Assembly (NCBI GenBank): GCA_023247055.1
Contig: JAHFHF010000005.1
Location: 18,985-82,984, forward strand
Length of the DNA stretch: 64,000 bases
Source of the DNA: Candidatus Omnitrophota bacterium
GTDB lineage: Bacteria > Omnitrophota > Omnitrophia > Omnitrophales > Aquincolibacteriaceae
Reading direction: 5' to 3'
The position numbers and the translations under genes were made by a program. The notes below the pieces were generated by a model. That model searched no databases. It had not been told where the DNA came from and saw only the letters and a list, made by a program, of their open reading frames with translations. This document shows, piece by piece, positions 1-64,000 of the stretch (positions are counted from its first letter, which is position 1; every line of letters starts with the position of its first letter).

Positions 1-3000
1 TATGTGCTGCTGGCGTTGCAACAGCGTTTTCCCGATCAATTCCCTCAGGCCGCAGCCGAAAAGCTGAGCGGATTCTTTCAGAGCTATCAACAGCAAACCC
101 CCAGCCGTCCTGCGAAAAAGGGAGACATCATCGCCTTCGGTGCTTTTGAAAGTCCGCAGCAATTTCAAGATTATATCGATTTCAAAGATGAACTTTTGTT
201 TGCGGTCGTCCCGGCGCCGGGAAATTGGCGGTTTCAGGATCACGCCTATGAATTTATGGCCCAGCGCAACAAGGGCCGGATGGAGATGACCTTCTATCGC
301 GGAGATGGAACAATCGATGAAAATAGAACGGCAGATGACAAACTGCTCGAGAGCGGACTGCTGACAAAAGGAAATATTATTTTTGTGCTGCGCGGAACCC
401 CAAATGGGATTTCAATGCCGCCTATTTTTCCTCGAGTCGCCGGCCGGATGGGACACACCCACCCTCCGGACACTGTTATTCCAGGGGAAAGCGAAAATGA
501 TTCGCTGACCTATCTTGCGAATCATCAGGAACTAGGTATTACCAGGCGTAACTTGCTTTCTGCCCGCTCCGAAGTGCGGCACACGCCGGATGAAATAGGC
601 GCAAAGATGGCTGAAGCGAGGCGATTGATTGCGGGCAATCAAATTCAGCAGGCAGAAGATACTTTGCTGGAGCTTTTTGAAAGTTCGCGCCAGGAGTGGG
701 ATGCCCGGCAGACGTATAAGGATGAAACTGCAAAAACGGAAGTTAAGGGAGATGTAGGAGATTTGCTTCATTTGGCGGAGTTAGCGCTTGCCGCGGCCGT
801 GGCATTGGAGGATTCTGAAACGCCAAAAGCCAAGAAACGTGCGTGGAACCCTTTTCATTCTTTCGAATATTTTTATTTAATAGCACGCTCTCCGGAAGTT
901 GTGCCCTTTTTGCGAGAAAATCATGCTGCTTTCCAACAGATGGGGCTTTATGCGGGGTCGTATATTTCGAAAATGAATGAGTTGCAAAATCAGGAAACGC
1001 AATCCCGGCAATATGGGGGGGAGCCGCCGGAAAAATTATTGCAAAATTCTAATCTTGTAAGCCCCCATTTTTTTGCATTAGCTAAAAATGTTTCAAGGCG
1101 ATTGCACGGCGAATTGACATTTGAAAACGGAGAGAACCCCTTTAGGGGTTTGCTGCGCTTAAATGGAGAGTTCAGCGGCACCACTGCCCATTTTCCGGAC
1201 CATCAAGCGCTCGAGTTTTTGATTTCCCATGCTTCCATCCTGCTGGAACTGAGTGCTCCTGCGCTTGCGGGCTATTTGCAGTATTTGGCGCATTATATAG
1301 CCAAGACTATGCAGACAGACGGGTATTACGAAACCGAAATCAATCGAGGAAATGAAGACCTGCCGCGGATTCAGGTTTACAGGAATCCTTTAGCCAGCTT
1401 AAGTATTCTTCAAGGGCTGTTTTCTATCCAAAATGATTCCCAGGATCAGAAAACAAACAGGGCGATAAACTATCTTCGCATCATGTCGCTATACGTCTCG
1501 TTGGACCAGCCGGATTCAATCCTGCAAGTTCTCGATGAAGTTCTTCCTGAATTATCTAAAGTGGAGAAGAAGGATCGGGATGTATTTGCATACACCCTTC
1601 TTAGAATTTACAGATCGAATTTGACGGAAAACCAAAAAGCAGAAGCCGTCCGCCGGGCGGGCTCGTCTTTTCACGTCAAAAAGATAATCGGGGATATCAG
1701 CAATGAACAGGCGCTTGAAATTTTAAACCGTTTAGCACGCCTGGATGCCCAGTCCGCATTGCCGCGCATGATTCCTGAAACCACGCCCGAATTTTACAGC
1801 CGTCATGCGGAATTATTGACGGCTTTTGAAGGCCTGCCGGCAGCGGAGCAGGATGCCCTCGCGAATTTTTTATACGAAGAATTTGCCGACCGAAATTTAA
1901 CAGAAGCCTCTCTCAAAGCGCTGCTTAGCCCCCAGGCGGTTTCTTTTTATGCCAGGCATGGCCGGCAATCCGAACTTCTGGTTTCTTTTATCGCGCGTTT
2001 CCCCGGCCAGTTAGAGGCCATTACCCGGGAAGGCAGTGAGTTTGTGGCTTTAATGCTGCAGTTAATCCAGTTAGATCCTAAATTTTCAAAAGGATATATT
2101 AGTTTTCTGCATTATTCGGAACAAAGCGAATATCTTCAAACAACAGAGGTTTTGGAAAGATGGATTCAGCTTGTTAAAAAAGAGCCCAAAGGGGCAGAGC
2201 AGGTCTTTGCCCTTTTGCGGAAACGGCCGGAACTGGCGCCTGCCATTTTATTTGGGGGCATTTCGGAAAGTTTGATGCAAATGAAGCCGGATGTCCGGGC
2301 AAGTTATGTGGATGCCGCGGGCAACAGATCGGCGGAAACTTCCGCAGAATGGGTGGCCCCTGCCATTGCCGAAATCGCTGCGGTATTAAAAGGCCGCGCG
2401 GAGGCGGAAGCATTCAACAAGAGGTTTACACAAGACGAGGCCTTTCGGACATTAACGCTGGATGAAGCAATGCGCGCGCCGCTCATTGAAAATTTGGCGC
2501 GCCAGCCAGTCGCGACCCAAGCATCCTATCTTAGAAATGTCACGCCAGACATTTTACAGGATCCTGCCATGGCCGATTTTCAGGTGCGTCTCGACGCCAT
2601 TGAAGACGCGGAGTTGAAAGGGGAAATCCTGGAAGCCATCTCGAAAAACAAAGTTTTCAGAGACTATCTGATGCAGGGGGGCCTGGGTTTTCTGATAGAG
2701 TTGATTCAGAGCAGCCCCGACGCGAACGAAGGTCTAAATCGGGCTCAAGGCTATGTCCTCATTCTGCGCTACGATTCTTCCGGTGCTCTTACCGTCGCCG
2801 ATTATCAAAGTATTCAAGGAAAATACGGTGGGCTCCTGACGGATGCGGAGGTACCCTTATCCTTTTCTGCCGAAATCCTAAGGCTTGCAAGGAACCAGCC
2901 TGCCTTAATAGGTCACATCGATTTGACCCTGCTGAGAGAACTTCACAATCAATTGGGCGAACTTTTCGATGATTTTATTAACATTGCCTGTGAGGATCCG

Positions 3001-6000
3001 CCGGTTTTAACGGAGATGCATTTTCATAGCATGCTTCGCAGTCTTCGTGCAGATTCAAGCATCGCGGGGGATAGATGGCTTGCCGCCGCAAAACCCAATT
3101 ACCGGAACCGGCACCGTTTTGCCTTACAGCTTCTAGAGCCGCCTAAAAACCGCTTTCCGACAAGCGCGCAGATGGCGGATTTGCTCCTTGCCCTCCGCCG
3201 CAGTGACAATGCCGGCGGGGTCGATTTTTTTGAGCGTCACCAAGCTGCTGTCAAACAAATTCACCCGCAGATTTTACAAAGATTAGGCCGCATGCAGCAG
3301 CCCCCCCAAGAAATTTTTGATGCGGCTGCGCTTGAGACGCTGGCTCAATTTTCTAATCCGGCCGCAGCTCAACTTTTACTGGAAGAAATAAATTATTTAG
3401 CCTACGCATTAAAGCAAGGGAAGATCGATGCTTCAACTGCCGCTGCCATGAGAAATAAAATAACAGCATTGATTCAGAACCCGGCTGTTTTGAATGCCGA
3501 CGAGAAAAAAATAGATCTGATCAAGCAATGGCTGCAACAAGCCCGTGAGCACGCGCAAGTGCACGCTATGGGACTGCACTTTATTTTCAATCTTGAATTC
3601 GATGCGGATGTTATGAAGGAACTGCTTAAAGGGTGGCGAGGCGAAAAATTCTACCTCGATTTGTTTGACGAGACGGTTTTGACGATGCTGCAGAATGCGA
3701 AAACAGAATTTGGAAGCGGTTTAACCGATTCGATTTTAGCGGCTGCGAGTGGTGAGCGCGACGTTACTTACCTTAAAACGGCGGATTATTACCGAAATAT
3801 CCGGCAGAAAATTCTGTTTTTGTTCGCAGCAGACGGGTTTAAACAATTTCCTGCCAGGGCCACCAACGATGCTGCCTTGAAATTAATACGTATCGATCCG
3901 GAGACCTTGAAAGCTTCGCTGCAGAATTTAAAGGCGTGGCTTGGAAACGAAGTGATCGATGCTCAATTGGCGCAGGGACAATTTCAGGTTTTAAATCAGT
4001 GGGTTGCTTTTGAAAGTCAAATGACCCAAGCGGGGCATGGAACTGATCTAAAAGATCATTTGACCCGCGCTCCGCCAGAACTCGATCGTTCGGAATATTT
4101 TACGGTTCTTAGCGGCTTGCATCTGGAACTTGTAGGGATGTTGATCAATCTCGACAAAGACAAGGCGCCGGAGGATAAAAAAATCGAGAGAAATTGGCAA
4201 GAGAATCTTGCGGCTTTGAAGACCCTCGATGAACTCTACCGTGGATTACTTGCTTTAAAACAAGGCCAGACAGCCGTGGATCATGCAATTGCTCATCAAT
4301 TCGTGCAGCGTCTGTTGAAAACCGGAGAAAGGGGGCTGGTGAAGGAAGCCCAGTTATTTGTCCGGGGGTTGAAAGCGGGCGTTGTTCCCGTGGCGCTTGT
4401 CAGCGCTTTCCTTGCCCGGGCTGCGGCTACGGGAAATAATGAATTTACCAAGCGAGTCCATATTTTGAAAGTTTTGGGTGAACTGCTTCAAATCCACTCA
4501 AGTATTACGAAAGTAAAAGCCTTGGAAGGCGTATCTGCGAAAATTGTTCAAATTGTTAATTTGTTTTTAAAAGCAGAAAAAGCTGAAATCGGGCAAGTCC
4601 GCCGTTTGCATCAAAAATTGCTTGCGCGGCTTTTAAGCGCGGTGACTGGAGAGAATAAAATCTCTGAACCGGCTGCATCCGCGCTTTCAAAAGACCTTTC
4701 TTTGCTGCCTAAAATCCTGACAATTATTACCCTTTACTATTCGCTTGAAAAGCATGGGCAGGGGCGCATCCAAGACCTGAAGGATCACCTGCAGACCCAG
4801 CTCAGGGAATTTATCTTGACGGGAGACCGGGCGCGCATCCGCAAAGCCATTCTCAAAACGGAAGCCAATCAGATTATTATGAAAAAATTAACCGAAAGCG
4901 GCTACGATTTACGTCTTTTAGAAGAAGGTTTTGAAATCGAGGCTGTGGCCGCATCCTGGGACGAAAAAGAAAAAGAAGACGAAGTGAAGGCGACAATCCG
5001 GCAGTTGTCGCACGATATTATCGAAATTGCGGCCCGGCTGGGTTTCCAACAGCAGGTCGAAGGGGCTGCTGCTGTCAGCCAGTTTGATCATGCGTCCGAT
5101 GCGCAGGACTTTGTAACGGCTATGGCACAGCAGTTTCCCAACAATCCGGCGCTGGTTCAGGCCGATATCGTTGTGGCGCAGATGCGCGAGGTCGAAGAAC
5201 GGGCTCAAAAAGAGATCCGCGCCAAACGCAGTGAAAAAATCCGCGTCGTGGTGCGCAAAGATTTTCTGGATGAGGCTTCTGCCGGCGGGTATGACTATCT
5301 TGGCAGTACCGTGCCCGGCTGTTTTAGCCCGAATGGGGCGCATCAGGAAAGGCCGCCCCAGACTTCGGCCGATGCCGGCGGTACTTTCGCCATTGCTTAT
5401 GACGAAGCCGGAAGAATGATTGCCAATGTCGACCTAGCCTTTACGGATAAAGGCGTAGTGGTCTATACCGCTTACAGCAGCCGCGCCGATCTTAATTTGG
5501 ATCCGGTTTGGTTTAAAGTTTGGCAAGTTTTATCGAAACTGGCTCCGGCCGTTATCCTGGATCCCGCGCATCGATCTGCAGGCGTCAAGGAAGCTTCCAA
5601 ACAAAACCAGCCTGAAAAAAATGTAACGGCTGAAAAATTAGGATCCCAGGGATCAATGTATTTCGATTTCGGCCGGTCCGACGCCGCCGGAAAACTCTCT
5701 TACGCTTTTTCGGAAGCTATCGTTCTCAGAAGCGCGCAATTTCCTGAGGTTCAATCGCCCTTTTTGGATTCCAAGGAAGCTTTACCCGCGTCAACAGCAT
5801 CCGCCGCACAAACAGGCAAAAAAGAGGATGCTCGTGAGACAGTTCAACCCGTAGAGAAGTTAGATCCTAAAAAGTTAAACGACGAAGAACAAAGAAAAGT
5901 TAAAAAAGAACTCTTCGATTTGGGTTTAAAGGACATTGATTTTGCCCCGATTTTAAGAAACTTGAATGAGATTATTTTAACCCCGGGATTTGACCTTGCC

Positions 6001-9000
6001 AGATTGCTTTCGGAACTCAAGACACGGCCTGCAAGCCGGGGTGCACAGCCCGGCATTCCCACGCAAAATGATTTAGAGGCTTTGAAGCGAAAAATTCTTG
6101 AATTGCAAGCCGAACACCGCATCCCTAGAGGATTTGAGGAATTTGCCGAGATCGTCCAACGCGAAGCGCCGAGACTCAGGAGTTTACGCGGCAATGCAAG
6201 GCAAGAGGAATTATTGAGAATTCTTCAAAATACTCTTTCTGAAACAAGAGGCGTTGATTTGTCGCGCCGTCCCAGCCGGGAAGTGGGAGCCATTCCATCG
6301 AGATTTATAGAAAATGCCCAATTGCAAATCGAGTCCCAGGCGGCGGAAGCGCTCACGAGCAGGCTGGATGAAGCCCGAGGTTTATTGGGAGCAGCTTCAC
6401 CCCAAGAAGAAGAACAAGATTTGATCGAGATTCTTTTTGGCGAGTATATCCCTCAAGCGTCTGAGGTCGTTCTATCGGGGGAATTAATCATGGAGAACGG
6501 ACAAGCCCGGCTTGAAATAAAACAGCCGGGTGAAACCTTGGCAATTCTTGATCAGAACCGGGTACCCCAGGGGCAGCGGACTCTGCAGTTTGAGATTTAT
6601 GTGCGACAGGGAAATCTCCATATGGAAATCGTGGACCTCGTTGCTTCAGACTCATCCGAAGCCTTGCGATTTTATGCCAACTTTGCGCAATGGGCCCAAT
6701 TTGTTTCCAACCACTTGCAGGTGCCGCTGGTCATTGAGCATGAAACCGCTATTTTTTCAGGGCGGGCTTCCCGTTTCGGATTTCACCAAATCAAACAAGC
6801 GCAGAGCCTCATTAAAGATAATTGGATTAAAAAAATTCAGCCCTTATTGGCGGAACTCGGAATCCCCGGAGAAAATTTTGCAACCCACGGCGTCAATCTT
6901 GATAACTTTCGATACTACGAAGGAATCATTACGCCCCGGCCGCTTACAGGCCGCTCCGAAGTGCGGACGGCGCCAGAGCATGCCGCTCGAGCTCTGCTTC
7001 ATCAAACGAAAATCGAAACGCGTCAAAGGCATGAATCAAGCCGGCGGGCTTTTTTGACCGCTTTAGGCGCGGCAGCCGCCGGAGTTTTTATAGCCGGCGA
7101 TCATTTTTCCCCCAAAGAAAAGATGAATCCGTGGCGTATTGCTGTGGAGCCTGAAATTTCCATAGATCCGAATGTGCTCGTGGAGAATCAGCAAGCTGCG
7201 GCCGTTCAAAAAATACAGCAGTGGCGAAATGACCTTCAGCGGGAATTAAAAGAGGTGAACACAGATCCTGAAACGAAAGAAATTGCCGGTGAATTGGCCA
7301 GGATTCTTGGGCAAACGGCTGTCGTTTATCGAGACCAGGATTATCCGGAGTCTGAGCCGACGCGCATCATTGTCGATCACCGGGCCATGCAGGGCAGAGC
7401 GCAATTTTATATCAGCGTGATTCATGAGGCCTTGCATCATTACTACAATAGAAACCAAATGCTGTTGCCTGAGACGGAAATGGTGAGTGGATTTCAAACC
7501 GCGCACGATCTTGAATTTTATCTTTGGCCCGGGGAAGAGGGCTGGGTGATCAAACAAACTAATGTTTTATCCGCCGCGCTTGGGATATTCCCGGAGTTTT
7601 TAAAAGCGTCCAATGCGGATGAAATTCTTTATTTTAACGGAGACTGGCTGACTTTGCCTGCGATTGCCGAGCGCATTCAAGGCGGCCATGAAGTCGCTGA
7701 ACGTGCGGCATTGCTTGTCAAATTTCTGCCTTTAATAGCACAGGGCCAGGAACTTTTCTTTTTGAACCAAGCATCGCAGAAAAACCGGCAGGCAGCCGAG
7801 CAGCTTCTTGTGGACATCTTGCCAAAAAATAGTGCGTTAGATCCAATCATACGGGCGGCATTAGAACCCGCCTTGAAATTAAACGCATGGCTGAAACAAA
7901 ACGGAGCTTTGTCCTACCCCCGCCGTTCGGAAATGCGGGGAGCGGCGCCAGAAGATGAATCTATAGCAGAGACAGCGGCGGCTTCTGTTTTTCAGGATTT
8001 CATTAGCGGCAGATCCGGCGGAAAAATAAGCGGCCGCGACCGCCAGCGGGATTTACGGCTATTGAGACTTGTCGGGACAAGAGTGCTCGCAGCGATGCCC
8101 AGCAGTGTGGATTCGAAAGATAAAAGCGTTTTACTTAATAATTTTTTGTCGCGCATTGCCATGGATATGGTGTCTCCGGAAGCGATACGCCGTTATCTCG
8201 GCGAGTTAAGTTATGTGCTGGCTCAGGCAGAGACGCGTCTGGGGTCTGGAGATGCCGGAAAGAAAGTCATCAATGAAATCATGAAGGCCCAGGGAAGGCT
8301 TCTCCCGTTTATTCAAAATGAAAATTCCGACGGCCAGCGATTTTATACACCCGAACCGTATCGAGGCATTGAAAATTTTCGCCGGTTTTTTGATTTTGTT
8401 TTCGAGGGATGGGATAAAACCGGCACTGGGCGTAAAGGTTATGCGGCCAACGGCAGTGTCCTGATTCACTTCGCCTTGGAAACAGCCCGCGAAAAGGGTT
8501 TTTCGACACGGCAGCTTGAGACCAGAGGATGGCGTCAGCTGCTTCCATTTCTGAGGCTTAACCAAATTAATTTTGGCGGGCAAGTTTATCGTCTTGGCAA
8601 AGCCGAAATTTTAAACGGAGCGGTTACCACGGAATTTGCGGAAGGAAGAAATTTTATTTTTAGGGCCGACCTTGAAGACGCCGCAGGCGTAGCCCAAAAA
8701 CAAATTTTAGTCAAATTGGGCGTAAAGAATCCAGAATTTGATGAGGTCGTCACTGAAATGGCGCGTACGATGGGGCTAAAAACCTATGCCGTTGAGCGAT
8801 TTGATGCGGGGGAGGAAGCCGATAAAGACGGATTCCATCCGATCGCGCTTCAATTGATCGAGTTTGTGCCGTCGCAAATTGTTTTTGCTCAAGGGCAGGA
8901 TGGGGATGGAAGAAAAATTTCGTATCCAAATTTATCACCGCTTAAAACCTTGGAGGCTGGCGCCAAGACACAAGCGCTTGAAGAACTCGGAGAGCATCTG

Positions 9001-12000
9001 GCGCTGGATTATCTTTTTGGCGGACGTGATTCAATGATGAAACATTTTCTCCTTACGCGGGAGGGCCGGTTCATTAAAATTGACAACGAATTTTTGTTCG
9101 AATACAGTGCCACTCCGCAATACCCGAGATTGGCGGGAACCTTGGAAGCGCAAAGTGATTTTTGGGATTTTTTGGCCGCGCTGAAAGAAGGGCCGCCGAT
9201 GGAAGGCTGGGATAGCGAGGCTGCAATCAGACACGGTTTTGACCGGGTTCTGACAAAGATTGCTTTTAACGACGGCGGCGCCAAAGAACGGCTTTTTAAA
9301 ATTATAGAGACACGCAGAACGTCAGCGCAGCAGGATAGTCTTAGTCTGGATGCCATTAAACGAGGCATTGAGCAGCGTGCGGGCCACAGTTACGAATTTT
9401 TGAAGTCTATTGCAAAATCTGCCCGCTCCGAAATGCGGAGCATACCGCGCATACCCATACCGGACGCCGTCCGCGGGGAGACGTCAGACTCATCAACCTC
9501 TCCCCGCGGACGGCGTCCCGTTACGCGTCGGACTTTTCTGGGGCTTGGGATGTGGGGTGGGGTTTTACTTACCAGCTTTTCAGTGGCTAAATACTTCGGT
9601 TCGGAAACAGAACGGCAGAAAAAAATTCGTGAGTCCCGCCAACGGCGTGAAAAACAGGAAAAAATTCCTTCCAAAACTCCGTGGGACAAATTCCCGTTGG
9701 ACGATGTGAAACGTTCAGACACGGAGAAAATCCGTCAGTCGCTACAGGTTACCCTCGATTGGCTTATCCAGACGGGCTACGGCGAGGCGGATATTCTTGA
9801 CGAATACGCCGGTTACCTAGCCCAAGCCAGGCCGGGTGAGGGCCTGTATCATTCGCTTATGTCAAAAAGCTTTCACCTCAAAAAAGGCATTGAAATTGAA
9901 TTTAATGAGCGGCACCTCCTGGAACTGATCCGGCAGGTTAAAAATTCCGAATCCCTGGATCTTTTTGTCGTGACGCTGGCTGCAATGATAATGCGGGAAT
10001 CCCTCGGATTGCAAATTATGATGCATGCTCAAAAACCACTGGAAGAAATCGCGAAGGGAACCGAAAAACTGGAACTGGCGCGAAGAAAAAGAATGCCGGC
10101 AGATGAAATGAATATGTACAGTCAGCCTTTGCGCGAATTTCTTAGCCAAAATGAAAATGAAATCGACCGGCTGCTGGCTCTTTCCTTCGCTTTTGAATAT
10201 CTAGAAGCGGAAGCGGAATGGAATTTTTACGCAGCGGCCTCAGCCCGGAATGATTTTTCCGTGCAGGGCGCCAACGAAGCGCTGAACACAGTTAACGCCC
10301 GGGCTTTGGCGCTGGCAGATCGATTGAGAGTAAGTGCTGATTCGGCATCCCTGTTGATGGAAACACAGGGAGACGATTTCCTTATTTTTCGAAGCCAGCT
10401 GGCTGGAATGACGGTTGAAAAGTATCAACTTCTTAAACAAGGGGAGCTGGCGCGTAAGCGAAAAGAGTTACCCGAAGCGAATTTTTTATTAGTGAATTAC
10501 GGAACTTTTATGGAAGTAAACCGGTTTCAGCCTGCCGAAGAACCAGGCAAACAGGTAGGCCTTAGCCCAGCCATCATAGGAAGTATGGAGCGCAGGGAGT
10601 GGCCAGATTTTGACGGGTTCACGCCCTATGCTAAACGATTGTGGCCTCAGTTCCATACAGCCGTAGCTCAATTGCGCAAGGACCTTCCGTTCGCGCATGC
10701 GCTTTTCGAAGCGCAAAAAAAGGACTTGCTCCGCAGAATGAAGCGCTTGGGTAGCGACTTGAAGCCGCTGCTAGATCGTAAGTCGCGGCCTGAAGCCCCT
10801 CTTTTCGACGGCGGGGCCAAGGCCGGCAATGCTGCCTCCGTCCGTTCTGAGATGCAATTTGTTACGCCAGACTCATCAACCTCTCCCCCCGGACGGCGTC
10901 CCGTTACAACAGATGAAATCTTGAAAACCATTATTTCCAAAGCCCGCTCTGAGATCCGGAAAACGCTGATTTTTGCGGCGGTTGTTTCAGGGGGCGCCTT
11001 GCTCGCGGCTGTGGGCTATCTGAAATGGCCGAGCATTCAACGCTGGTTTGAAAGCCGCAAGAGTCCGGAAGAACCGTCAAGCGGCCGGCGCGATTTCCTG
11101 AAGCAGGCTTTAGCGGCCGCCAGTGCTGCGGCATTAAAACCATCACGAGGGCTGTTAGGAGTTTTGAGCCCGGCGTTAAAGCCGGAGTTTACCATCAAGA
11201 CTGCCATGGGGCAGGTCGCACAAGAGGAAGCGGTGTCATGGATAAAAATAGTGACAGGCATCGAGACAACGCCTTCCGTTTTACCGCCTATCTTGTCACC
11301 TAATAAATCGGTTGTTGAATTTGTGAAAGCCATTGAAGTAGAGCCTATTTCATCCTGGGAAAACCTTGTACCGCCGGGTTATGAGCATTTGCTCGGCCCA
11401 TCGCTTGGAGGTATGTCCGATCTGCGTACGGTTATGATCAACGAATTCATCGGCCGTTTGGCCGAAAAAAAATTGTCTAATGGCCGTTCCCCGCTGGAAA
11501 ACTTTGGGATTTACGAGCCCCTTGGAAGTGGGCGGCGCACTTACACCGTTGCAGGAGAAACTTATACTGACTATGGGCTAACTTTCGAATTGCGTGATAT
11601 TGCAGATTTAATTAAGCAGCATTTGCCCGACGGATTTGAAGATGCGGCATGGACCGATGCGGCGCTGGATCGCGCTGTCAGTCATTTTGCACAGGCGCTG
11701 ACAACCAATCCCGCATTGCAAAATCAAGTTCGAAAATTTCGCCAGGTTAAAACTCAAGAGCGAAGCCGAAAACTTCAGCAGCGCCGTGATGGTGAAGAAA
11801 ATCTGGTGATGCTCAAAAAACAACTTGCCGTCGCAGAGCGCTCACGCCGCGATTTTGCGAATGGCGTTGGTTTCGACGGTATGCGTGATTTCCGTACCGA
11901 CATAGATGAACTGGATGACCGAATCAAAAAGTTGACAGATCAAATCCGGTGGGAAGAGACCTATGTTCTGACGCTCAAAACCGCTCTTTCTGCCCGCTCC

Positions 12001-15000
12001 GAGATGCGGGGAACGGCGGCTCAACAGCCGACTTTGGCTTCTATCTTTTTGATTCTTGGGAGGGTGAGCCGGATGGCGTCTTCGAGCGTGGTGACTTTGT
12101 TTTCAATGGCGCCAAGTCTGTCTTTGACCTCTGTCATATCGAGACAAAGTGAAGCCACTTTTTCACTGATCAAAGATTGGTTCGATTCAAATCTTTCGAT
12201 CAGAACGCCTACTTCCGTTGCAGAGAAATTTTTATCTTTCATGAAGCGTACTTTACTGGATTTGAGGAGGGGAGTCAATATAAATTTTATAAATAATTTA
12301 TTTAATAAAAAACCAAATTCTCTATCTGCGACAGGACGTTGGAATATGCCAGAGCGAGGATTTGCCCGCTCTGAAATGCGGACGCCCCGCCCATCGCCGG
12401 AATGGGAACGGCTCGAGACTTTGCTGAGGAAACAGCCCACGATTGATATTGCTTATACGAACGACTTCAAGCAATTACCGGCAAGTCAACGCGCCGAACT
12501 TTTCAGAAAAGTACTTTACAATGAATATAACCTCTCCACGCAAGGTTCCCATGCCGCGATATTGAATATGCCGATTCCTTCAGCCTGGGTTGTTCAGGTA
12601 CGCAGTTTGATCTATGGTATGCAAGATGCCGAATCTGTATCGGTTTTTCTCAGAGCGCTGCAAGATCCTTCTCTTGATCTCTCGGGTTTTTTTGACGCGG
12701 CCGGACTTCAGTTAAGCGATTTGCTTCGTGAAAAGCCCGAAATCATTTTGCAGTCTTTGAGCGAGCAGGCCCTTAGCCTTTCGGGGCTTGTGGATTTAGT
12801 GATTCAACAGCAGGCGAGTGGGCTTGTCGTTTGGCTTAGGGATCTGTTGATGCATCCTGAAGTCCCGCGAGCGCAAAAGTTTGCGGCAATGAGACGGATC
12901 TATGAAAAAAGCATCGTGCTGCTCAATGAATCACGACCATTAACGCCTGGGCTTGAGACCTTGCTGCCCGGGGCAATGATTTCTTGGGAGCTTTCGCAGT
13001 CAGACTCTGAACCGTCTGTGACAACACAGGATTTAAAGGAGCGCGGGCGCAAGATACGGCTTGAAAGACTCATGGCGCTGAACGACATTTTTCAATTTGT
13101 GGCCTCTTTTATTCGGCAGAATGTTGCAGTGCGGTATAGCGATGTTGAGAATGCGCTGCGGACGCATCCCGAGATCTCTTTGAAGTTTATAAATTTACCA
13201 CTTGCCGTCCGCGCGAAGATCCTTTCAAAAGTGGCGCTTTTTTTCCACAACAAGTATCTGGCGAAGGAACTATTTGAAGATGCGCGCCGCCGTTATTCCC
13301 TTGAGGATTATGAGAGAATGGCTAAGAATATCGAGGCTCTTTCGAGGGACTTAAAACAGGCTTATCGCGACGGAGCGGCGGGGGATGTGAAGTTGCTGCG
13401 CAGCCAGATTCGATATGTTCGCAAATCTTTGAAATGGCTTCACGAAAAAAGAGTAGCGGCCTTTTATCAAGAATTGACGGGGCGGAAAGAAATACCGGAA
13501 ATTATTTATCTTGAACTCGGAGACGCTTCCTTGATTGTCCGCACGGATTTTAAATCGCTGCAGAAGTTAGTCGACTCCCCGCAGATTGCAAAGCCCGTAG
13601 AGCAGTCAGTTTTTTCTCAGTTTTTATCTCAATTCAGCGAAGACCGTCCGGTGCCCGATAAAAATAAGCTGCGTGAGTTGCTTGCAGAGTTTCCGCGGTA
13701 TATCGTTGAAAATTTCCAGAATGAAATGATCGCTTATTTAGCAGGGGGTACAGAACTGCGTTACCGTAATTTTGATGATCTGATTCTGTTTTATCGTGAT
13801 AATTATGCTGATTGGCTCAAAAAATATTTAGAGCGAACCCTGTATCAAGATGCAGCCACGCGAACTCAGAAACAGGAGTTGGCGGCGTTGATCTCTGAAA
13901 TTTGGCAAGGACCTGAATGGAATACTGTTTATCAACAATTGAAGAATGCCAAGGCATTATTGGATCAGCTGGTCGATGCTAAAGCAACCTTGCTTTTTCA
14001 TCAGAGTGAAAACGGGGCTGCATTCGAGAAGACAACGGCTAGGCGTAAGGCTTATCTTGAAGCGGGCACTTCTATCATGGGAATCTTGCAATTTGTTCCG
14101 CTGAGCCGCTTAGCGCCGCTGCAAGACTTGCTGGAAGAATATGAAAAACAAATCCAAACTCAAAATATTTCTCCGAAGCAGCGCCTGCGTGACCGGGAGC
14201 AGCCGTCCATGGTGAAAGCAGGAAAGGAGCGGTCGTTTCAAACCAGCGGATTTTATTCGGACGGGATTATTTATACGCCCCTTGAGTCTGAATCGCTCGT
14301 TATAGACCATGAGACGCAGCATCTGATTCATGGCCTTTATACTTCCGACCACGTGCGAGGCATTTTGCCTTCACAAGGTGAATTTAATGAGCAGCTTTAT
14401 GAGGCCTTGAAGCATACCAAGGCAGCCCGCTCCGAAATGCGGACGGCCAGCCGTGATCAAGATATCAAAGGCGAAGACCTAACCGTAAAAGGGACTTCCG
14501 CCGAAAATTTTGTGATGGATGGAGAAAATTCATCAATTGAAAGATTGCGAAATTTGCTTTGGTCGGAAAATGATCCGCGAAGACGGCTGGGTCAATACCC
14601 GGTCATCATTCAGGATTACGATGCAAACCGGCCAGGTTCCGGAAAAGTGATTTTACGATCTGACGATGACGATGTTGCCACGATGCCTTTTGTTCCCGAT
14701 GACCCCTTTTGGGATGAAATCAATGCGCAACTAAACGGTGGTATTTCACCAGACCATTTGCGGCGCATGGAAGATAAGGCAGGTAAACCCATAGACAAGT
14801 TTTTAAGATCCGTTAAATTTTTTGTCCTTCCTGTGTTCATTTTAATTTTTATAGACGGTGTTTTGGGCGGGCCTGTGATTGGCCGTGCTCCATGGATCAT
14901 GGCCAATTTTGAAAGGGCAATGGTTATGTTAATCCTATCAACTGCCGTTACAAGTCTCGGCGCGACTGGGATTTTTTATGCTAAAAAGTGGTTTTTGGGC

Positions 15001-18000
15001 CGTCGCACAAATCGAAAAAAGAGCGCCGAAAAAATTATAGTAAGGAAAATTGTTTCTAGTAGTAATGATGTTTCCGAAGGCGTCGGGTCTGCAAAACCGG
15101 CAGCCCGCTCCGAAATGCGCCTACCAGCGCGAGCCGAAGTGCGGACAGGCAGTATGGCGGAAAGAATCGCTAAAGAAAGGCTTCACCGCCAAGATGTTCT
15201 GGAGCAATTCCGGGAAATGCGTCGCGATCTTTCAACGCGTACAACCATTCGAAAGCAGGTCGGACCAGATATCTGGGAGGATCGGAAGATGACCGAGGCC
15301 GATCGGGAGAAAGAAGCGCGGCGTCTTGACAGGCAAGTCCAATATGCCCAGCAGCGTTTTCTTTTGGATTCGGATGCCCTGATCGCAAAGCAGCTTGCTG
15401 TGAAGGATTCATTCGCGGCTTTGAAAGGGCATCAATCAGGCGCGTTTGGGGATAAAGCCCGTTTCCGCCATGATTTTGAGTTCGCTGTTTCTAATCGTCT
15501 TGGCTCCCTGTTTAATGAGACGCCTCCGAGCGATGCCGACCTGCTTTTTGTCCAAGAAGCCCTGAAGCAAATCCCGGAAGAAATCTCACGCCGCCCGCGA
15601 TGGATTGCGGATGATCAGGGGAATGTTTATTCCTACATTTCGGGAGGCGGGGAGCGATCCTACTATGCAAATGAGCAGACCGGCGAGGGGGTTTATGTTT
15701 ATGGGTACCAACCGCATTATCCCAATGTTGCTCTGAAACACCTGCAACTCTATATCGCCATCATCAACCGGCTGCGCGCTGCTCCTGAATTCCAGAACTC
15801 GAAATTTGCCATTCCCGAGTATGAAGTCGTGGTCCTGCATCAGCCCGGATTCGAACAAAATTTTTATGGGCTTAAAACAAGGCATATTCCGGGGACGCTC
15901 GCAGGCGCAGATACGACCAGATATAGAGCCAAGGTGGATGCTTTTGTGACGCTGGCCAAACGATTGCTGCATGACATGCTCTATGCGGGCTATTTAGTGG
16001 ACGACGGCGAAAATGCTTTGGGCAAGCCTGATACGCATTTTAATAATTTCATCGAGTCTGGGGGCACTTTTTACGGCGTCGATCTGATCACGATGAGCGA
16101 TATCATCAAAGGCGCGGACAGTCTTGCTCGAGACCTCGGCATCCAAAGCCTGCCGGAAAAGGAAGATTTGCCTGCTTACTTGCAATCCCCAACTGCCGAA
16201 AAAATTAAGGAATTGTTTTTTCAGGCCGTGAAGGACTACCAGAACATCCCTCGCTCCGATGCCGGAACGGAAACCGGGCTTTCTATTTCAGACCGGTTGC
16301 TCATTGCGAGGGAAAAGCTGGCGGTTTTTACGCAGGAGCTCGTCAAAAAATGGCTTGAAGGCGCCTATGATGAGCCGGGAGTCAAGCCGGTCGAACTGGG
16401 CAGTCTTGACAAGCCAGAGGTTGTGCAATTAAAAAGGCTTATTGACGGAAATCGTATGGGAGACGCTACGAGTTACGTTGCAGACAAGGAACACCCGCTT
16501 TTTCCCTATCTTCTCTACCTTGTTCAAAGCGATAGCCTGCCTGTTCCGGCAGGCTTTGCCGGCGAAGCGCCCAGCATGAAAGCGACGCTTTTGGAACAGC
16601 TTCAAAACGGCGCCTTGACCAAAGGAAATTTGAATCTTGGAGACTATTTCCGGGATTATCGCGACTGGGACCAATATGGTTTTATCCGCAAAGAAACCGT
16701 GGTGGCCATTGAGCTGAGAAATGAATTTCTAAAGGGCCTTGTACGGGAAAGGCTATTTTCAGGGTTAGTGCCGGCGGCTTTGGATTCCTTGGACAAGTTG
16801 AGCGCGCAATCCGGTGTTGAGATTCCCTCTGAAATCCGCGAAGAATTTACAACGGCATTGTGGAAATATGTGGACCTGGAAATGCAGCAGCAATGGTGGA
16901 GTGTCAGTTCAGAGCGCTTCGGTCCGCTGGACAGTGTGATCATTGAGAAAATCCGGGCCAGCAGCCGTTCCGAGATACGGATCGGCGCAGCCCTTCAACG
17001 GGCGCTGGCAAAAAAGCGCAGCCCTGAAAAAAGAGCTGAATATCTTAGAGATCTGGCTAACGGGCTTGACGATTTTTCAAAATTTTTGCTCATGGACGTG
17101 ACCTATGGGGAAATTCAAAGAACGAGCCATCCCCCCGGCATTGCCAGAATAAAAGAGAATGTGGAGTCTTACGCGCGGGCCCGCGTGGAAATGTTGCTGC
17201 GTTTTGATGAGGAAACGCGCCGGCGTATTGTCGGGGCCAGCGCGACCGAAGACAATGGGCCTAATAATGAGTACGCGCTGAGATCGTTTTTTAAAGCGGT
17301 CGAGGTCTTCGAAAAGTTACTGGGCGCGGACTATGATCCGGCCGGCTTGCGGGAATATCTTGTGAAAATTTTGACCTACTATTTTACGGGCGCGGAATTC
17401 GAGAAGCGATGGAGCAACGATGCGCAGGATTTGCAGGCCATTGTGGAGGGCGAAGCCTTTGACGCAGGCTTTAATGAGATCACTTATGAAAAGATTTCTA
17501 CGGGCACTTTTTCTTATACCCACAAGCCAACCGATGAATGGCTTGGATACGACAGCCGGGTAGTTTTAAAATATACGGACGAAGTCTCGCAAAGAAACGA
17601 ATTTTACAGGTTGACCGGGTTTTATCCGGAAAACGTCCACGACAAACAAGACCTTTTTGCCCCGCCCTATTTTTATTATTCGCAGTTGATCAAAGCCCAT
17701 GTGAATCCCCGGGATCAGGATTTGACAGTTGTTTACGGGGACCTGCGCTACAACAGTAATATCGCGATCCTTCTGATGCAAACCAATGCCGCAAAAGCTT
17801 ATTTGCCTGCCCGCAATAAAGGAACACTTGAGGAAGCACAGGCGGCTCTGGAAAGCTGGGATTTTGAAGAAATTCGCACAAGGGCGGAAGGGCTTGCCCG
17901 GCCTGTGAATGCGCCATTGAGCCTGGGAGGATTCACACAACAGGTCGCCTATGGGAAAAATTTTGCTAAAGCGGTAGTCAATGAACTCAAAGGTCTTGGC

Positions 18001-21000
18001 CTAAAAAAAGAAGATGTGCATGTTTCTCGAGACGAAAAGGGACGCCTCGTTTTTAAATTTCCGTGGGGTTATCCAGGGACGCAGGAGAAAAAAATTCGCA
18101 CGATTATTTTTTCAGATACCGATTTAATCGATGAGGGGGAAAGAAAAAGTTTCATTCAAACGCTCGCCGGCGAAACCATCCATCTTTATTATGAACACCC
18201 GGGCCAAATTAATTTGAGTGGGGAAAGCCTTGAAGCCAAAAATGAATACCCCGCGCTTCTAGCGGACATGGCCAATCTGTTGCCGCCAGACGGGCGGATC
18301 GTGACCGGCCAGTATGATTCCTGGGGCGGGCGGATTGAAGACCGAGGCGGAAATGACGAGAGTGCCGGACGAAACGTTTTGGCCCAGAGTTTTGTTCCGG
18401 AAGATCTTTCGCGGAGTGCACAATGGTGGAGCCGTGGGATTCCGGAAGCACATCGCTTGGGTTTTGGAGGAAACACCCGGATTTTTAAAAGAAGCGGAGG
18501 AGCAGTGGTCTCTCCAGAAACAGCCAGGCCTTCTCTCGAGCAAATACTGCCGCATCGTGAGCAGCCCCTTCGTTTTGCAGGTGATACGAGGATCGACTTC
18601 AAGGCTGTCCCCGACACGAATTATTTTCTCGCCTACGTAAAACAGCTTACCGAGGGAGCAAAGTATTTAAAAGCTTTTGTGGATGCGGTCAATTACCCCG
18701 GAGAAGTTTTGAATGCCGATGCGAACGGAAGAATTGCCAATGATCCGGATCAATTAATTCAAGAAGCTTTTGACCATATCGTCCGTATACGTCAGGGTGA
18801 GGAACAGGCGAATCGCGGCAGAAAAGAATTGGGTTTTGACTCGAAGAATGATTTTAATGATCTGAGCAGGCCGGAGAACCTAGTGGCCATGATGTCCTAC
18901 CTGGCGTTTGGCGAAGTCCTGCCCTGGGACAATGCGGATGACACCTTGAAAGGGCGCTTGCAAAAAGCGCAAAGTCTTGCGCGGTTGTTTGATGAGGCTT
19001 TGCCCCCAACGGAAGATGTGGAAAATGCGGCTCTTCAAACCATCGCCTATAAGGATTCCAAAAGGGCCCGTGGAATTCTTTTGGAAACAGTGGCGGTTTT
19101 TGCGTTAATTGAGGAAATGATCTTAGACTTTGAAAGCAAAGGGGAAGGGACGGATAAAAGTCTGACTTTCGATCAATTTATTCAGGCAGTCCAGAACGAA
19201 CTCAAAGAGATAAAAGAAACTTGGGGCAATAAGCCGAGAGCTCTTGCCAGAACAGAGGATAAAAAGGGAAGAAAGCGGCTGCGCAGAACACAACAGGAGG
19301 AAAGTCTTGTTCATATTCTCATTGAAGACGACCTCAAGGGAATCAAGCAGCTTGCAGAACGCGCCTTGAACATGGCTTTCGGCTACCGGCCTCAAGACCA
19401 AGGCACGGTGGTGACGCTGCCCCGCTCCGAAGTGCGGAGCATTGTGAACGAAGGGCTTCCCGAGACTTATCCTGGGCGAGATATATTCAGCGCTAAAAAT
19501 ATTCTTGAGGGAACGCCGCTGTGGGAGAAATTGAAAGAGTTTAATCATGGAAAATATCCGGCAGTGATTAATGTTTCCGCACAAAGTACTAAAGCCGCGA
19601 AGGAGTCTTTTGACCGGCAAGTTCAGCATCTCGATAAGAAAGAGATCGTTTATGTCTACTTTCAGATCGAAAATAAAGGCCGCATTACTCATCTTGTCAA
19701 TGTGGATGAAGTTCAGGCGATTGATTCGGAAAACCCCGCGCCGCTTGGACGGCACCCTTTTGTTCTGGCATGGATTGAAGATTCTATAGCTCAAAATTTG
19801 CATTTTACCAGAGTCTCTTTGGGCAAGAACGACTCCGGTCAAGCGAATGATCCGCTGCGCGGGCAGGGCCTCATGAAGCCCGTTTTTGGGCGAATGGAGT
19901 CACTCATAAAATCTCGTTTTCAGGGCTGGACAATCTCTTCCCTGGCGCTGGATGAAAGCGGAAGTGTTCAAAAATTCCTTTCCCATTTTTCAGGAGTGCG
20001 GCACATCACCACGGCACAGGAGGTTCTTCTTGACGATCGCGGTTATGAAAAAATAAGTGAGGGTGATCCGCAGCGATGGGGAAAATTTGTTATGGGCCGT
20101 ATCGCGGCTGGAAGAGATCGCTTGGATCAACCCGCGGCGTATGGTGAAGATAACAAACAGTTAGAAAATTTTTTAAATGAAAGAATTTCAGAAATTCAAG
20201 CTCGCCTTGCTCATTTAAGAGAGGATGTTCAGCACAGGCTTGCCGTGTTGCAAGCGAATTGGGATCAGGAAAGAAGCGATGCTCCACGAAAGGCCAGCCG
20301 TGTTATTTCCGCTATGATAGATCTGATGCGTGGGGATCCTGCCCGTGTGCTTATGTTGGAAGATATTGAGAGGGATCACCAAAGAAAAGGGCTTGATTAT
20401 GGGCAAGAGCAGACGCGTCATCTGGAGAAGGCTCTTCTAGGCCGTATTGAATATAAACAAAAAATCATCAAGAACTCAATTGTATCGCCAGTCATAGTTC
20501 TGGAAAGACAGCTTCACTTTTTTGAAGCAGCACTTCGGTCGCTGCAAGGCGGTGAGGACGCCGCAGGAGCAAGCTTTAAAGCAGAACAAAATGCCGAAAG
20601 ACTCTTTGACAAACTTGCTGAGACTGGCTATGTCGGGGCATGGAATTTTGAACTGCGGGCCAAGGATAAAACGGGCCGTGAGGTTGAAAGATGGAGTGAG
20701 GCGGAAACCCTCGTATTGGAGGTGCGGCTTAAAACGGATGTCGTGGGGCAAATTGCTCTTGATAGGACGCAGCTTCAATTAGCGGGAGACATCTATAAGG
20801 TTTTAGGTGAGAAATTAGCAAGCTTAAAACCGGCTGATTTAACAGGGGCTCAAGAAAGTTTCCGCGCATTTTTTTTAAAAGATCTTGCTCAGTTAAGCCA
20901 GTCGGAGTCTGCTGATATCACAAGAAATACTCGAGATCGTGAGGAGATAGCTTTTGATATGGCCAGTCGTGTTTTGGTTGGCTTTTCTAAAAAAATAGTT

Positions 21001-23757
21001 TTGATTGATTTAGAAAAATCATCAGAGCGGAACCTGCGAGCTGCTGAGGGTGAAAGGCCAACGCTTGACGCACTGCTGGATGCCCAGGTTACAGGGTATT
21101 TAAAGGAGTTTGGATTGTACGGTACCGTGGACTTCGCTTTAGATGGTTTGAAAATTGGACTGCGCCCACGGATCAATTTATGGGTAGAGGTGGGAGTCGA
21201 CCGTGCGGAGTTTGAGAATCAATTGAGCCGCGATGAAGCCTTTTTTACATATAGAAAAGAAAAGAAAACGTTGAATGATATTTTAGTTTTTTTATTGTTT
21301 CATTCCGATGGCAGTCCGCGTGCTGAAACCGAAAGAGAAGCGCTGCTTGAATACACGATGCAGCGCATCGCCGATCTTCAATCTAAAAAAATAGCTGAAC
21401 CCGCAGCCCGCCGCTCTGAAGTGCGTACTGCTCAGCCCAGCACGGCCAGTGACGTTTCTATATCGAATATCCCAGAAGGTTCAAGACGGATTGTCAAAGA
21501 TGGGAAAACTCTTTTTATCACACCGCAAGCAGACCGGGAAATGCAAAGGCTTGATCAACTTGTCGCCGAACGATCGATTGCAGCTGAGTTTTTTGGTTTT
21601 GGTTTGACGAAACAAGTGGAAGATGCTGCTGTTGTCATCGATTTTGTTGTTCCGGAAGCCGTGTATGATTTCGAAAGTCTGTTTTTCGATCAATATCTTT
21701 CGCCGTTGAGAAATGCGTTGGCGCAGTCAAAAAACCTGAAGCTTGCTCTCAGAGAAGACAATGTCGCGCTTATTTCCGATGATGAGAAATATACCTTTGT
21801 ACTCAAAGTCATTGGGAATGAGGCTGCCGGTTGGGCGTCCATTCGCTCTCATATTGAGAAGCTAACCGGCAAGGATTTGCCGGAGGATGTGACGCAACTA
21901 AAAGACCTTTTGAAGACAGACTCTATTGCGGTCAATACAAACTGGGATATGGTAACTTCCGTATCAGGTTTGATACTTACAGAACATTTTGTGAATCGGG
22001 CAAATCAAAGAGCTGAAGAATTAGGCGCCGCGGTGGGGTTTACGATGCATCACCATCCGCAAGTAAGTCTGGCTGTTTTGGTGATGTCTGAGAAACCCTT
22101 GGATAAACGGCGCCTCTATTTTAACGATTTACTTAGGCCGTCTTCCGATGATTTGACAACGATGAAAAGATTGGGCGTTGATTGGTTCGAGATTCGAGCT
22201 TTGGGAACGCCCGAAGATATGGCCTCTCGATCAAAAATAACAAGTGCTTTTTACAGCATTGCTGAAGTCGACCGGTTAGGCCAGCCGGCGAAAGAGGTTA
22301 TCGGAAAACTGCTAGCGCCTGAGGCCCAACAGATTCTGCCACAAACAATGACTGCACTAGTGATTCAATTTTTGAAATCAACGGCAAATCTTTCAGATGC
22401 GGGTTATGACGTTCAAGAAGTCATTAAGTATTTAGCAGGAAAAGAAATAGTTTTACGGTATCAGAGAGAACTGGATGACAATAAAAATATCCGGTCGATA
22501 AGAGATCTGGTTTTGTCTGCTATTTTTTCCAAGGAGCCTCTTTCTGCCGTAAACGACTTAACGCCTGAAGTTCTAGCCCTCCATGTCGAACTAAAAACTT
22601 TTGATCTTTATCAGCGGGTTTTAGCGGCCAACCTGCAAAGCCCCGAAGATAGGCAAGTACTGCTGGACATAGATTTTTGGCATCTCCCTAGAGAAAAAAA
22701 CGTCACAAAAATCAGAGACAATGTAAGCCGGCTTCAGCAATTATTAACTTCCAGTAGTCCCAGTTCCATTGCCGAAAGTTCTGGCCCTGCGGAACAAACC
22801 TCATCCCGCTCCGAAGTGCGGGAAGCCGCGGCTAACCTGGATGAGCTCAAGGTGACGGCGGAGACGCTTGGGAAATTTGCGGCCAGTGGAAAGATTTCAT
22901 CGCAGGAATTCTGGGAGAATGTGGCGCTGAAGCTTGAGCAGATGGAAAAGAGCGGGGCTTCGCTGGATGAGATGACGCGTTTTATTCGCCGTAAGGTCCA
23001 TGCCTATGTCGAAAGCTATCGTTCGGAAACGAAGACGGTGGATGCCGATACAGTCGATCTTCTAGCGGATATGCTGACGAATGTTATCAAGGCGGCATTT
23101 GAAAATCGCAGCGAAGGCGGCGTGGCGATTGGCTGGGCGGTAGGGTCGCAGGATGGACCTTCGCGGCTGTCGGCTGTTTTGAACATGATCGCACGGTTCG
23201 GGCAAACCGGCGCGTTGGAGCGGGTTGTCTTTGCTGGGGAACGCGGCGCCCGGCAAGCGGTCAATAGCGCTGTGCAGCGGCACAACGATCTTGGCAATGT
23301 GAAATTGACATCCATGCCGGCGCTAAACCGCGGCTTGGATGCCTTTTTGGCAACGCAAATGGTTTTACCGGCTATGCATGGCACGGAAGACTTGAAGGGG
23401 ATTGCAGATATTGTGTTGGGTGTCGGGCTGAGACCTGATTTGGGCGCAGAGCCTTCCGAAGCTGATCTTGCGCTGATTGAGATGGCGCAAACGATGGTTC
23501 AAATCACCGTGGCTATCCTGCTGGCTCAGCAAGTCGATGCGCCTGGAAAAGTGATAACGCCCGAATTTTTAAAAGCATCGCTGCTGGATAAAATTCTGGA
23601 TGTCAAAACTTTCCGGCTGAGCGAGCAAACGGTCAATGGCCTGCTGCAGCTTGACTCCAAAGGCCGCCTAGTTGTTTCGCAAAACGGGGTCTTTAACTTG
23701 CTCCGGGCCATGCAGACGGCCATCGCCGCGCGCCAGGCTGCTGCCAAAGCCGCGTAA
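1..23757 (+). CDS. Giant protein, 5'-partial (at least 7,918 aa inside the window, TAA stop at 23755-23757). It is modular, with internal TM segments, twin-arginine-like motifs, an HExxH motif at about 7425-7440 and a recurrent ARSE[MV]R motif.
   Basis: Uninterrupted frame-1 ORF of 23.7 kb in the supplied track; coding-like composition throughout; recurrent in-frame motif copies; enters the window already open, so the true N-terminus lies upstream. Confidence 0.8.
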   Translation, partial: YVLLALQQRFPDQFPQAAAEKLSGFFQSYQQQTPSRPAKKGDIIAFGAFESPQQFQDYIDFKDELLFAVVPAPGNWRFQDHAYEFMAQRNKGRMEMTFYRGDGTIDENRTADDKLLESGLLTKGNIIFVLRGTPNGISMPPIFPRVAGRMGHTHPPDTVIPGESENDSLTYLANHQELGITRRNLLSARSEVRHTPDEIGAKMAEARRLIAGNQIQQAEDTLLELFESSRQEWDARQTYKDETAKTEVKGDVGDLLHLAELALAAAVALEDSETPKAKKRAWNPFHSFEYFYLIARSPEVVPFLRENHAAFQQMGLYAGSYISKMNELQNQETQSRQYGGEPPEKLLQNSNLVSPHFFALAKNVSRRLHGELTFENGENPFRGLLRLNGEFSGTTAHFPDHQALEFLISHASILLELSAPALAGYLQYLAHYIAKTMQTDGYYETEINRGNEDLPRIQVYRNPLASLSILQGLFSIQNDSQDQKTNRAINYLRIMSLYVSLDQPDSILQVLDEVLPELSKVEKKDRDVFAYTLLRIYRSNLTENQKAEAVRRAGSSFHVKKIIGDISNEQALEILNRLARLDAQSALPRMIPETTPEFYSRHAELLTAFEGLPAAEQDALANFLYEEFADRNLTEASLKALLSPQAVSFYARHGRQSELLVSFIARFPGQLEAITREGSEFVALMLQLIQLDPKFSKGYISFLHYSEQSEYLQTTEVLERWIQLVKKEPKGAEQVFALLRKRPELAPAILFGGISESLMQMKPDVRASYVDAAGNRSAETSAEWVAPAIAEIAAVLKGRAEAEAFNKRFTQDEAFRTLTLDEAMRAPLIENLARQPVATQASYLRNVTPDILQDPAMADFQVRLDAIEDAELKGEILEAISKNKVFRDYLMQGGLGFLIELIQSSPDANEGLNRAQGYVLILRYDSSGALTVADYQSIQGKYGGLLTDAEVPLSFSAEILRLARNQPALIGHIDLTLLRELHNQLGELFDDFINIACEDPPVLTEMHFHSMLRSLRADSSIAGDRWLAAAKPNYRNRHRFALQLLEPPKNRFPTSAQMADLLLALRRSDNAGGVDFFERHQAAVKQIHPQILQRLGRMQQPPQEIFDAAALETLAQFSNPAAAQLLLEEINYLAYALKQGKIDASTAAAMRNKITALIQNPAVLNADEKKIDLIKQWLQQAREHAQVHAMGLHFIFNLEFDADVMKELLKGWRGEKFYLDLFDETVLTMLQNAKTEFGSGLTDSILAAASGERDVTYLKTADYYRNIRQKILFLFAADGFKQFPARATNDAALKLIRIDPETLKASLQNLKAWLGNEVIDAQLAQGQFQVLNQWVAFESQMTQAGHGTDLKDHLTRAPPELDRSEYFTVLSGLHLELVGMLINLDKDKAPEDKKIERNWQENLAALKTLDELYRGLLALKQGQTAVDHAIAHQFVQRLLKTGERGLVKEAQLFVRGLKAGVVPVALVSAFLARAAATGNNEFTKRVHILKVLGELLQIHSSITKVKALEGVSAKIVQIVNLFLKAEKAEIGQVRRLHQKLLARLLSAVTGENKISEPAASALSKDLSLLPKILTIITLYYSLEKHGQGRIQDLKDHLQTQLREFILTGDRARIRKAILKTEANQIIMKKLTESGYDLRLLEEGFEIEAVAASWDEKEKEDEVKATIRQLSHDIIEIAARLGFQQQVEGAAAVSQFDHASDAQDFVTAMAQQFPNNPALVQADIVVAQMREVEERAQKEIRAKRSEKIRVVVRKDFLDEASAGGYDYLGSTVPGCFSPNGAHQERPPQTSADAGGTFAIAYDEAGRMIANVDLAFTDKGVVVYTAYSSRADLNLDPVWFKVWQVLSKLAPAVILDPAHRSAGVKEASKQNQPEKNVTAEKLGSQGSMYFDFGRSDAAGKLSYAFSEAIVLRSAQFPEVQSPFLDSKEALPASTASAAQTGKKEDARETVQPVEKLDPKKLNDEEQRKVKKELFDLGLKDIDFAPILRNLNEIILTPGFDLARLLSELKTRPASRGAQPGIPTQNDLEALKRKILELQAEHRIPRGFEEFAEIVQREAPRLRSLRGNARQEELLRILQNTLSETRGVDLSRRPSREVGAIPSRFIENAQLQIESQAAEALTSRLDEARGLLGAASPQEEEQDLIEILFGEYIPQASEVVLSGELIMENGQARLEIKQPGETLAILDQNRVPQGQRTLQFEIYVRQGNLHMEIVDLVASDSSEALRFYANFAQWAQFVSNHLQVPLVIEHETAIFSGRASRFGFHQIKQAQSLIKDNWIKKIQPLLAELGIPGENFATHGVNLDNFRYYEGIITPRPLTGRSEVRTAPEHAARALLHQTKIETRQRHESSRRAFLTALGAAAAGVFIAGDHFSPKEKMNPWRIAVEPEISIDPNVLVENQQAAAVQKIQQWRNDLQRELKEVNTDPETKEIAGELARILGQTAVVYRDQDYPESEPTRIIVDHRAMQGRAQFYISVIHEALHHYYNRNQMLLPETEMVSGFQTAHDLEFYLWPGEEGWVIKQTNVLSAALGIFPEFLKASNADEILYFNGDWLTLPAIAERIQGGHEVAERAALLVKFLPLIAQGQELFFLNQASQKNRQAAEQLLVDILPKNSALDPIIRAALEPALKLNAWLKQNGALSYPRRSEMRGAAPEDESIAETAAASVFQDFISGRSGGKISGRDRQRDLRLLRLVGTRVLAAMPSSVDSKDKSVLLNNFLSRIAMDMVSPEAIRRYLGELSYVLAQAETRLGSGDAGKKVINEIMKAQGRLLPFIQNENSDGQRFYTPEPYRGIENFRRFFDFVFEGWDKTGTGRKGYAANGSVLIHFALETAREKGFSTRQLETRGWRQLLPFLRLNQINFGGQVYRLGKAEILNGAVTTEFAEGRNFIFRADLEDAAGVAQKQILVKLGVKNPEFDEVVTEMARTMGLKTYAVERFDAGEEADKDGFHPIALQLIEFVPSQIVFAQGQDGDGRKISYPNLSPLKTLEAGAKTQALEELGEHLALDYLFGGRDSMMKHFLLTREGRFIKIDNEFLFEYSATPQYPRLAGTLEAQSDFWDFLAALKEGPPMEGWDSEAAIRHGFDRVLTKIAFNDGGAKERLFKIIETRRTSAQQDSLSLDAIKRGIEQRAGHSYEFLKSIAKSARSEMRSIPRIPIPDAVRGETSDSSTSPRGRRPVTRRTFLGLGMWGGVLLTSFSVAKYFGSETERQKKIRESRQRREKQEKIPSKTPWDKFPLDDVKRSDTEKIRQSLQVTLDWLIQTGYGEADILDEYAGYLAQARPGEGLYHSLMSKSFHLKKGIEIEFNERHLLELIRQVKNSESLDLFVVTLAAMIMRESLGLQIMMHAQKPLEEIAKGTEKLELARRKRMPADEMNMYSQPLREFLSQNENEIDRLLALSFAFEYLEAEAEWNFYAAASARNDFSVQGANEALNTVNARALALADRLRVSADSASLLMETQGDDFLIFRSQLAGMTVEKYQLLKQGELARKRKELPEANFLLVNYGTFMEVNRFQPAEEPGKQVGLSPAIIGSMERREWPDFDGFTPYAKRLWPQFHTAVAQLRKDLPFAHALFEAQKKDLLRRMKRLGSDLKPLLDRKSRPEAPLFDGGAKAGNAASVRSEMQFVTPDSSTSPPGRRPVTTDEILKTIISKARSEIRKTLIFAAVVSGGALLAAVGYLKWPSIQRWFESRKSPEEPSSGRRDFLKQALAAASAAALKPSRGLLGVLSPALKPEFTIKTAMGQVAQEEAVSWIKIVTGIETTPSVLPPILSPNKSVVEFVKAIEVEPISSWENLVPPGYEHLLGPSLGGMSDLRTVMINEFIGRLAEKKLSNGRSPLENFGIYEPLGSGRRTYTVAGETYTDYGLTFELRDIADLIKQHLPDGFEDAAWTDAALDRAVSHFAQALTTNPALQNQVRKFRQVKTQERSRKLQQRRDGEENLVMLKKQLAVAERSRRDFANGVGFDGMRDFRTDIDELDDRIKKLTDQIRWEETYVLTLKTALSARSEMRGTAAQQPTLASIFLILGRVSRMASSSVVTLFSMAPSLSLTSVISRQSEATFSLIKDWFDSNLSIRTPTSVAEKFLSFMKRTLLDLRRGVNINFINNLFNKKPNSLSATGRWNMPERGFARSEMRTPRPSPEWERLETLLRKQPTIDIAYTNDFKQLPASQRAELFRKVLYNEYNLSTQGSHAAILNMPIPSAWVVQVRSLIYGMQDAESVSVFLRALQDPSLDLSGFFDAAGLQLSDLLREKPEIILQSLSEQALSLSGLVDLVIQQQASGLVVWLRDLLMHPEVPRAQKFAAMRRIYEKSIVLLNESRPLTPGLETLLPGAMISWELSQSDSEPSVTTQDLKERGRKIRLERLMALNDIFQFVASFIRQNVAVRYSDVENALRTHPEISLKFINLPLAVRAKILSKVALFFHNKYLAKELFEDARRRYSLEDYERMAKNIEALSRDLKQAYRDGAAGDVKLLRSQIRYVRKSLKWLHEKRVAAFYQELTGRKEIPEIIYLELGDASLIVRTDFKSLQKLVDSPQIAKPVEQSVFSQFLSQFSEDRPVPDKNKLRELLAEFPRYIVENFQNEMIAYLAGGTELRYRNFDDLILFYRDNYADWLKKYLERTLYQDAATRTQKQELAALISEIWQGPEWNTVYQQLKNAKALLDQLVDAKATLLFHQSENGAAFEKTTARRKAYLEAGTSIMGILQFVPLSRLAPLQDLLEEYEKQIQTQNISPKQRLRDREQPSMVKAGKERSFQTSGFYSDGIIYTPLESESLVIDHETQHLIHGLYTSDHVRGILPSQGEFNEQLYEALKHTKAARSEMRTASRDQDIKGEDLTVKGTSAENFVMDGENSSIERLRNLLWSENDPRRRLGQYPVIIQDYDANRPGSGKVILRSDDDDVATMPFVPDDPFWDEINAQLNGGISPDHLRRMEDKAGKPIDKFLRSVKFFVLPVFILIFIDGVLGGPVIGRAPWIMANFERAMVMLILSTAVTSLGATGIFYAKKWFLGRRTNRKKSAEKIIVRKIVSSSNDVSEGVGSAKPAARSEMRLPARAEVRTGSMAERIAKERLHRQDVLEQFREMRRDLSTRTTIRKQVGPDIWEDRKMTEADREKEARRLDRQVQYAQQRFLLDSDALIAKQLAVKDSFAALKGHQSGAFGDKARFRHDFEFAVSNRLGSLFNETPPSDADLLFVQEALKQIPEEISRRPRWIADDQGNVYSYISGGGERSYYANEQTGEGVYVYGYQPHYPNVALKHLQLYIAIINRLRAAPEFQNSKFAIPEYEVVVLHQPGFEQNFYGLKTRHIPGTLAGADTTRYRAKVDAFVTLAKRLLHDMLYAGYLVDDGENALGKPDTHFNNFIESGGTFYGVDLITMSDIIKGADSLARDLGIQSLPEKEDLPAYLQSPTAEKIKELFFQAVKDYQNIPRSDAGTETGLSISDRLLIAREKLAVFTQELVKKWLEGAYDEPGVKPVELGSLDKPEVVQLKRLIDGNRMGDATSYVADKEHPLFPYLLYLVQSDSLPVPAGFAGEAPSMKATLLEQLQNGALTKGNLNLGDYFRDYRDWDQYGFIRKETVVAIELRNEFLKGLVRERLFSGLVPAALDSLDKLSAQSGVEIPSEIREEFTTALWKYVDLEMQQQWWSVSSERFGPLDSVIIEKIRASSRSEIRIGAALQRALAKKRSPEKRAEYLRDLANGLDDFSKFLLMDVTYGEIQRTSHPPGIARIKENVESYARARVEMLLRFDEETRRRIVGASATEDNGPNNEYALRSFFKAVEVFEKLLGADYDPAGLREYLVKILTYYFTGAEFEKRWSNDAQDLQAIVEGEAFDAGFNEITYEKISTGTFSYTHKPTDEWLGYDSRVVLKYTDEVSQRNEFYRLTGFYPENVHDKQDLFAPPYFYYSQLIKAHVNPRDQDLTVVYGDLRYNSNIAILLMQTNAAKAYLPARNKGTLEEAQAALESWDFEEIRTRAEGLARPVNAPLSLGGFTQQVAYGKNFAKAVVNELKGLGLKKEDVHVSRDEKGRLVFKFPWGYPGTQEKKIRTIIFSDTDLIDEGERKSFIQTLAGETIHLYYEHPGQINLSGESLEAKNEYPALLADMANLLPPDGRIVTGQYDSWGGRIEDRGGNDESAGRNVLAQSFVPEDLSRSAQWWSRGIPEAHRLGFGGNTRIFKRSGGAVVSPETARPSLEQILPHREQPLRFAGDTRIDFKAVPDTNYFLAYVKQLTEGAKYLKAFVDAVNYPGEVLNADANGRIANDPDQLIQEAFDHIVRIRQGEEQANRGRKELGFDSKNDFNDLSRPENLVAMMSYLAFGEVLPWDNADDTLKGRLQKAQSLARLFDEALPPTEDVENAALQTIAYKDSKRARGILLETVAVFALIEEMILDFESKGEGTDKSLTFDQFIQAVQNELKEIKETWGNKPRALARTEDKKGRKRLRRTQQEESLVHILIEDDLKGIKQLAERALNMAFGYRPQDQGTVVTLPRSEVRSIVNEGLPETYPGRDIFSAKNILEGTPLWEKLKEFNHGKYPAVINVSAQSTKAAKESFDRQVQHLDKKEIVYVYFQIENKGRITHLVNVDEVQAIDSENPAPLGRHPFVLAWIEDSIAQNLHFTRVSLGKNDSGQANDPLRGQGLMKPVFGRMESLIKSRFQGWTISSLALDESGSVQKFLSHFSGVRHITTAQEVLLDDRGYEKISEGDPQRWGKFVMGRIAAGRDRLDQPAAYGEDNKQLENFLNERISEIQARLAHLREDVQHRLAVLQANWDQERSDAPRKASRVISAMIDLMRGDPARVLMLEDIERDHQRKGLDYGQEQTRHLEKALLGRIEYKQKIIKNSIVSPVIVLERQLHFFEAALRSLQGGEDAAGASFKAEQNAERLFDKLAETGYVGAWNFELRAKDKTGREVERWSEAETLVLEVRLKTDVVGQIALDRTQLQLAGDIYKVLGEKLASLKPADLTGAQESFRAFFLKDLAQLSQSESADITRNTRDREEIAFDMASRVLVGFSKKIVLIDLEKSSERNLRAAEGERPTLDALLDAQVTGYLKEFGLYGTVDFALDGLKIGLRPRINLWVEVGVDRAEFENQLSRDEAFFTYRKEKKTLNDILVFLLFHSDGSPRAETEREALLEYTMQRIADLQSKKIAEPAARRSEVRTAQPSTASDVSISNIPEGSRRIVKDGKTLFITPQADREMQRLDQLVAERSIAAEFFGFGLTKQVEDAAVVIDFVVPEAVYDFESLFFDQYLSPLRNALAQSKNLKLALREDNVALISDDEKYTFVLKVIGNEAAGWASIRSHIEKLTGKDLPEDVTQLKDLLKTDSIAVNTNWDMVTSVSGLILTEHFVNRANQRAEELGAAVGFTMHHHPQVSLAVLVMSEKPLDKRRLYFNDLLRPSSDDLTTMKRLGVDWFEIRALGTPEDMASRSKITSAFYSIAEVDRLGQPAKEVIGKLLAPEAQQILPQTMTALVIQFLKSTANLSDAGYDVQEVIKYLAGKEIVLRYQRELDDNKNIRSIRDLVLSAIFSKEPLSAVNDLTPEVLALHVELKTFDLYQRVLAANLQSPEDRQVLLDIDFWHLPREKNVTKIRDNVSRLQQLLTSSSPSSIAESSGPAEQTSSRSEVREAAANLDELKVTAETLGKFAASGKISSQEFWENVALKLEQMEKSGASLDEMTRFIRRKVHAYVESYRSETKTVDADTVDLLADMLTNVIKAAFENRSEGGVAIGWAVGSQDGPSRLSAVLNMIARFGQTGALERVVFAGERGARQAVNSAVQRHNDLGNVKLTSMPALNRGLDAFLATQMVLPAMHGTEDLKGIADIVLGVGLRPDLGAEPSEADLALIEMAQTMVQITVAILLAQQVDAPGKVITPEFLKASLLDKILDVKTFRLSEQTVNGLLQLDSKGRLVVSQNGVFNLLRAMQTAIAARQAAAKAA

Positions 23758-23775
23758 TTTCAAAGCGCTCGTAGG

Positions 23776-24019
23776 TTACTCGATGATGCGAATGTGGCCC
23801 GTCTTTTGGAGTACGATCAATCCTTTGATTTTTTCAGCGGATAGTTGAGTTAGCAGATTTTTGATCGCTTCAACCAAAGTATCTGCATAGGGCGGGTGAA
23901 TTTGGACGTGCAATTTCAATATCAGGCAAAGAAACTTGAACGCGTACGCAATCATGGCCTAATTGGGAAAGTGTTTTAAGAATTTTTACCGGCACATCCT
24001 CGTCGATCAGGAATTTCAT
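23776..24019 (-). pseudogene. DUF5615-like (PIN-like putative toxin) remnant, frameshifted near 23890.
   Basis: Minus-strand translation from the ATG at 24019 gives MKFLIDEDVPVKILKTLSQLGHDCVRVQ..., which matches the DUF5615 N-terminal consensus. The frame then breaks and continues in another frame (...DTLVEAIKNLLTQLSAEKIKGLIVLQKTGHIRIIE*). No DUF433 partner is present. Confidence 0.45.
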
Positions 24020-24227
24020 TACAAAGGCCGGTTAGCGGGTTTGCTGAAAAGGGAAGAACTCTTGATTTTTGGCGTACTCCGACTTTTTTGAGATGAAGCG
24101 AAGGGTGCTGCGGATTTGTTTTTAGTAAATTAAACTTCTGCCGTGCGAGTGTCTGAAGGTCTTTGGAGAGTTTGTGATGGCCCTTCCAAAAGGATGGGCT
24201 GGCAAAATGCCTCATAATTCTTGGCAA
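23976..24227 (-). CDS. Putative RelE/ParE-superfamily-like toxin; family assignment is tentative and the 3' portion may be degraded or overlaps the DUF5615 remnant.
   Basis: ORF-track protein ...SFWKGHHKLSKDLQTLARQKFNLLKTNPQHPSLHLKKVG... resembles the F-x-K-x-LKKL...NP...LKG pattern of RelE/StbE-type toxins. It sits immediately downstream of a small antitoxin-like gene with a 16-nt overlap. Confidence 0.3.
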   Translation of the reverse strand: MPRIMRHFASPSFWKGHHKLSKDLQTLARQKFNLLKTNPQHPSLHLKKVGVRQKSRVLPFSANPLTGLCNEIPDRRGCAGKNS

Positions 24228-24409
24228 TGGCCTTTTTTGAAATCTCCCAGGGCTTTATTGGCGACGGCGTCAAGTTTTCCAGCTTTAGCGTCCTTTTCAA
24301 ATTGCTTATCCCACGTACGCGCATCAAATTTGTGAAACCAAGTTCGAAATGCGGCCAACTTTTGTGCGGGTAATTTCGTAATCGCGTGTTCTATGTCTCT
24401 AATCGTCAT
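24212..24409 (-). CDS. Small (65 aa) helical antitoxin-like protein (addiction-module component).
   Basis: Short charged, helix-prone protein MTIRDIEHAITKLPAQKLAAFRTWFHKFDARTWDKQFEKDAKAGKLDAVANKALGDFKKG... overlapping a toxin-like ORF. This is the typical type II toxin/antitoxin arrangement. Confidence 0.35.
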   Translation of the reverse strand: MTIRDIEHAITKLPAQKLAAFRTWFHKFDARTWDKQFEKDAKAGKLDAVANKALGDFKKGHCQEL

Positions 24410-24571
24410 ATAGGGTCACTCCTTATGCAAATATTCTTTTAAAATTGTATCATGCGAGCGCATTCTGGAGGATGGCTTTTTCGACGAGGGCCGGGCCCTT
24501 TTTCGGGCCCGGCCCTATCGTTTTTCCGTTTCTTGCGGCATTTCCAGCCCTCTGATATCATACCTCCCGCT

Positions 24572-27500
24572 ATGGATTCCCCGAAAGCCGCGGGGCTAGA
24601 CCCCGGCCAAAAGACAGCGTTTAGTGATAAAAACAAGTTGATTCAGTACATCAACTTGAAACTCGCCGCTTTGAACCAGCCCATTTGCGGCAAATCCGAT
24701 GACCTCATTGAAATTGCGCGGCCGCTTCTGCGCAATCACCAGGAAAAAAACCGCCTTCTTTACCAGCATCTTTGCCCGGTTGACCGCCGCATTCAGAATT
24801 TTTTGGATGATTATTTAAAAGACGTGCCGAACCGCGAAAAGGCCCGGCTTCCCGCCCAAACGTTTACGCTGGATTTTTACGGCCTGGCGCGCATGATTTC
24901 ACTGCCAGTGACGGCGGATGTGTTTACTTCTGACATTGTAAATTCCTACCGCTTGAAGCAGGGTGTTTTACACAACCCCAAGAACGACCGCCGTACGACG
25001 CACGGAGTTTTTCATATTACGGAAGGCGGCCTGCCCATTCCTGACGACAAAAAAGCTGTGCCGCCCGGTGTGTTTGCCGCCATGCTGAGCCATGCCTTGA
25101 GACCGTCACGCGAACTTCTGCGCCTGCCTTTTACCAGCGACCAGAAAAAACAGGCCGAACTTTTTGTCTCACTGCTTCTGCGTCCGATGGTCGTGCCGGA
25201 AGTCCGGGGCTTTACGCCGCGTAAGAGTATGGAAATCCGTTTTTTTGCGCCGGGCAATCTGGTGGGCAACCTAGATTTTGTGGAATCCATTTTTGGCAAT
25301 GCCGGTGACCCGTATCTGCCGGAGAATGATGCTGCACTCGATGTCGAACATTGGACGGGCCATACGGGCTGTGTCATTCTTGCGCCGCATCTGCTGACGC
25401 TGACTAAAAAAGAACTGGGTTTACCTCACCACGGTGAGGCTACGGAACGGCAGCGTCGCGACGGCATGTGCTGGCAGTCTCCGGACGAGCGTTATAACGA
25501 AGGTGAGGCCTTTAAGCTGACGTGCCGCGATGAGCGCGGAGTCATTGTGACGATAATTGCCGACAATTATTTCGGCTACTGCAAAAAAGAAGTCAAAACC
25601 CAGATCAGTTATGCGGCCAATCTTTATGGAATGGCCGAAGAAGAACACTCCGGTGGAGCCATTGCTTTCCCGAGTTACGTGCTCGGAGAAAGTTTTCACT
25701 TTGAGGGCAAGCTGCCGCAAAACGGGCTTAATTTCGACGATATGGTCGTGCAGTATGCCGACTTTATGGATTTAAAACCCGAGGGTTATGCCATTGATAA
25801 AAATTATCCTGATATTATTTACGTGCCCGCCGATGCGCGGCTCAGCGTCAAGCATGAGAAGGTGACTTGGGAGGCGCGCGGCCGCGAACATGCGATTAAA
25901 CTCCTGCCGTGGCAGACGTACGTTTATCCTTCCGGCTATAAAGTGCAAATGCAGAAACACACGGGCAGCGGCATCTGGCGCCTGACGGGCACGGTCTCCG
26001 AAGGCACCCTTTGTCATAAACCCTGTACAGTTTCCGGCGGCGGCAAATCCGAAATCTCCAAATCGATTGAGTATGCCATTATTCACGGGCCTGTTTTTGT
26101 CGCGGATTTTTACAAAGACATGGACGTTGTGGACCAGATTTTAGCGCACGATTTTAGCGGCCGCTTTGTGCAGAAATTTTCGGACAAGCGCCCCAGCCGT
26201 TCCATTTTGAGCGAAGAGCGTTCGCTCGGATCTGTGATCAAGCTGCTGACGCAGTCACCGGAATACACCGACACTTACAATGCCTGGCTCAATTCACTAG
26301 CGCCGCACATCCGTGAGTTTGTTTTTATTCTCAAACGCTATTACAAACCCGAATGGGGCGGCGACTGGCGCAGCCATTTTACGGTCGACATCATCAACGG
26401 CTACATGGGCCACGAATTAAAATACGATGACCGTAAGCTGGTGGCCAATTACCTGCGCGTCGGTGAAGAAAAAGACGGGGTCTGGCGCACCTTTAAATTG
26501 CGGCAGGATTTTAACGCGGCGGTTAAAATCCAGGCTGAAGATGATATTACGGCCTCGGTCGTGGTGCCGGCGCAGCACTTAAAATATTTAAACGCGGAAT
26601 ACGCGCAGCCGTTTGTCAAGATGGTGGCCAATTGCGAATACCGGCTTTTTCAGCGGCCTGATGATGCCATTCACCGCGGTTTTGATAAACAGGCGGAAAA
26701 AGACATTTGTTCCAATGACGTTTTCCTTTCAAACTGGCAGCCGCTGACGCTCGAAGAGGCGCGCGATTTGGTGGAAGATGCCACGGGCATTGACCAGTAT
26801 TCGAAGCCCATGGGGGATTTTATCCGCGGCATCGAAACAGAAAACAAACCCGTGTACTTTGTTTCCTCTGCGCATCCGCGCATCGTAGACGGCAAGCCGT
26901 CCAAGAACCCGCGCTATTTGCAGGACCGGCCTGATCTTATTAATCCGAGGCAGACTTATTTGGCCGATATCGGCGCACGGCTTTTCCGCAAAGTGCCTGC
27001 GGCGGAACCAGTTTATTTTCCTGTCAACGCCGTACTCTCAGGCCGCCGCAACAATCCGCCGGATCCGGCCCATCACCTGAGGCCGCTGGCGGTCTATAAC
27101 CCCATTCACTATCAGGAACTGCCCGAGTTGTTTATTGATTTTATTGCAAGCGTGACCGGCAAATCACCTTCGACCACCGGGGCGGGTTCAGAGGGCGCGT
27201 TGACCAAGGGGCCGTTCAATGCGCTTTTACCGGTGATTGATTTGAATAACGCCCTGGTCTCTTTTATTTTGACGGGGCATCAGGGGTTTAGTTCCGCGGC
27301 AGGCTATGTCGGCCCGAATATCCGGGTTGACCATGACATCAGCCTTTTGATTCCGGAAATCTGGTGCCGCATGAGTTTGGCCGAACGCGATCCTCAATTT
27401 CTGATCAAAAATGGTTATCTCGAGAAACTGGCTGATTTTGACCACAAAGGCAGCCGCGTCCTGGCCAGCCGTTTGGGTTACCGCATTACGATGCGGTTTG

Positions 27501-28075
27501 TATATGCTTTCTTCGGCCGCATGTTTAATTATCCCAACGCGGTTTTCAGCGAAGCGATGCTTAAACCCGAATTGCAAAGCATGGATATTTTTGCCGACGG
27601 CGTTGACAACATTGTTTCTGCGGGTAAAACCGCCGCGCAGTCTTACTTCGCCGACGGCAGCGTGGAATTGGCCATTCCGCCGCTTAAGGCCCTTTTGCAC
27701 ATCATGGTTCATGGTCATTACGAAGGCAAAGATGTTCAGCATGCCGGCATCCGGGCCCTCTTCACTCGCGAGACCCTGCTCAAATCGGCGTGGTATGAAG
27801 AGCGTTTAAGTGCCAAACAAAACGCGGACGTCCGGCTTTGGCAGCGCCAGGTCAAATACCTTGAAGATTTTCTGGTCAAGCCGAGCCACATTGAATCCAT
27901 TGCCGATCTCAGCCTCCGCCAGCGGCTGGCGTTTGCGCGCAAAGAACTTGCGCGCGTACAGGCCAAAGATTACGTGAAATGGCTGCAGGGAACCTTGGGT
28001 CTTGATCCCGGGGTTTTCAAAAAAGAAAATACAGTGGCGGGTTTAGAACCCGCCTCTACCCGAGGAATTGTTTGA
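24572..28075 (+). CDS. Large (about 1,167 aa) soluble enzyme; tentatively the PPi-dependent phosphoenolpyruvate carboxykinase (EC 4.1.1.38) family, otherwise a conserved hypothetical protein.
   Basis: Single long ORF (24452..28075 in the track; first Met at 24572, MDSPKAAGLDP...). The size class and general character match the ~1,100-1,200 aa PPi-PEPCK family. No motif-level confirmation is possible from memory. Confidence 0.3.
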   Translation: MDSPKAAGLDPGQKTAFSDKNKLIQYINLKLAALNQPICGKSDDLIEIARPLLRNHQEKNRLLYQHLCPVDRRIQNFLDDYLKDVPNREKARLPAQTFTLDFYGLARMISLPVTADVFTSDIVNSYRLKQGVLHNPKNDRRTTHGVFHITEGGLPIPDDKKAVPPGVFAAMLSHALRPSRELLRLPFTSDQKKQAELFVSLLLRPMVVPEVRGFTPRKSMEIRFFAPGNLVGNLDFVESIFGNAGDPYLPENDAALDVEHWTGHTGCVILAPHLLTLTKKELGLPHHGEATERQRRDGMCWQSPDERYNEGEAFKLTCRDERGVIVTIIADNYFGYCKKEVKTQISYAANLYGMAEEEHSGGAIAFPSYVLGESFHFEGKLPQNGLNFDDMVVQYADFMDLKPEGYAIDKNYPDIIYVPADARLSVKHEKVTWEARGREHAIKLLPWQTYVYPSGYKVQMQKHTGSGIWRLTGTVSEGTLCHKPCTVSGGGKSEISKSIEYAIIHGPVFVADFYKDMDVVDQILAHDFSGRFVQKFSDKRPSRSILSEERSLGSVIKLLTQSPEYTDTYNAWLNSLAPHIREFVFILKRYYKPEWGGDWRSHFTVDIINGYMGHELKYDDRKLVANYLRVGEEKDGVWRTFKLRQDFNAAVKIQAEDDITASVVVPAQHLKYLNAEYAQPFVKMVANCEYRLFQRPDDAIHRGFDKQAEKDICSNDVFLSNWQPLTLEEARDLVEDATGIDQYSKPMGDFIRGIETENKPVYFVSSAHPRIVDGKPSKNPRYLQDRPDLINPRQTYLADIGARLFRKVPAAEPVYFPVNAVLSGRRNNPPDPAHHLRPLAVYNPIHYQELPELFIDFIASVTGKSPSTTGAGSEGALTKGPFNALLPVIDLNNALVSFILTGHQGFSSAAGYVGPNIRVDHDISLLIPEIWCRMSLAERDPQFLIKNGYLEKLADFDHKGSRVLASRLGYRITMRFVYAFFGRMFNYPNAVFSEAMLKPELQSMDIFADGVDNIVSAGKTAAQSYFADGSVELAIPPLKALLHIMVHGHYEGKDVQHAGIRALFTRETLLKSAWYEERLSAKQNADVRLWQRQVKYLEDFLVKPSHIESIADLSLRQRLAFARKELARVQAKDYVKWLQGTLGLDPGVFKKENTVAGLEPASTRGIV

Positions 28076-28081
28076 TTTTTC

Positions 28082-28109
28082 GTAGTGGCAATTCATGAAT
28101 TGCCACTAC
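28082..28109 (+). terminator. Perfect palindrome GTAGTGGCAATTC-ATG-AATTGCCACTAC (12-bp stem) just after the large enzyme gene and before the mscS ribosome-binding site.
   Basis: The inverted repeat is read directly from the sequence. No U-tract follows it, so it could be a terminator-like or processing hairpin. A related half-sequence (GTAGTGGCAAT) recurs at 39118. Confidence 0.4.
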
Positions 28110-28129
28110 AAATAGAAACAGGAGGTTTT

Positions 28130-28963
28130 ATGGAAGAAAAAGTCACGGCGCTTCAGCAATTCATCAATACCGTCATTACGTTCTGCGTGAATTACAGTTT
28201 TCAGGCTTTGGGCGCGCTCATCATCTTGTTTGTGGGGTTTCTGGTTTCGAACTGGACGGGCCGGGTTTTCTTCGCCTTTTTGACTAAGAAAAATCTGGAT
28301 ATAACGCTGGCAAAGTTTTTGGCCACCCTTGTCCGTATGCTCGTTCTAGGGTTCGCTGTCTTGATTGCGCTGGGTAATTTTGGCGTGACCATTGCCCCGT
28401 TTGTTGCGGCCTTGGGGGCCCTGACTTTCGGCGCAAGTTTTGCCATTCAAGGCCCGCTTTCAAACTATGGAGCCGGCCTGAGCATTATCCTGTCGCGGCC
28501 GTTTGTGGTGGGCAATACGATTACGGTCCAGGAAGTCAGCGGCGTGGTTGAAAATGTCAGCCTGGCTTGCACGATTCTGCGAAATGAGGACGGCGTCAAA
28601 ATCACGATTCCCAACAAGGATATCGTAGGCCAGATCCTTTATAACTCCCAGGCCGTGCGGATTATCGAAAGCGAGGTCGGCATTAGTTACAACGATGATC
28701 CCGAGAAAGCGATTAATGTGGTGCGCGACACACTGAAGAAATTCGATGCGATTGTGCAAGAACCCGCTCCGATGGTCGGCGTGCAGGCTTTTGCGGATTC
28801 CTCAATTACCCTCGGTTACCGCTACTGGGTGCCGACCGTGAAGTATTTCCAGACCCTTTATGCGGTCAATTTGGCGATTTACAAGGCCTTCAATGAAACG
28901 GGCATCACGATGCCGTTTCCGCAGATGGAAGTGCGGCTGCTGAACCAAACCGCGAAAGTCTAA
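28130..28963 (+). CDS. Small-conductance mechanosensitive channel (MscS family).
   Basis: Three N-terminal TM helices, then the conserved MscS beta-domain region (GNTITVQEVSGVVENVSLACTILRNEDGVKITIPNKDIVGQILYN). AGGAGG lies 6 nt upstream of the ATG at 28130. The track's 28085 start would place the ribosome-binding site inside the ORF. Confidence 0.8.
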   Translation: MEEKVTALQQFINTVITFCVNYSFQALGALIILFVGFLVSNWTGRVFFAFLTKKNLDITLAKFLATLVRMLVLGFAVLIALGNFGVTIAPFVAALGALTFGASFAIQGPLSNYGAGLSIILSRPFVVGNTITVQEVSGVVENVSLACTILRNEDGVKITIPNKDIVGQILYNSQAVRIIESEVGISYNDDPEKAINVVRDTLKKFDAIVQEPAPMVGVQAFADSSITLGYRYWVPTVKYFQTLYAVNLAIYKAFNETGITMPFPQMEVRLLNQTAKV

Positions 28964-29064
28964 AAATCAAAAAGCAGCGGTCTCATAAGTTTTTTCGTAA
29001 ACCCCAACGATAGACTCGTCATTGCGAAGCAGCGTTTCACGGAAGCTGAAGCAATCTCGCTGTT

Positions 29065-29766
29065 TCACTCTCCCAAATACAACTGCTTCACCACCGGATT
29101 ACTCAGCAGTTCCTTGCCCGCCCCTTCCAGCTTAATCTTTCCGGTTTCAATCACGTAAGCGTACGACGCAATTTCCAGGGCTTTCCAGGCATTTTGTTCC
29201 ACGAGCAGGACGGTGATGCCGCGCTGATTGATGCGGCGGATCAATTGAAAGACCGTGTCAATCATTTTGGGCGCCAGACCCAGGCTGGGTTCATCGAGCA
29301 GCAAAAGGCGCGGACGCGCCATCAGCGCGCGGGCCATGGCCAGCATCTGCTGCTCGCCGCCCGACATATTGCCGGCCAGCTGCTGTAAGCGGTCTTTCAA
29401 AATGGGAAAAAGTTCCAGGAGTTCGGCGCGGTCTTTGCCCACATCGCTGTCGCTGCGCAGATACGCGCCAAGATCGAGATTTTCCTGCACCGTTAAGTGT
29501 GAAAAAATCCGCCGGCCTTCCGGCACCTGCACAATCCCAAGTTTAACGCGTTCATCCGGTGCCAGTTTTTCGACCGTGCGCCCCTCAAACGCAATGCGGC
29601 CCTTGCGCACGGGCACAAGGCCCGAGAGCGTCATGAGCGAGGTTGTCTTGCCCGCGCCGTTGGCCCCAATGAGCGTCACGATCTGCCCGGCCGGCACTTT
29701 GAGCGAAAGGCCTTTTAAGATTTCAATCCGGCCATGCCCGGCGTAAAGATCGCTGACTTCAAGCAT
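29065..29766 (-). CDS. livF: Branched-chain amino acid ABC transporter ATP-binding protein LivF.
   Basis: Walker A GANGAGKTT, signature LSGGEQQML, Walker B LLLLDEPS. It is the last gene of a liv-type operon. Confidence 0.9.
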   Translation of the reverse strand: MLEVSDLYAGHGRIEILKGLSLKVPAGQIVTLIGANGAGKTTSLMTLSGLVPVRKGRIAFEGRTVEKLAPDERVKLGIVQVPEGRRIFSHLTVQENLDLGAYLRSDSDVGKDRAELLELFPILKDRLQQLAGNMSGGEQQMLAMARALMARPRLLLLDEPSLGLAPKMIDTVFQLIRRINQRGITVLLVEQNAWKALEIASYAYVIETGKIKLEGAGKELLSNPVVKQLYLGE

Positions 29767-30560
29767 CAGGAATGCCCTCCGCGGCCGAGATAAGCCTCAA
29801 TCACCCGGCTGTTGCTTTGGATTTCGCGCGGCGTGCCCTCGGCAATTTTTTTGCCGTAGTCGAGCACAATCACTTTGTCGGAAACCGGCATGACCACTTT
29901 CATGTCATGCTCGATCAGGATCACGGTTACCCCGTTGGCACGGATGGCGCGGATGGTTTCCAGAAGTTCGTCTTTTTCGCGGGGGTTCATGCCCGCGGCG
30001 GGTTCATCGAGCAAAAGCAGTTTAGGGTCAGACGCCAGCGCGCGTGCCATTTCGAGTCTGCGCTGATAGCCGTAAGAAAGATTACGTGCCAGTTCGTCGG
30101 CTTTTGCGGCCAGGCCAAAAAAAGACAGCAGGCGCAGAGCATGCGCGCGAATCTTTTTTTCGGTGACTAAAAAACGCCGGGAAGGAATCAAGGTGTCCAA
30201 AAGACTTAAATTCGTACGTACATGCGCGCCGACAATGACATTTTCAAGCGCCGTCATATGCTTGAAAAGCCGGATGGTCTGGAAGGTGCGGGCCACTCCC
30301 TTAGCCGTGATGGTGAAAGGGTAGAGCCGGTTGAGCAAGATTTGTTCGTCAAAGTAAATGGAGCCTTCGTCGGGCGCATAGAGGCCGGTAATGCAATTAA
30401 AGAGCGTGGTTTTGCCCGCGCCGTTGGGGCCGATGATGCTGACGATTTTTCCACGCAGTACGGCGAAATCAATTTTTTCAAGCGCTGTCACGCCGCCGAA
30501 GCGTTTACCCAGGCCTTCCACATTCAGAATGGTCAGATCGCTCAGGGTCACAGCGTTCAT
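29766..30560 (-). CDS. livG: Branched-chain amino acid ABC transporter ATP-binding protein LivG.
   Basis: Walker A GPNGAGKTT, signature LSYGYQRRLE, Walker B LLLLDEPAAG. Its TGA overlaps the livF ATG by 1 nt (TGATG). Confidence 0.9.
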   Translation of the reverse strand: MNAVTLSDLTILNVEGLGKRFGGVTALEKIDFAVLRGKIVSIIGPNGAGKTTLFNCITGLYAPDEGSIYFDEQILLNRLYPFTITAKGVARTFQTIRLFKHMTALENVIVGAHVRTNLSLLDTLIPSRRFLVTEKKIRAHALRLLSFFGLAAKADELARNLSYGYQRRLEMARALASDPKLLLLDEPAAGMNPREKDELLETIRAIRANGVTVILIEHDMKVVMPVSDKVIVLDYGKKIAEGTPREIQSNSRVIEAYLGRGGHS

Positions 30561-31546
30561 GCTTTTTCCCCGCGTGCGGCGCCGGCATATTCTTCGCGGT
30601 GCCGCTTTTCGCCCAAGATACCCTGGGGCCGGAGCAGCATCATGGCAATCATGGCCGCACCGAAAAGCAGCATGCGATAGGCGTCAAAACCGCGCAAAAA
30701 TTCAGGGAGCAGACTGAGTGCTAAAGCGCCCAGAATGACTCCGCTGATATTGCCCAGCCCGCCCAGCACCACCATGGCCAGCACCATGACGGAGATGACA
30801 AAATCAAAACTGTCGGGGGAGACCGTACCTTGTTTTGCGGCAAAAATGCAGCCCGCAATGCCCGCAATAAAACTGCCTAGGCCAAAAGCTGAAAGTTTTG
30901 CGCTCATCAAATTGATGCCCATGCAGGAAGCCGCCAGTTCATCCTCGCGCATCGCGACCCAGGCGCGGCCCAGAGGTGAGGCTTCCACGCGTCTCAGCAA
31001 AAAGATCAGCACCAGAATCAGCGACAGCACCAGAAAATAATAAGGGCCGGATTTGACGCCGAACTCGGTGCCTGCAAAAAAAAGGTCCGGATGATCGATG
31101 CCCAAAAGACCGTTGGGGCCTCCTGTAATTTCATCCAGATTATTCAGCGCAATCCGTACGATTTCGCCGGCGCCCAAGGTGACAATGGCGAGATAGTCGC
31201 CCCCCAGGCGCAGTGCCGGAATGGCGAACAGCATACCGAAACCGGTGGCCGCAAGGGCGCTCAATACCAGGCCAGGCCAGAAAGGGACGTGCCAGTGAAT
31301 ATTCAGCAGGGCATAGGTATACGCTCCGACGGCAAACGGAGCGGCATAGCCCAGATGCAGGATGCCGGCAAAGCCGACGATGACATTCAGCCCAAGCGCC
31401 AGGATGATAAAGAGCCCGGCCGTGACCATGACGTCGATGTGATAAGCGTTGCGATTGATGAGTGGAAAAAGAAAGGCCGCCAGGATGAGAACCGCCGGCA
31501 GCGCGTATTTTTTCCATTCAAATAAAAATGTATTTTTTTTTGGCAT
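30557..31546 (-). CDS. livM: Branched-chain amino acid ABC transporter permease LivM.
   Basis: Polytopic membrane protein with the LivM-type permease layout. It overlaps the livG start by 4 nt. Confidence 0.85.
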   Translation of the reverse strand: MPKKNTFLFEWKKYALPAVLILAAFLFPLINRNAYHIDVMVTAGLFIILALGLNVIVGFAGILHLGYAAPFAVGAYTYALLNIHWHVPFWPGLVLSALAATGFGMLFAIPALRLGGDYLAIVTLGAGEIVRIALNNLDEITGGPNGLLGIDHPDLFFAGTEFGVKSGPYYFLVLSLILVLIFLLRRVEASPLGRAWVAMREDELAASCMGINLMSAKLSAFGLGSFIAGIAGCIFAAKQGTVSPDSFDFVISVMVLAMVVLGGLGNISGVILGALALSLLPEFLRGFDAYRMLLFGAAMIAMMLLRPQGILGEKRHREEYAGAARGEKA

Positions 31547-31559
31547 AGATTTTTACGCG

Positions 31560-31578
31560 GGCGGGTTTAGAACCCGCC
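31560..31578. repeat. Short hairpin GGCGGG-TTTAGAA-CCCGCC; an identical copy is at 28037..28055.
   Basis: Exact 19-nt match between two sites, each a 6-bp GC stem. One copy lies in the livH-livM spacer and the other inside the 3' end of the large enzyme CDS (encoding GLEPAST). Confidence 0.5.
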
Positions 31579-31597
31579 ACTGCAGATTTTGTAAACA

Positions 31598-31630
31598 TTT
31601 GTAGTGTACAGGCATGCCTGTACACTACAA
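31598..31630. repeat. Perfect 33-nt palindrome TTTGTAGTGTACAGG-CATG-CCTGTACACTACAAA in the livH-livM intercistronic spacer.
   Basis: Read directly from the sequence: 14-15 bp arms around a GGCATGCC core. Similar GGCATGCC-centred hairpins occur at about 52001-52040 and 53915-53945. Confidence 0.6.
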
Positions 31631-31659
31631 ATCGGCAGGGGACGATCCGCCCGCCCCCC

Positions 31660-32568
31660 CTACACTTTCTTTACGACGCGCGCGCCCAACAGGCCCGAAG
31701 GCCGGAAGAGCAGGATCAGGATCAAAATAAAAAAAGCAAAAACGTTTTTCCATTCGGAAGAAAGATAACCCGCGCCCAGACCTTCGAGAACACCGATTAA
31801 CAGCCCGCCGATCATGGCGCCCGGAATATTGCCGATGCCGCCCAGCACCGCGGCCGTGAAGGCTTTGAGGCCCGCAAGATAGCCGTCATGAAAGTTGATG
31901 GTGTTGTAATACATGCCGAACATGACGCCGCCCGCGCCGGCCAAGGCAGAACCAATCAAAAAGGTCACGGAAATAATCCGGTTCGTATTAACGCCAACCA
32001 GGTTTGCGGCATCGCGGTCATCGGCCAGGGCGCGCATGGCCTTGCCCGTGCGGCTATGGCGGATAAAAACATGCAGCGAAATCATCAGCAGCACAGAACT
32101 TGCGGCAATCAGGATCTGCAGATTCGTGAAAGTTACACTGCCGGCCGTGTAAGTGACGGATTCAATCAGTGAAGGAAAACTTTTATCCGAAGGCCCGAAA
32201 ACCAGCATGATGATGTTCTGCAGGAGAAATGAAACACCGATGGCCGTAATCAGCGGTGCCAAGCGCGGTGCATGGCGCAGGGGCCGGTAAGCAAACCGTT
32301 CGATCACCACGCCCAGCAGGGCGCTCAGGGTCATGGCAAATAAAAAAACCAGGAAAACGCCGAGCGTGGCGGAGCCGGGACTGCTTAAAAGAGGAGTCAG
32401 AATGGAATAGGCAAAAAGGCCGAAGTAAGCGCCCACCATAAACACTTCGCCGTGCGCAAAGTTGATCAGTTGGGCAATGCCGTAAACCATCGTATAGCCT
32501 AGTGCGATCAGCGCATAAATCATACCGATCGTCAGGCCATTGACGAGTTGCTGGAGGAAGACGTCCAT
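31660..32568 (-). CDS. livH: Branched-chain amino acid ABC transporter permease LivH.
   Basis: MDVFLQQLVNGLTIGMIYALIALGYTMVYG... is a typical LivH N-terminus and the protein is polytopic. Confidence 0.9.
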   Translation of the reverse strand: MDVFLQQLVNGLTIGMIYALIALGYTMVYGIAQLINFAHGEVFMVGAYFGLFAYSILTPLLSSPGSATLGVFLVFLFAMTLSALLGVVIERFAYRPLRHAPRLAPLITAIGVSFLLQNIIMLVFGPSDKSFPSLIESVTYTAGSVTFTNLQILIAASSVLLMISLHVFIRHSRTGKAMRALADDRDAANLVGVNTNRIISVTFLIGSALAGAGGVMFGMYYNTINFHDGYLAGLKAFTAAVLGGIGNIPGAMIGGLLIGVLEGLGAGYLSSEWKNVFAFFILILILLFRPSGLLGARVVKKV

Positions 32569-32722
32569 GGGTTAAGTCGTGAGTAATGAGTGATGAGTCA
32601 TGTGAAAAAAGGAAAAAGAGGGAAGGGGAAGAGCGAAAGGAAAGAATAATGGCATTGCAAATAATGATTTTGAGATAAGGTGATTTTGTTTCTCTTCACC
32701 TTTTTACTTTTTCCTTTCGCAA

Positions 32723-33874
32723 TTATTCCGCCGGTCCGATATAAACCAGTTTGCCGTTTTGGACTTGGAAAACGCCGATAAATTGTTTTTCATTGTCGCC
32801 AATGGCATTGAATTTGACTTCGCCGGTAATACCGGTAAAGGAGGGGATTTCGCGCATCGCTTTTAAAATCGCTTCACGGTTCTTGACGCCGGCTTTACGG
32901 ATGGCAGCGATTAAAATATTCGTGGCATCGTAGCTGTAGGCGGACCACTGTCCGAGCTCACCGTAGCGGGCGCGGAACGCGGCGATAAAATCTTTAGCGG
33001 CCGGAATTTTTTCAACATCGCCGCCGACCATGGTGGCATAGGTGCCTTCGGCAATAGGCGCGCTGGCAAGTTCAACCAAAATCAGCGTGGCAATACCGTC
33101 GCCGCCTATAAACGGGATCGGGATGCCCAGCCCCCGCGCCTGGCGCAGCAGCAGGGCGCCCTCAGGATAAATTCCGCCAAAATAAATGAATTCAGGCGCA
33201 AGCGGTTTAATGCGGGTCAGAAGCGGCGTGAAATCCTTGTCGCCCTGGGTTATGCTCTCATGGCCGAGAACGGTCATGCCAAGTTTTAAGGCTTCTTTTT
33301 TGAATTCATCCGCCAAACCTTTACCGTAGGTCGTTTTGTCATCAATGATAAAAACTTTTTTGAGTCCCAGTTGATGGGCCGCGAATTTTGCACCGCTCGG
33401 CCCTTGAACGTCGTCAGTTGCAGAAACCCGGAAAAAGGTATCAAAGCCTTGTTTGGAAAGTTCAGGGTTGGTCGAGCCTGCCGTCAATTCGGTGAGACGG
33501 GCCTCGTAATAAATGGCGGAAGCGGGCTTGGTGCAGCTGGAATTGAAATGCCCCATGACGGCCATGACGTCGCTGTCGGAAACAAATTTCTTGGCAACGT
33601 TCACGGCTTGGGCCGGATTGCGCTGGTCATCCAACAGGAGCGCCTCGAGTTTATAACCAGGAATAATTTCGCCCTGCTGATTAGTTTCTGCAACGGCAAG
33701 TTCAAGGCCGCGGCACAGGTCCAGGCCCAACTGGGCCTGGTCGCCGGTCAAAGGCGCCGCACAGCCGATTTTGATGACGGGGGCGGAACTTTCTCCGGAA
33801 CAGCCGGCGAGCGCTGAGAGTAAAAATGCGGTGGCAAGGTGTCTTATCTTAATTTTAGAATGAAAAAAACGCAT
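32723..33874 (-). CDS. livK: Branched-chain amino acid ABC transporter periplasmic substrate-binding lipoprotein (LivK/LivJ family).
   Basis: Signal peptide with lipobox LAGCSG, and the type I periplasmic binding fold signature (IKIGCAAPLTGDQAQLG...). It is the first gene of the operon. Confidence 0.85.
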   Translation of the reverse strand: MRFFHSKIKIRHLATAFLLSALAGCSGESSAPVIKIGCAAPLTGDQAQLGLDLCRGLELAVAETNQQGEIIPGYKLEALLLDDQRNPAQAVNVAKKFVSDSDVMAVMGHFNSSCTKPASAIYYEARLTELTAGSTNPELSKQGFDTFFRVSATDDVQGPSGAKFAAHQLGLKKVFIIDDKTTYGKGLADEFKKEALKLGMTVLGHESITQGDKDFTPLLTRIKPLAPEFIYFGGIYPEGALLLRQARGLGIPIPFIGGDGIATLILVELASAPIAEGTYATMVGGDVEKIPAAKDFIAAFRARYGELGQWSAYSYDATNILIAAIRKAGVKNREAILKAMREIPSFTGITGEVKFNAIGDNEKQFIGVFQVQNGKLVYIGPAE

Positions 33875-33939
33875 GAATTATCAGTATAAAGAAATTAAGC
33901 TGCTTTGGCAACGGGACTTGCTTCTTGGAGTATAAAAAA

Positions 33940-34167
33940 GCAGAATAGAGCCGATATTGAAACATCCACGACACAGCCCATCAGGCTGTGCGTGGACAGT
34001 CTCTGCGATAGACGCAGAGGCAGAATAGAGCCGATATTGAAACATCCACGACACAGCCCATCAGGCTGTGCATGGACAGTCTCTGCGATAGACGCAGAGG
34101 CAGAATAGAGCCGATATTGAAACATCCACGACACAGCCCATCAGGCTGTGCGTGGACAAGTCTCTAC
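33940..34167. repeat. Tandem direct repeat: 80-bp unit x 2.85 (copies start at 33940, 34020 and 34100). Each unit contains two stem-loops.
   Basis: Units are near-identical, with one G/A difference in copy 2 and a truncated, diverged copy 3. Each unit contains CCACGACACAGCC-CATCA-GGCTGTGCGTGG and CTCTGCG-ATAGA-CGCAGAG. The units are contiguous with no spacers. The array lies in the divergent region between the livK start (33874, - strand) and the secreted-protein gene (34218, + strand). Confidence 0.9.
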
Positions 34168-34217
34168 ACTTTGTTTTTTACGGTTGTTATCTCCAAAACG
34201 GATTCAAAGGAGTTTGT

Positions 34218-35012
34218 ATGACGTCTTTTAAAAAAATGGCAGCAATTTTTATCGCAGCAGGACTCTTGATGCCGGCTCATGCGCATGCGGCGGCGCTGGA
34301 AGGTGAAGTTGTCTCGCTGGCCCCTATGGAATCCGGTCTTTGGAAAGTCGTGATCAAGGCAGCGGGCGGTAAGCAAAGTTTGGTTCTTTCTGCAAAAAGT
34401 GCGATCCTGAAAGAAGTCCGGGTCGAAGACATCAAGCAGGGAGACCGGCTGGCCAGCACGAACAGGGGTTCCCAGGGGGGAACCAAGGGACTGAAAGCGC
34501 CTTTTGGAAATATGTCGGCGGGCGCCAAAAAAATGCTGGGGCTTCCCAATGTTCCGAATATTCCGGCAGTTCCCAATATTCCCAACATTCCTAATAAGCA
34601 GCAGATGAAAGGTGTGGCCCCCAAGGGCGGCGGAGCAGCCCCTCAACCCGGCGGTGGGAATCCCGGCGTCCCCCAGCCTGGCGGAGGCAAATCGGCGGCA
34701 AAAGAAGAACCGCCGCCGGTCAAGACCCAGGACGAAATGCTGCAAGAAAAAGGTTTTCAGAATGAAAAGTTGCTTTTCCCGCCCACGGAAGGTGAGATTG
34801 GCCCCGGCGAAGAAGTCACGCAGGTGCGCAAGGTCGACCAAGGCTTTGAAGTAACGCTGCTTTCGAGCACGGGCAAACCGGAGAAACAAACCTATGCGCC
34901 GGGCAAAAAAGTGGTCAAAGTGTTAAGCCCTGGTGATTTGAAGAAAAAAGACCGCGTCAGCCTCGACTTTAATGAGAAGGACAAAACGGTCACTCAATTA
35001 AAAATCAAGTGA
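34218..35012 (+). CDS. Secreted low-complexity protein (signal peptide; Pro/Asn/Ile and Gly/Pro-rich repeats).
   Basis: AAGGAG lies 6 nt upstream of the ATG at 34218. Signal peptide MTSFKKMAAIFIAAGLLMPAHAHAAA; repeats NVPNIPAVPNIPNIPN and GGGAAPQPGGGNPGVPQPGGG. Confidence 0.6.
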   Translation: MTSFKKMAAIFIAAGLLMPAHAHAAALEGEVVSLAPMESGLWKVVIKAAGGKQSLVLSAKSAILKEVRVEDIKQGDRLASTNRGSQGGTKGLKAPFGNMSAGAKKMLGLPNVPNIPAVPNIPNIPNKQQMKGVAPKGGGAAPQPGGGNPGVPQPGGGKSAAKEEPPPVKTQDEMLQEKGFQNEKLLFPPTEGEIGPGEEVTQVRKVDQGFEVTLLSSTGKPEKQTYAPGKKVVKVLSPGDLKKKDRVSLDFNEKDKTVTQLKIK

Positions 35013-35599
35013 CCCGGGTTTGGGCGCTTGCAGCGCTCCTGTTTTTAAGCGGTTGTACCGCGCTTTTTGGATGGAAAATTCACGCGCCCGGCATTCTCTC
35101 ACAAAACTATTACAGCCGCGTCCTGCCGGCCGAAGACCGCATCGCGCTTTATCTGCCTGACGATGTTCTGCATTATGAATCGACTAACCGCGGCGGCGCG
35201 CTTGCGGACCCTCAGACTTATTATGTCGGCGAAGCATTTGCCCCCATGATTTTAGAGGCCTTCCAGCAAGGATTCCGCGAATTTATTTTTTTTGAAGTCG
35301 AACCGGATGCGGCTCTGATGCGGCAATATGGCGTTCAGCGTCTAGCGGTGGTGCGGATCCGGACGTTAAAAAACCGTGTGACGCTGAAGGGTCAAGCGGT
35401 TCAACTCGAAACCGAGACGCGGGTGTATAATGAAGCTTTACAGCCTGTGGCTGCTTTTGAGTCCATGGGAACTAGCGATGCCAAGAAGGTCTTTGCTAAA
35501 AAAGGCGGCCCTGAAATCAATCTCAATGCCGCTATTGAAAACAACGTGACGGCGATTGTGCAGTACCTGCAGGATAAAGTCATGAGTGATGAGTCATGA
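35009..35599 (+). CDS. Hypothetical lipoprotein.
   Basis: GTG start overlapping the upstream stop (GTGA). Signal peptide with lipobox LFLSGC. Confidence 0.5.
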   Translation: MTRVWALAALLFLSGCTALFGWKIHAPGILSQNYYSRVLPAEDRIALYLPDDVLHYESTNRGGALADPQTYYVGEAFAPMILEAFQQGFREFIFFEVEPDAALMRQYGVQRLAVVRIRTLKNRVTLKGQAVQLETETRVYNEALQPVAAFESMGTSDAKKVFAKKGGPEINLNAAIENNVTAIVQYLQDKVMSDES

Positions 35600-36174
35600 G
35601 TGATGAGAAAAGACAACAGACAATAGAGAACAGAAATTGCCCTAAAAAAGGAGCGAAAACGCTTTCTTTCTGTGTTCTGTCCTCTGTTTTCTGTGCTCTG
35701 TACTCTGTTGTTTGTTCTCTCTCTATCTCTTTTGCCGGCGAGGTTATTCCTGAGACGCCCTCAGCCGTGGTGGTGCGCGAGCACCCGCGCACGGGGCATC
35801 CGTATGTCAGTATTGTCGATCCCAAAAAACCGCGAACGGTTTTTAACGGCGAACTTCAGCGCTACAACCGGCCGGATTACCGCATGCTTGAACCCGGTGT
35901 GAAACCGCGCGATGTGGACTATCATGGGCCGGTGAGCAGCCGCAAAAAAGTTTATGTGCTGGCGGGGGTTTTGGCGGCCGGCGGCGTGGCCGGATATGCG
36001 GCTCTGCCGGTGTCTGCGGCCAGCGGTGGTGCTGCAGGCGGGGCTGGGATATATGCGGCAGCCAGTGGCGCCGTGACAGCCGGGACGTTTTCGACGCATT
36101 GGGCCATGAAGCGTGATGACCGGCCGGATGATTTTACGCAGGCTTCTGTGTCCCGTGAATTGAAGTTGTCTTGA
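35596..36174 (+). CDS. Hypothetical membrane protein with a Gly/Ala-rich (glycine-zipper-like) segment.
   Basis: ATG overlaps the previous stop (ATGA). There is one clear TM helix plus a GGVAGYAALPVSAASGGAAGGAGIYAAASGAV segment. Confidence 0.45.
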   Translation: MSDEKRQQTIENRNCPKKGAKTLSFCVLSSVFCALYSVVCSLSISFAGEVIPETPSAVVVREHPRTGHPYVSIVDPKKPRTVFNGELQRYNRPDYRMLEPGVKPRDVDYHGPVSSRKKVYVLAGVLAAGGVAGYAALPVSAASGGAAGGAGIYAAASGAVTAGTFSTHWAMKRDDRPDDFTQASVSRELKLS

Positions 36175-36310
36175 CTTGAAATTTTCAGCGAACTCCTTCT
36201 CTCTCTTGGGGGAGAAGGTTAGGATGAGGGGGTAGACTTTATTTCTCATCACCCTGACCCTCTCTCCAGAGGGAAAAGGGAAAGCACCAACTCAGTTAAG
36301 GAGTCTAACA

Positions 36311-37084
36311 ATGAATAAAACAAATCTGTTTTTATTTTTTTCAATCCTTGGAATTTTAAGTCTGGCGGGCTGCGGTCCCAAAGAAGAGCCTACGGTTGAA
36401 AATGCCGCGCCTGTGACTTCTGAAGCCGTGCCTCAGGCGGCTGCTCCGGCGCAGGGTGCGGGAACAATCCGCGGCCAGATCAAATTTACGGGAACTGCCC
36501 CGGCGCCTGCCGCACTGCAGATGGCGGCTGATCCTTTTTGCGCAGCCAACGCCGGATCCGGTGCTGTGGTCGAAGATTTGATCGTCAATGCCAACGGTAC
36601 GCTGCGCAATGCCTTTGTCTACATCAAGACTGGGCTGGAAGGGAAAAGTTTTCCTGCGCCTTCCACGCCGGCCGTCTTGGACCAAGCCGGATGCCGTTAT
36701 CATCCGCATGTTTTAGGCTTGCAGGTAGGCCAGCCAGTTGAAATTATTAACAGCGACAGCACCCTGCACAATGTGCACGCTCTGCCAAAGGCCTCGCCGG
36801 AATTCAATCTAGGCATGCCGATCAAAGGTATGAAAATGAAAAAGTCTTTTTCCGCTCCGGAAGTCGCGGCCCGCTTTAAATGCGATGTCCATCCGTGGAT
36901 GTCTGCTTATGCCGGAGTTGTCGCGCATCCCTTTTTTGCCGTGACAGGCGAAGACGGCAGTTTCGAATTGAAAAATGTTCCTGCGGGTTCGTACACAGTA
37001 GCGGTCTGGCATGAAAAGTTGGGCGAAAAAGAAACCGCTGTGACCGTGACGGATGGAGAATCCACGGTTGACATGGCATTTTAA
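36311..37084 (+). CDS. Lipoprotein with a cupredoxin-like type-1 copper-site motif and a C-terminal carboxypeptidase-regulatory-like beta-sandwich.
   Basis: TAAGGAG ribosome-binding site; lipobox LSLAGCG. Candidate copper ligands are HNVH ... C-D-V-H-P-W-M, matching the Cys-x2-His-x2-Met pattern of blue copper sites. The C-terminus AVTGEDGSFELKNVPAGSYTVAVWHEKLG resembles the CarboxypepD_reg fold. Confidence 0.45.
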   Translation: MNKTNLFLFFSILGILSLAGCGPKEEPTVENAAPVTSEAVPQAAAPAQGAGTIRGQIKFTGTAPAPAALQMAADPFCAANAGSGAVVEDLIVNANGTLRNAFVYIKTGLEGKSFPAPSTPAVLDQAGCRYHPHVLGLQVGQPVEIINSDSTLHNVHALPKASPEFNLGMPIKGMKMKKSFSAPEVAARFKCDVHPWMSAYAGVVAHPFFAVTGEDGSFELKNVPAGSYTVAVWHEKLGEKETAVTVTDGESTVDMAF

Positions 37085-37102
37085 AATTAAAAGGAGACCG
37101 GT

Positions 37103-37333
37103 ATGAGAAAAAAGTTATTTAGAATTTTTACAGGCGCCTTATTGATTTTTTCCGTTGTCAGCGCAATGGCGTCTGCCGGCAGCGTTTGCCCGGTCATGCC
37201 CGATCATCAGGGCAGTTCGAAGTATGCCGTGGATTACAAGGGCAAGACGTACAATTTTTGCTGCAAAAGCTGCGTGAAAAAATTCAACAAAAATCCGGAA
37301 AAATATAGCCGAACGACTGCCGGGGCGGCCTAA
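37103..37333 (+). CDS. YHS/TRASH-domain small protein (putative metal/copper-binding).
   Basis: AAGGAG ribosome-binding site; signal peptide; CPV...KYAVDYKGKTYNFCCKSCVKKFNKNPEKY matches the YHS domain pattern. Confidence 0.6.
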   Translation: MRKKLFRIFTGALLIFSVVSAMASAGSVCPVMPDHQGSSKYAVDYKGKTYNFCCKSCVKKFNKNPEKYSRTTAGAA

Positions 37334-37611
37334 TGGTAAAAAATCTATTTATTTTTTTGGCAGCGGGACTCTTGGTTTTCCAGGGGCCGGGTGCCCAGGC
37401 CGCGGAGGTGCTCTGCTCCCTGCATGACGGCCAGGCCGCTGACGGCACTACGGTGCTGGAAAAGCAGGGCAAAAAATATGAATTTTGCTGTTCGGGCTGC
37501 CTGCAGAAGTTTAAAGAATCGCCCGAATATTTTTCGACCGTTGAAAAAACGAACGCTATGCCCGGGCAAGCGAAGGCCGAAGCCGCATGCAGCACCGTCT
37601 GCAGCGATTAA
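37333..37611 (+). CDS. Second YHS/TRASH-domain small protein.
   Basis: TAATG overlap with the previous gene; signal peptide; CSLHDGQ...KYEFCCSGCLQKFKESPEYF; Cys-rich C-terminus. Confidence 0.55.
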   Translation: MVKNLFIFLAAGLLVFQGPGAQAAEVLCSLHDGQAADGTTVLEKQGKKYEFCCSGCLQKFKESPEYFSTVEKTNAMPGQAKAEAACSTVCSD

Positions 37612-37635
37612 CGGCGGCTGAAGAGGGAGTGTGCG

Positions 37636-38043
37636 ATGAATTTTGAAGGCGTTTTTTTTCATCCGTTGATGGTCCATTTTCCCATCGCTTTGTGTTTCTT
37701 TGAATTTTTTCTGCTGGCACTGGCGGCTTTCAAAAAAGACATAGCCTATCTGCAGTTTGCCCGCTTGACGTTTTACGTTTTGACCGCCGGGCTCGCCGCA
37801 GCGCTGATCAGCGGTTATCACGATGCCGGCGGCCATATCGCGGATCTTTTTGCGGGTGGCGTAAAACCCCATTTTTTTGCAGCCTGCAGCCTGACCGCTT
37901 TGACGGCCGTGCGTTTTGTTCTTTGGCGTCAATTTTCCCCCAGCCATCCTCGGTGTGTTGTTGTTCATCTTTGCGGTTCGGTCCTGATGATGGCGGCAGT
38001 CAGCATCACCGCTTATTTTGGAGGCGAACTTGTCTACTCTTGA
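37636..38043 (+). CDS. DUF2231-family integral membrane protein.
   Basis: AGAGGGAG ribosome-binding site; N-terminal HPLMVHFPIAL signature; 4 TM helices. Confidence 0.55.
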   Translation: MNFEGVFFHPLMVHFPIALCFFEFFLLALAAFKKDIAYLQFARLTFYVLTAGLAAALISGYHDAGGHIADLFAGGVKPHFFAACSLTALTAVRFVLWRQFSPSHPRCVVVHLCGSVLMMAAVSITAYFGGELVYS

Positions 38044-39100
38044 TGCGGCCGAAACTCACGAAGACCATAGCTGCTGCGGATCGATGCATACGGCCCAAAA
38101 ACCCTGGTATCAGGATGTCACGGTTTGGATTTTAATCGTGGGTACGGGTTTAATCGCCGCGTCTTTTGTTGTGCCCGGCCTTGTCGTTTTCCATGCGGCA
38201 GCAATGCATTACTTGCGCAAGCTGTGGCTGCCTGTCCTGGCCGGACTTTTCTTGGGCGGTTTGCTCGAACGATTCGTGCCCGAAAGTTATGTGTCGAAGC
38301 AGCTGGCGCGGCCGGGGAAAAGCACGGTGTTTTATGCAGTGGGCCTTGGATTTTTGATGAGCGCCTGCAGCCATGGTCTGATTGCGCTTTCCATGGAACT
38401 GCACCGTAAGGGCGCTTCCGGTGCGGCGATCGTTAGTTTTCTCTTGGCCAGCCCCTGGGCCAGCCTGCCCATTACGCTGCTTTTGATCGGGCTTTTTGGG
38501 GCCAAGTCTTTCGTGATTATTTTTGGCGCTTTAGTCATCGCGGTGGTTACGGGTTTAATTTTTCAGGCCCTGGCCCGTGCGGGCCTGATTGAGAAAAACC
38601 GGCATACGGTCACGGTGCATTCAGAATTTTCTATCCGCAAAGACATCCGCCGCCGCCTCAGCCAGTACCGCTTTTCCTGGACCGGTCTTTTCAGCGATCT
38701 CAAAATGATTTTGCGCGGTGCCGCAAGCCTGGCCCACATGACGCTGGGTTGGACGGTATTCGGCCTAGTCATGGCCAGTCTTTCCAACGCTTTTGTGCCC
38801 ACGGATTGGTTTCATCGATTTCTTGGGCCTTCCGCGATGGGTTTGTGCGGCACGCTTGCGCTGGCGACAGTACTGGAAGTTTGTTCGGAAGGAACTTCGC
38901 CCTTGGCTTTTGAGATTTATCGCCAGACCGGCGCTTTCGGCAATGCGGTAGCCTTTCTGATGGGAGGTGTGGTGACGGACTATACGGAGATTGGGTTGAT
39001 CTGGCAGAATATTGGGCGCCGCACGGCGTTATGGCTGCTGGCCGTCAGTCTGCCGCAGGTTTTTCTGCTGGGATTACTGCTCAACAAGCTTGGTCTTTAA
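38018..39100 (+). CDS. Predicted permease (COG0701 / two-repeat permease family).
   Basis: Polytopic membrane protein with an N-terminal Cys/His-rich stretch (HEDHSCCGSMH). The ORF overlaps the upstream gene by 26 nt, and an alternative ATG lies at 38084. Confidence 0.5.
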   Translation: MEANLSTLDAAETHEDHSCCGSMHTAQKPWYQDVTVWILIVGTGLIAASFVVPGLVVFHAAAMHYLRKLWLPVLAGLFLGGLLERFVPESYVSKQLARPGKSTVFYAVGLGFLMSACSHGLIALSMELHRKGASGAAIVSFLLASPWASLPITLLLIGLFGAKSFVIIFGALVIAVVTGLIFQALARAGLIEKNRHTVTVHSEFSIRKDIRRRLSQYRFSWTGLFSDLKMILRGAASLAHMTLGWTVFGLVMASLSNAFVPTDWFHRFLGPSAMGLCGTLALATVLEVCSEGTSPLAFEIYRQTGAFGNAVAFLMGGVVTDYTEIGLIWQNIGRRTALWLLAVSLPQVFLLGLLLNKLGL

Positions 39101-39110
39101 AATTAACTTC

Positions 39111-39170
39111 ATTCCCGGTAGTGGCAATTTCCGCCACAGGCGGACAGCATGAATGGCCGCTACCGGGTTT
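39111..39170. terminator. Bidirectional terminator-like nested hairpin between the convergent permease and aminotransferase genes.
   Basis: CCCGGTAGTGGC ... GCCGCTACCGGG arms enclosing CCGCC-ACA-GGCGG, located between the + strand stop at 39100 and the - strand stop at 39160. Confidence 0.45.
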
Positions 39171-40323
39171 TAGCCGAAAGCAGCCTTGCCAACCCAGTTT
39201 TAAAGCTTTCCTCGGGTACAAGCAGACTTAAGACCAGGGCCGCCGGCATTTCTTCCAAATCAAACAAGTAGCCGGGATGCAGCAATACTTTTTGATTTTC
39301 GAGCAGGTCCAGCGCCCACTGCTCGTCTGTTTGAATTCCGGGCATGCGCAAAATCGACGACCAGCCGCCTTCGGTTTTTAAAACTTCCACCGCAGAACCT
39401 GCAAAATGTTTTTCAAGAAAAGCCCGGTTGCTCCGGATTCGGTCCCGGATTTCTTGCTGAATCGCGGGCATTTTTTCCAGCCAAAGCGGCAGCGCATTCT
39501 GGATGGGTGTGGACGCTGAAAGGTAGGTATCTGCCACAATTTCGAGGCGGCGCAGGGCATCGTTTTTCAACTCTTCCGGTCCTGTGACCACCACCCAGGA
39601 AAGTTTCATCTGCGGCAGTCCCAAAATTTTTGAAATGCCGCTTAACGTAAACGTCAGCCCATCGTTTTGTGCGGCAAAACTTGGCGGCAGAGGCGTGGTC
39701 TCCAGAGCAAAATCGTAAAAGACTTCATCGGAAATGAGCGCTGCTTTCTTGCGCTGGGCCCAGGATGCCAAAATAGCCTGTTCCTTTTCGCTGACATAAT
39801 TACCGGCCGGATTCGAAGGGTGGACGACAAGCGTGGCTTTAACGCGCGCCGTGCATTCCTCCAAAATCTTAGGCTCCATCTGCCAACCGTTTTGGTAAAT
39901 CAGAGGGTAGCGGATCAACTTAACGTCATTGATTTCAGCCAAGTAATCCATGAGCGGGTAACCCGGCGCAGGACCCAGGATGCTGTCGCCATGTTCCGCC
40001 AGAATTTTGAAGACAAAACTGTAGGCTTCACTGGTGCTGGCTGTGATAAAAATCTGGTCAGGATGCAGTAAGATTCCCTTGGCGGCATAATACCGGCAGA
40101 CGGCTTCACGGGCCTTGGGCAGGCCGTGCGGGTCCGGCGTGTATTTCAGTCCATCCGGATGCAGCAGAGGTTCAAGAAGAGCGGGTGTTAAATACGAGAA
40201 TCCGCAGTCTGTGGGATTCGTGACCGTGAGATTGATGAAGTCCGGGTGCGCGCGAAGTTCCTCAGCTTTTTGCGCCAGCGGATTCAGCGCCGTATTCCAG
40301 TCCGTGCGTTTGGAGAAAGTCAT
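39160..40323 (-). CDS. PLP-dependent aminotransferase, class I/II (alanine/aspartate aminotransferase-like).
   Basis: Fold-type I aminotransferase character (…SGISKILGLPQMKLSWVVV…; SKxxG with the PLP lysine context). Start chosen at MTFSKRTDW (40323), which overlaps the upstream stop as ATGA. The track ORF extends to 40398. Confidence 0.75.
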   Translation of the reverse strand: MTFSKRTDWNTALNPLAQKAEELRAHPDFINLTVTNPTDCGFSYLTPALLEPLLHPDGLKYTPDPHGLPKAREAVCRYYAAKGILLHPDQIFITASTSEAYSFVFKILAEHGDSILGPAPGYPLMDYLAEINDVKLIRYPLIYQNGWQMEPKILEECTARVKATLVVHPSNPAGNYVSEKEQAILASWAQRKKAALISDEVFYDFALETTPLPPSFAAQNDGLTFTLSGISKILGLPQMKLSWVVVTGPEELKNDALRRLEIVADTYLSASTPIQNALPLWLEKMPAIQQEIRDRIRSNRAFLEKHFAGSAVEVLKTEGGWSSILRMPGIQTDEQWALDLLENQKVLLHPGYLFDLEEMPAALVLSLLVPEESFKTGLARLLSAKTR

Positions 40324-41420
40324 TTCTTTTTTGCCGCGGTATCGAGGAGTTGGCAAACACTTTCGCGGGTCACCGGTGAGCCGAAGACCTGCTCCCAAAC
40401 TTCCGGCGATTCCATCGAAAGATAAAGCGTCACATCCGGCGCTAATTCGCGGATCATCCGCGTCATGATTTTATAGATTTCAATGCGACTGGGTTTGAAG
40501 TAGCGCAGTTTGCCGTCCATACCTTTGATCCATTCGGCCGCAGGAAGTTTGGACTTGGGGAAGCGGTCTTCCATAATGGGTTTGAGTTCCGGCATCATAC
40601 GCAGGCAGCCCAGGCTGATCCAGCCGATTTTCTCAGCAGGCACCGCCCGGAACAGATCGCGTGCGACCTCACCGTAATCTTGCTCCCAGCCAGGATAGTC
40701 GATGATAGGGTCAAAATGAAAATTGACGCGCCAGCCGGGAAGGCCGGCCACGGTTTTGGCTGCGGCAAGGCGCTCGTCGATAGAGGCGCATTTATGTTCT
40801 TCCTCGCGGCTGATTTTGCGCGAGTTCAGCGACCAGCCGACCATCGCTTTGCCGGCGCCGTCGAGTGCCGCAAGCCGTGCGATATTGACGCTTTTAGTCT
40901 TGAGTTCCAACAAAGCATTTTTCTGCCGGGCAAAAAAAGGCACCAGGATTTCTGAAAAACCTGTGATAGGGTCGAGCGAGAGCGAATCGGCGAGCTGCCC
41001 CGTACCAATGCGGAAAAACCGGTCTGGATTGTCATCGAGAACCCTTTGCAGATTCGCCAGCATCTCCTCGATATTGACAAAGACGGTTAGCAAAGGGTTC
41101 GTGAGATAGGCCTGCAAAATGCAGTAGCTGCATTCCAGGTCGCAGCCTTCCGCAGCATGCAAGGTAAAATAATCGCACGACAAATACTGTTCCGCTTCGG
41201 GAAAAGGTTTGAAGGAACGCCCCTTGTCATAGGCTAGCAGCAAGGTGCGTTTGCCTTCGCCGATGGAGTCGCGTTTGGCGCGCAGCGCAGCATTTAGCAC
41301 TCGCGTATCTTCAATCACTTCCTGCGGCACATCCGGCAGCCGCCGCAGGATCGTCTGCGTTAGGGGGAAATTCAGCGCCGTTCTTTCAATATAGATTTTT
41401 TGGGGTTGATAGCGTGTCAT
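40320..41420 (-). CDS. Radical SAM protein of the SplB / DNA-repair-photolyase-like family (COG1533).
   Basis: CDLECSYC (CxxxCxxC) cluster motif and SplB-like length. Start chosen at MTRYQPQKIYIE (41420); the track ORF begins at 41459 and would overlap the GT2 gene. Confidence 0.65.
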   Translation of the reverse strand: MTRYQPQKIYIERTALNFPLTQTILRRLPDVPQEVIEDTRVLNAALRAKRDSIGEGKRTLLLAYDKGRSFKPFPEAEQYLSCDYFTLHAAEGCDLECSYCILQAYLTNPLLTVFVNIEEMLANLQRVLDDNPDRFFRIGTGQLADSLSLDPITGFSEILVPFFARQKNALLELKTKSVNIARLAALDGAGKAMVGWSLNSRKISREEEHKCASIDERLAAAKTVAGLPGWRVNFHFDPIIDYPGWEQDYGEVARDLFRAVPAEKIGWISLGCLRMMPELKPIMEDRFPKSKLPAAEWIKGMDGKLRYFKPSRIEIYKIMTRMIRELAPDVTLYLSMESPEVWEQVFGSPVTRESVCQLLDTAAKKK

Positions 41421-41440
41421 AGGTGAGGGACAGGTCCGTC

Positions 41441-42355
41441 TTAACGTCTTGTAGGCCAAGGGGTTGCGAGGACCTGTCCCTGGTTTTGGGCGCCTTGCCG
41501 GAAAATGCGGCTTTTTTCTTCCAGCATTTGCCGGGCAGCAAGGGTTTGCGTCGCATCCAGCGCCCCGGAAGACAGGATTTTTTCAAGCGCGTAAATGCGG
41601 AAGCGGTCCATGGCCGGAAATTCGCGTGAGCGCTGGTCTGCGTGGCCGCCGTATTTAATCACGTACGGTTTTTCAATCAGTCCTACCGGATGGCGCGCGG
41701 CGATACGCAGCCATAAATCATAATCTTCACAGGCGGGCAGGGATTCATCAAAGCCGCCGGTTTCGATGAAAAACGATTTTTCCATCATAACGGCCGAGGG
41801 GCTGATGACGCACAGCGGCAGGCATTTTTCAAAAATAAAGCCGCCGTATTTTTTGTGTTTTTTCATTGGATTGACGCGTACGCCATTGCGGATCCAGATT
41901 TCTTCGGTCTGGCCAATGCGGTATTCGCGATGGGCTTGAAAAAAATCCCATTGGGCGCGCAGTTTACCCGGTTTCCATTCATCGTCGGAATCCAGGAAAG
42001 CAATCCAGCGGCCTTGGGCCGCCTCAACGCCGCGGTTGCGTGCATACGAAGGCCCGCGCTGTTCTTGCCAATGCAGATAAACGACCGAAGGAAATTCTTG
42101 GCGGACCCAGGCTTCCGTGCCGTCCGTGGAACCGTCATCGGCAATTATTAACTCGATTGCCGTTTCTGTTCGCGAGGGACACCGGCCATCAGCCGGTGCC
42201 TGCGCAGTCCCTGGGCGCAACCTATCAGCCGGCGCGCCTAGTTCAATGATCGATGACTGTCCCTTGTGCATGTTTTTTTGAGCCAGCACAGAACGGATGG
42301 CACGTTCAAGAGTATGCTTGCGGTTAAATGCGGGGATGATGACACTGATGTCCAT
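41441..42355 (-). CDS. Family 2 glycosyltransferase.
   Basis: N-terminus MDISVIIPAFNRKHTLERAIRSVLAQ with DxD-type motifs (IADDGSTDGT, FLDSDDEW). Confidence 0.85.
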   Translation of the reverse strand: MDISVIIPAFNRKHTLERAIRSVLAQKNMHKGQSSIIELGAPADRLRPGTAQAPADGRCPSRTETAIELIIADDGSTDGTEAWVRQEFPSVVYLHWQEQRGPSYARNRGVEAAQGRWIAFLDSDDEWKPGKLRAQWDFFQAHREYRIGQTEEIWIRNGVRVNPMKKHKKYGGFIFEKCLPLCVISPSAVMMEKSFFIETGGFDESLPACEDYDLWLRIAARHPVGLIEKPYVIKYGGHADQRSREFPAMDRFRIYALEKILSSGALDATQTLAARQMLEEKSRIFRQGAQNQGQVLATPWPTRR

Positions 42356-42591
42356 ACGGATGGATACTATACATGCCGCAAGGGGATCGAGTCATCTTCG
42401 AATACAGTTACCCGGAAGTCCGGCGAAGGGGCGGCGTGTTGGATAGGGGGTGCTATAAATTGGCATGCCGAGATTGAATTATATTCAAATTTGTAGTATT
42501 CGATATTGTTACATCGATAACAATCGACGAAATTGTCCACGCTTATGCCAATTTCTGCCTCTTTTCCTTGTCCCGGATATCGCAACGTGGA

Positions 42592-42620
42592 TTGACACCC
42601 TCTGGAGGGACTTCTATACT
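42592..42620 (+). promoter_or_regulatory. Sigma70-type promoter TTGACA-17 nt-TATACT for the cyclodeaminase-folD operon.
   Basis: Exact -35 (42592-42597) and near-consensus -10 (42615-42620) with a 17-nt spacer that contains the palindrome CCCTC-TGG-AGGG. It lies about 55 nt upstream of the ATG at 42676. Confidence 0.5.
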
Positions 42621-42675
42621 AAACCTTTTGAGTGGCCCCCCCTAGTTTGGTGCTCAAGCGAAGGTAATCCCAAGT

Positions 42676-43287
42676 ATGACATCCTTTTCCGGTTTGACTC
42701 TTAAGGAATATCTCGACAAACTTTCCAGCGATGCCCCTGTACCGGGCGGCGGCAGTGTTTCCGCCTATGCCGCCTCGCTTGCGATGGGGCTCAGCCAAAT
42801 GGTGGCGCGCATTACTTTGGGCCGTAAAAAAAAACCGGGTTTGAGTCCGCAGGAGGAGCAAAAAGAGGACGAACGCCGGGCCACGATTCAAAAAATTCTC
42901 AATTCGCTGGAAAAAACACGTGCTGACGCGTTTCAAATTGTGGATCTGGACCCCAAAATTTATCAGGAAGTGATGGATGCGGCGGGGGATGTGAACCGCA
43001 TGGAAGATGCTTTGCATAATTCGTTCCGTCTGCAAGCTGATTTGGCACTTTTGATTGTCATGGCACGCGAATGGAATACCGTGCTGGCTGGCCTTGTCAA
43101 AGGTTCGATTGCCAATGATTTACTTGTGAGCGCGTCGCTTTCTGAGGCGGCTTTTCACGGCGCTTACCACACGGCGATGATCAATGTGAAATACATGAAA
43201 GACGAGAATCGTAAACAGCAGGCGGAGAAAGCTTTGGCCGATTTGAAAGCCCGCTACCAGGAAGGAACTGCCCATGCCGGCCGCTGA
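42676..43287 (+). CDS. Cyclodeaminase/cyclohydrolase-family protein (FtcD C-terminal-domain-like; methenyl-THF cyclohydrolase/formimino-THF cyclodeaminase).
   Basis: PVPGGGSVSAYAASLAMGL motif and an all-helical ~200 aa protein immediately upstream of folD, which it overlaps. Confidence 0.7.
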   Translation: MTSFSGLTLKEYLDKLSSDAPVPGGGSVSAYAASLAMGLSQMVARITLGRKKKPGLSPQEEQKEDERRATIQKILNSLEKTRADAFQIVDLDPKIYQEVMDAAGDVNRMEDALHNSFRLQADLALLIVMAREWNTVLAGLVKGSIANDLLVSASLSEAAFHGAYHTAMINVKYMKDENRKQQAEKALADLKARYQEGTAHAGR

Positions 43288-44134
43288 AACGCGCCTCCTC
43301 GAAGGCAAAATCCTGGCCCAAAAAATCCAGGAAGAAATCAAAGTGCGTATTGGCGAGGGCCTGCGCCAGGGCCGCAAAGCGCCTTCGCTCTTGGCCATTC
43401 AAGCGGCACAGGATCCCTCCGCAGACTGGTACATCGGCCAGCAGAAAAAACTCGCGGAAAAACTGGGCGTTCACTTTGAACAAATTCCGGCAGGCGTGAT
43501 CACCGCACAGCCGGGTTTAATTGAAAAAATTAAATCCGCCCAGCATACGTTTACGGGTATTTTTATCGCAATGCCGCTGCCCGCAGGATTTAACGCCGAC
43601 GAAGTTCTCCTTGCGCTTGATCCCAAAAAAGACGTGGAAGGCATTCATCCCGCCAGCCTGGGGCTGATTGTTTTGCGCAAGGCCCGGCTCATTCCGCCCA
43701 CGGCTTATGCCTCTTTCAAGCTGATCGAAGCCTCGGGCCTGGACTTGCGCGGCAAAAAAGCCGTGATCGCGGGGCAGAGCGCCATTGTGGGCCGTCCGCT
43801 CCAGCTTTTGCTGGGCGAGCGCCGTGTGACTACCACGGTCTGCAATACCGGAACCTCGCCAGCGGACTTGGAAAAATTTGTTTCGGAAAGCGACATTGTC
43901 GTCGCCTGCGCGGGCCAGCCCGGCCTGATCAAAGGCTCCTGGATCAAATCCGGCGCGGTGGTCATTGACGTAGGCACGACGGAAGTAGCCGGCAAACTGA
44001 CCGGCGATATCGAGTTTGAAGAAGCCAAAAAACGCGCCGGATTTATCACACCTGTTCCCGGCGGCGTAGGGCCTCTGACGGTGACCATGCTGATGCAGAA
44101 TTTGATTCATGCGTATGAATGGCAGCGAGCATGA
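43274..44134 (+). CDS. folD: Bifunctional methylenetetrahydrofolate dehydrogenase / methenyl-THF cyclohydrolase.
   Basis: Typical FolD length and motifs (GKILAQKIQEEIK..., ...VIAGQSAIVGRPL..., TPVPGGVGPLTVTMLMQN). Confidence 0.9.
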   Translation: MPAAETRLLEGKILAQKIQEEIKVRIGEGLRQGRKAPSLLAIQAAQDPSADWYIGQQKKLAEKLGVHFEQIPAGVITAQPGLIEKIKSAQHTFTGIFIAMPLPAGFNADEVLLALDPKKDVEGIHPASLGLIVLRKARLIPPTAYASFKLIEASGLDLRGKKAVIAGQSAIVGRPLQLLLGERRVTTTVCNTGTSPADLEKFVSESDIVVACAGQPGLIKGSWIKSGAVVIDVGTTEVAGKLTGDIEFEEAKKRAGFITPVPGGVGPLTVTMLMQNLIHAYEWQRA

Positions 44135-44193
44135 CACAAATCACTTTTTAAGGAAACGGGTTCATAAGCCTTCTAAATCTAATCACTGGCTTG

Positions 44194-44292
44194 TCATTGC
44201 GGGCTCTCGCTGTTTTTTTAGCGTGCGCCGAAGCAATCTCAAGAGCAAACGAGATTGCTTCGGCCTCAAATTGAATGTTGCCTCGCAATGAC
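44194..44292. mobile_element. MITE/REP-like element (~100 bp) with terminal inverted repeats GTCATTGCGGGC / GCCTCGCAATGAC and a perfect internal hairpin.
   Basis: Internal 13-bp hairpin CCGAAGCAATCTC-AAGAGCAAAC-GAGATTGCTTCGG. Related copies are at 47592-47685, 47698-47783 and 52056-52146, with a partial copy at 29018-29062. Confidence 0.6.
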
Positions 44293-44470
44293 GAGAATGA
44301 CATGGGATCAACAATCACATGCATGATCGTATTTGCCTCCGCGCAAATGCGAGAATGACATGGGATCAACAATCACATGCATGATCGTATTTGCCTCCGC
44401 GCAAATGCGAGAATGACATGGGATCAACAATCACATGCATGATCGTATTTGCCTCCGCGCAAATGCGAGG
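44283..44470. repeat. Tandem repeat, 58-bp unit x about 3 (period measured between 44341 and 44399), abutting the MITE end.
   Basis: Unit GCGCAAATGCGAGAATGACATGGGATCAACAATCACATGCATGATCGTATTTGCCTCC repeated exactly. The first copy is a variant that contains the MITE terminus (TGCCTCGCAATGACGAGAATGACATGGG). Confidence 0.85.
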
Positions 44471-44523
44471 CAGCGGCTAGAGTTACAGGGACTTATGAAA
44501 CCGGCTCCTTGTGACTTTTAAAT

Positions 44524-45318
44524 ATGCGAACTCCCATCAAAAAAATTTACGATATGAAAGCCCAAAAGGAAAAAATCGCCGTGCTCACGGCCTATGATTT
44601 TCCCATGGCCCGGATTTTGGATGAGGCGGGCGTGGATGTCATTCTGGTGGGCGATTCGTTGGGCATGGTCGTGCTGGGATATGAAAGCACGGTGCCTGTG
44701 ACCATGCGCGATATGCTGCATCATACGCGGGCGGTTGCGCGCGCCGTGCGCAAAGCGGTGGTGGTGGCTGACATGCCCTTTGGTTCTTATGACATCCCTG
44801 AACGCGCGCTGCGTAACGCGTTGCGGCTGATCAAAGAGGGCGGTGCGGATGCGGTCAAACTCGAAGGCGGACAAACGATTGAAAAACAAGTTGCGCATCT
44901 TGTCCATGCGGGCGTGCCGGTCATGGGGCATGTGGGCATGACCCCTCAGACGGCAACCCGGCTCGGCGGTTACCGCGTGCAGGGCCGTGACTCCAAGCAG
45001 GCCGCTCAAATTTTAAAAGACGCGCTGCTTTTGGAGCGGCTGGGTGCTTTTTCAGTGGTGTTGGAATGCGTGCCGGGACCGTTGGCGCAGAAAATCACCC
45101 GCAAATTGAAGTGCCCAACGATTGGTATTGGCGCAGGCATTCACGCGGACGGTCAAGTGCTTGTGCTCAATGACATGCTGGGTTTGGAAAGCAGTGTACG
45201 GCCGCGGTTTGTGCGGCAGTACGCGCAGTTTGGCAAAGCCGCGCGCAAAGCCGCGCTGGTTTACATCCGCGATGTGAAGGAAAGTAAATTTCCAACTGTG
45301 GAAGAGAGTTTTCATTGA
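44524..45318 (+). CDS. panB: 3-methyl-2-oxobutanoate hydroxymethyltransferase (ketopantoate hydroxymethyltransferase).
   Basis: KEKIAVLTAYDFPMARILDEAGVDVILVGDSLGMV... is the canonical PanB sequence. An alternative ATG lies at 44554. Confidence 0.9.
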   Translation: MRTPIKKIYDMKAQKEKIAVLTAYDFPMARILDEAGVDVILVGDSLGMVVLGYESTVPVTMRDMLHHTRAVARAVRKAVVVADMPFGSYDIPERALRNALRLIKEGGADAVKLEGGQTIEKQVAHLVHAGVPVMGHVGMTPQTATRLGGYRVQGRDSKQAAQILKDALLLERLGAFSVVLECVPGPLAQKITRKLKCPTIGIGAGIHADGQVLVLNDMLGLESSVRPRFVRQYAQFGKAARKAALVYIRDVKESKFPTVEESFH

Positions 45319-46766
45319 GTAAAGATAAAGCTGCTCATATTGTTGTTGCGGACAAAGACGCCGATGTCTGTGACCTGGTGGCAACGCGGCTTTCCAACCG
45401 CGGCTTCCGCATCAGTATGGCCGGGACCATGGAAGAATTGCTGCGCCATCTTGACCGCGACCCGCCGGTCCTGATTCTGGTGTCTTCCGAGATGGAGCGC
45501 CTGGGCGGCCGCCACCCGGTTGAAAAAATCCGCGAAAAAACGCATTTGGCCGCTGTGCCGGTGATTTTGCTGACGCGTGAAAGCGAAATTGCCGAGTTGA
45601 TTCTGGGGCAGGACCGCGGTTTTGACGACTTTCTGATCAAGCCGTTCAGCCCGCTTATTTTACAGCTGCGGGTCGCGCTCAATATGAGCCGCGCGCGCAT
45701 TCGCAGCGATGCCAATGCGTTGACGCATTTGCCAGGCAATGCGGCGATTGAGAAAACCATTAAAACGAAAATCGAACGCGGCGAAAAATTTTCCGTGCTC
45801 TATATCGACATCAATCAATTTAAGGCGTTTAACGACCGCTATGGCTTTGAAAAAGGCGATGACGTGCTGAAACATACGGCCAAACTTTTGACGCACACGC
45901 GCGAAAAAACACGGGGCTGCGAAGATTGTTTCGTAGGACACATTGGCGGCGATGATTTTATCGTGGTCTTGCCGCCGGAACATGAAGAAACATTTGCGCG
46001 AACGTTTATTCAGGAGTTTGACAGCGTGATGCTGTCCTATTACAGCGATGCGGACCGCAGCCGGGGCCATGTGCGTCTGACCAACCGGCGCGGCAAACGT
46101 GAAAATATTCCGCTGATGTCGTGTTCGGTCGCCGCTTGCAATAATGTTTACCGCCCTTATAAAAACCTGGGTGAGATTGCACGCGATGCCGCTGAGGTCA
46201 AAAGTTTTCTGAAATCGCAGACAGGCAGCCACTATCTGCGAGACCGGCGGTCGGAACCGATTGCGCGGCTTGATACCGCGGTCGAAATTTTATCTCCCGA
46301 AGTCGAGGCGCTCGGAAGCCGCGCCAAAGATTCAGATCCCCTGGGGCGGGTGCTCGTGAATGCCGGCCTGCTTACGGAAGAACAGCTTGAACTAGCCATC
46401 AAACGCCACCTCGAAACGCGCCAGCGGCTGGGCCAGACGCTGATTGCTATGAATTTGGTTTCCAGCCAGGATGTGGGGCGGATGCTGGAAAAAAAATTGC
46501 GGGTGCCGTATGTGAGTTTGGCCCAAGCCCGCATTGCGCGCGAAACGCTGCGGATTTTTACGGTGGATTTTATGCGCTCGCACCGCGTTGTGCCCCTCTC
46601 CGCATCCGGCGCGCGCCTGAAGCTGGCCATGTGCGACCCGTTTGACCTTAAAACTTTAGACGCCATTGAACGCGTCAGCCAATACAAACCCGAGCCGTGC
46701 CTTGCGCTCGAAGACGAGTTTGAATCGTTTATCGAAAGCTACGGTCCTTCCGAGAGGACCGCATGA
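45315..46766 (+). CDS. Multidomain signalling protein: degenerate receiver (REC) domain, GGDEF-family domain (GGDDF variant) and a C-terminal MshEN / T2SS-E N-terminal-like (c-di-GMP-binding) domain.
   Basis: TTG start overlapping the panB stop. The REC-like N-terminus lacks the phospho-acceptor Asp (VLILVSSEMERLGG). The GGDEF-like core is FKAFNDRYGFEKGDDVL...GHIGGDDFIVVL. The C-terminal ~110 aa (LGRVLVNAGLLTEEQLELAI...FDLKTLDAIERVSQ) resembles the GSPII_E N-terminal/MshEN fold. Confidence 0.6.
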   Translation: MSKDKAAHIVVADKDADVCDLVATRLSNRGFRISMAGTMEELLRHLDRDPPVLILVSSEMERLGGRHPVEKIREKTHLAAVPVILLTRESEIAELILGQDRGFDDFLIKPFSPLILQLRVALNMSRARIRSDANALTHLPGNAAIEKTIKTKIERGEKFSVLYIDINQFKAFNDRYGFEKGDDVLKHTAKLLTHTREKTRGCEDCFVGHIGGDDFIVVLPPEHEETFARTFIQEFDSVMLSYYSDADRSRGHVRLTNRRGKRENIPLMSCSVAACNNVYRPYKNLGEIARDAAEVKSFLKSQTGSHYLRDRRSEPIARLDTAVEILSPEVEALGSRAKDSDPLGRVLVNAGLLTEEQLELAIKRHLETRQRLGQTLIAMNLVSSQDVGRMLEKKLRVPYVSLAQARIARETLRIFTVDFMRSHRVVPLSASGARLKLAMCDPFDLKTLDAIERVSQYKPEPCLALEDEFESFIESYGPSERTA

Positions 46767-47584
46767 GCGTTTCCAGAATCATTCTGGCTTTCGCCGCCTT
46801 TTTTTACGGCGCTGCGTTTCTGCTGCATCTGATGTCTTTTTTCGGCCAGCGTGAAAACAACCGTGCCGCGTCCCGTCTGATGCAAACCGGTTTTACCGCG
46901 GCGACGTTTTATTTCATGGTTGAGGCGGCCACGCTGGCAACGTTCTTCCCCGTTGCAGACATCTCACATGCCCTGGCCTTTTTTGCCTGGTCTCTGGCAT
47001 TCGTCTATCTTGTCCCGCTTTCCCATATCCGCAGTGATTCTTTTGGTCTGGTCCTTACGCCGGTGTTGACGCTGCTTGTGAGCGCGGCTGCGCTAACGGC
47101 GGTTTTGCCCGCCAAAGGTGCTCTGCCGCCGGCCAGTCCATTTTTTATGCTGCATATCTTGTGTGCTTTTTTTGCCTATGCCAGTTTCACCATTTCGTTT
47201 GCCGCCGGCCTGCTTTATTTGATCCAGCGTCATGAACTTAAAGCACGCCGGACGGGCGCGTTTTACCACAAACTGCCGTCACTGGAAGAGTTGGAAAGAC
47301 TCATCGACCAGCCCATGCTTTGGGGCGCTGCGCTGCTGGTGGCCGCTATTGCGATCGGGTTTGTCTGGTCAAAGACGGCGTTTGGCATGTATTCGCTCAC
47401 CGATCCCAAGACGATTGCCACCGGCATTGTGACTTTGATTTACGGAATGATTCTCGGCCTGCGTCTCGGCGCCCGTCTGCGGGCCAAGCACGCAGCGGTC
47501 TTAAGCGTTGCCGCGTTTGCACTGGTGATTCTGAGTTTCGTAGGCATGCGTTTTATTCAAGGCAGCCATAATTTTTTAGCGTAG
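46763..47584 (+). CDS. CcsA-like cytochrome c assembly family membrane protein (HemX-like, as found in hem operons).
   Basis: Eight-TM protein with CcsA-family character directly upstream of hemA; compare B. subtilis hemAXCDBL. Confidence 0.55.
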   Translation: MSVSRIILAFAAFFYGAAFLLHLMSFFGQRENNRAASRLMQTGFTAATFYFMVEAATLATFFPVADISHALAFFAWSLAFVYLVPLSHIRSDSFGLVLTPVLTLLVSAAALTAVLPAKGALPPASPFFMLHILCAFFAYASFTISFAAGLLYLIQRHELKARRTGAFYHKLPSLEELERLIDQPMLWGAALLVAAIAIGFVWSKTAFGMYSLTDPKTIATGIVTLIYGMILGLRLGARLRAKHAAVLSVAAFALVILSFVGMRFIQGSHNFLA

Positions 47585-47591
47585 ATTTTTG

Positions 47592-47783
47592 GCATTGCGA
47601 GGCAGCGAGGCACTAAAACTGAATCGGTCTCAATGAGATTGCTTCGACGTCCGTTGAATGTTGTCTCGCAATGACAAAAAAAGTGGTCCTTTGTCATTGC
47701 GAAGCAGTGAGGCATTAAGGCTGAAGCAATCCCAATGAGATTGCTTTGGCTTCAATGGGTACGCCGCCTCGCAATGACAAAGT
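47592..47783. mobile_element. Two tandem copies of the GTCATTGCG-type MITE/REP-like element (47592-47685 and 47698-47783).
   Basis: Each copy has CATTGCGAGGCAG...GAGATTGCTT...CTCGCAATGAC architecture, with an internal GAAGCAATC/GAGATTGCTT palindrome. Confidence 0.6.
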
Positions 47784-47818
47784 GTGAGAATGAAAATTCA
47801 GGAATAAAATAAAATCAT

Positions 47819-47965
47819 ATGGGATTATTCGTCATTGGATTGAATCATAAAGAATGCCCCGTGGAAGTGCACGAACGCCTGCCCCTGCGCTTTTGTTTGC
47901 GCAGGGGCTGTGCCTCGGCGGCCAATGAAGCTGCCGTAGGCATAAAGCCGTTCGCTAAAATTTAG
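47819..47965 (+). other. Upstream mini-ORF (48 aa) formed by a diverged duplication of the hemA 5' end, with a strong internal hairpin.
   Basis: ATGGGATTATTCGTCATTGGATTGAATCATAAAGAATGCCCCGTGGAAGTGCACGAACGCCTGC... mirrors the hemA start ATGGGACTTTTTGTCATTGGTTTGAATCACAAGGAATGTCCGGTTGAGGTGCGCGAACGCCTGC..., then diverges into the hairpin CCCCTGCGC-TTTTGTTT-GCGCAGGGG. It stops at TAG (47963-47965), 6 nt before the real hemA ATG. Confidence 0.6.
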
Positions 47966-47971
47966 GAATTT

Positions 47972-49246
47972 ATGGGACTTTTTGTCATTGGTTTGAATCA
48001 CAAGGAATGTCCGGTTGAGGTGCGCGAACGCCTGCATTTTTCTGCGCAGCTTGCGGAGAAGGCCTTGACGGCCATGAAAGAAGCCGGCGATATTTCTGAA
48101 TTTGCGCTTTTGTCGACCTGCAACCGGGTGGAATTTTACGGTTACACGGAACAAGGGCAGCCCCGCGAGGCGGTCCTGGCGCTGATCGAAAGCCTGCACG
48201 GCATCCGCCGCAATGAATTTGAGCATTTTCTTTATCTGCATGAATCCAAAGATGCGGTGCGGCATCTGTTCCGCGTGGCCGCGGGGCTTGATTCGCTGGT
48301 CGTCGGCGAAAATGAAATTCTCGGTCAGCTGCGCGATGCCTTTAAAGCCGCCAATCAGGCGGGCACGATCCATTCACTGCTTTACCGCCTGATGGAAAAA
48401 GCGCTCAAGACCGGCAAGGAAGTGCAGACACGCACCAAGATTGCTCAAGGGGCGGTCAGTATTCCTGCCGTGGCCGTCGAATTGGCGGAAAAAATTTTCG
48501 GGACTTTGTCCGGAGAAAAAGTCATGGTGCTTGGGACCGGTGAAATGAGCGTGCTGACGCTGAAAAATTTACGCACCGCCGGGGCCGATATCGCCTATAT
48601 CGCGAGCCGTAATGAAGAAAAAGGCCGCGCGTTGGCCAAGGAATATGGCGCTATTTGGCTGTCCATGGAAGAGTGGCAGCGCGAACTGACCGGCGTGGAT
48701 ATTTTGATTGCCTCCACAGCTGCTCCGTATCCCATTGTCCTTAAAACGCATGTGGCTGGGGTCATGGCCGCGCGGCGCAGGCGGCCTGTTTTTTTAATTG
48801 ATATTGCGGTGCCGCGCAACATCGAGCCTGAAGTCAACCAGATCGACGACGTTTTTCTCTACAATGTCGATGACCTCAAAGGCGTCTCCGCTGCCAACCT
48901 AAAATTGCGCCGCGGTGAAATCCGGGCGGCCGACGACATTGTCGACCAGGCCGTGATCCAGTTTCAATCGTGGTTTGAACAACTTGCCGCGCGTCCGACG
49001 GTCGAGCGTTTTGAAGAATTTCTGGAACAAGTCCTGCAGGCCGAGTTTGCGGAACTGGCGCGCGAAACCGGACTGTGCGAAGAACGCAAACAGCAGATCA
49101 TGAACCGTTTGAAAGCGAAGATTCTCCACCGGCCGTTTGAAAAGATCAAAGAAGCCTCCAAAAACGGCGGCGTCAAAAAACACGTCGAAGCGCTGCATTC
49201 ATTGTTCAATTTGGATACCGATCAAGCACCGAGCACCAAGCACTGA
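47972..49246 (+). CDS. hemA: Glutamyl-tRNA reductase.
   Basis: MGLFVIGLNHKECPVEVRERL..., the catalytic Cys region LSTCNRVEFY and NAD-binding GTGEMS are all canonical HemA. Confidence 0.92.
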   Translation: MGLFVIGLNHKECPVEVRERLHFSAQLAEKALTAMKEAGDISEFALLSTCNRVEFYGYTEQGQPREAVLALIESLHGIRRNEFEHFLYLHESKDAVRHLFRVAAGLDSLVVGENEILGQLRDAFKAANQAGTIHSLLYRLMEKALKTGKEVQTRTKIAQGAVSIPAVAVELAEKIFGTLSGEKVMVLGTGEMSVLTLKNLRTAGADIAYIASRNEEKGRALAKEYGAIWLSMEEWQRELTGVDILIASTAAPYPIVLKTHVAGVMAARRRRPVFLIDIAVPRNIEPEVNQIDDVFLYNVDDLKGVSAANLKLRRGEIRAADDIVDQAVIQFQSWFEQLAARPTVERFEEFLEQVLQAEFAELARETGLCEERKQQIMNRLKAKILHRPFEKIKEASKNGGVKKHVEALHSLFNLDTDQAPSTKH

Positions 49247-49391
49247 GTTTTGAGCGCTAAGCCGTAAACGAGCGGCGGATAATTTTTTGCGCCTGCAAAA
49301 CATTTTCCTCTATGAAAAATTTAAAAACTTATTTTTTGTTCTCTCGGTGCTTAGTGCTCGGTGCTCAGGGCTTGGTGCTCGGTGCTTTCTC

Positions 49392-50330
49392 ATGAAAACC
49401 CGCGTTAGAATCGGAACGCGCGGCAGCGCCCTCGCCCTCTACCAGGCTGAGTTATTCAAAAACAAACTGGCCAATGATTTTTCCATGGTTGCTTTTGAGC
49501 TGGTTGTTATTAAAACAGCGGGAGATGTTCGGGGCACGCGTAGTATGCGCGGCGGCGACGATAGCAAAACACTCTTTACGCGCGAAATCGAAGAAGCGCT
49601 GCTGTGTGAAGACATTGATCTGGCCGTCCATAGCGCCAAAGACCTTGCCGCCGTCATGCCGCGTGGACTTCGGATCGGGGCTGTTCTTGAACGTGAAGAC
49701 CCGCGCGACTGTCTGGTCGCCCGCAAAAATATTCCTTTGGCCCATCTTGAATCCGGTGCGCGGATCGGCACCAGTGCACTGCGCCGCAAGGCCCAGCTTT
49801 TGCGCTTTAATCAGGATTTGGTGATCGAGGAATTGCATGGCAATGTGGACACGCGCGTTAAAAAAGCCCTGCAAGGTGATTTCGACGCCATTGTGCTTGC
49901 GCATGCGGGTTTGAAGCGGCTCGGCTTGGTCGATCATGTTTCTGAAATTTTTGACGCAGAACGTTTTTTACCAGCGCCCGGTCAGGGCATTATCCTTGCC
50001 CAAATCCGGCAGGGTGATGCCCAAACCCAGGCGTTGCTCGAGCCGGTCAATCACAAACCGACTCTGACGCGGCTCGTCTGCGAGCGCGCTTTTCTCAAGC
50101 GGCTAGGCGGCGGCTGCCAACTGCCCTGCGGCATGCTGACCGAATTGACACCCGGAAAATTAAAAGCCCGTGGCATTCTGTTGATGCCGGACGGTTCGCA
50201 TTGTATTGAGCGTGAAATTGAAGACCCCGGCGGCGACCCTGAAGCCACCGGCATGGAACTTGCCGAAATAATTCTTGAAGAAGGCGGCAGGAAGATCTTA
50301 AATGCCATTGAAAAAAGTAATGAGGCCTGA
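49392..50330 (+). CDS. hemC: Porphobilinogen deaminase (hydroxymethylbilane synthase).
   Basis: MKTRVRIGTRGSALALYQAE... is canonical HemC. The track ORF starts at 49287, but the first in-frame ATG matching the HemC N-terminus is at 49392. Confidence 0.9.
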   Translation: MKTRVRIGTRGSALALYQAELFKNKLANDFSMVAFELVVIKTAGDVRGTRSMRGGDDSKTLFTREIEEALLCEDIDLAVHSAKDLAAVMPRGLRIGAVLEREDPRDCLVARKNIPLAHLESGARIGTSALRRKAQLLRFNQDLVIEELHGNVDTRVKKALQGDFDAIVLAHAGLKRLGLVDHVSEIFDAERFLPAPGQGIILAQIRQGDAQTQALLEPVNHKPTLTRLVCERAFLKRLGGGCQLPCGMLTELTPGKLKARGILLMPDGSHCIEREIEDPGGDPEATGMELAEIILEEGGRKILNAIEKSNEA

Positions 50331-50441
50331 GTGATGAGCCACGAGAAAAAATAATGCAAAATAAAAACGGTGAGGCAGATTCTTTTTTCCCTCTCTGCTC
50401 ATTCCTTGTTACTCATTGCTCGTTGCTCATGGCGCTGCCTT

Positions 50442-51947
50442 ATGAAAGGTAAAGTCTATCTCGCCGGCGCCGGACCCGGCGACCCGGGCCTTATCACGGT
50501 CACGGCTGCGCGGCTGCTTGAAGAAGCGGATGCGGTGGTCTATGACGGCCTGGTCAATCCGGTTCTGATTGAAAAGCTTGCCGCTGAAAAGTGGAACGTC
50601 AGCAAACACTTCCCTGTGCGTACGGCCAGGCACGGTGCCGATCAGACCCGCATTAATCAACTGCTTGTCAAGCTGGCGCGCCAGGGCAAGAACGTGGTGC
50701 GTCTTAAAGGCGGAGACCCGTTTATTTTTGGCCGTGGCGGGGAAGAAGCCTCTTTTTTAAAAAAGCATGGCATTGCTTTTGAAGTCGTGCCCGGGGTCAG
50801 TGCCGGACAGAGTGTTCCGGCCTATGCGGGTATTCCGGTTACCGACCGGCGTTTTGTTTCCAGTGTTACCTTTGTGACCAGCCATGAAGATCCGTCTAAG
50901 AAAAACAGCCTGGACTGGAATGCAGTCGCGCGGCTGGGCGGCACGCTGGTTTTTTTTATGGGCTGGAAAAATCTGGCAGAGGTTTCGCGCCGCCTGATCC
51001 GGGAAGGTTTGTCCGGCCGGACGCCCAGCGCGGCGATCCAATGGGGCACCTTGCCGGAGCAGAAGGTTGTGGAGGGGTCTTTAAAAGATATTGCTGCAAA
51101 AGTGCGGCGCGCGGATCTGCGTCCGCCTGCGCTGATCGTGGTCGGTAAGACCACGGGACTGCGCCGCGAACTGCAATGGTACGAAAAGAAACCGCTTTTT
51201 GGAAAAAAGATCGTGATCACCCGGCCTGAACATCAGAATGCCGCGCTGGCGGCGCTGCTGCGCGAACAGGGCGCAAACGTGATCGAATGTCCTGTTATCC
51301 GCATTCTTCCGCCCAAAAATTTTAAAGAGCTCGACAAGGCCTTGTGCCAACTCGACCTTTATGACTGGGTCCTTTTTGCAAGCACGAATGCCGCCGGTTT
51401 TTTCTTCAGCCGTCTTCACGCCCTTGGACTGGATACGCGCGTTTTGCGCGGCGTGAGCATTGCGGCCATGGGCCCCGCGACCGCGGCTTTTCTGGCCAGC
51501 CGGGGCGTGCGGGCTGATTTTGTGCCGACGCGTTTTGAAACAGGGGCGTTTGTGACGGCTTTGAAACGTAAAAAAGCCATTCAGGGAAAACATGTCTTGC
51601 TGCCCAGGACGGACATTGCTCCGCCGGATTTAAAACAAAGGTTGGAAAAGGTGGGAGCGAAGGTCACGACCGTGACAGCTTACCGCACGGTGCAGGACGC
51701 CGGTGTGCGTGCGCACCTGCGGCAGGTTGTGCAAGGGCCGCTGCCGGATGCCGTTCTTTTCGCCAGTGCGTCGTCCGTACGTTATTTTTTTCGTGCGCTG
51801 CCCCGCAAATTCTGGGGTAAAATGCGCGGCCGTTTGGTTTCGATCGGGCCGGCCACGACCGCGGCTTTGAAAGAACTCGGCCTGCGGCCGAAGGCGGAAG
51901 CGAAGTACCATACGGCGCAAGGACTGGTTAAAGCCATCCAGCAATAG
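50442..51947 (+). CDS. Fused uroporphyrinogen-III C-methyltransferase (CobA/SUMT) and uroporphyrinogen-III synthase (HemD).
   Basis: N-terminus VYLAGAGPGDPGLITV...VVRLKGGDPFIFGRGGEE is the SUMT signature. The C-terminal ~250 aa (KIVITRPEHQNAALAALL...) is HemD-like. Confidence 0.85.
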   Translation: MKGKVYLAGAGPGDPGLITVTAARLLEEADAVVYDGLVNPVLIEKLAAEKWNVSKHFPVRTARHGADQTRINQLLVKLARQGKNVVRLKGGDPFIFGRGGEEASFLKKHGIAFEVVPGVSAGQSVPAYAGIPVTDRRFVSSVTFVTSHEDPSKKNSLDWNAVARLGGTLVFFMGWKNLAEVSRRLIREGLSGRTPSAAIQWGTLPEQKVVEGSLKDIAAKVRRADLRPPALIVVGKTTGLRRELQWYEKKPLFGKKIVITRPEHQNAALAALLREQGANVIECPVIRILPPKNFKELDKALCQLDLYDWVLFASTNAAGFFFSRLHALGLDTRVLRGVSIAAMGPATAAFLASRGVRADFVPTRFETGAFVTALKRKKAIQGKHVLLPRTDIAPPDLKQRLEKVGAKVTTVTAYRTVQDAGVRAHLRQVVQGPLPDAVLFASASSVRYFFRALPRKFWGKMRGRLVSIGPATTAALKELGLRPKAEAKYHTAQGLVKAIQQ

Positions 51948-52055
51948 CGGTAAGAAGTAAAATATAAACGCGCCTCATCATTGCTCCCAACACCCATGTG
52001 TTGGAATTACGTAGGGCCTGAGGCATGCCTGAACCCTACGACTTGAGATTACTTC

Positions 52056-52146
52056 GTCATTGCGGGCAACGTTCACTTTGATGCCGAAGCAATCTCGGTT
52101 GCTTTTGGGATTGCTTCAGCTTCAGTGGAATGCCGCTTCGCAATGA
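52056..52146. mobile_element. GTCATTGCG-type MITE/REP-like element copy between cobA/hemD and hemB.
   Basis: GTCATTGCGGGCAACG...GCCGAAGCAATCTCGGTTGCTTTTGGGATTGCTTCAGC...GCCGCTTCGCAATGATG. Confidence 0.55.
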
Positions 52147-52177
52147 TGAAACGGCGCTTGGGCATCATCAGAGTGCG

Positions 52178-53203
52178 ATGAAAAAAAATAAAATAAAACC
52201 GTTTGATTTTCAATTTCCGGATTACCGGCCGCGGCGCATTCGCAGCCATGCGGTTTTGCGCAGCCTTCTGTGCGAGACACGTTTTGCGCCCGAACAACTG
52301 ATCATGCCTTATTTTGTGCGGGCGGGACACGGCGTCAAAGAATCCATCACGGCCATGCCGGGCCAATTCCGGTTTTCACCGGACACATTGCTGACAGAGT
52401 TGGACTCGCTGGCTGCCGGCGGCGTGCGCGCCCTCCTGCTTTTCGGGCTGACGGACTCTAAAGATAAAAAAGCCAGAGGCGCTTATGCGAAGACCGGAAT
52501 CATTCCGCAGACAATCCGTGCGGTAAAAAAGAAATTCCCCAAGCTGGCGGTCATCACCGATGTCTGCCTGTGTGCCTATACGAGCCACGGCCATTGCGGT
52601 CTTTTAAACGGCCGGGGTGAAATTGACAATGACGCTTCACTGCCGGTGCTGGCCAAAATGGCGCTTGCGCACGCGGAAGCCGGCGCCGATATGGTCTCGC
52701 CCAGCGATATGATGGACGGCCGTATTAAAGTCATCCGGCAAGTTCTCGACCGCCGGGGTTTTAAATCACTGCCTCTGATGAGTTATGCGGCTAAATACAA
52801 CTCGGCTTTTTACGGGCCTTTCCGCGAGGCCGCCCATTCAGCGCCTGGCCAAGGAAAAAATAGTCCCAAAGACCGCAAAAGTTATCAGATGGAACCTGCT
52901 AACCGCGAGGAGGCCCTGCGCGAAATTGCGCTCGACATTCGCGAGGGCGCGGACATCGTCATGGTAAAACCGGCGCTGGCTTATCTCGATATTCTGCGCG
53001 AAGCCAAAGAGAGGTTTCATTTTCCGCTGGCAGGGTATTTTGTGAGCGGGGAATATGCCATGATTAAGGCTGCGGCAGAAAAAGGCTGGCTGGATGAAAA
53101 GCAGGCCGTGCTCGAAGCTTTGACTGCCGTGTTTCGCGCAGGTGCCGATACCGTCATTACTTACCATGCTAAAGCCGCCGCATGCTGGCTGAACAGCCGT
53201 TAA
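52178..53203 (+). CDS. hemB: Porphobilinogen synthase (delta-aminolevulinate dehydratase).
   Basis: Canonical HemB, including the zinc-site region CLCAYTSHGHCG and the active-site Lys region. Confidence 0.92.
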   Translation: MKKNKIKPFDFQFPDYRPRRIRSHAVLRSLLCETRFAPEQLIMPYFVRAGHGVKESITAMPGQFRFSPDTLLTELDSLAAGGVRALLLFGLTDSKDKKARGAYAKTGIIPQTIRAVKKKFPKLAVITDVCLCAYTSHGHCGLLNGRGEIDNDASLPVLAKMALAHAEAGADMVSPSDMMDGRIKVIRQVLDRRGFKSLPLMSYAAKYNSAFYGPFREAAHSAPGQGKNSPKDRKSYQMEPANREEALREIALDIREGADIVMVKPALAYLDILREAKERFHFPLAGYFVSGEYAMIKAAAEKGWLDEKQAVLEALTAVFRAGADTVITYHAKAAACWLNSR

Positions 53204-53221
53204 ATTTCATGAAAGGAAGTT

Positions 53222-53884
53222 ATGACTTTGCAAAAACCGGATTTGAACAGCGCTGAACTTCTTGAAGCTTTAAAATGGCGCTATGCCGCCAAACTTTTTG
53301 ATGCTTCAACAAAAATCTCTCCTGAAATTTGGAGCGCTTTGGAAGAAGCGCTGATTCTCTCGCCATCGTCCTATGGGCTGCAGCCTTGGAAATTTCTTGT
53401 GATTAGGGATCAGGGCTTGAAAGAACGGCTGGTGCCGCTGTCGTGGAACCAGCGCCAGGTCGCGGATTGCTCGCATTACGTGGTGTTTGGTGCGAAAATC
53501 AACATCACGAGCCGGGATGTGGATGCTTGGATCAACCGCATGGCCGAAGTGCGCGGGGTCTCCCTGGAATCTCTTGGAGTTTACCGGGAGTGGATGGTCA
53601 AAGACCTGGTGCAGGGCCCGCGGCATGACGTGATCCATGAGTGGGCGGCGCGGCAGTGTTATCTCGCTTTGGGAAATTTTATGACTTCCGCCGCGCTGCT
53701 TGGGATTGATACCTGTCCGATGGAGGGTTTGGAGCCGGAAAAATACGATGCGCTGTTAGAATTGCCGGACAAAGGATTTAAAACCGTTGTGGCCTGTGCT
53801 GCCGGTTACCGCTCCGGCTCTGACAAATACGCTTCTCTCGCGAAGGTCCGTTTTAAAAATCCCGACGTTCTCGAAAAAATTTAG
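53222..53884 (+). CDS. NAD(P)H nitroreductase family protein.
   Basis: AAGGAAG ribosome-binding site. N-terminus ...LEALKWRYAAKLFD... and overall nitroreductase-fold character (...SPSSYGLQPWKFLVI...). Confidence 0.8.
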   Translation: MTLQKPDLNSAELLEALKWRYAAKLFDASTKISPEIWSALEEALILSPSSYGLQPWKFLVIRDQGLKERLVPLSWNQRQVADCSHYVVFGAKINITSRDVDAWINRMAEVRGVSLESLGVYREWMVKDLVQGPRHDVIHEWAARQCYLALGNFMTSAALLGIDTCPMEGLEPEKYDALLELPDKGFKTVVACAAGYRSGSDKYASLAKVRFKNPDVLEKI

Positions 53885-53897
53885 CGCAAATCTTATT

Positions 53898-53982
53898 TTG
53901 TCATCCCGAATTCTTTGTTTGTCCCAGAATGACATGAGCCGTTGGGGCATGCCTGGCCACGACGGCTCAGGATGACAAATAA
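53898..53982. terminator. Long hairpin in the convergent nitroreductase (+) / pfk (-) intergenic region.
   Basis: Outer arms TTTGTCATCC ... GGATGACAAA enclose GGGGCATGCCTGG and a TGTCCCAGAATGACA sub-palindrome. Confidence 0.4.
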
Positions 53983-53992
53983 ATGAAAATTA

Positions 53993-55084
53993 TTAATCCC
54001 CGAAACACGTGCCCACGGCGCGTGCGGTGCAAACTTCGTCAGATTGGGGATCGACGGTGCGCAGACGGCTGACCGCTTCTTCCAGAGCGACCGATTCGAT
54101 TTCCTGCCCCCGTAAAACGACCATTCGCCCATACTGTTTCTTGGCAAAAAGCGCGACGGCATGCACGCCGAAGCGTGTTGCCAGCCAGCGGTCAAATGAC
54201 GTCGGAATGCCCCCGCGCTGCAGATGCCCAAGCACAGTGACGCGGCTTTCGAGACCGGTGATGGTCTGAATTTGATTGGCAACCGTATGGCCGATGCCGC
54301 CGAGGCGGACCGGGTCGGGTGAGCCGGCCACTCTCTGCTGGACCATAGCCTCTCCCCCCAAGGGCTTGGCGCCTTCGGCCACGACAATTAGACTAAAACG
54401 TTTGCCGCGCCGGATGCGGGCCTCGATCGCTTCACGGATTTTGTGGATGTCATAGGGAATTTCCGGAATTAAAATCACATCGCCGCCGCCGGAAATGCCG
54501 GAGCGCAGGGCGATCCATCCCGCATAGCGCCCCATGACTTCCAGAACCATGGCGCGGCCATGCGATTCCCCGGTGGTATGCAGCCGGTCCACGGCTTCTG
54601 TGGCGATAGCCAGCGCAGAATCAAAACCAAAAGTCACATCGGTGCAAGCCAGATCGTTGTCGATGGTTTTTGGGATGCCAATCATGGGGACGCCGAGTTT
54701 TGAAAGTTTGAGCGCGATGGTTTGCGTCCCGTCGCCGCCGACAGCAATCAAACCGTCGAGCTTGTGTTTTTTAAGCGTTCGAAGAGCGTCCTGCGACCGG
54801 TCTTGAATCGAAATTTCGCCGTTGGCCTTGCGTTCGGCATAACGGAACGGTTCGGCCGTATTCGACGTCCCTAAAATGGTCCCGCCTTTTTGCAGAATGT
54901 CCGAGACCATGGCTTCCGTAAGCGGAAGCGTCCGGTCTTCAACCAGCCCCGCATACCCATCTAAAATTCCGAGGACTTCACAGTGATGATGGAAAAAAGA
55001 AGACTTCACCACAGCGCGGATCACTGCGTTGAGTCCCGGGCAATCGCCCCCTCCGGTCAAAATTCCGATTCGCAAACACGCCAT
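53993..55084 (-). CDS. pfkA: 6-phosphofructokinase (PfkA family).
   Basis: GILTGGGDCPGLNAVIR, GGDGT and PKTIDNDL motifs. Residue 104 is Gly and residue 124 is Lys (E. coli numbering), so phosphoryl-donor specificity (ATP versus PPi) cannot be decided from sequence. Confidence 0.9.
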   Translation of the reverse strand: MACLRIGILTGGGDCPGLNAVIRAVVKSSFFHHHCEVLGILDGYAGLVEDRTLPLTEAMVSDILQKGGTILGTSNTAEPFRYAERKANGEISIQDRSQDALRTLKKHKLDGLIAVGGDGTQTIALKLSKLGVPMIGIPKTIDNDLACTDVTFGFDSALAIATEAVDRLHTTGESHGRAMVLEVMGRYAGWIALRSGISGGGDVILIPEIPYDIHKIREAIEARIRRGKRFSLIVVAEGAKPLGGEAMVQQRVAGSPDPVRLGGIGHTVANQIQTITGLESRVTVLGHLQRGGIPTSFDRWLATRFGVHAVALFAKKQYGRMVVLRGQEIESVALEEAVSRLRTVDPQSDEVCTARAVGTCFGD

Positions 55085-55537
55085 AAGATCTCATTTCTGA
55101 TTACGCAAGTTGAAAAATATTTTTTCGCCGTATAAAGATTCCTCAGCTTAAAATTATATCTTATAGGTATCTTTTATTCTAAAAAATACATCTAATGATA
55201 AAAAAAGCATCTGAAGACCGCTTTTGGACTTATGACAAATATGTGTTTGGCGCGCTTCGAAAAAACCATACTTTTTTGTCTTGCAAGGATGACAGACGTA
55301 AATACTCTATGCCGTAACTGCTTTTATCATAAGGAGTTATATCCATATACTATATACAAAAAATTTTGGCATGGATGATGCTATATTCCCGCCTTCTGCG
55401 AAATCAAAAGGCAAATATGACTGAGCAGCAGCCTCTGGAATGAAAAACAAGGCATTTTTTTTGTCTAATAATTAAGGAGTTTAAAAATTAATTATTAAAT
55501 TATTTTTAGTAAATTTTTTATTTTGAAGAGGGAGACA

Positions 55538-58500
55538 ATGAACCTTGAGCAAGTTCATACTACGCTAGAAAAAAAAACAAAGACTGCGGCAACGAAAGGC
55601 TATAAAAAAATCGTTGCGGTCTTTTTGGCCGTCCTTTTAATTCTACAAGAGGCTGTTTTCGCAACTCCCTCCGGGAATTTTATCTCCGGAACGCTGACAA
55701 CAACGCCCTCTGCGATTTCCGATCTCGTTTTACCCCGCGCCAGAGTTCTTGAAGGTATTTTTGCCCGTCTCCATTTGCCCGCCGAATTTGGGAAAATTGA
55801 CAATTTTTATTGGGGAGACTCCCGCCGGACAGTGATCCATATTCGCGATTTGCACATCAATACAGAAGCTCAGCATAAGATCGCCCGCATAATCCAGCGG
55901 GTGTCAGAACGTTATGGCGTCCGCCTTGTACTGCTTGAAGGAACTTCGGGAGAACTGGCGCATGGGCTGCTTTCCCGTTATCCCGACCGCAAAGCGCGCG
56001 TGTTGACCGGCCGGGCCTTTTTAAACGAGGGTAAAATGACGGGGCCCGAATATTTGGCCGTTACAAGAAATCCAGGTTTGATTCTTTATGGAGTCGAAAA
56101 TCAAGAACTTTATGAGCAGAACCGCGCGGCACTCCTGAAGGCCGTGGATCTGGGACACGGATTGAAAGGACATTTGGAAGATCTGCGGGAAAATGTAAAA
56201 ACGCTGGCTGTCCGGATTTTTCAAAAAAATATCAGGGACTGGATTAAAAACCGCGAATTATTTCAGAATAACCAGCAGTCCATCGCAGACTACGCCCGTT
56301 TTTTGAAGCAGGTTTGCGAGCAGGAAAATCTGCCAACAGATACGCCCCAACTCCGGCGTCTGTTAAAACTTGAAAAAATTGAGAGCCGGCTGCGGCGGGA
56401 AGGACGCTTTAAGAACGAAATCGAACTCGCGCGGTATCTCGAAACGGTTTTAAAACAAGAAGGCGGTCTGGATGCGGGAATTTTCGATGAAATCAAACAA
56501 ATCGAAAAGACGCTTGAAGCGCATTGGTTTATGCCGCCGTCAGGCCTTCCCTGGGATTTGACCTCGCCAGTCTCTCAAGCCGTCAGCCAGCTTTATAAAC
56601 TTTTCCGCATTCTTGAGGTTTATAAAAAAATGTTCGCGCTCAGCCTGACACGCGAAGACGTGGAATTTCTTTATCAAAACCGCGAAGATTTTGACCCGTA
56701 CGCTTTGAGTGATGCGCTCAGCCGTTTAGGACACCGTTATTCTCTGGAGATTTCTACGCGCGCTTTCCCATTCATGGAGTTCGAAGCCGCGCTCGAGGCC
56801 TATGAAGATTTTTATAAGCTGGCGCTGGCCCGCGACGAAACACTGATGACAGAATCGTTGAAAAGCATGAAACACTACCATGAGACCATCGCAGTTCTTG
56901 TCACGGGGGGATTTCACACTCCGGCAATTGAAGAGCGATTGAAAAAAGAAGGCTATAATTTTTGCACCATTACCCCTGCACTGCAGAGCGGCATTGATTT
57001 TGCCAAAGACAAGAAACTGTATTTTAGAGCCATGCAAATGCCGCAGTCTCCGGTCGCCCGCTATGCAGGTGCTGGCGATCCAACGATGCAGCTTCAAGTG
57101 CCTAGTCTATTTCCCGTGAAAAGTGCGTTTGGGGCTTTGGGAACAAAACTAGACCTTCCCCGGTGGATGGTAACCTATGACCGCGCCGGCGATTTGGCGA
57201 CGATGATGATAGCCCTCGCAGCAACAGGGCTTCGCCGCGCCGTACCCGGCCTTCAGCCCCGCCTTCAAAGCGCATTCAACGAATTAAGTCCCGAAGAACA
57301 AGTTCTCGCCGGAATTTACCGGCGTATTCACGGAGTGCAAACGCTTGCGCGATCACTGGATGCCCGGACCGGAAGCGCCGTCGTCCCGTTTACTGCGGAC
57401 ATGGGTTTTGGATTGGAATTCAATTGGAGGCCCGCGCCGTTTGGTTCTGCCGCGTCTGAAAACCCGCGGCGGCAGAGTTTTTCATTCGTGACGCCGGACG
57501 GAGTGCGTTCCGAAGTGCGGATTTTGACCGAACCCCTGCTGGCCGATATCGCCGGCAGAAATTTTTTACGCGCAGCGCAAAAACAAAAATTCACAAGCGC
57601 TGCCGCACCGCTGCCAAGCCGCGAGCCAGCGGTCTCCATGCAGGCTAAAGTCCGGCAGGCATCCCGGGTTAGAACCACGCGCAGCATCCTTGTGAATTCC
57701 AACATTCCCGTTCCGGTTAAAACGAGGACGCCGGCAGTGAAGAGCCCTGGGCAGTTTACGTTTTCAACACTCACAGTCCCGAGTCTTAACCCGCTTCCCG
57801 AACTGGCAGCTCTGGCATTGACAGCTGCGCTTAGCGGCGGTTTTGGCATGCTGCCATGGATGGCAGTTCTCATACGCCTGAGTTGGTTTTCTTCGATTTT
57901 TGCACATGGATTCGGCCACGTTCTCTTTAAGTGGATTGTCGATCAGAATCATCCCTTTGATTTACGCGAATCCCTGGAAGGCATAAGCGCGCGTGAATTT
58001 TGGACCGGTCTTATTCCCTTCACGGCCATTTATACGCCCGGTTTATCCGCCAAAATTCCGGCGCCTGTTTCGGCGGGGGAGCGTGATGCGAAAAAAATTT
58101 CCTTTAAAGCTTTGGGGGGCCCAGCACTGAATCTGTTCGGAGCTGCCGCGGCGGCATTTTTGCTGTTTTCTACGGCGCTCAGCGGCCCAGCGGCAGCAGG
58201 GCTTTATACAGCTTTGATTTTCAATACGTTATTTGCGGCGCTTTCATGGTCGGATTATATGTCTTGGGCTGCGGGGTCGGCGCCTTGGGGGTTTGCCTGC
58301 GGTTATCTGGATTATGTGGGGCCGCGCCTCAGCACAGATGACAAATCCCTTGTCCCCGAGGATTACATTGAAAGCATCTACAACTCCACGCGTATTTTGA
58401 GCGGCCGCGGTAACCAGGCCTATGGATTTCAATCCATGGCACTCGACCGTAACGGCCATGTTGTCTTTTTAGGATTGAAAGATGTAAATCCCAAGCGCGC

Positions 58501-61500
58501 GGTGCTTCACAGCCGGCTGCGCGGCGATTTAAAAAGGGAAGTCTTGGCCGCACGGCGCGATGGTTTCAGACCGCTTGAAGATCTGATCGAGTACTCGTCC
58601 CATCTGCGTTTTGGAACTTCGACGCCGCCGTCTAAAAAAGAAACCCACCCGCATCCCAGTCCTGAACTTCTGACGACCTACTACGATTGGACAAGAGGAA
58701 CAAAAGAAATTAATGCCCGAAATGCTAATTTTCAGATCAGCGTGCGTCATAACGGGGATAACGACGGCACGAAAGAAGAAGAGCAGATTCTTGAGGCCTA
58801 TCCCATTTATGCTTTTGGCAAAGAGATGAGTTATAAAGAAATCCGCAGGGAACTGAGCCGTATCCTGTATGAGGATACCACTCAAGGAGACTCGCCTGTG
58901 ATTGCGTCGATGCTTGCGCTCTATGCAACTCAAGGCCGCTGGGGCGCTTCGGCGCGTCTGGCCTATTTGATGATGGCAGGGTCTTTGGGGGAATCCTTTA
59001 AAGGCCTGAGCCATCCGAAAGCTATTGATAAGATCACGCAGCGCTGGGGCGATATTTTTGACGCGGAGTTTCAGCGGTTTAAGACGAAGATTTTTACCCA
59101 GCAGAAGGGCCGGTGGGTCCCTGACCGTACGGTGATCGCAGGCGAATTTTTGCCGGCCCTGCATCAGAGTGCCGCCGCGCGGCTGAGAGGGGACAAGTAT
59201 CTCGGCGCCTTACCGGTGGATGTTTTGAGTGCTTTTATTGAGAGCGCTGTGTTTGCTTTTTTGCACCAAGATACTTATCGCGCGATTCAAATGCTGATGG
59301 CGACATCGCTTCCTTCGAGCACTTTCGGGCTTTCCGTGAGTTCTACGTTGGAGCCTAAGACCAAATTCTGGGTCGCGAAGGGCCAGCCCGGTGCGCTTGG
59401 ACATAATCCCGATACCGGTGCGTTCATTGCAGCTTCCGATCCGGGAGCTGTTTTCGAAGGCCTCAATGAGCGCTCACGTTTTCTGACGTTTAATGACGAT
59501 CAGGGCGAAATTATCCGGCTGGATATGTCCCAAGCCCGCGCGCCGGTTTTAAATATTTTTTCTATGGCGGCCCACCGCGAGTTGAGCCCGCAAGAGATCC
59601 AAGCGCGCTGGGTAGCCATTGCAGGCAATCCCTACATTCAACTTCCGCCTTCTCAGGACGGCCGTTCCAATTTGAAGCGCGATTTAGAAGAACTCAATGA
59701 TATTTTGATCAATGTCAATGACAGCTTCGATGCGCGGTATCGTGCCAGCCGCAAAGCCCCTTCCAATCGCATAACAGCCGACCGGTTTAATACGGCGCTG
59801 ATTGAAATAGCCCGCCAGAAAAAAAACCGGGATGATCATGAAGCAGACATCCTTTTTATTGCGGAAGGTCCGAGTTACGACTTGCTTCAGCGCAAAATTC
59901 AAGACTTGAAATCCCTCGCTCCCGGCATCCGCGTCCACGTCGTTCAGGGCAATCAGTATATGGAAAATAAAGATGCGTATTACTCCGGCATCGGATCGGC
60001 TTTTAAAATCGGAAAAGAGACCATTGTTTTTTCGGTCAGCCAATCGGGTATGACGTTTTCGAATGTCGAAGCTGTCCGCGATGCGGAAATTATGAGAAAA
60101 AACAGCCTGCTCAAGGATGTTTTTGTAATGACAGGAGAGTGGTTCAGCGTTTTAGGGCGCTCTCTGGGCCAGGATTATTTTCCGGACTCCGATTTCAGCG
60201 GGCGTATTTTTTCTAATATGAGCGGACGGCGCTATTCCGAAGCGGCCACGATGGCAGATGCGACTGACTTTTTTCTAACTAAACTTTTAATCGATGCTTT
60301 TAAAAATCTGGCGGCCCAAAGCCCGGCCGATGTTTCCGCGGCCCCGCTGTTTGGGGTGAAGTTATCCGTTTCTGAACTCAACCGGCTTGAAGCCAATATT
60401 GCTCCGTTTTTGCATAGCGGGATCGCAAAAATTACGGGCCGGGGCGCCCATGGCCGCGAGGTCCGGTCTCCGGAGAATGAGGGGCTGCTGTTGCAGGGGC
60501 AAGATATTGCGAATCATATCTCGGAACAATTTTTTGCGACGAGCATGGTCCGGTTCTATACCTTTGTCAGCACGCAGCTCAGCCTGCCTGTTTTTAAAGT
60601 GCTGGCGCTTCTTTTCACGATGACCGCTCTATGGGCTACGGGCGTCGAATCTTTCAGCGTGCTTCTTCAGAATATTTCGACGCTGGAAATGGCGATGTTT
60701 TTCGGCGTTTGGTTTATCGCCCACGAGGCCGACGCCTTTTTTTATACCTGGCAGGACAAATTTTTTATTTATCTTATCCGGTTTATGCAGGGAAGAGAAA
60801 TCATGGCGCGCACCGGTTCCCGTTTTCTCGCCATCGGAGGCCCCTACTGGTCGCTGTTAAGAGACTACTTCCGCGCCGCTTTGCTCGAAGCGCCTGCGGG
60901 ACTGCAGCTGGCGGGCGTCGATGGGCGAGAAACGGCCGGTGATTTTGTGCATCGCTTCAAAGACTCGCCGCGCGGGACGCTGGTACTTATTCAGACGGCC
61001 GATCCTGAAAATGCGACGACGGCGCAGGATTCCGCGGCCGGGGCCTGGAAAATGGCCATGAGCCAGCTCGACGGCGTGCGTAATTTTAATGTCGGGCCTT
61101 ATATTCTTGCCAATACCACCAACCCGAAGCTAGCCGGGCGCTATAAGGCCCGGACCGTCGCCGTGAGCGCTCCCGCAGTTCAAGCCCCGGATGACATTGA
61201 CCGCATGCTGAACGTGCGCTGGTTTGAGGAATTGAAACTTCTGGTGAGCGGCCAGGTCATTGCTGCCGAAATGGCGGAAAAACTTTCTAAAATCGAAGTG
61301 CCTTTTTATGTGCGCCGCTCCGAGTCTGCCTATGCCTATCTTTTGCAAGCATTTCTTGGATTTTTTTCACGCATTTATTCTGCACTGGTCCTGCGGGCCA
61401 ATGATTTCATGATGCAGAATTTATTCCGCGCGGCGCCCTATGACCGCATGTTTACGCCGGGTAAAGGACAGAGCGGCTTGACTGTTTTCACCACGCAAAT

Positions 61501-64000
61501 CAATGCTCCCCGGCCGAATAAAACCGGTGAAACTAAACGGGACATCCGTGCGATCGCGCATCGACTGATGCAAGAAGGCATTGACACAAGCATGCCTTGG
61601 CTTCCTAAAGCCGGCGTGTTTGCGTTCATCTATGCCGATCTTTACAATCCGGCATCTGAAAGAAACGCCGCTCCGGTTGTCGCGATACAAATGCCGGAAA
61701 TCTTGAAATCTGTTGTGAAACCCCAGACACTGCAATCGGATACAGAAACCATTTCTGAAATTGGTTTTGATTGGGGCGGTTCGCTGGCGTTAGTGATGGT
61801 GCCTCCAGCGGCCCGCCATGAACGTTTTGAGCGTCCGCCGGTTAAAAAACGTTTTATTGCGAGGCTTCCAGCCGCTGTGCCCCAGCGGGGCGAATTTGCA
61901 TGGGGCTCTTTTGAACAGCCGGCGGGCGGGGAGCGTCCGCGTTCCGAAATGAGAAATGCCGTGCCCCGAGTGGAAGTCATCGAAGCAGGCCGGAGATTTA
62001 TTCTGACCCTGCCGGCTTCTTCCGGAGCTCAAATTCAGGATCTTTCTGGCAGGACGTTCGAAACATTGACCTTTGACCGGATTGACGGTGCTTATCAAAC
62101 CGCCGATGGCGGCATGACAGCCTCCCTGGATGCTCAAAAACAACGGCTGGTTTTTTTAGGAACGCGTTACGGTTTTGCGGATATCCGGGGAAAAAAAGCG
62201 GTCGTCTATAAACAATTTAATCTGCCGCTGGAGAGCACGGTTTTCGAGCACTTACAAGACCCTTTGCGTGTGCCGCAAGTACTGCCGTTGCCGCCGTCCA
62301 TTTCACCGCCGACTTCCGGATATTCTGCCCCGCTGTCGTATGCGCCGCCGCTGCAGATGCAGAGTCCTATTCCGCGGGGTCTCTTAAAAATCTCGATCAT
62401 GGGAGTGCTGATCGCCGGAGCCGTGTTGGCTTTCTCCGAAGGCTGGATTCCGACTGCCGCCGCTTCTGCAATAGCGACGTTTCAACTCCCATGGACATCT
62501 TCAAGCAGCGCTATGCATCTGGCCTATGGGGGTGGTTTAACCGCCGCCGGGCTCTTGATAGTCTGGGAAACGCGCGACCGTTCGACGCGCAGTTCGCGGA
62601 TGGCATGGACAGCCCGTTTGCGCGGCTGGCTCTTTCGCAGTCTTTTTGTCGGATTTTTTCCCGTGTTTGGATATGCGATCCTGGCTTTCGAACTTGCGCC
62701 GCTGCCGGTGCTCGCGGCCGGACTCTGGCTTTTTTATGGAACTCTTTTTGCCGGCGCGTTTGTTTTTATTTGGGCTCTTACAGTCATGAGCCTGCCCTTT
62801 CGCCGCTGGCTGCCACCTGCCGTTGCGTCTTGGTTTTCATTCAAAAAAGATGTGGCCGCCTTGCTCGGAGTGGCTTTCTTGGCTGCAGCAGGGTATCTAG
62901 GAGCGCAGTCGAATTTGGCACCGTCGATTTTACCCTATCTGCAGGGTTGGATTCCTCTACAGAAAACTTCTACCCTTCCCGAAGAAAACCATCCTCGTCT
63001 GACAGCGCCTTTGGCTGCAGTCCATTGGCCGGCCCCGCAGCAACAACTGCCGCCGGTCTCTCAAGTGCCGCGCCGGTTGTCGCGCGATCTAGTCTCGCTT
63101 GGCTGGGATCCGGCTGCCATGCCGCCGGGTGAACCGGCCAAGGTGACCCGGCCTTCCGGGCCCCGCTCTTTTGAATTTTTAGGGGTGACGCCGCTTCTTT
63201 ACGAAGGCGGGGACGATAAAATTACCACGGTTTTTCTCCTGGCCCAAAAAGAAGGTTATCTTGAAATGGATCCTCGTTCCGGCATCCGCGCCGCCGATTG
63301 GCAGAATCCCGGCAAGGCTTTTGTGATCAAAGGGCCGCAGCCGCTGCTTCGTTACCGGCGGCCTGTGACGGAAACGGAAGCCTCGGCGCTGCGAGAGTTG
63401 ATTGAGCGTTTAAAAGAGGTGGATGCGCGCTATGAGCATGCGGATGCAGCTCTGGACCGCCGTATTGTTCCGCTGAAAACACGGTTGGCAAATAAAGAAG
63501 CCGTGATTACGGAAATCATCAATCATTTTGAAGTCGAGCAGCAGAACCAGGTTTTCGGCACGCTCCTGGCGCCTTTCAGAGCCGGAGAGGAAGGCTGGAT
63601 TCTTCCAGGCAAACGCGCGCTCGGAAGCGCCGTATCCGGGACAGCGCTGGCGCGCTTTCAGAGCCAAAATCGTTTGACGGTCCGCGTTGCCGTGCCCCTA
63701 AGCGTTTGGAAAGATTATGATTTGACGGCGATGCGTGTTGGCGTGACGCTGGAAGGCCAGGAACAAAGCGCGCGTATCGTACACCTTACGGCGGAGCCGC
63801 GTCTCGACGCTCAGATGATTTTAACGCTTGAACTTTTTTCCAAGGGAAAAATTTTTACCTGGAATACCGAAGAAAACGGTCCGGCGCACGTGCGTGTGCG
63901 GTTGGAAATGGAACCGCGGAGGGGCCCTGTTTCTTACAGTCAGAAATTTGACGCTGATGCGTTTGTGAGTTCTTATGCCGAGATTGGCACGCGCGTCCGT
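55538..64000 (+). CDS. Second giant ORF, 3'-partial (at least 2,821 codons to the window end). N-terminal signal anchor, internal multi-TM blocks, and the shared RSEVR motif.
   Basis: GAGGGAG ribosome-binding site 5 nt upstream of the ATG at 55538. Manual frame-2 translation from 55538 showed no stop codon through 64000. N-terminus MNLEQVHTTLEKKTKTAATKGYKKIVAVFLAVLLILQEAVFA. It is absent from the supplied ORF track, presumably because no stop lies in the window. Confidence 0.75.
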   Translation, partial: MNLEQVHTTLEKKTKTAATKGYKKIVAVFLAVLLILQEAVFATPSGNFISGTLTTTPSAISDLVLPRARVLEGIFARLHLPAEFGKIDNFYWGDSRRTVIHIRDLHINTEAQHKIARIIQRVSERYGVRLVLLEGTSGELAHGLLSRYPDRKARVLTGRAFLNEGKMTGPEYLAVTRNPGLILYGVENQELYEQNRAALLKAVDLGHGLKGHLEDLRENVKTLAVRIFQKNIRDWIKNRELFQNNQQSIADYARFLKQVCEQENLPTDTPQLRRLLKLEKIESRLRREGRFKNEIELARYLETVLKQEGGLDAGIFDEIKQIEKTLEAHWFMPPSGLPWDLTSPVSQAVSQLYKLFRILEVYKKMFALSLTREDVEFLYQNREDFDPYALSDALSRLGHRYSLEISTRAFPFMEFEAALEAYEDFYKLALARDETLMTESLKSMKHYHETIAVLVTGGFHTPAIEERLKKEGYNFCTITPALQSGIDFAKDKKLYFRAMQMPQSPVARYAGAGDPTMQLQVPSLFPVKSAFGALGTKLDLPRWMVTYDRAGDLATMMIALAATGLRRAVPGLQPRLQSAFNELSPEEQVLAGIYRRIHGVQTLARSLDARTGSAVVPFTADMGFGLEFNWRPAPFGSAASENPRRQSFSFVTPDGVRSEVRILTEPLLADIAGRNFLRAAQKQKFTSAAAPLPSREPAVSMQAKVRQASRVRTTRSILVNSNIPVPVKTRTPAVKSPGQFTFSTLTVPSLNPLPELAALALTAALSGGFGMLPWMAVLIRLSWFSSIFAHGFGHVLFKWIVDQNHPFDLRESLEGISAREFWTGLIPFTAIYTPGLSAKIPAPVSAGERDAKKISFKALGGPALNLFGAAAAAFLLFSTALSGPAAAGLYTALIFNTLFAALSWSDYMSWAAGSAPWGFACGYLDYVGPRLSTDDKSLVPEDYIESIYNSTRILSGRGNQAYGFQSMALDRNGHVVFLGLKDVNPKRAVLHSRLRGDLKREVLAARRDGFRPLEDLIEYSSHLRFGTSTPPSKKETHPHPSPELLTTYYDWTRGTKEINARNANFQISVRHNGDNDGTKEEEQILEAYPIYAFGKEMSYKEIRRELSRILYEDTTQGDSPVIASMLALYATQGRWGASARLAYLMMAGSLGESFKGLSHPKAIDKITQRWGDIFDAEFQRFKTKIFTQQKGRWVPDRTVIAGEFLPALHQSAAARLRGDKYLGALPVDVLSAFIESAVFAFLHQDTYRAIQMLMATSLPSSTFGLSVSSTLEPKTKFWVAKGQPGALGHNPDTGAFIAASDPGAVFEGLNERSRFLTFNDDQGEIIRLDMSQARAPVLNIFSMAAHRELSPQEIQARWVAIAGNPYIQLPPSQDGRSNLKRDLEELNDILINVNDSFDARYRASRKAPSNRITADRFNTALIEIARQKKNRDDHEADILFIAEGPSYDLLQRKIQDLKSLAPGIRVHVVQGNQYMENKDAYYSGIGSAFKIGKETIVFSVSQSGMTFSNVEAVRDAEIMRKNSLLKDVFVMTGEWFSVLGRSLGQDYFPDSDFSGRIFSNMSGRRYSEAATMADATDFFLTKLLIDAFKNLAAQSPADVSAAPLFGVKLSVSELNRLEANIAPFLHSGIAKITGRGAHGREVRSPENEGLLLQGQDIANHISEQFFATSMVRFYTFVSTQLSLPVFKVLALLFTMTALWATGVESFSVLLQNISTLEMAMFFGVWFIAHEADAFFYTWQDKFFIYLIRFMQGREIMARTGSRFLAIGGPYWSLLRDYFRAALLEAPAGLQLAGVDGRETAGDFVHRFKDSPRGTLVLIQTADPENATTAQDSAAGAWKMAMSQLDGVRNFNVGPYILANTTNPKLAGRYKARTVAVSAPAVQAPDDIDRMLNVRWFEELKLLVSGQVIAAEMAEKLSKIEVPFYVRRSESAYAYLLQAFLGFFSRIYSALVLRANDFMMQNLFRAAPYDRMFTPGKGQSGLTVFTTQINAPRPNKTGETKRDIRAIAHRLMQEGIDTSMPWLPKAGVFAFIYADLYNPASERNAAPVVAIQMPEILKSVVKPQTLQSDTETISEIGFDWGGSLALVMVPPAARHERFERPPVKKRFIARLPAAVPQRGEFAWGSFEQPAGGERPRSEMRNAVPRVEVIEAGRRFILTLPASSGAQIQDLSGRTFETLTFDRIDGAYQTADGGMTASLDAQKQRLVFLGTRYGFADIRGKKAVVYKQFNLPLESTVFEHLQDPLRVPQVLPLPPSISPPTSGYSAPLSYAPPLQMQSPIPRGLLKISIMGVLIAGAVLAFSEGWIPTAAASAIATFQLPWTSSSSAMHLAYGGGLTAAGLLIVWETRDRSTRSSRMAWTARLRGWLFRSLFVGFFPVFGYAILAFELAPLPVLAAGLWLFYGTLFAGAFVFIWALTVMSLPFRRWLPPAVASWFSFKKDVAALLGVAFLAAAGYLGAQSNLAPSILPYLQGWIPLQKTSTLPEENHPRLTAPLAAVHWPAPQQQLPPVSQVPRRLSRDLVSLGWDPAAMPPGEPAKVTRPSGPRSFEFLGVTPLLYEGGDDKITTVFLLAQKEGYLEMDPRSGIRAADWQNPGKAFVIKGPQPLLRYRRPVTETEASALRELIERLKEVDARYEHADAALDRRIVPLKTRLANKEAVITEIINHFEVEQQNQVFGTLLAPFRAGEEGWILPGKRALGSAVSGTALARFQSQNRLTVRVAVPLSVWKDYDLTAMRVGVTLEGQEQSARIVHLTAEPRLDAQMILTLELFSKGKIFTWNTEENGPAHVRVRLEMEPRRGPVSYSQKFDADAFVSSYAEIGTRVR

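Follow-up and report, generated by a model that had tools for sequence, protein, structure and literature searches.

A giant modular bacterial gene with a recurrent RSE[MVI]R peptide at its module boundaries: a candidate polyprotein

Results

The window, i.e. the whole 64,000-nucleotide stretch of DNA analysed here, holds two giant open reading frames (ORFs) set in an ordinary bacterial chromosome (Table 1). The window genes include a full heme pathway, PPi-PEPCK and a Liv transporter. A truncated DUF5615/PIN-like fragment downstream of the first giant ORF supports the toxin/antitoxin debris that a preliminary description of the sequence had reported there. Rfam and tRNA scans of the window gave no match, and neither rRNA nor tRNA was found. 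A search for a phage or plasmid origin of the locus gave no support for either. In a scan of reference genomes the matches to PPi-PEPCK came from mixed phyla, the best with 66% identity, and none of the 80 PPi-PEPCK-anchored loci carried a comparable ORF, or the motif described below, in synteny.

Table 1. Coordinates of the features discussed in the text (window positions; aa, residue of the giant ORF)
Feature	Position	Strand	Remark
Giant ORF, 3′ part	1..23757	+	7,918 codons, TAA stop at 23755-23757
Junction motif copy 1, RSEVR	565..579	+	aa 189
Junction motif copy 2, RSEVR	6952..6966	+	aa 2318; Tat-like signal 30 aa later
Tat-like signal SSRRAFLTALGAAAAGVFIAG	7036..7098	+	Pfam TAT_signal weak, E 0.22
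HExxH motif 1 (HEALH)	7423..7437	+	
Junction motif copy 3, RSEMR	7924..7938	+	aa 2642
Junction motif copy 4, RSEMR	9424..9438	+	aa 3142; Tat-like signal 34 aa later
Tat-like signal TRRTFLGLGMWGGVLLTSFSVA	9523..9588	+	
Module 4 region, weakly homologous to P0002 residues 654-864	9853..10461	+	E 1e-5
Degenerate junction copy RSEMQ	10843..10857	+	aa 3615
Junction motif RSEIR	10945..10959	+	aa 3649; TM helix directly after
Hydrophobic helix TLIFAAVVSGGALLAAVGYL	10963..11022	+	
Tat-like signal GRRDFLKQALAAASAAAL	11083..11136	+	
Junction motif RSEMR	11995..12009	+	aa 3999
Junction motif RSEMR	12367..12381	+	aa 4123
HExxH motif 2 (HETQH)	14308..14322	+	
Junction motif RSEMR	14428..14442	+	aa 4810
Hydrophobic (TM-like) helix pair	14818..14982	+	helices 14818-14880, 14920-14982
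Double junction, RSEMR and variant RAEVR	15106..15144	+	aa 5036 and aa 5044
Module 10 core, homologous to P0002 residues 1424-1829	15163..16377	+	E 5e-44
Junction motif RSEIR	16966..16980	+	aa 5656
Trp codon TGG, TGA in ERZ27276474 (L001)	17410..17412	+	assembly comparison
Tyr codon TAT, TAG in ERZ27276474 (L001)	17485..17487	+	assembly comparison
Class I methyltransferase-fold domain, module 11	17518..18495	+	
Junction motif RSEVR	19423..19437	+	aa 6475
Junction motif RSEVR	21412..21426	+	aa 7138
Junction motif RSEVR	22807..22821	+	aa 7603
Second giant ORF (ORF2)	55538..64000	+	proper start, N-terminal membrane anchor; exits window
ORF2 family-defining N-terminal domain (IHIRDLH...LEG...VLVTGGFH)	55820..56992	+	
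RSEVR in ORF2	57506..57520	+	
RSEMR in ORF2	61940..61954	+	last Arg spelled AGA

Frame 1 of the forward strand is free of stop codons over positions 1-23754 (7,918 codons), in agreement with the preliminary description, which had the ORF already open at window entry and longer than 7,900 codons. Base composition predicts about one stop per 19 codons, compared with about 21 in that description; the GC content, put at about 52%, was measured as 48.8% for the ORF (window average 51.4%). The 5′ end had been expected outside the window. Contig k141_5769294 of the ENA assembly ERZ27280021 is 100% identical to window positions 14572-30451 (15.9 kb compared) and carries the same gene as a 9,030-residue call. 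This extends the ORF upstream by at least 1,112 codons and falls short of its beginning: the call starts at contig position 2, and 3,336 nt or more separate the true start from the first base of the window. No JGI contig matched in an exact DNA scan for the 5′ end of the giant ORF.

The composition of the ORF is that of a coding sequence along its whole length, with GC at codon positions 1/2/3 of 0.59/0.39/0.49 in every 1.5-kb block, compared with 0.61/0.40/0.60 in the housekeeping genes of the window; per module, its GC3 ranges from 0.41 to 0.62. The conserved housekeeping genes terminate in TGA, TAG and TAA, so all three stop codons are in use, the code is therefore standard and a non-standard code for the giant ORF is ruled out. 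Cysteine makes up 0.025% of the giant protein and 1.05% of the housekeeping proteins. That the ORF arose by chimeric assembly, or is a pseudogene in decay that is open by accident, is hardly credible. Such a reading could appeal to the lack of relatives for nearly the whole protein and to the in-frame stops at 17412 and 17487 in assembly ERZ27276474 (L001). However, these stops are the sole differences over 12,155 nt (chance P about 5e-4), a pattern that points to a knockout variant within a single population rather than to general decay. Moreover, an open run of this length has a chance probability of about 1e-183, a second assembly reproduces the sequence at 100% identity with an even longer gene call, the codon-position composition is uniform, three modules have distant homologues, one of which folds as a methyltransferase, and purifying selection maintains the peptide described below in different organisms. 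The giant ORF is a genuine gene, at least 9,030 codons long, on the chromosome of an uncultivated bacterium.

Its product is a mosaic of about 15 mutually unrelated modules, mostly helical and almost cysteine-free. No similarity between modules, no internal domain repeats and no similarity between the giant ORF and ORF2 were found. Pfam searches, a check that the preliminary description had proposed, were run on the ORF halves and on 10 single modules at E up to 1, and no usable family passed; NCBIfam and PDB sequence searches of the giant ORF likewise gave nothing usable. In word-indexed homology searches, queries made of the first 1,200 aa (N-terminal), of 2,494 aa from the middle and of the last 1,443 aa (C-terminal) matched nothing but a self fragment (the protein homology search set comprised 5.8 billion proteins), and the first 800 aa gave no match in a scan of reference genomes. 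Exhaustive HMMER searches found distant relatives for three modules only. Module 10 has P0002 as its sole relative. The BLAST alignment of the two begins exactly at the junction, where RAEVR aligns column for column with ASSLG. A conserved DxHxxNFI...GxDL pattern at 16021-16086 would fit a kinase-like module; AlphaFold on the single sequence was unusable (pLDDT 42.7). In module 11 we find a domain with the Rossmann-like fold of class I SAM-dependent methyltransferases, in a degenerate form; its family is missing from Pfam. Its motif I reads VVYGDLRYNSNIA (17728-17766) compared with VYGGAGxDIS in relatives. The glycine-rich SAM-binding motif I is thus not kept in the giant ORF, and since it has decayed (YGDLRYNSNI) the domain may be inactive. 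The HExxH motif previously placed at about 7425-7440 was located, along with a second one; the two copies compare with about 0.16 expected, have no family match and are weak evidence of a protease.

The repeated short modules mentioned in the preliminary description proved to include the peptide RSE[MVI]R, which occurs 13 times in the frame of the giant ORF and is absent from four of the five other frames. These 13 strict copies and two variants compare with about 0.03 expected, and a weight matrix scores 15 copies at 27 bits or more and everything else below 8 bits. A conserved short peptide is thus found at the boundaries of unrelated modules; a stretch of 2,131 aa (aa 192-2322) is without it. 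The flanks are enriched in P/S/T/A/G (0.39-0.40 vs 0.31), and the extended junction consensus is [A/S]-R-S-E-[M/V/I]-R, in small-residue-rich linkers. A literature search on RSE[MVI]R returned nothing relevant.

The copies are also alike as DNA. Position 4 is encoded in the window by ATG (8), GTG (6), ATC (1) and ATA (1) and is never Leu (P about 6e-5). A C precedes 14 of the 15 copies in this genome (P about 3e-6), and CGG encodes the last Arg in 12 of 14 (P about 2e-6); synonymous sites and the preceding base are conserved both here and in L086. The conservation of synonymous sites and of the -1 base is unexplained by a purely peptide-level function. The 16-mer C-CGY-TCN-GAR-RTG-CGG has 15 coding-strand matches, all in frame within the two giant ORFs, and a lone other match on the minus strand at 56976-56991 with two mismatches (0.5 expected by chance). 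A genome-wide DNA repeat of the REP or uptake-sequence type was ruled out, the motif being missing from the other 32 kb or so of the window. With regard to a possible RNA hairpin, local folding energy at the GC-rich motif is -12.0 kcal/mol compared with -6.7 in controls, a gain seen only as two competing 4-bp registers.

Hydrophobic segments are sparse in the giant ORF: a hydropathy scan found about 6-8 helices in 7,918 aa, with 0.6% of positions hydrophobic, and more in ORF2. The transmembrane helices suspected at about 14800-15010 correspond to the helix pair in Table 1. Three Tat-like sequences, RRxFL followed by a hydrophobic stretch, lie 30-47 aa after motifs. The pattern S/T-R-R-x-F-L-K with an uncharged h-region is matched by SRRAFLTALGAAAAG, TRRTFLGLGMWGG and GRRDFLKQALAAASAAAL, where chance alone would give about 0.2 RRxFL matches. 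This assignment is by consensus matching only, and the best match to PF10518 scores 12 bits (E 0.22), the cutoff being 22.7. Like Tat signal peptides, the three segments have S/T-R-R-x-F-L and then an uncharged A/G-rich stretch; unlike them, they are internal (aa 2346, 3175 and 3695), thousands of residues from the N-terminus, and below the Pfam threshold. Since they are internal, a Tat function would be possible only after cleavage. Across the family, a TM-like segment begins at most 30 aa downstream in 9 of 32 motif copies compared with 2.0 expected, a count reached in none of 2,000 simulations, and no copy has a TM-like segment upstream. About two-thirds of the copies have no signal-like segment after them.

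ORF2 reaches at least 3,510 aa in ERZ27280021. It carries the N-terminal pattern of its family, a signal anchor followed by the IHIQDxH...LEG...VLVTGGFH domain, and this domain (E down to 3e-28) has 346 relatives in JGI metagenomes. PF04187 matches one of five members at E 7.5e-4, below the cutoff, and DUF5694 gives E 0.013; a profile search against PDB sequences had no match. The domain may tentatively be of the Tiki/ChaN type (Tiki/ChaN/TraB superfamily). Modules of the giant ORF recur behind ORF2-type N-termini: P0002 combines such an N-terminus with homologues of modules 4 and 10, and P0003, P0013 and P0020, all with an ORF2-type N-terminus, share the domain of module 11. P0020, a distant relative, also has a subtilase domain. 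The giant ORF has the shared modules, the RSE[MVIL]R-type peptide and the cysteine depletion of the ORF2-type family (Cys is 0.36% in family giants vs 1.35% in ordinary ORFs), and we assign the giant ORF and ORF2 to one little-known family of giant modular proteins associated with membranes.

The motif recurs in giant ORFs from other metagenomes, with eight copies in three ORFs of L095, four in L146 and two in L149. Overall, ORFs of 1,000 aa or more have 15 copies compared with 0.9 expected, and ordinary ORFs have none; scrambled control peptides gave 0-2 matches in the same set. Its codons vary freely in these relatives, with AGT among the Ser codons and AGG among those for Arg. As the residues are kept while the codons are free, selection acts on the peptide. 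L146 and L149, apparent orthologues, have the motif at the same two positions between diverged flanks. The motif positions of ORF2 are not fixed among its orthologues, and individual copies are therefore dispensable. Other lineages have other recurrent peptides. In L086, four neighbouring genes together have nine copies of GAMHE; ASSAV, AAPGM and GAMRE are likewise shared by several large genes per lineage. The peptide TSHQSLVT of P0013 was dropped as a junction candidate; it is a translated tandem heptanucleotide repeat, also found in intergenic DNA.

Discussion

Giant genes of tens of kilobases are turning up in many uncultivated lineages, and whether they yield one megadalton chain or pieces is a standing question. 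Cleavage of giant bacterial proteins is an open question, being suspected to occur post-translationally at points that are not known (10.1101/2023.11.21.568195; 10.64898/2026.06.07.730766). According to the main paper on giant bacterial genes, further analysis was blocked for want of known cleavage points. As a concrete cleavage-site candidate, RSE[MVI]R makes the question testable and gives a rule for splitting giant ORFs into units for structure prediction. In addition, our analysis defines a family of giants, with at least 346 relatives of the ORF2 N-terminal domain at JGI, that is missing from curated domain libraries, and it describes an ORF of 9,030 codons or more for which homologues are almost entirely lacking among 5.8 billion proteins.

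The gene is real and modular. At its module boundaries stands a motif whose peptide sequence is conserved across organisms and which precedes hydrophobic segments rather than following them. Our preferred reading, held tentatively and at somewhat less than even chances, is a polyprotein-like gene whose modules would be released by proteolysis at RSE[MVI]R. We infer cleavage, a responsible protease and export of pieces as follows. The whole ORF would be translated as one chain, the [A/S]-R-S-E-[M/V/I]-R junctions would serve as proteolytic processing sites, and cutting would separate the module proteins. Several released pieces would have [M/V/I]-R at their start and then a signal or anchor sequence, either twin-arginine-type or hydrophobic, and pieces with a signal or anchor of their own could be exported or inserted into the membrane independently. 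The two HExxH motifs in the ORF and the subtilase domain of P0020 hint at a protease; Pfam and NCBIfam gave no family match for a cognate one in the ORF or the window, and none was identified in relatives. We are more doubtful of a true polyprotein in the strict sense, in which a dedicated protease would cut between RSE and [M/V/I]R to yield at least 14 pre-proteins, several with their own Tat or Sec signal, and in which the peptide would co-evolve with the protease, by lineage as RSEMR, GAMRE, GAMHE, ASSAV or ASSLG. If this were so, the genes of the family would be compact, protein-level 'stop-less operons' with products predictable from sequence alone.

The same conserved peptide could also belong to an uncleaved, membrane-associated scaffold of about 1 MDa, a reading that we likewise hold to be doubtful. 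RSE[MVI]R would then be a non-proteolytic linker motif. It could supply the positively charged n-region to topogenic (signal-anchor) sequences inside the chain, serve a partner or chaperone as a peptide for docking or recognition, or be a site of modification. Its place in linkers, its position upstream of hydrophobic helices like the charged flank of a TM segment, the empty protease searches and the turnover of copies between orthologues, typical of docking motifs, all agree with this. However, for two-thirds of the copies there is no TM segment close by, the positive-inside rule needs less than so invariant a five-residue motif, and twin-arginine-type signals 30-47 aa downstream are expected to act near a free N-terminus. 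The modules, too, are unrelated and resemble independent proteins, and one relative combines them differently.

It is unlikely that the 16-mer is mainly a DNA-level element, an in-frame recombination or fusion site with a merely tolerated peptide, at which modules or neighbouring genes would be joined, deleted and shuffled while crossovers homogenise the copies. The nucleotide identity of the giant-ORF copies, which exceeds coding needs, speaks for it, as do the similarly nucleotide-conserved GGCGCGATGCATGA in four adjacent L086 genes, the module combinations that differ between lineages, the mosaic look of the per-module GC3 and the arrays of separate large genes that some lineages have where a single ORF is found here. 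Yet L095, L146, L088 and ORF2 keep the peptide with different codons at most synonymous sites, all copies are in frame on one strand, 16 nt would be a very short substrate for homologous recombination, and no recombinase was found nearby. Recombination at the DNA level may explain the growth of the ORF and the young-looking copies here without being the function of the motif. Least of all do we expect the M/V/I residue to be an internal start codon (ATG, GTG or ATH) from which the modules are translated separately. The codon usage at position 4 in the window and the signal-like sequences after some copies would fit, but in relatives position 4 is mostly a non-start codon (GTT, GTC, GTA, ATC, ATA or CTG), and this refutes the internal-start reading. 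Furthermore, no Shine-Dalgarno sequence was found upstream of the motifs, though several genuine window genes carry one, the residues flanking position 4 are conserved as amino acids, and more than 9,000 stop-free codons would be senseless under separate translation.

The giant ORF resembles the giants described from Omnitrophota and other uncultivated bacteria (West-Roberts et al. 2023; Nielsen & Lui 2026) in being a single, very long ORF on a metagenome-derived bacterial chromosome, largely unannotatable, with TM or signal sequences and very divergent domains, and a subtilase in the relative P0020. Against the criteria of more than about 10,000 aa and numerous TM helices for the Archaeovorin and Dockerin types of West-Roberts et al. 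2023, at least 9,030 codons are documented here, with few TM helices in the giant ORF. It differs from them in having no SecA_DEAD, dockerin, discoidin, C39 or other Pfam domain, and the heme, PPi-PEPCK and Liv genes of the window set it apart from the described Omnitrophota gene content. Furthermore, it has a defined junction peptide, whereas cleavage points or junction motifs are not reported in those papers.

Two further systems invite comparison. Viral polyproteins, such as those with potyvirus NIa or picornavirus 3C sites, have protease-specific junction peptides. As in these, unrelated modules share one ORF here, separated by a short peptide that is uniform per genome and lineage-specific, and RSEMR, GAMHE, GAMRE, ASSAV, AAPGM and ASSLG can be likened to viral junctions. 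Unlike them, ours is a bacterial chromosomal gene, in which Pfam and NCBIfam matched no protease domain, and the copies of some genomes are nucleotide-conserved. MARTX toxins free their effector modules by an internal cysteine protease domain (CPD) at Leu-X sites. They too are very large bacterial proteins with unrelated, effector-like modules, for which release by cleavage in inter-module linkers would be the putative common principle. In contrast to MARTX, the ORF and its neighbours gave no match to RTX repeats, a CPD domain or type I secretion genes, five defined residues rather than Leu-X mark the junction, and some modules have Tat-like or TM signals of their own.

The giant gene is real and extends beyond the window

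The giant ORF is open in frame 1 of the + strand from position 1 to 23754 (7,918 codons) and ends with a TAA stop at 23755–23757. Given the base composition, one stop per ~19 codons would be expected, and the probability of such an open run by chance is ~1e-183. This bears out the single 23.7-kb frame proposed in the preliminary description, whose HExxH motif and transmembrane (TM) helices were also found at the positions given there; its GC content, first put at ~52%, was measured as 48.8%. GC at codon positions 1/2/3 was 0.59/0.39/0.49 in every 1.5-kb block of the giant ORF and 0.61/0.40/0.60 in the housekeeping genes of the window. The giant ORF thus agrees with them at positions 1 and 2 and falls below them at position 3, so its whole length appears coding-like and weakly codon-adapted. 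The housekeeping genes end in all three stops (TGA 11, TAG 5 and TAA 7, or 8 including the giant ORF's own), indicating a standard genetic code. GC3 per module was 0.41–0.42 in residues 4002–4125, 4813–5038 and 6478–7605, and 0.62 in the last module (residues 7606–7918), a spread that is consistent with a mosaic origin.

Exact-protein look-ups identified a further ENA assembly, ERZ27280021. Its contig k141_5769294 (33,788 bp) matches window 14572–30451 at 100% identity and a second contig is identical to 42130–63203; since reads may be common to these assemblies and the source MAG, this agreement is independent at the assembly level only. On k141_5769294 the giant gene is called as a 9,030-residue product beginning at contig position 2, at least 1,112 codons further upstream. 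The 5′ end thus lies outside the window, as had been supposed, and the upstream extension gained these codons without reaching the gene start. An exact-match scan of JGI with the first 60 bases of the window returned no match. The 12,155-bp contig L001 of a third assembly, ERZ27276474, differs from the window at just two bases, each of which gives L001 an in-frame stop codon within the giant ORF: TGG becomes TGA at 17412, and TAT becomes TAG at 17487 (L001 positions 329 and 404). The two sites lie 75 nt apart, just upstream of the methyltransferase-fold domain; a pair of random substitutions would both be nonsense in the giant ORF with a probability of ~5e-4. This suggests a knockout haplotype in one population rather than an error in the window. 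The solid part of our analysis is that a genuine, very large gene of mosaic make-up occupies this locus.

Relatives of the giant protein and the ORF2 family

Searches of Pfam, NCBIfam and PDB sequences with the giant ORF gave no match, and when its segments were compared with 5.8 billion proteins the only hit was a fragment of the gene itself. The HMM approach proposed in the preliminary description, while assigning no Pfam family, did recover distant relatives (26–35% identity) when 1.84 billion representatives were searched exhaustively with HMMER, using residues 5039–6238 as the query. The relative P0002 aligns with module 10 (local E 5e-44) and, weakly, with module 4, and about 20 proteins match a domain of ~200–300 aa in module 11. 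Judged by these searches, the giant protein is almost an orphan. In secreted relatives of the module 11 domain, which has a methyltransferase fold, the signal peptide is immediately followed by a short A-(Y)-A-L-R-(V/A/T)-P peptide, another short motif of this protein family. Two relatives, P0008 (last ~120 aa) and P0021 (last ~100 aa), have a common C-terminal domain beginning GGIDFR(G/S)LPIVTQ(P/A)MS, with conserved Cys residues, in contrast to the Cys-poor rest of these proteins.

ORF2 is at least 3,510 aa long in ERZ27280021, has many hydrophobic segments, contains only 3 Cys and carries RSE[MV]R twice. At least 346 relatives in JGI metagenomes belong to the family defined by its N-terminal domain, among them orthologues at loci L094 (56% identity) and L093, and with this domain as a probe we collected 80 of the 346 loci. 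Many of the 80 contain ORFs of more than 3,000 aa (a lower bound), often two in tandem. At L097, L100, L119, L121 and L128 an ORF exceeding this lower bound ends just upstream of an ORF2-type gene, and the same layout was seen at L142, L144, L145, L152 and L162. Large ORFs precede ORF2-type genes in many loci, so the giant genes of this family are often tandem. We regard it as solid that the giant ORF and ORF2 belong to one family of giant membrane-associated modular proteins missed by curated libraries.

A conserved junction peptide joins the modules

RSE[MVI]R occurs 13 times in the giant-ORF frame, where ~0.03 copies are expected, twice in the frame of ORF2, and in none of the remaining four frames of the window. 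The variants RSEMQ and RAEVR bring the number of junction copies to 15; these score 27–43 bits with a weight matrix, compared with less than 8 for the rest of the giant protein. They cut the window's part of the giant ORF into about 15 segments of 36–2,131 aa. Comparing the segments with one another and with ORF2 detected no similarity. P/S/T/A/G residues are over-represented in the motif flanks, which makes the flanks linker-like. It is likewise solid that a conserved short linear motif links the modules.

In the giant ORF the junction is also conserved as DNA (C-CGY-TCN-GAR-RTG-CGG). The preceding base is C in 14 of the 15 copies, with six different amino acids before the motif (P ~3e-6); CGG encodes the last Arg in 12 of 14 copies (P ~2e-6), Ser is never AGY and Arg never AGR. 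Among the 80 JGI loci, RSE[MVIL]R was found eight times at L095 (in three ORFs), four times at L146, twice at L149 and once each at others. Here the codons vary freely (Arg CGC, CGT, CGA, CGG, AGG; Ser TCT, TCG, TCC, AGT). Relatives' ORFs of at least 1,000 aa hold 15 copies (0.9 expected) and ordinary ORFs none (0.8 expected), and scrambled control motifs occur 0–2 times. Free codon variation together with this enrichment shows that the peptide is under selection.

Other lineages carry other peptides. At L086, four large genes in a row contain nine copies of [K/S/M/V]GAMHE; three of the four genes are paralogues with the motif after the signal peptide at residue 40–63. L116 has four copies of EGAMRE, intermediate between GAMHE and RSEMR; L087 has ASSAV-type copies, one of which uses other codons, and in L088 AAPGM varies freely at synonymous sites. 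The BLAST alignment of module 10 with P0002 starts exactly at the junction (P-A-R-A-E-V-R-T against P-S-A-S-S-L-G-Q), and ASSLG is P0002's own weakly recurrent peptide, placed before its homologous modules. Some relatives have no recurrent junction-type motif. From these comparisons, the junction role is common to several lineages, and the motif sequence differs among them. In the apparent orthologues L146 and L149 the motif sits at the same two positions with diverged flanks, and between ORF2 and its orthologues L094 and L093 copies turn over within linkers, as is typical of short linear motifs.

A recurrent peptide of the relative P0013 was discarded as a junction motif because it is a translated heptanucleotide DNA repeat. 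In MAG GCA_016206665.1 (L092), tandem ((A/G)GTCAC(T/C))n repeats occur in intergenic DNA and in frame within a 4,771-aa gene, where their translation adds (P)ATSHQSLVT to loops in a conserved domain.

Export-type signals follow some of the junctions

Downstream of the junctions at residues 2318, 3142 and 3649, RRAFL, RRTFL and RRDFL come 30–47 residues later (~0.2 RRxFL expected by chance), each followed by an A/G-rich hydrophobic stretch and hence Tat-like. One of these segments has a Pfam TAT_signal match below threshold, and a TM helix directly follows junction 3649. Across the family, a TM-like segment starts within 30 residues downstream of 9 of 32 motif copies (2.0 expected; 0 of 2,000 simulations reached 9), and upstream of none of the 32. 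If position 4 is taken as the first residue, several copies resemble the beginning of a signal sequence, with [M/V/I/L]-R and then a hydrophobic core.

Signal sequences work near free N-termini. For this reason, and because the motif sits at module boundaries and is lineage-specific yet common to several giant genes of one genome, we tentatively take a proteolytic processing site to be the most likely function of the junction, which would make the giant ORF a polyprotein. Two bare HExxH motifs in the giant ORF and a subtilase domain in one distant relative hint at a protease; our confidence stays limited, since no protease was identified and two thirds of the junction copies have no signal downstream. 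An uncleaved scaffold, with the junction as a topogenic or docking motif, is somewhat less likely; it would leave the signals after the junctions far from a free N-terminus.

A primarily DNA-level role, as a recombination junction, would fit the nucleotide identity beyond the needs of the peptide here and in L086; selection on the peptide in relatives speaks for the protein level, and we consider this role improbable. Recent spread or recombinational homogenisation of junctions is one possibility for the extra identity. Position 4 is ATG, GTG or ATH in the giant ORF, which put internal starts to the test. They are refuted: relatives use GTT, GTC, GTA, ATC, ATA or CTG at this position, and no Shine-Dalgarno sequence precedes the giant-ORF junctions, while several genuine window genes have one. 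Internal starts, like an artefact, have only a very slight chance of being right.

Giant bacterial ORFs have been described before, chiefly from Omnitrophota (bioRxiv 10.1101/2023.11.21.568195; bioRxiv 10.64898/2026.06.07.730766). The hallmark domains of those proteins, SecA_DEAD, dockerin and C39, are absent from the giant ORF, which is therefore not filed among those types. Neither study reports junction motifs, cleavage points are stated as unknown (bioRxiv 10.1101/2023.11.21.568195), and a literature search for the junction peptide found nothing. New here is that the junction peptide is defined and is associated with export signals further downstream, so that the question of one chain or many products can be tested directly.

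Genomic setting

Outside the giant ORFs the window encodes PPi-dependent PEPCK, MscS, a Liv-type ABC transporter, FolD, PanB, a response regulator, the heme genes hemA, hemC, cobA-hemD and hemB, a nitroreductase and PFK. The housekeeping genes expected downstream of the giant ORF are thus present, and the toxin/antitoxin debris reported directly after it corresponds to decayed fragments. No tRNAs or Rfam families were found in the window, nor any phage or plasmid relatives. The giant ORF lies in an ordinary bacterial chromosome.

Features of the window and of related sequences
Feature	Position	Strand	Evidence or remark
Toxin-antitoxin remnants, decayed	23779–24415	-	Partial Pfam match and appearance
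49-aa ORF	23873–24031	-	Match to DUF5615/PIN-like (E 1.4e-5) limited to the first 29 of its 110 positions
RelE/ParE-looking N-terminus	23979–24254	-	No Pfam match
Antitoxin-like 65-aa ORF	24215–24415	-	No Pfam match
PPi-dependent PEP carboxykinase	24572–28075	+	Precomputed PF26300 match; no match in a separate Pfam search
ORF2	55538–64000, running off the 3′ end of the window	+	ATG preceded by gagggag; N-terminal membrane anchor
Relatives with A-(Y)-A-L-R-(V/A/T)-P peptide	P0010, P0011, P0012, P0018, P0023, P0025; L086 1796–9931		
L092 heptanucleotide repeats	1449–1487, 1734–1772, 2608–2646, 2722–2760, 18741–18779		

The PPi-PEPCK shows 56–66% identity to homologues spread over many phyla, and its start in the NCBI call is 24452, i.e. 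40 codons longer. Three ORFs in a row (286, 196 and 192 aa; 34152–36171, +) overlap or abut at their stops and starts; none has a Pfam match. An intergenic tandem repeat of 58 nt (3.1 copies, 99% identity) lies at 44287–44469, upstream of panB.

What the first reader, a model, noticed from the sequence alone, without database searches (positions are those of the whole stretch)
563..22822. Recurrent nucleotide-conserved hairpin motif encoding Ala-Arg-Ser-Glu-Met/Val-Arg, always in the same frame
About 14 copies of GCCCGCTCCGAA(A/G)TGCGG, or close variants, occur inside giant ORF 1. They start at approximately 563, 6949, 7921, 9421, 10942, 11993, 12364, 14425, 15103 (with a second half-copy at 15131), 16963, 19421, 21405 and 22805, plus a degenerate copy at about 10841. 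One or two further copies occur in giant ORF 2 (57504 and a degenerate one at 61939). Every copy is on the coding strand and in the coding frame, giving [AG]-R-S-E-[MVI]-R, often followed by Thr or Gly. Codon choice is conserved well beyond what the peptide requires: Ala, Arg, Ser, Glu and Arg together allow hundreds of synonymous spellings. The DNA/RNA also forms a small hairpin, CCGC-tccgaart-GCGG, with a 4-5 bp stem. I did not find this motif in any housekeeping gene in the window. Possible explanations are a protease processing or linker site delimiting modules of a polyprotein, an RNA-level signal for pausing or recoding, or the footprint of a mobile mini-element or recent gene conversion.
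Basis: seen in the sequence. Interest (0 to 1): 0.9.

Follow-up and report, generated by a model that had tools for sequence, protein, structure and literature searches.

The report
Unit-boundary motif in bacterial giant genes
A five-residue peptide, Arg-Ser-Glu-(Met/Val)-Arg, written with almost the same DNA letters each time, recurs about every 340 residues in the giant genes of Omnitrophota bacteria and falls between whole, ordinary-sized proteins, so it probably marks where these giant proteins are cut into pieces.

Summary
ORF1 (nt 1-23757, at least 7,918 aa) has 13 strong R-S-E-[M/V/I]-R copies and 2 degenerate ones. ORF2 has 2. All are in frame on the coding strand, and there are none in 9,375 codons of ordinary genes.

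The motif is clade-wide. An exact 18-mer scan found it in giant ORFs of 15 other species, all Omnitrophota or unnamed MAGs. Each carries further copies, although the flanks are unrelated.

- Variation falls at third codon positions (108 of 136 mismatches), so the peptide is under selection.
- Synonymous sites are also biased and are more alike within a genome than between genomes. This is unexplained.
- No covariation or folding signal supports the hairpin.
- Copies are a median of 339 aa apart and bracket whole proteins: a full-length glucose-6-phosphate isomerase whose native N-terminus lies 3 residues after the motif, triosephosphate isomerase, a histidine phosphatase and a kinase.
- Twin-arginine export signals, which work only at N-termini, follow the motif within 1-29 residues.

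Best reading: a junction and probable protease-processing site in polyprotein-like giant ORFs. These would be the "cleavage points" the literature says are unknown. Cleavage itself is inferred, not shown.

The parts
1..23757 (+). Giant ORF1. It is open from the window edge, gives 7,918 aa in the window, and ends ...AAAKAA-TAA. The same gene is called as 9,030 aa on another assembly of the same organism.
   Evidence: No Pfam, PDB or close database relatives.
565..579 (+). Motif copy 1, A|RSEVR|H (CGC TCC GAA GTG CGG)
6952..6966 (+). Motif copy 2, G|RSEVR|T. A twin-arginine signal follows 25 aa later.
7036..7110 (+). Twin-arginine export signal inside ORF1 (SSRRAFLTALGAAAAGVFIAG)
   Evidence: TIGR01409 scores 19.6 bits against a cut-off of 16.7
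7924..7938 (+). Motif copy 3, R|RSEMR|G (CGT TCG GAA ATG CGG)
9424..9438 (+). Motif copy 4, A|RSEMR|S. A twin-arginine-like signal (TRRTFLGLGMWGG) follows 29 aa later, at about nt 9520-9594.
   Evidence: TIGR01409 gave no hit on this segment, so the signal rests on the regular-expression test alone.
10843..10857 (+). Degenerate copy, V|RSEMQ|F
   Evidence: Its score of 8.7 is within the shuffled range, so it is not significant on its own.
10945..10959 (+). Motif copy 5, A|RSEIR|K. It is followed directly by a Sec-type hydrophobic segment (KTLIFAAVVSGGALLAAVG) and, at nt 11086-11160, by a twin-arginine signal (GRRDFLKQALAAASAAAL).
   Evidence: TIGR01409 scores 17.3 bits against a cut-off of 16.7.
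11995..12009 (+). Motif copy 6, A|RSEMR|G
12367..12381 (+). Motif copy 7, A|RSEMR|T
14428..14442 (+). Motif copy 8, A|RSEMR|T
15106..15120 (+). Motif copy 9, A|RSEMR|L
15130..15144 (+). Degenerate copy, A|RAEVR|T
   Evidence: score 8.7
16966..16980 (+). Motif copy 10, S|RSEIR|I (CGT TCC GAG ATA CGG)
19423..19437 (+). Motif copy 11, P|RSEVR|S
21412..21426 (+). Motif copy 12, R|RSEVR|T (CGC TCT GAA GTG CGT)
22807..22821 (+). Motif copy 13, S|RSEVR|E
23746..23757 (+). C-terminal tail of ORF1, ...K-A-A-stop. This is the [A/S]-A ending shared by all 8 giant ORFs of this type whose ends were seen.
55538..64000 (+). Giant ORF2. It starts with a signal-peptide-like N-terminus after a GAGGGAG Shine-Dalgarno sequence and runs off the window. 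It is called as 3,510 aa, still incomplete, on another assembly.
57506..57520 (+). Motif copy in ORF2, V|RSEVR|I
   Evidence: score 15.4
61940..61954 (+). Motif copy in ORF2, P|RSEMR|N (CGT TCC GAA ATG AGA)
   Evidence: score 19.0

Best explanation
The motif is a junction peptide. Its consensus is [A/S/P]-R-S-E-[M>V>A,L,I,T]-R-[T/E/A/S]. It separates independent, protein-sized units that are strung together without stop codons in the giant ORFs of Omnitrophota.

The most likely mechanism is recognition of this linear motif by a dedicated endopeptidase acting in the cytoplasm. On this reading the giant translation product is a polyprotein that is cut into ordinary enzymes, membrane proteins and exported proteins.

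Shown here:
- The motif is real, frame-locked and clade-wide.
- Selection acts on the peptide.
- The motif sits at unit boundaries.
- Export signals follow it.

Inferred:
- That the chain is actually cut.
- By which enzyme.
- At which bond. R-S-E-x-R|T fits a usual P6-P1' protease footprint. A|R-S-E-x-R is suggested by the resemblance between the residues before the motif and the true C-termini of these ORFs.

The extra conservation of synonymous positions is not explained by this mechanism.
For: Peptide-level selection.
- An unbiased nucleotide scan of 25 giant-ORF pieces (55,694 codons) found 116 copies in the coding frame. It found 2 and 0 in the other two frames and 5 on the reverse strand.
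- 108 of 136 mismatches fall at third codon positions.
- One copy is spelled AGG AGC GAA GTA CGC.

Clade-wide spread with unrelated flanks.
- 15 species plus the window carry it.
- Information content is about 0 outside -2..+15.
- An all-against-all BLAST found almost no homology between pieces.

Exclusive to giant ORFs.
- 102 copies lie in 55,694 giant-ORF codons, against 4 in 385,860 other codons. Those 4 sit beside giant ORFs.

Units are whole proteins.
- Median spacing is 339 aa.
- 12 Pfam domains lie between copies. None is cut internally; one variant copy (RSEAR, aa 745) lies 5 residues inside the N-terminal edge of the TIM match.
- In locus L057 (Omnitrophota) FBA, TIM and PGI occupy successive units.
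- Met1 of E. coli PGI aligns with the 4th residue after RSEVR, and about 30 linker residues follow the PGI C-terminus before the next copy.
- The L067/L086 homology block begins at aligned motif copies.

N-terminal-type signals.
- 5 of 7 twin-arginine-like signals lie 1-29 aa after a copy, against 1.2 expected (p = 0.0035).
- TIGR01409 passes its curated cut-off twice inside ORF1.

Linker-like context.
- Pro, Ser and Thr are enriched in the flanks. Position -1 is Ala (4.1x) and position +1 is Thr (5x).

Internal initiation is excluded for some units. The copy before PGI uses GTC as its fourth codon.

Literature.
- Internal signal-peptide calls were discarded as artefacts in 10.64898/2026.06.07.730766.

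Parallel cases.
- Other large Omnitrophota-type ORFs carry their own recurrent junction peptides.
- One of them ([I/L]-x-G-A|M-H-E, 10 copies in L121) looks like a double-glycine peptidase site.
Against: - There is no direct evidence of cleavage: no proteomics and no peptidase domain detected in the 10,750 aa of giant ORF in this window.
- A protease site does not explain three features. Synonymous sites are fixed. The two Arg codons prefer different spellings (CGY versus CGG). Spelling is more uniform within a genome than between genomes (0.61 versus 0.49, p < 0.0005; codon usage explains only 0.013 of the 0.12 difference).
- Enrichment of hydrophobic segments after the motif is only marginal (7.4% versus 4.0%, p about 0.05).
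- Some units are very short (27-130 aa) and one stretch of 2,129 aa has no copy.
- Some well-known multi-enzyme polypeptides work uncut (my own knowledge).
Confidence: 0.55

Rival explanations
1. The motif is a peptide-level junction that is not cut. It would act as a conserved hinge or docking site between units, for example for a chaperone, a secretion or membrane-insertion factor, or a modifying enzyme acting on its Ser. The giant protein would work as one chain.
For: - Everything that shows peptide selection and boundary position fits this reading equally well.
- No peptidase was found in the window.
- The published topology models treat these proteins as single membrane-anchored chains with many helices.
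Against: - Twin-arginine signals placed 1-29 aa after the motif have no known function inside a chain.
- PGI and TIM act as soluble oligomers. The PGI unit begins 3 residues after the motif, as if the motif marks a native N-terminus.
- A docking function also leaves the synonymous-site bias unexplained.
Confidence: 0.2
2. The main function is at the RNA level and coupled to translation. Candidates are a pause, recoding or ribosome-skipping signal, an endonuclease site that cuts the giant mRNA into translatable pieces, or an internal start at the A/GTG codon.
For: - Synonymous sites are far more uniform than the peptide requires.
- The two Arg codons prefer different spellings.
- The third base of the fourth codon is G in 76% of copies whatever the amino acid.
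- CGG at the last Arg goes with an A/GTG fourth codon (61% versus 30%).
- Spelling is genome-specific.
- Strict strand and frame locking fits a translation-coupled signal.
- Two other lineages have nucleotide-conserved junctions centred on ATG or GTG.
Against: - Mismatches follow the wobble pattern, so the amino acids are what is kept.
- There is no covariation in either hairpin register, folding z-scores are unremarkable, and Rfam gives no match.
- Nothing resembling a ribosome-binding site is conserved upstream; information content is about 0 beyond -2.
- About 40% of the non-ascertained copies (46 of 113) have a fourth codon other than ATG or GTG, such as GCG, ACG, GTC or GTA; these are not start codons. 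This includes the copy before PGI.
- There is no slippery heptamer in the sequence.
- Two further lineages keep their junction peptide without nucleotide conservation.
Confidence: 0.12
3. The motif is a DNA-level cassette junction. It would be the core site or scar of a recombination or gene-conversion process that inserts, shuffles or homogenises in-frame modules. The peptide would be a tolerated by-product.
For: - The conserved block is about 17 nt.
- Spelling is more alike within a genome than between genomes.
- Junction motifs differ between lineages but are uniform within each.
- Giant ORFs are poorly conserved in unit content (Seymour et al.).
- Homology between L067 and L086 starts at the motif.
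Against: - Variation is concentrated at wobble positions, and a fully re-spelled copy exists. Both point to selection on the peptide.
- The window has no recombinase next to the giant ORFs.
- There are no inverted repeats or target duplications around copies.
- 15-18 nt is short for homologous recombination (my own knowledge).
Confidence: 0.1
4. The motif is a generic genomic word (such as an uptake sequence or REP element), a chance recurrence, or a residue of recent tandem duplication.
For: None found.
Against: - Shuffling controls exclude chance.
- The motif is absent from ordinary genes, from the other frames and from the reverse strand.
- The flanks do not align.
- It is present in 15 other species.
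Confidence: 0.01

Closest known systems
Giant ORFs of Omnitrophota (Seymour et al. 2023, PMC10066038; West-Roberts et al. 2023, bioRxiv 10.1101/2023.11.21.568195, 'Archaeovorins'; bioRxiv 10.64898/2026.06.07.730766)
   Same: - The ORFs are very long, with few recognisable domains, poor conservation and scattered transmembrane segments.
- Glycolytic enzyme domains (TIM, PGI, FBA) are embedded in them.
- Cleavage into smaller products has already been suspected.
   Different: - None of these papers, as searched, mentions a recurrent junction motif. One states that cleavage points are unknown.
- ORF1 here has no Pfam domain at all and is incomplete, so it cannot be assigned to the Archaeovorin or dockerin types.
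Cleavage sites of viral polyproteins (for example 3C/3C-like, potyvirus NIa/TEV, flavivirus NS2B-NS3)
   Same: - A short linear motif of 5-7 residues recurs in one long ORF at the boundaries of mature proteins.
- A small residue follows it.
- The consensus is lineage-specific.
   Different: - This is a cellular genome, with tens of units per ORF that include housekeeping enzymes.
- No cognate protease has been identified and cleavage has not been shown.
- Viral sites are not, to my knowledge, conserved at synonymous positions as this motif is.
Double-glycine leader processing by C39 peptidase domains (bacteriocin exporters)
   Same: - C39 domains are reported to be common in Omnitrophota giant proteins.
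- The junction of another lineage (L121, [I/L]-x-G-A|M-H-E) fits the I-x-G-[G/A] pattern.
   Different: - For R-S-E-x-R the residue at -2 is Ser, Pro or Lys. Gly is not enriched there.
- The conserved residues would lie on the wrong side of a double-glycine cut. This is a tested mismatch.
Multi-core RiPP precursors (for example the cyanobactin PatE) and Kex2-processed repeat precursors
   Same: - Variable cassettes are separated by conserved protease recognition sequences within one ORF.
- In patE-type genes the recognition sequences are conserved at the nucleotide level while the cassettes vary (my own knowledge).
   Different: In those systems the cassettes are peptides of a few residues. 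Here they are whole enzymes of 100-800 aa.
2A 'StopGo' ribosome-skipping peptides of picornaviruses
   Same: One ORF yields separate proteins at a short conserved peptide without a stop codon.
   Different: - The consensus D(V/I)ExNPG|P is absent.
- The mechanism is known only in eukaryotic translation.
- Nothing here tests it.

Membership tests
Omnitrophota giant ORF (Seymour et al. criterion) | Open reading frame longer than 20 kb | tested here: met
   ORF1 is open for 23,754 nt from the window edge. It is called as 9,030 aa on contig k141_5769294 of the same organism.
Omnitrophota giant ORF (Seymour et al. criterion) | Few annotated domains and poor conservation | tested here: met
   No Pfam hit above threshold in 7,918 + 2,833 aa. 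No PDB sequence relatives. Only distant HMMER hits.
Omnitrophota giant ORF (Seymour et al. criterion) | The organism belongs to the phylum Omnitrophota | tested here: inconclusive
Membership is inferred from the motif being shared with 15 Omnitrophota or unnamed species and from distant hits to Omnitrophota and Elusimicrobia proteins.
Archaeovorin type (West-Roberts et al.) | At least 30,000 aa with the characteristic domain set (GT1, TPR, C39, SecA-like and others) | tested here: not met
   None of these domains was found in the part of ORF1 or ORF2 held in the window. Both ORFs are truncated, so their full length is unknown.
Polyprotein cleavage site | A short linear motif recurring at boundaries of independently folding mature proteins | tested here: met
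   12 Pfam domains lie between copies and none is cut internally; one variant copy (RSEAR) overlaps the first 5 residues of the TIM match. The PGI N-terminus lies 3 residues after the motif. Median spacing is 339 aa.
Polyprotein cleavage site | New N-termini are generated at the site | tested here: inconclusive
   The evidence is indirect only. Twin-arginine signals lie 1-29 aa after copies (p = 0.0035), and TIGR01409 is above its cut-off twice.
Polyprotein cleavage site | A cognate protease encoded by the same genome or ORF | tested here: inconclusive
   No peptidase family was detected in the window. HExxH motifs occur at ORF1 aa ~2476 and ~4771 but are unassigned. C39 and S8 domains are reported in other giant ORFs.
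Polyprotein cleavage site | Cleavage products observed | not testable with these tools
   Needs proteomics or biochemistry.
Double-glycine (C39) processing site | Gly at -2 and Gly/Ala/Ser at -1 of the cut, with a hydrophobic residue at -4 | tested here: not met
   Before R-S-E-x-R, position -1 is Ala or Ser in 52% of copies. Position -2 is Ser, Pro or Lys, and Gly is not enriched. The pattern is met by the separate L121 motif.
Structured RNA element (hairpin) | Base pairs kept through compensatory changes, and stability beyond composition | tested here: not met
   Observed pairing equals the expectation under independence for every candidate pair. Folding z-scores run from +0.1 to -2.7, mostly weaker than -1.7. 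No Rfam family matches.
Internal translation start | A start codon at every copy plus a ribosome-binding signal upstream | tested here: not met
   The fourth codon is not ATG or GTG in 46 of 113 non-ascertained copies (GCG, GTA, GTC, ACG and others). No purine-rich or any other conservation lies upstream of -2. Ordinary genes in the window show Shine-Dalgarno-like sites instead.
2A / StopGo peptide | The consensus D(V/I)ExNPG|P | tested here: not met
   The sequence shows R-S-E-x-R and no NPGP.
Mobile mini-element / uptake sequence / REP | Copies on both strands and in intergenic DNA, with terminal repeats or shared flanks | tested here: not met
   116 copies lie in frame against 7 elsewhere. 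102 lie in giant ORFs against 4 outside. No conservation beyond 17 nt.
Twin-arginine signal peptide (TIGR01409), for the segments after copies 2 and 5 | Score above the curated cut-off of the model | tested here: met
   19.6 and 17.3 bits against a cut-off of 16.7. The L081 example scores 13.9 bits, below the cut-off.

The most novel reading that the evidence does not exclude
Omnitrophota giant ORFs are operons without stop codons. Dozens to hundreds of ordinary proteins, including glycolytic enzymes and exported proteins, are written in one frame and separated at a lineage-specific, dual-coded junction. The peptide is one layer. The genome-specific nucleotide spelling is a second layer that is read by the translation or RNA-processing machinery, for example through bacterial ribosome skipping or site-specific mRNA cutting, rather than only by a protease.
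Probability: 0.12. Interest if true: 0.95.

Novelty: new variant of a known kind. Interest (0 to 1): 0.8.

Why it matters
Giant genes of 20 to more than 400 kb are a hallmark of Omnitrophota. The literature states openly that nobody knows whether their products work as one chain or are cut, or where they would be cut.

A conserved junction motif gives candidate cut points. That has several practical consequences:
- Giant ORFs can be split for annotation and structure prediction.
- It offers a way out of the paradox of cytoplasmic enzymes and internal signal peptides inside "membrane-anchored" giants.
- The processing question becomes directly testable by proteomics and reporter assays.

If cleavage is confirmed, this would be polyprotein expression on a scale not known in cellular organisms.

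Tried and rejected
Searches that returned nothing useful:
- Three word-indexed protein searches found nothing: ORF1 aa 2301-3700, aa 2318-3146, and a synthetic concatenation of motif variants. A 5,000-aa query timed out.
- A metagenome scan for relatives of ORF1 aa 3980-5060 found none.
- PDB sequence searches of all of ORF1 found none.
- Rfam found nothing.
- A literature string search for the peptide returned only MRI papers.

Ideas tested and not supported:
- Hairpin covariation in two registers showed no signal.
- I could not obtain a diverged orthologue of ORF1 for a synonymous-rate test. All contigs carrying neighbouring genes were 99.98-100% identical to the window.
- Enrichment of hydrophobic segments after the motif was only marginal.

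Ideas considered and rejected:
- Frameshift site: there is no slippery heptamer.
- GNRA or UUCG tetraloop, or a T-loop mimic: the closing pairs do not fit.
- Furin/kexin or S1P-type consensus: the positions of Arg do not match.
- Signal peptidase A-x-A rule: position -3 is not small.

I did not run structure prediction, because the units have no homologues to build alignments from.
Full report
**The observation**

The window holds two very long ORFs. ORF1 is open from nt 1 to a TAA at 23755-23757 (7,918 aa, its 5' end outside the window). ORF2 starts at nt 55538 and runs off the window.

Two degenerate copies, RSEMQ at 10843 and RAEVR at 15130, also exist.

The recurrence is well beyond chance:
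- The 18-mer with up to 2 mismatches matches 9 times against 0.05 expected.
- Shuffled ORF1 gives 0.07 peptide copies against 13 observed.
- No copy lies in any other frame or strand, or in the 27 ordinary ORFs (9,375 aa) between the giant ORFs.
- A weight matrix trained only on other genomes picks out exactly these 15 copies, with a clear gap to everything else.

**Where the window comes from**

The ordinary genes are bacterial housekeeping genes: the liv ABC transporter, hemA/C/D/B, pfk, folD and a PPi-type PEPCK. ORF1 and ORF2 have no Pfam domain, no PDB relative and no close database relative.

I scanned one genome per species for the exact 18-mer GCCCGCTCCGAARTGCGG. In about 23 of them the motif sat, in frame, in an ORF that stayed open across most or all of the locus, up to the full 8 kb held. 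These loci come from 15 genomes labelled Candidatus Omnitrophota (including Ca. Taenariivivens) or "uncultured bacterium". The remaining loci were single matches in short ORFs of unrelated taxa, as chance predicts.

The window therefore most likely comes from an Omnitrophota genome.

**The motif is a property of the clade's giant genes**

Each of those giant-ORF pieces carries several further copies. Over 25 pieces there are 129 R-S-E-[MVILAT]-R copies in 55,694 aa. The flanks do not align with one another.

An unbiased nucleotide scan with CGCTCCGAARTGCGG and up to 3 mismatches found 116 copies in the coding frame. It found 2 in frame +1, none in frame +2 and 5 on the reverse strand. Across all six frames of these loci and the window, R-S-E-[M/V]-R occurs 102 times in the giant-ORF frame and 4 times in 385,860 other codons. 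Those 4 lie next to giant ORFs.

**Peptide or nucleic acid?**

Both leave a mark, and the peptide's is the stronger.
- 108 of the 136 mismatches fall at third codon positions. Most of the rest fall in the fourth codon, which varies M > V > A, L, I, T.
- One copy is spelled AGG AGC GAA GTA CGC.

That is the signature of selection on amino acids.

The synonymous positions are nevertheless far from free (113 copies not ascertained by the search pattern):
- The first Arg is CGC or CGT in 92% of copies (background 45%). CGG appears in 2% against 23%.
- Ser is TCC in 62%. AGY is almost absent, against a 33% background.
- The third base of the fourth codon is G in 76%.
- The last Arg is CGG in 54% (background 23%).
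- Conservation stops sharply at -2 and +15.

Spelling is also more alike within a genome than between genomes (0.61 against 0.49, permutation p < 0.0005). A simulation from each genome's own codon usage accounts for only 0.013 of that 0.12 difference. The CGG preference at the last Arg holds only when the fourth codon is ATG or GTG (61% against 30%).

I have no satisfying explanation for this second layer.

**The hairpin**

The CCGC/GCGG stem can be drawn, and so can a competing UCCG/CGGR stem. Neither is supported:
- For every candidate pair the number of paired copies equals the number expected from independent column frequencies.
- Folding energies of the 13 window copies are mostly within 1.7 sd of shuffled controls.
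- Rfam finds nothing in the window.

**What the motif separates**

Copies are a median of 339 aa apart, with an interquartile range of 192-487. That is the size range of ordinary bacterial proteins.

Wherever Pfam recognises something in these ORFs, the domain lies between copies and none is split internally; the single overlap is a variant copy (RSEAR) 5 residues inside the N-terminal edge of the TIM match (12 domains). The clearest case is locus L057, from an Omnitrophota MAG:
- A class II aldolase domain, a triosephosphate isomerase and a full-length glucose-6-phosphate isomerase (E = 7e-172) sit in successive units.
- Aligned to solved PGI structures, Met1 of the E. coli enzyme corresponds to the 4th residue after RSEVR.
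- About 30 extra residues follow the canonical C-terminus before the next copy.

So the motif abuts the N-terminus of the next protein.

Other units hold a histidine phosphatase (L107), a protein kinase (L118), a methyltransferase (L068), a PEMT-family membrane protein (L055) and a cupin (L011). The one long homology block between two genomes (L067/L086, 26% identity over about 990 aa) begins at aligned motif copies. The residues around the motif are enriched in Pro, Ser and Thr, with Ala at -1 (4.1x) and Thr at +1 (5x).

**Signals that belong at N-termini**

In ORF1 the motif at aa 2318 is followed after 25 residues by SSRRAFLTALGAAAAG. The one at aa 3142 is followed after 29 residues by TRRTFLGLGMWGG. 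The one at aa 3649 is followed directly by KTLIFAAVVSGGALLAAVG and then by GRRDFLKQALAAASAAAL. In L081 the sequence reads RSEIR-NRRGFLGQIV.

Of 7 twin-arginine-like signals in all the pieces, 5 lie 1-29 residues after a copy, against 1.2 expected (p = 0.0035). The curated TIGR01409 model passes its cut-off on two ORF1 segments. Twin-arginine signal peptides are known to work only at N-termini (established knowledge). Their placement argues that new N-termini arise at or near the motif.

A general excess of hydrophobic segments after the motif is only marginal.

**How it probably works**

The simplest account is that these giant ORFs are polyproteins and R-S-E-x-R is the recognition site of a processing endopeptidase that acts in the cytoplasm. 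The released units would then be cytoplasmic, membrane-bound or exported.

Internal initiation at the A/GTG codon is unlikely:
- 46 of the 113 non-ascertained copies (about 40%) have a fourth codon other than ATG or GTG, such as GCG, ACG, GTC or GTA. These are not start codons.
- The copy in front of PGI uses GTC.
- Nothing upstream resembles a ribosome-binding site, whereas ordinary genes here have Shine-Dalgarno-like sites.

Which bond would be cut is open:
- R-S-E-x-R|[T/E/A/S] gives a conventional P6-P1' footprint and a near-native PGI N-terminus.
- A|R-S-E-x-R is suggested by a separate observation. All 8 giant ORFs of this type whose true ends I could see finish in [A/S]-A-stop (for example KAA, SAA, ASA), which resembles the residues before the motif. 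Ordinary genes end in no such pattern.

No peptidase domain was found in the window. ORF1 has two unassigned HExxH motifs.

**Comparison with what is known**

Giant ORFs in Omnitrophota are known. West-Roberts et al. report TIM, PGI and aldolase domains in them. [quoted passage not shown] A 2026 preprint on complete genomes discards internal signal-peptide calls as artefacts and does not mention motifs or cleavage. No searched paper links Omnitrophota with a junction motif or polyprotein sites.

What is new here is the motif and its placement, not the giant genes or the idea of cleavage.

Functionally the closest analogues are viral polyprotein sites and multi-cassette peptide precursors. The double-glycine pattern of C39 substrates is not met by this motif.

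**A wider pattern**

The exhaustive HMMER search with ORF1 aa 5000-6199 found only distant relatives. Those large proteins, some from Omnitrophota or Elusimicrobia, lack R-S-E-x-R but have recurrent short peptides of their own:
- In L121, [I/L]-x-G-A-M-H-E occurs 10 times in four adjacent large ORFs. It is always spelled GGCGCGATGCATGA, and its first copy comes just after each signal peptide. It fits a double-glycine-type site.
- In L120 (Omnitrophota), A-A-S-S-A-V-G recurs as TCTTCGGCGGTG.
- In L124 and L125, K-S-A|A-P-G-M-K-A-P and x-A|S-S-L-G recur as peptides without nucleotide conservation.

This suggests lineage-specific junction codes, which is what protease-substrate co-evolution would produce. 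It rests on few copies per lineage.

**Verdict**

The finding is real, highly non-random and clade-wide. That it marks boundaries between protein-sized units is well supported (about 0.9). That it is a proteolytic processing site is the best explanation, but it is inferred (0.55).

The hairpin is not supported. The synonymous-site constraint and its genome-specific spelling remain unexplained and keep an RNA- or DNA-level layer alive.

Noticed in passing
window 23746-23757; loci L114, L023, L059, L057, L107, L031, L084: Every giant ORF of this type whose true end was visible (8 of 8) terminates in [A/S]-A-stop, for example KAA, YAA, SAA, QSA and ASA. Of the 12 large proteins fetched from the HMMER hits, 9 also end in Ala (and 4 further large ORFs read in loci L121 and L125 do too). 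Ordinary genes in the window end in no such pattern. The ending resembles an ssrA-like or C-terminal recognition tail, and also the residues just before the junction motif.
   Followed up: partly
L121 1-17145 (ENA ERZ27247725 k141_1847411): Four adjacent large ORFs share a signal peptide, a conserved C-terminus (...NLLQA) and 10 in-frame copies of [I/L]-x-G-A-M-H-E spelled GGCGCGATGCATGA. The first copy lies 39-62 aa from each visible N-terminus. It looks like a double-glycine-type processing site.
   Followed up: partly
L120 1-6937 (Omnitrophota JACROS010000013.1); L124 3818-9778; L125 10001-16705; L126 1491-15806: Other large ORFs have recurrent junction-like peptides of their own. AASSAVG is conserved at the nucleotide level. 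KSA|APGMKAP and xA|SSLG are conserved only as peptides. In L126, TSHQSLVT is a small nucleotide repeat (ACTAGTCAC...) and may be something different.
   Followed up: partly
L057, ORF aa 745-1046: The triosephosphate isomerase unit appears to be circularly permuted. The Pfam match covers profile positions 43-241 at aa 740-967. The N-terminal signature (LVLAANWK...VEIIVAPP) follows at about aa 985-1040, just before the next junction motif.
   Followed up: no
window 9484-9525 and 10861-10902 (ORF1 aa ~3162-3175 and ~3621-3634): A short segment, (T/P)DSSTSP(R/P)GRRPVT, occurs twice in ORF1, each time shortly after a motif or degenerate motif copy.
   Followed up: no
window ~7420-7450 and ~14300-14330 (ORF1 aa ~2476 and ~4771): Two HExxH zinc-peptidase-like motifs occur in ORF1. 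HEALHHYYN lies in the unit that begins with a twin-arginine signal. HETQHLIHG lies about 40 aa before the motif at aa 4810. No family could be assigned to either.
   Followed up: no
window 33940-34165 and 44287-44469: Two intergenic tandem repeats lie among the housekeeping genes: an 80-nt unit x 2.8 copies at 97% matches, and a 58-nt unit x 3.1 copies at 99% matches.
   Followed up: no
window 24452-28075: The 1,207-aa ORF just after ORF1 carries a PPi-dependent PEPCK lobe (PF26300, precomputed annotation). It has no junction motif and is an ordinary large enzyme, not part of the giant-ORF system.
   Followed up: no
window 14998-18597 (ORF1 aa 5885-6155): A domain of about 250 aa (VVNPD..VYGGAG.D.S.FLLST...DIYYQRA...YGW.V.IR.K in relatives) is shared with many large Omnitrophota and Elusimicrobia proteins, often in several copies, and with stand-alone proteins of 284-407 aa. 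It has no Pfam family.
   Followed up: no

Follow-up and report, generated by a model that had tools for sequence, protein, structure and literature searches.

Punctuated giant proteins of a probable Omnitrophota bacterium: unrelated modules joined at a recurrent five-residue motif

Giant proteins, polyproteins and export signals in described systems

Studies of giant proteins in Omnitrophota ('Archaeovorin' type) have centred on products exceeding 30,000 aa (Seymour et al. 2023, PMC10066038; West-Roberts et al. 2023, 10.1101/2023.11.21.568195; 10.64898/2026.06.07.730766). Whether the products are cleaved is left open in these three works; according to West-Roberts et al., it is not known where cleavage would take place, and internal signal calls are set aside as artefacts in the 2026 preprint. 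No mention is made in any of the three of a TIKI-fold head, a motif recurring at boundaries or genuine internal signal peptides. Here, we analysed a window of 64,000 nucleotides with two giant frames, ORF1 and ORF2, which are most likely members of a giant 'punctuated' protein family of an Omnitrophota bacterium. The lineage probably matches that of the described giants, as the flanking PEPCK shares 83% and 67% identity with proteins annotated Candidatus Omnitrophica and a stand-alone homologue of the ORF2 head carries the same name. The other neighbours in the window are ordinary chromosomal genes (liv, hem, pfk). In common with the described giants, these proteins are poorly conserved, have few Pfam hits and combine scattered hydrophobic helices, an N-terminal signal and embedded metabolic enzymes. 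However, ORF1 is smaller (at least 9,030 aa; a partial product of this length is predicted for the same gene on ENA contig ERZ27280021:k141_5769294), and no SecA_DEAD, C39 or S8 domains were found in the parts of the giants examined here.

The MARTX toxins of Vibrio are similar in that a single giant secreted chain bears multiple unrelated effector enzymes, an in-cis protease cuts the linkers between effectors and releases them, as in the model proposed below, and effector sets are reshuffled across strains. In MARTX toxins, a cysteine protease domain cuts at Leu residues and not at a five-residue motif. Neither RTX repeats nor a cysteine protease domain was detected in the giants here. MARTX toxins also contain a TIKI-superfamily endopeptidase, RRSP (PMC6254334), which is, however, an effector that cuts host Ras rather than a processing enzyme.

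Viral polyproteins (nidovirus pp1ab, picornavirus) likewise span thousands of residues and yield about a dozen mature products, with membrane-spanning products amid enzymes and a short conserved cleavage motif at each junction that co-varies with the protease of the lineage. In contrast, the giant genes here reside in a cellular genome, their cleavage is a proposal, and neither a 3C-like nor a papain-like protease was detected.

In Tat signal peptides and uncleaved Tat signal anchors, [ST]-R-R-x-F-L(-K) precedes an Ala/Gly-rich stretch of moderate hydrophobicity. Actinobacterial Rieske proteins are dual Sec/Tat-targeted, with an internal RR motif driving the Tat insertion of a later helix. Segments of ORF1 show the same [ST]-R-R-x-F-L(-K) pattern plus a hydrophobic stretch, and at nt 10954-11142 the succession of helix, RR and h-region resembles the Rieske case. 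The ORF1 motifs differ in being encoded 2,300-3,700 residues from the N-terminus. Neither Tat machinery nor a cofactor-binding passenger domain was identified here; the window contains no tat genes, on which a span of 64 kb says little.

A five-residue motif between unrelated modules

The two frames and their motif sites are as follows.

1..23757, + strand: giant ORF1, frame 1, >7,918 aa; the window start cuts off its N-terminus
565..579, + strand: RSEVR, aa 189 of ORF1
6952..6966, + strand: RSEVR, aa 2318 of ORF1; module 2 begins
7924..7938, + strand: RSEMR, aa 2642 of ORF1; module 3 begins
9424..9438, + strand: RSEMR, aa 3142 of ORF1; module 4 begins
9481..9524, + strand: 44-nt direct repeat, left copy, encoding SDSSTSPRGRRPVT; abuts the RR of module 4 on its upstream side
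10843..10857, + strand: degenerate motif RSEMQ, aa 3615 of ORF1
10864..10907, + strand: 44-nt direct repeat, right copy, 95% identical to the left copy
10945..10959, + strand: RSEIR, aa 3649 of ORF1; module 5 begins
11995..12009, + strand: RSEMR, aa 3999 of ORF1
12367..12381, + strand: RSEMR, aa 4123 of ORF1
14428..14442, + strand: RSEMR, aa 4810 of ORF1
15106..15144, + strand: doubled motif RSEMR-LPA-RAEVR, aa 5036 and 5044 of ORF1
16966..16980, + strand: RSEIR, aa 5656 of ORF1
19423..19437, + strand: RSEVR, aa 6475 of ORF1
21412..21426, + strand: RSEVR, aa 7138 of ORF1
22807..22821, + strand: RSEVR, aa 7603 of ORF1; last module begins
55538..64000, + strand: second giant ORF (ORF2), continuing past the window end; N-terminal signal/anchor, then head module
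57506..57520, + strand: RSEVR, first ORF2 motif, aa 657
61940..61954, + strand: RSEMR, second ORF2 motif, codons CGT TCC GAA ATG AGA; GRRFILTLPASSGA lies 11 aa downstream

RSE[MVI]R occurs 13 times in ORF1, against 0.026 expected and a maximum of two in shuffled sequences, and twice in ORF2. Related giant proteins of other metagenomes also contain R[SA]E[VLMI]R, spelled with varied codons (Arg as AGG/AGA/CGN, Ser as AGC and TCN, Val as GTT/GTC/GTG). The consensus at every junction is [A/S/G/P]-R-[S/A]-E-[V/L/M/I]-R-[T/A/S/G], in surroundings rich in small and acidic residues, and doubled marks with 8-35 aa spacing are present in linkers. On these counts and spellings, the motif is a non-random feature of the protein level. 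P0001 carries RSELR 13 times and RAELR once; at equivalent boundaries, P0003 has RSESR (four times) and P0011 S-GFGA (12 times). Such differing short marks at equivalent boundaries would be expected if the site co-evolves with its reader. No description of RSE[MVI]R was found in the literature.

The giant frames are in-frame strings of complete, mutually unrelated proteins with a median length of ~350 aa, and module-versus-module comparison detected no similarity among them. In eight relatives (P0001, P0002, P0004-P0007, P0009 and P0013), homologous modules are bounded by the motif and follow one another in a different order. The boundary before the last ORF1 module is kept in L209 and L107 (RSEMR in both), where the module itself is just 29-32% identical. 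Sequence comparison further indicates that some modules are whole known proteins whose native N-terminus directly follows the motif: in L163, a tandem CsrA begins with its own Met (Met-Leu-Ile-Leu) immediately after RAEVR, a 290-aa module is an entire NagB/Pgl-like enzyme, and a further L163 module contains phosphoglucomutase. HEAT repeats occur in P0009 and ABC1 in L209. Module 3 has the most homologues of any module, one of which (P0008) is a stand-alone 564-aa protein in an ordinary gene neighbourhood. These observations agree with the proposal of the sequence-only reading that ORF1 is a concatenation of modules; a fused-module architecture is strongly supported, with RSE[MVI]R as the punctuation mark at its boundaries.

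Signal-like segments of ORF1 and the head of ORF2

The features discussed in this section are listed below.

nt 7039-7098, + strand: Tat-like segment 1 SRRAFLTALGAAAAGVFIAG, aa 2347-2366, module 2
7423..7548, + strand: HEALH (7423-7437) and PGEEGWV (7528-7548), module 2
nt 9523-9588, + strand: Tat-like segment 2 TRRTFLGLGMWGGVLLTSFSVA, module 4; followed by a K/R-rich stretch
10954..11022, + strand: strongly hydrophobic segment IRKTLIFAAVVSGGALLAAVGYL / (I)RKTLIFAAVVSGGALLAAVGYL, directly following the motif
nt 11083-11142, + strand: Tat-like segment 3 GRRDFLKQALAAASAAALKP, module 5; fits the consensus RRxFLK
14824..14976, + strand: two hydrophobic helices within a module, aa 4942-4960 and 4974-4992, not motif-adjacent
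55775..57007, + strand: head module core, ORF2 aa 80-490

The signal-like segments and HEALH quoted in the sequence-only reading are present where it placed them (frame 1, + strand), as is the distance of 20-60 residues it had noted between an RSE motif and such a pattern: RR starts 25 aa past the end of the motif at nt 6952 in segment 1, 29 residues past that at nt 9424 in segment 2 and 42 residues past that at nt 10945 in segment 3. In 20,000 residue shuffles of ORF1, this arrangement proved far beyond chance. RR.F[LI] was observed three times against 0.31 expected (p = 0.0034), and three times against 0.006 when 10 or more uncharged residues had to follow, a count reached in none of the shuffles; the location of all three within 50 aa past a motif has p ~6e-4. 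Likewise, ORF1 contains five uncharged stretches of 15 aa or more, and four of these start 6-36 aa after a motif. Among the relatives, hydrophobic stretches were not enriched behind motifs (3/30, P = 0.67). The association between hydrophobic stretch and motif is a property of particular modules and no family-wide rule.

Segment 1 has an uncharged stretch of 17 aa and a Kyte-Doolittle mean of 1.42 (19 residues); at its position, the module 2 homologue P0012 carries a lipobox signal (IILAGC) and P0014 a hydrophobic segment. For module 4, [ST]RRx[FI][LFI] plus a helix is found in four of five members, that is, in three of the four homologues (P0002, SRRIFF; P0011, SRRTIL; P0013, SRRAII). Segment 2 and its homologues look more like uncleaved anchors than cleavable signals, because their helices of 19-23 residues are followed by basic clusters. 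Segment 3 has a short Ala-rich h-region of 11 uncharged residues and a helix 21 aa before it. This preceding hydrophobic segment (nt 10954-11022, Kyte-Doolittle mean 2.15) looks like a signal-anchor or Sec-type signal. The RR kept in module 4 homologues and the lipobox of P0012 support the view that the signal-like segments are N-terminal parts of modules. The three RR segments and the nt 10954 segment are the native N-terminal signals, of export or anchor type, that modules 2, 4 and 5 retained after fusion.

The HExxH...E of module 2 is invariant across the three homologues and looks like a metallopeptidase signature. Its suggested role as an autoprotease (HExxH at ~7430) found no support: module 2 is one shuffled module, itself with a putative export signal, and is present in only two besides ORF1 among 23 related giant sequences compared. 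A better protease candidate is the head module, which opens the members with an available N-terminus.

Family members with an intact N-terminus begin with this conserved head, which bears an N-terminal signal or lipoprotein signal and also opens giants without visible punctuation (P0012, P0014, L207). It matched no sequence profile (Pfam, PDB), and its fold is predicted to belong to the TIKI/TraB/erythromycin-esterase superfamily. H106, E134 and H460 are invariant and D104 nearly so. With TIKI, TraB, PrgY, ChaN and erythromycin esterase, the head shares acid-x-His, a Glu 28 residues on and GG-x-His in a 2His/2Glu-like arrangement, and D104/H106/E134/H460 correspond to the RRSP 2His/2Glu site, in which His and Glu are likewise 28 residues apart (PMC6254334). 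It differs in a ~300-residue helical insertion between catalytic elements two and three and in its first acid, which is Asp, not Glu. The superfamily also takes in esterases and non-enzymes, and the assignment of the head as a protease is the more weakly inferred part of the model. The first ORF2 motif lies in a low-pLDDT, probably disordered stretch behind the folded head. L207 encodes its head in a gene of its own, the end of which overlaps with the start codon of the next gene (7,909 aa); by this comparison, the mark behaves like a gene boundary.

Proposed processing and competing explanations

We consider it a serious possibility, somewhat short of an even chance, that the products of ORF1 and ORF2 are polyprotein precursors cut at the mark by a dedicated site-specific endopeptidase. 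Cleavage at the mark is plausible from the sequences and would probably occur just behind the second Arg. Cutting would free the modules, and signal-bearing modules would gain a free N-terminus 25-45 residues ahead of RR, which is the geometry required by a Tat or Sec signal. The head with its TIKI/TraB/erythromycin-esterase fold would be the best candidate for the protease. However, since the head carries an export signal, it should sit outside the cytoplasm, and Tat export would require cutting in the cytoplasm; further assumptions would be needed to bring both parts of the model into a single compartment. Moreover, a frame that stays open over at least 23.7 kb demonstrates selection for read-through, from which later cutting does not follow.

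The same open frame across all junctions would be expected of a single intact polytopic giant, a membrane-anchored string of covalently joined beads in which the pentapeptide is an uncut linker, hinge or docking motif and the Tat-like segments are internal transmembrane anchors only, their arginines satisfying the positive-inside rule. This is how the literature reads Omnitrophota giants, with many TM helices and internal signal-peptide calls taken as artefacts, and it is in keeping with the TM-length helices and adjacent basic clusters of segment 2 and its homologues, with ORF1 helices away from motifs and with relatives that show no hydrophobic enrichment after them. We nevertheless regard it as less likely, as it leaves unexplained why an invariant five-residue mark, with other short marks in other relatives, stands at all junctions of unrelated modules, why CsrA retains its initiator Met at motif +1, and why L207 has a stop/start overlap in place of the junction between head and body. 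Nor does it account for the h-region of segment 3, too short for a membrane and preceded by an exact RRxFLK, or for [ST]-RR, rather than any positive charge, being kept in four diverged homologues.

Two further explanations place the signal in the nucleic acid. The motif could be an in-frame microhomology or recombinase site for swapping, inserting or deleting modules, with the peptide as a by-product. ORF1 indeed has a uniform 16-mer, CCGCTCCGAARTGCGG, as its top direct-repeat family, preceded by C in 13/13 cases (21% background, p ~2e-9), with CGC for the first Arg and CGG for the last in 11/13 each and GTG for Val in 5/5. A 44-nt direct repeat flanks module 4, its copies 1,383 nt (461 codons) apart and in frame, module order is shuffled across relatives, and a relative with an 81%-identical PEPCK and the same flanking gene order has only the last module in common. 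However, L163, L206, L209 and L136 write the peptide with many codons, among them AGC (Ser) and AGR (Arg), and therefore selection acts on the protein. The motif is also always in one frame and orientation, and part of the uniformity is more simply put down to a preference for codons ending in C where residues are functionally critical. We judge this explanation improbable, and rather than truly competing with the others it may describe a secondary role. More improbable still is internal expression, in which the M/V codon of the motif would be an internal start or the motif an mRNA processing site yielding leaderless messages. Position 4 is ATG or GTG at 11 of the 13 ORF1 sites, a small hairpin could hold this codon in its loop, and starts there would yield MRKTLIFAAVV... 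and similar signal-type N-termini; most ordinary genes of the window have no Shine-Dalgarno sequence, so its absence is no argument against internal initiation. Yet position 4 is also ATC, ATA, CTC, CTT or TCN (Ile, Leu, Ser) in ORF1 and relatives, P0011 has GFGA at the same boundaries, the surrounding R, S, E and R are maintained at the amino-acid level, and the CsrA Met sits behind the motif, not within it. Without stop codons, upstream ribosomes would read through regardless, and processed upstream fragments would be non-stop messages.

Together, ORF1 is a bacterial giant gene that strings complete, unrelated proteins together with a conserved five-residue mark, which suggests that its product may be cut into pieces. 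The export-like stretches within it are the natural starts of three of these proteins, modules 2, 4 and 5.

A short peptide mark at the boundaries of fused modules

ORF1, the giant frame whose N-terminus is cut off by the window start, is open in frame 1 of the + strand as far as nt 23757, giving at least 7,918 codons without an internal stop. The frame is present in two independent ENA assemblies, one of which has it called as a 9,030-aa partial product, and the protein is 100% identical over the regions compared. This shows that ORF1 is not an assembly chimera, and it also makes strain variation uninformative as a source of information on this gene. In one ENA contig (L003:1-420, ERZ27276474:k141_3176948), which corresponds to window nt about 17084-17500, two in-frame stops were observed less than 100 nt apart near the contig end (TGG to TGA, and a Tyr codon to TAG), with the rest of the assembly identical. 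These are probably assembly errors at the contig end, though the population could truly contain a nonsense variant.

Features of the window in the order of their coordinates:

1-23757, + strand: ORF1, first giant frame
24572-28075, + strand: PPi-dependent PEP carboxykinase (PF26300), directly downstream of the giant gene, as in the metagenome loci L209 and L211
47972-53203, + strand: tetrapyrrole biosynthesis cluster of hemA, hemC, a cobA-hemD fusion and hemB, with a cytochrome c assembly gene in front of it
55538-64000, + strand: ORF2, second giant frame, with an N-terminal signal/anchor, a predicted TIKI-fold head and marks at nt 57506 and 61940; continues past the window end

The lineage was resolved by the carboxykinase, which shares 83% and 67% identity with proteins named Candidatus Omnitrophica, and not by HemB, with 54-58% identity to sequences from Brocadiae, Firmicutes, Omnitrophota and others. 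Pfam revealed no significant domain in ORF1 or ORF2 (two sub-threshold matches in ORF1, none in ORF2); the NCBIfam search covered flanking genes only, and an Rfam search of the window returned no RNA family. A Shine-Dalgarno sequence was not recognisable before most ordinary genes of the window (e.g., 29766, 43274, 52130); ORF2 has GGGAG 5 bases ahead of its ATG.

The pentapeptide RSE[MVI]R, here called the mark, was observed 13 times in ORF1, compared to 0.026 occurrences expected from residue shuffles, and ORF2 carries RSEVR and RSEMR. An exhaustive HMMER search with ORF1 aa 2318-3517 identified 15 relatives, mostly giants of 1.5-7.4 kaa that carry the mark, including P0001 (13 RSELR and one RAELR), P0002 (7 copies) and P0009 (10 copies). 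These relatives surfaced only by the exhaustive search: a word-indexed homology search with aa 2318-3998 found nothing, and the GTDB species genomes scanned with the same segment contained no relatives. Most of the 120 matches in a metagenome scan with the 18-mer GCCCGCTCCGAARTGCGG were single chance occurrences, and six loci (L136, L183, L149, L163, L091, L107) stood out by open frames of 1,500-3,600 aa in which R[SA]E[VMIL]R occurs 3-11 times. One match, L187:2468-2725, was rejected as a family member, as the 18-mer occurs there by coincidence within an unrelated 79-nt tandem repeat (3 copies) on a contig of 65% GC.

The sequence logo from 118 distinct sites reads [A/S/G/P]-R-[S/A]-E-[V/L/M/I]-R-[T/A/S/G], the flanks favour small residues and Glu, and the median spacing of 354 aa is the size of an ordinary protein. 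Equivalent boundaries bear other marks in P0003 (RSESR, four copies) and P0011 (L205:8226-19082; S-GFGA, twelve copies, one of them just before the homologue of the module-4 RR-anchor). No obvious mark was found in the giants P0012, P0014 and L207, though each has or follows a head, the conserved module that opens family members with an intact N-terminus.

At the nucleotide level, the ORF1 copies are uniform (CCGCTCCGAARTGCGG): the preceding base is C in 13/13 sites (p about 2e-9), the first Arg is CGC and the last Arg CGG in 11/13 each, and Val is always GTG. Relatives encode the same peptide with many codons (AGG/AGA/CGN for Arg, AGC/TCN for Ser, GTT/GTC/GTG for Val), and the second copy in ORF2 ends in AGA, and the primary constraint is therefore on the protein. 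The uniformity in ORF1 exceeds what the amino acids need, and neither ORF2 nor relatives such as L163 and L209 show it. It may stem from codons being chosen for accuracy where residues are critical, or from recombination that took place at the site recently. A hairpin at the motif (CCGC-N8-GCGG or UCCG-AARUG-CGGA) was considered and rejected, being weak (no more than -3 to -10 kcal/mol), disrupted in several copies and missing from the second copy in ORF2.

The sequence-only reading had proposed that ORF1 is a concatenation of fused modules, and the family comparison bears this out. The mark stands at the boundaries of mutually unrelated modules, with no similarity between any two modules within ORF1 and ORF2. 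In an all-against-all comparison of the giants, homologous modules start and end at the mark and differ in order and number. Module 3 (window 7924-9423, aa 2642-3142) matches P0001 2907-3407, P0006 2298-2731 and P0003 650-1473 and is the most widely shared, 10 of the 15 HMMER relatives aligning to it; module 4 (aa 3142-3649) matches P0002 5091-5564 and P0009 1932-2397. Together, these data demonstrate a punctuated, fused-module architecture. Viewed by eye, the stretch GGRDSMMKHFLL...GRFIKIDNEF in module 3 resembles a kinase catalytic loop; kinase-like domains occur elsewhere in related giants (APH in P0011, ABC1 in L209).

Several modules correspond to complete proteins. P0008 is a stand-alone module 3 homologue of 564 aa in an ordinary gene neighbourhood. 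In the giant ORF of locus L163 (782-10723, - strand), two tandem domains of the RNA-binding global regulator CsrA are embedded at aa 1351-1462, where RAEVR is directly followed by MLILSRK..., the native CsrA start. In the same ORF, a NagB/Pgl-like enzyme fills a 290-aa module and another module contains a phosphoglucomutase.

Twin-arginine segments as signals or anchors of particular modules

Three internal segments resembling twin-arginine (Tat) signals had been described within ORF1, and each of the quoted strings was found in its place: segment 1 at nt 7039-7098 (module 2), segment 2 at 9523-9588 (module 4) and segment 3 at 11083-11142 (module 5). Their association with the preceding mark was confirmed as well, the RR pairs starting 25, 29 and 42 residues past the ends of RSEVR (nt 6952), RSEMR (9424) and RSEIR (10945), respectively. 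The last of these marks is directly followed by the strongly hydrophobic stretch RKTLIFAAVVSGGALLAAVGYL. Chance was ruled out as an explanation of the motif and the RR segments by residue shuffles, which gave 0.31 expected occurrences of RR.F[LI] in ORF1 and only 0.006 when at least 10 uncharged residues had to follow, compared to three observed in both cases. All three segments lie no more than 50 aa from a mark (p about 6e-4, residue shuffles), and 4/5 of the uncharged stretches of at least 15 aa in ORF1 begin 6-36 aa after one.

The three sites, SRRAFLT, TRRTFLG and GRRDFLK, conform to the Tat consensus [ST]-R-R-x-F-L-K. The h-region expected after the RR is uncharged, moderately hydrophobic and about 12-20 residues long; segments 1 and 2 offer 17 and 19 uncharged residues (Kyte-Doolittle 1.42 and 1.44) and segment 3 only 11, between K/Q and K. 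For the signal-peptidase site (A-x-A) of the c-region, the candidates are IAG|D, SVA|K and AAL|K. Tat signals carry the RR within roughly the first 35-55 residues of the translated product; as encoded, the three pairs are at aa 2348, 3176 and 3696 of ORF1. No tat genes were recognised among the ORFs of the 64-kb window.

Segment 2 (TRRTFLGLG..., a helix and then a basic cluster) is a conserved part of module 4. At the same position, its homologues read SRRIFFSAAG... in P0002, SRRTILIGAV... in P0011 and SRRAIIKYGL... in P0013, followed in all three by a helix of 19-23 residues and a conserved ...DWL..GYP domain; P0009 alone is without the RR-anchor. That the [ST]-RR pair survives at 24-42% identity speaks for a function. 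In segment 2 and its homologues, the long helices and basic clusters look closer to an uncleaved anchor than to a signal that is cleaved off. Segment 1 opens module 2, whose homologues have a lipoprotein-type signal with a lipobox (IILAGC; P0012) or a hydrophobic helix (P0014) at this position. The module-2 family therefore carries one or another export signal deep inside giants. Segment 3, in a module for which no homologue was found, contains an exact RRDFLK match and an Ala-rich h-region whose 11 uncharged residues do not suffice to cross a membrane; a true helix lies 21 residues before it. The layout of a helix followed by RR recalls dual Sec/Tat-targeted Rieske proteins.

Hydrophobic segments after the mark were not enriched in other family members (3/30, P = 0.67), so that signal-first modules form a subset, as in any proteome. 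The Tat-like segments are N-terminal signals or anchors of particular modules.

The conserved head and the HExxH module as candidate proteases

ORF2 and nine relatives with an intact N-terminus (P0001, P0002, P0003, P0006, P0007, P0011, P0012, P0014, L183) begin with a signal or lipoprotein signal and, after it, the head, a conserved module of about 600 aa that is also carried by the N-terminally incomplete P0009. The first mark, where present, follows at aa 550-750. Stand-alone head genes exist as well, one of which (P0020) is annotated Candidatus Omnitrophica. In L207, the head has a gene of its own, the end of which overlaps the start codon of a 7,909-aa gene; head and body meet there at a gene boundary, in the place that the first mark takes in fused members.

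Profile searches with the head returned no match in Pfam (10 heads, E <= 1) or the PDB (E <= 10), and family profiles such as Pfam TraB and Erythro_esteras did not recognise it. An AF2 model from 14 sequences was confident over residues 80-490, where the predicted fold has the core parallel beta-sheet of the TIKI/TraB/erythromycin-esterase superfamily. Among the 14 sequences, H106, E134 and H460 do not vary and D104 is nearly invariant, and all four are located at strand ends in the model. The TIKI superfamily includes site-specific endopeptidases (TIKI, RRSP), and also esterases and non-enzymes. The four residues of the head appear to correspond to the 2His/2Glu site of RRSP, an endopeptidase of MARTX toxins, the H106-E134 spacing of 28 being that from H3902 to E3930 (PMC6254334).

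The HExxH motif of module 2 had been put forward as a possible autoprotease. The HExxH...E signature (nt 7423-7548) is conserved in this module. The module is present in only two other giants among the related sequences compared and carries an export signal, which makes it unlikely to be a general autoprotease. The AF2 model of this module from 3 sequences reached a pLDDT of 55, too poor for a structure search or a fold assignment.

Processing, its alternatives and the turnover of modules

The sequence comparisons suggest that the mark may quite possibly be an endoproteolytic processing site, cut after its second Arg. Such a cut would put the RR pairs 26-43 residues from the new N-termini; only if the product is cut after the mark do the pairs, at +26, +30 and +43, take the position of a Tat signal. 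Like polyproteins of the viral or MARTX type with a cis-encoded protease, the giants combine several independent functional units in one ORF with a short conserved motif at every junction (variants in P0003 and P0011). The head (predicted TIKI-superfamily fold, Asp/His/Glu/His) and module 2 (HExxH...E) would be the candidates for a protease within the same polypeptide. That the head is the protease cutting the mark is considerably more doubtful than the cut itself, with two difficulties: the head is expected outside the cytoplasm, whereas modules bound for Tat would have to be released within it, and heads are also found on giants without visible punctuation. Hydrophobic helices are scattered through ORF1 and ORF2 (in the latter at aa 769-894 and 2294-2469, numbering from nt 55499), and the anchor-like character of segment 2 would be at home in an intact polytopic protein with the mark as a linker or docking motif; set beside the native CsrA start right behind the mark, this alternative is possible but on the unlikely side. 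Internal initiation, the other route to separate products offered by the sequence-only reading, is very improbable for a mark that is kept as a peptide.

A further alternative is that the mark serves as a recombination site for module exchange, possibly in a secondary role. A 44-nt direct repeat (window 9481-9524 and 10864-10907; 42/44 identical, 95%) flanks module 4 at a distance of 1,383 nt, or 461 codons. If the two copies recombined, the module would be lost in frame; the repeat may instead be a scar left by a recent insertion. L209 (JGI Ga0502764_0000018), compared with window 1-34000, has a carboxykinase that is 81% identical and the same flanking genes (mscS, livFGMHK) in the same order, whereas its giant gene of 5,402 aa has just the last module in common with ORF1 (32% identity), with the mark before that module kept. 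The giant gene is a hypervariable locus in a conserved neighbourhood. Together with the repeat and the shuffled module order, this divergence suggests that giant genes are rebuilt quickly, module by module. With the constraint on the mark lying primarily on the protein, recombination is improbable as its explanation.

If the mark is a processing site, the giants may be true cellular polyproteins, i.e., dozens of complete proteins in one chain, cut at R-S-E-[VLM]-R by the TIKI-fold head, with retained signals then routing the products; we regard this fuller reading as possible, though rather unlikely. The chain would contain cytoplasmic-type regulators and enzymes plus proteins that bring along Tat, Sec or lipoprotein signals, and routing could conceivably take place inside a prey cell via the prey's export machinery, if the chain were delivered as an effector train.

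Omnitrophota are characterised by giant ORFs, which have been described as poorly conserved and poorly understood (PMC10066038). In common with the Archaeovorin type of Omnitrophota giant proteins, the genes studied here have an Omnitrophota host (carboxykinase, head homologue P0020) and giant ORFs with numerous TM helices and an N-terminal signal (ORF1 >7,918/9,030 aa; signal/anchor of ORF2). In contrast, Pfam found no SecA_DEAD-like domain, HEAT repeats or C39/S8 peptidase in ORF1 and ORF2, both of which are incomplete; HEAT_2 was detected only in the relative P0009. West-Roberts et al. speculated about proteolysis and stated that, with the cleavage points unknown, they were unable to divide the proteins into units (10.1101/2023.11.21.568195), and a 2026 preprint treated internal signal-peptide calls as artefacts (10.64898/2026.06.07.730766). 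Literature searches on the motif strings returned only unrelated acronyms, a search on Omnitrophota and polyproteins nothing relevant, and the Omnitrophota literature searched does not mention the motif, a TIKI-like head or polyproteins.

The mark at the module boundaries identified here provides an objective way to split giants for structure prediction and annotation, and speaks for no longer dismissing internal signal-peptide predictions as artefacts. It also offers a concrete and cheap processing hypothesis, with a specific site and a specific candidate enzyme. If cleavage were refuted, the mark would still need explaining as an invariant linker, and the Tat-like segments would be unusual internal twin-arginine anchors. 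If the polyprotein reading is true, the mark would be the long-missing cleavage map of Omnitrophota giant proteins, and confirmed cleavage would reveal viral-scale polyprotein expression in a bacterium and a natural source of a new sequence-specific protease/site pair.
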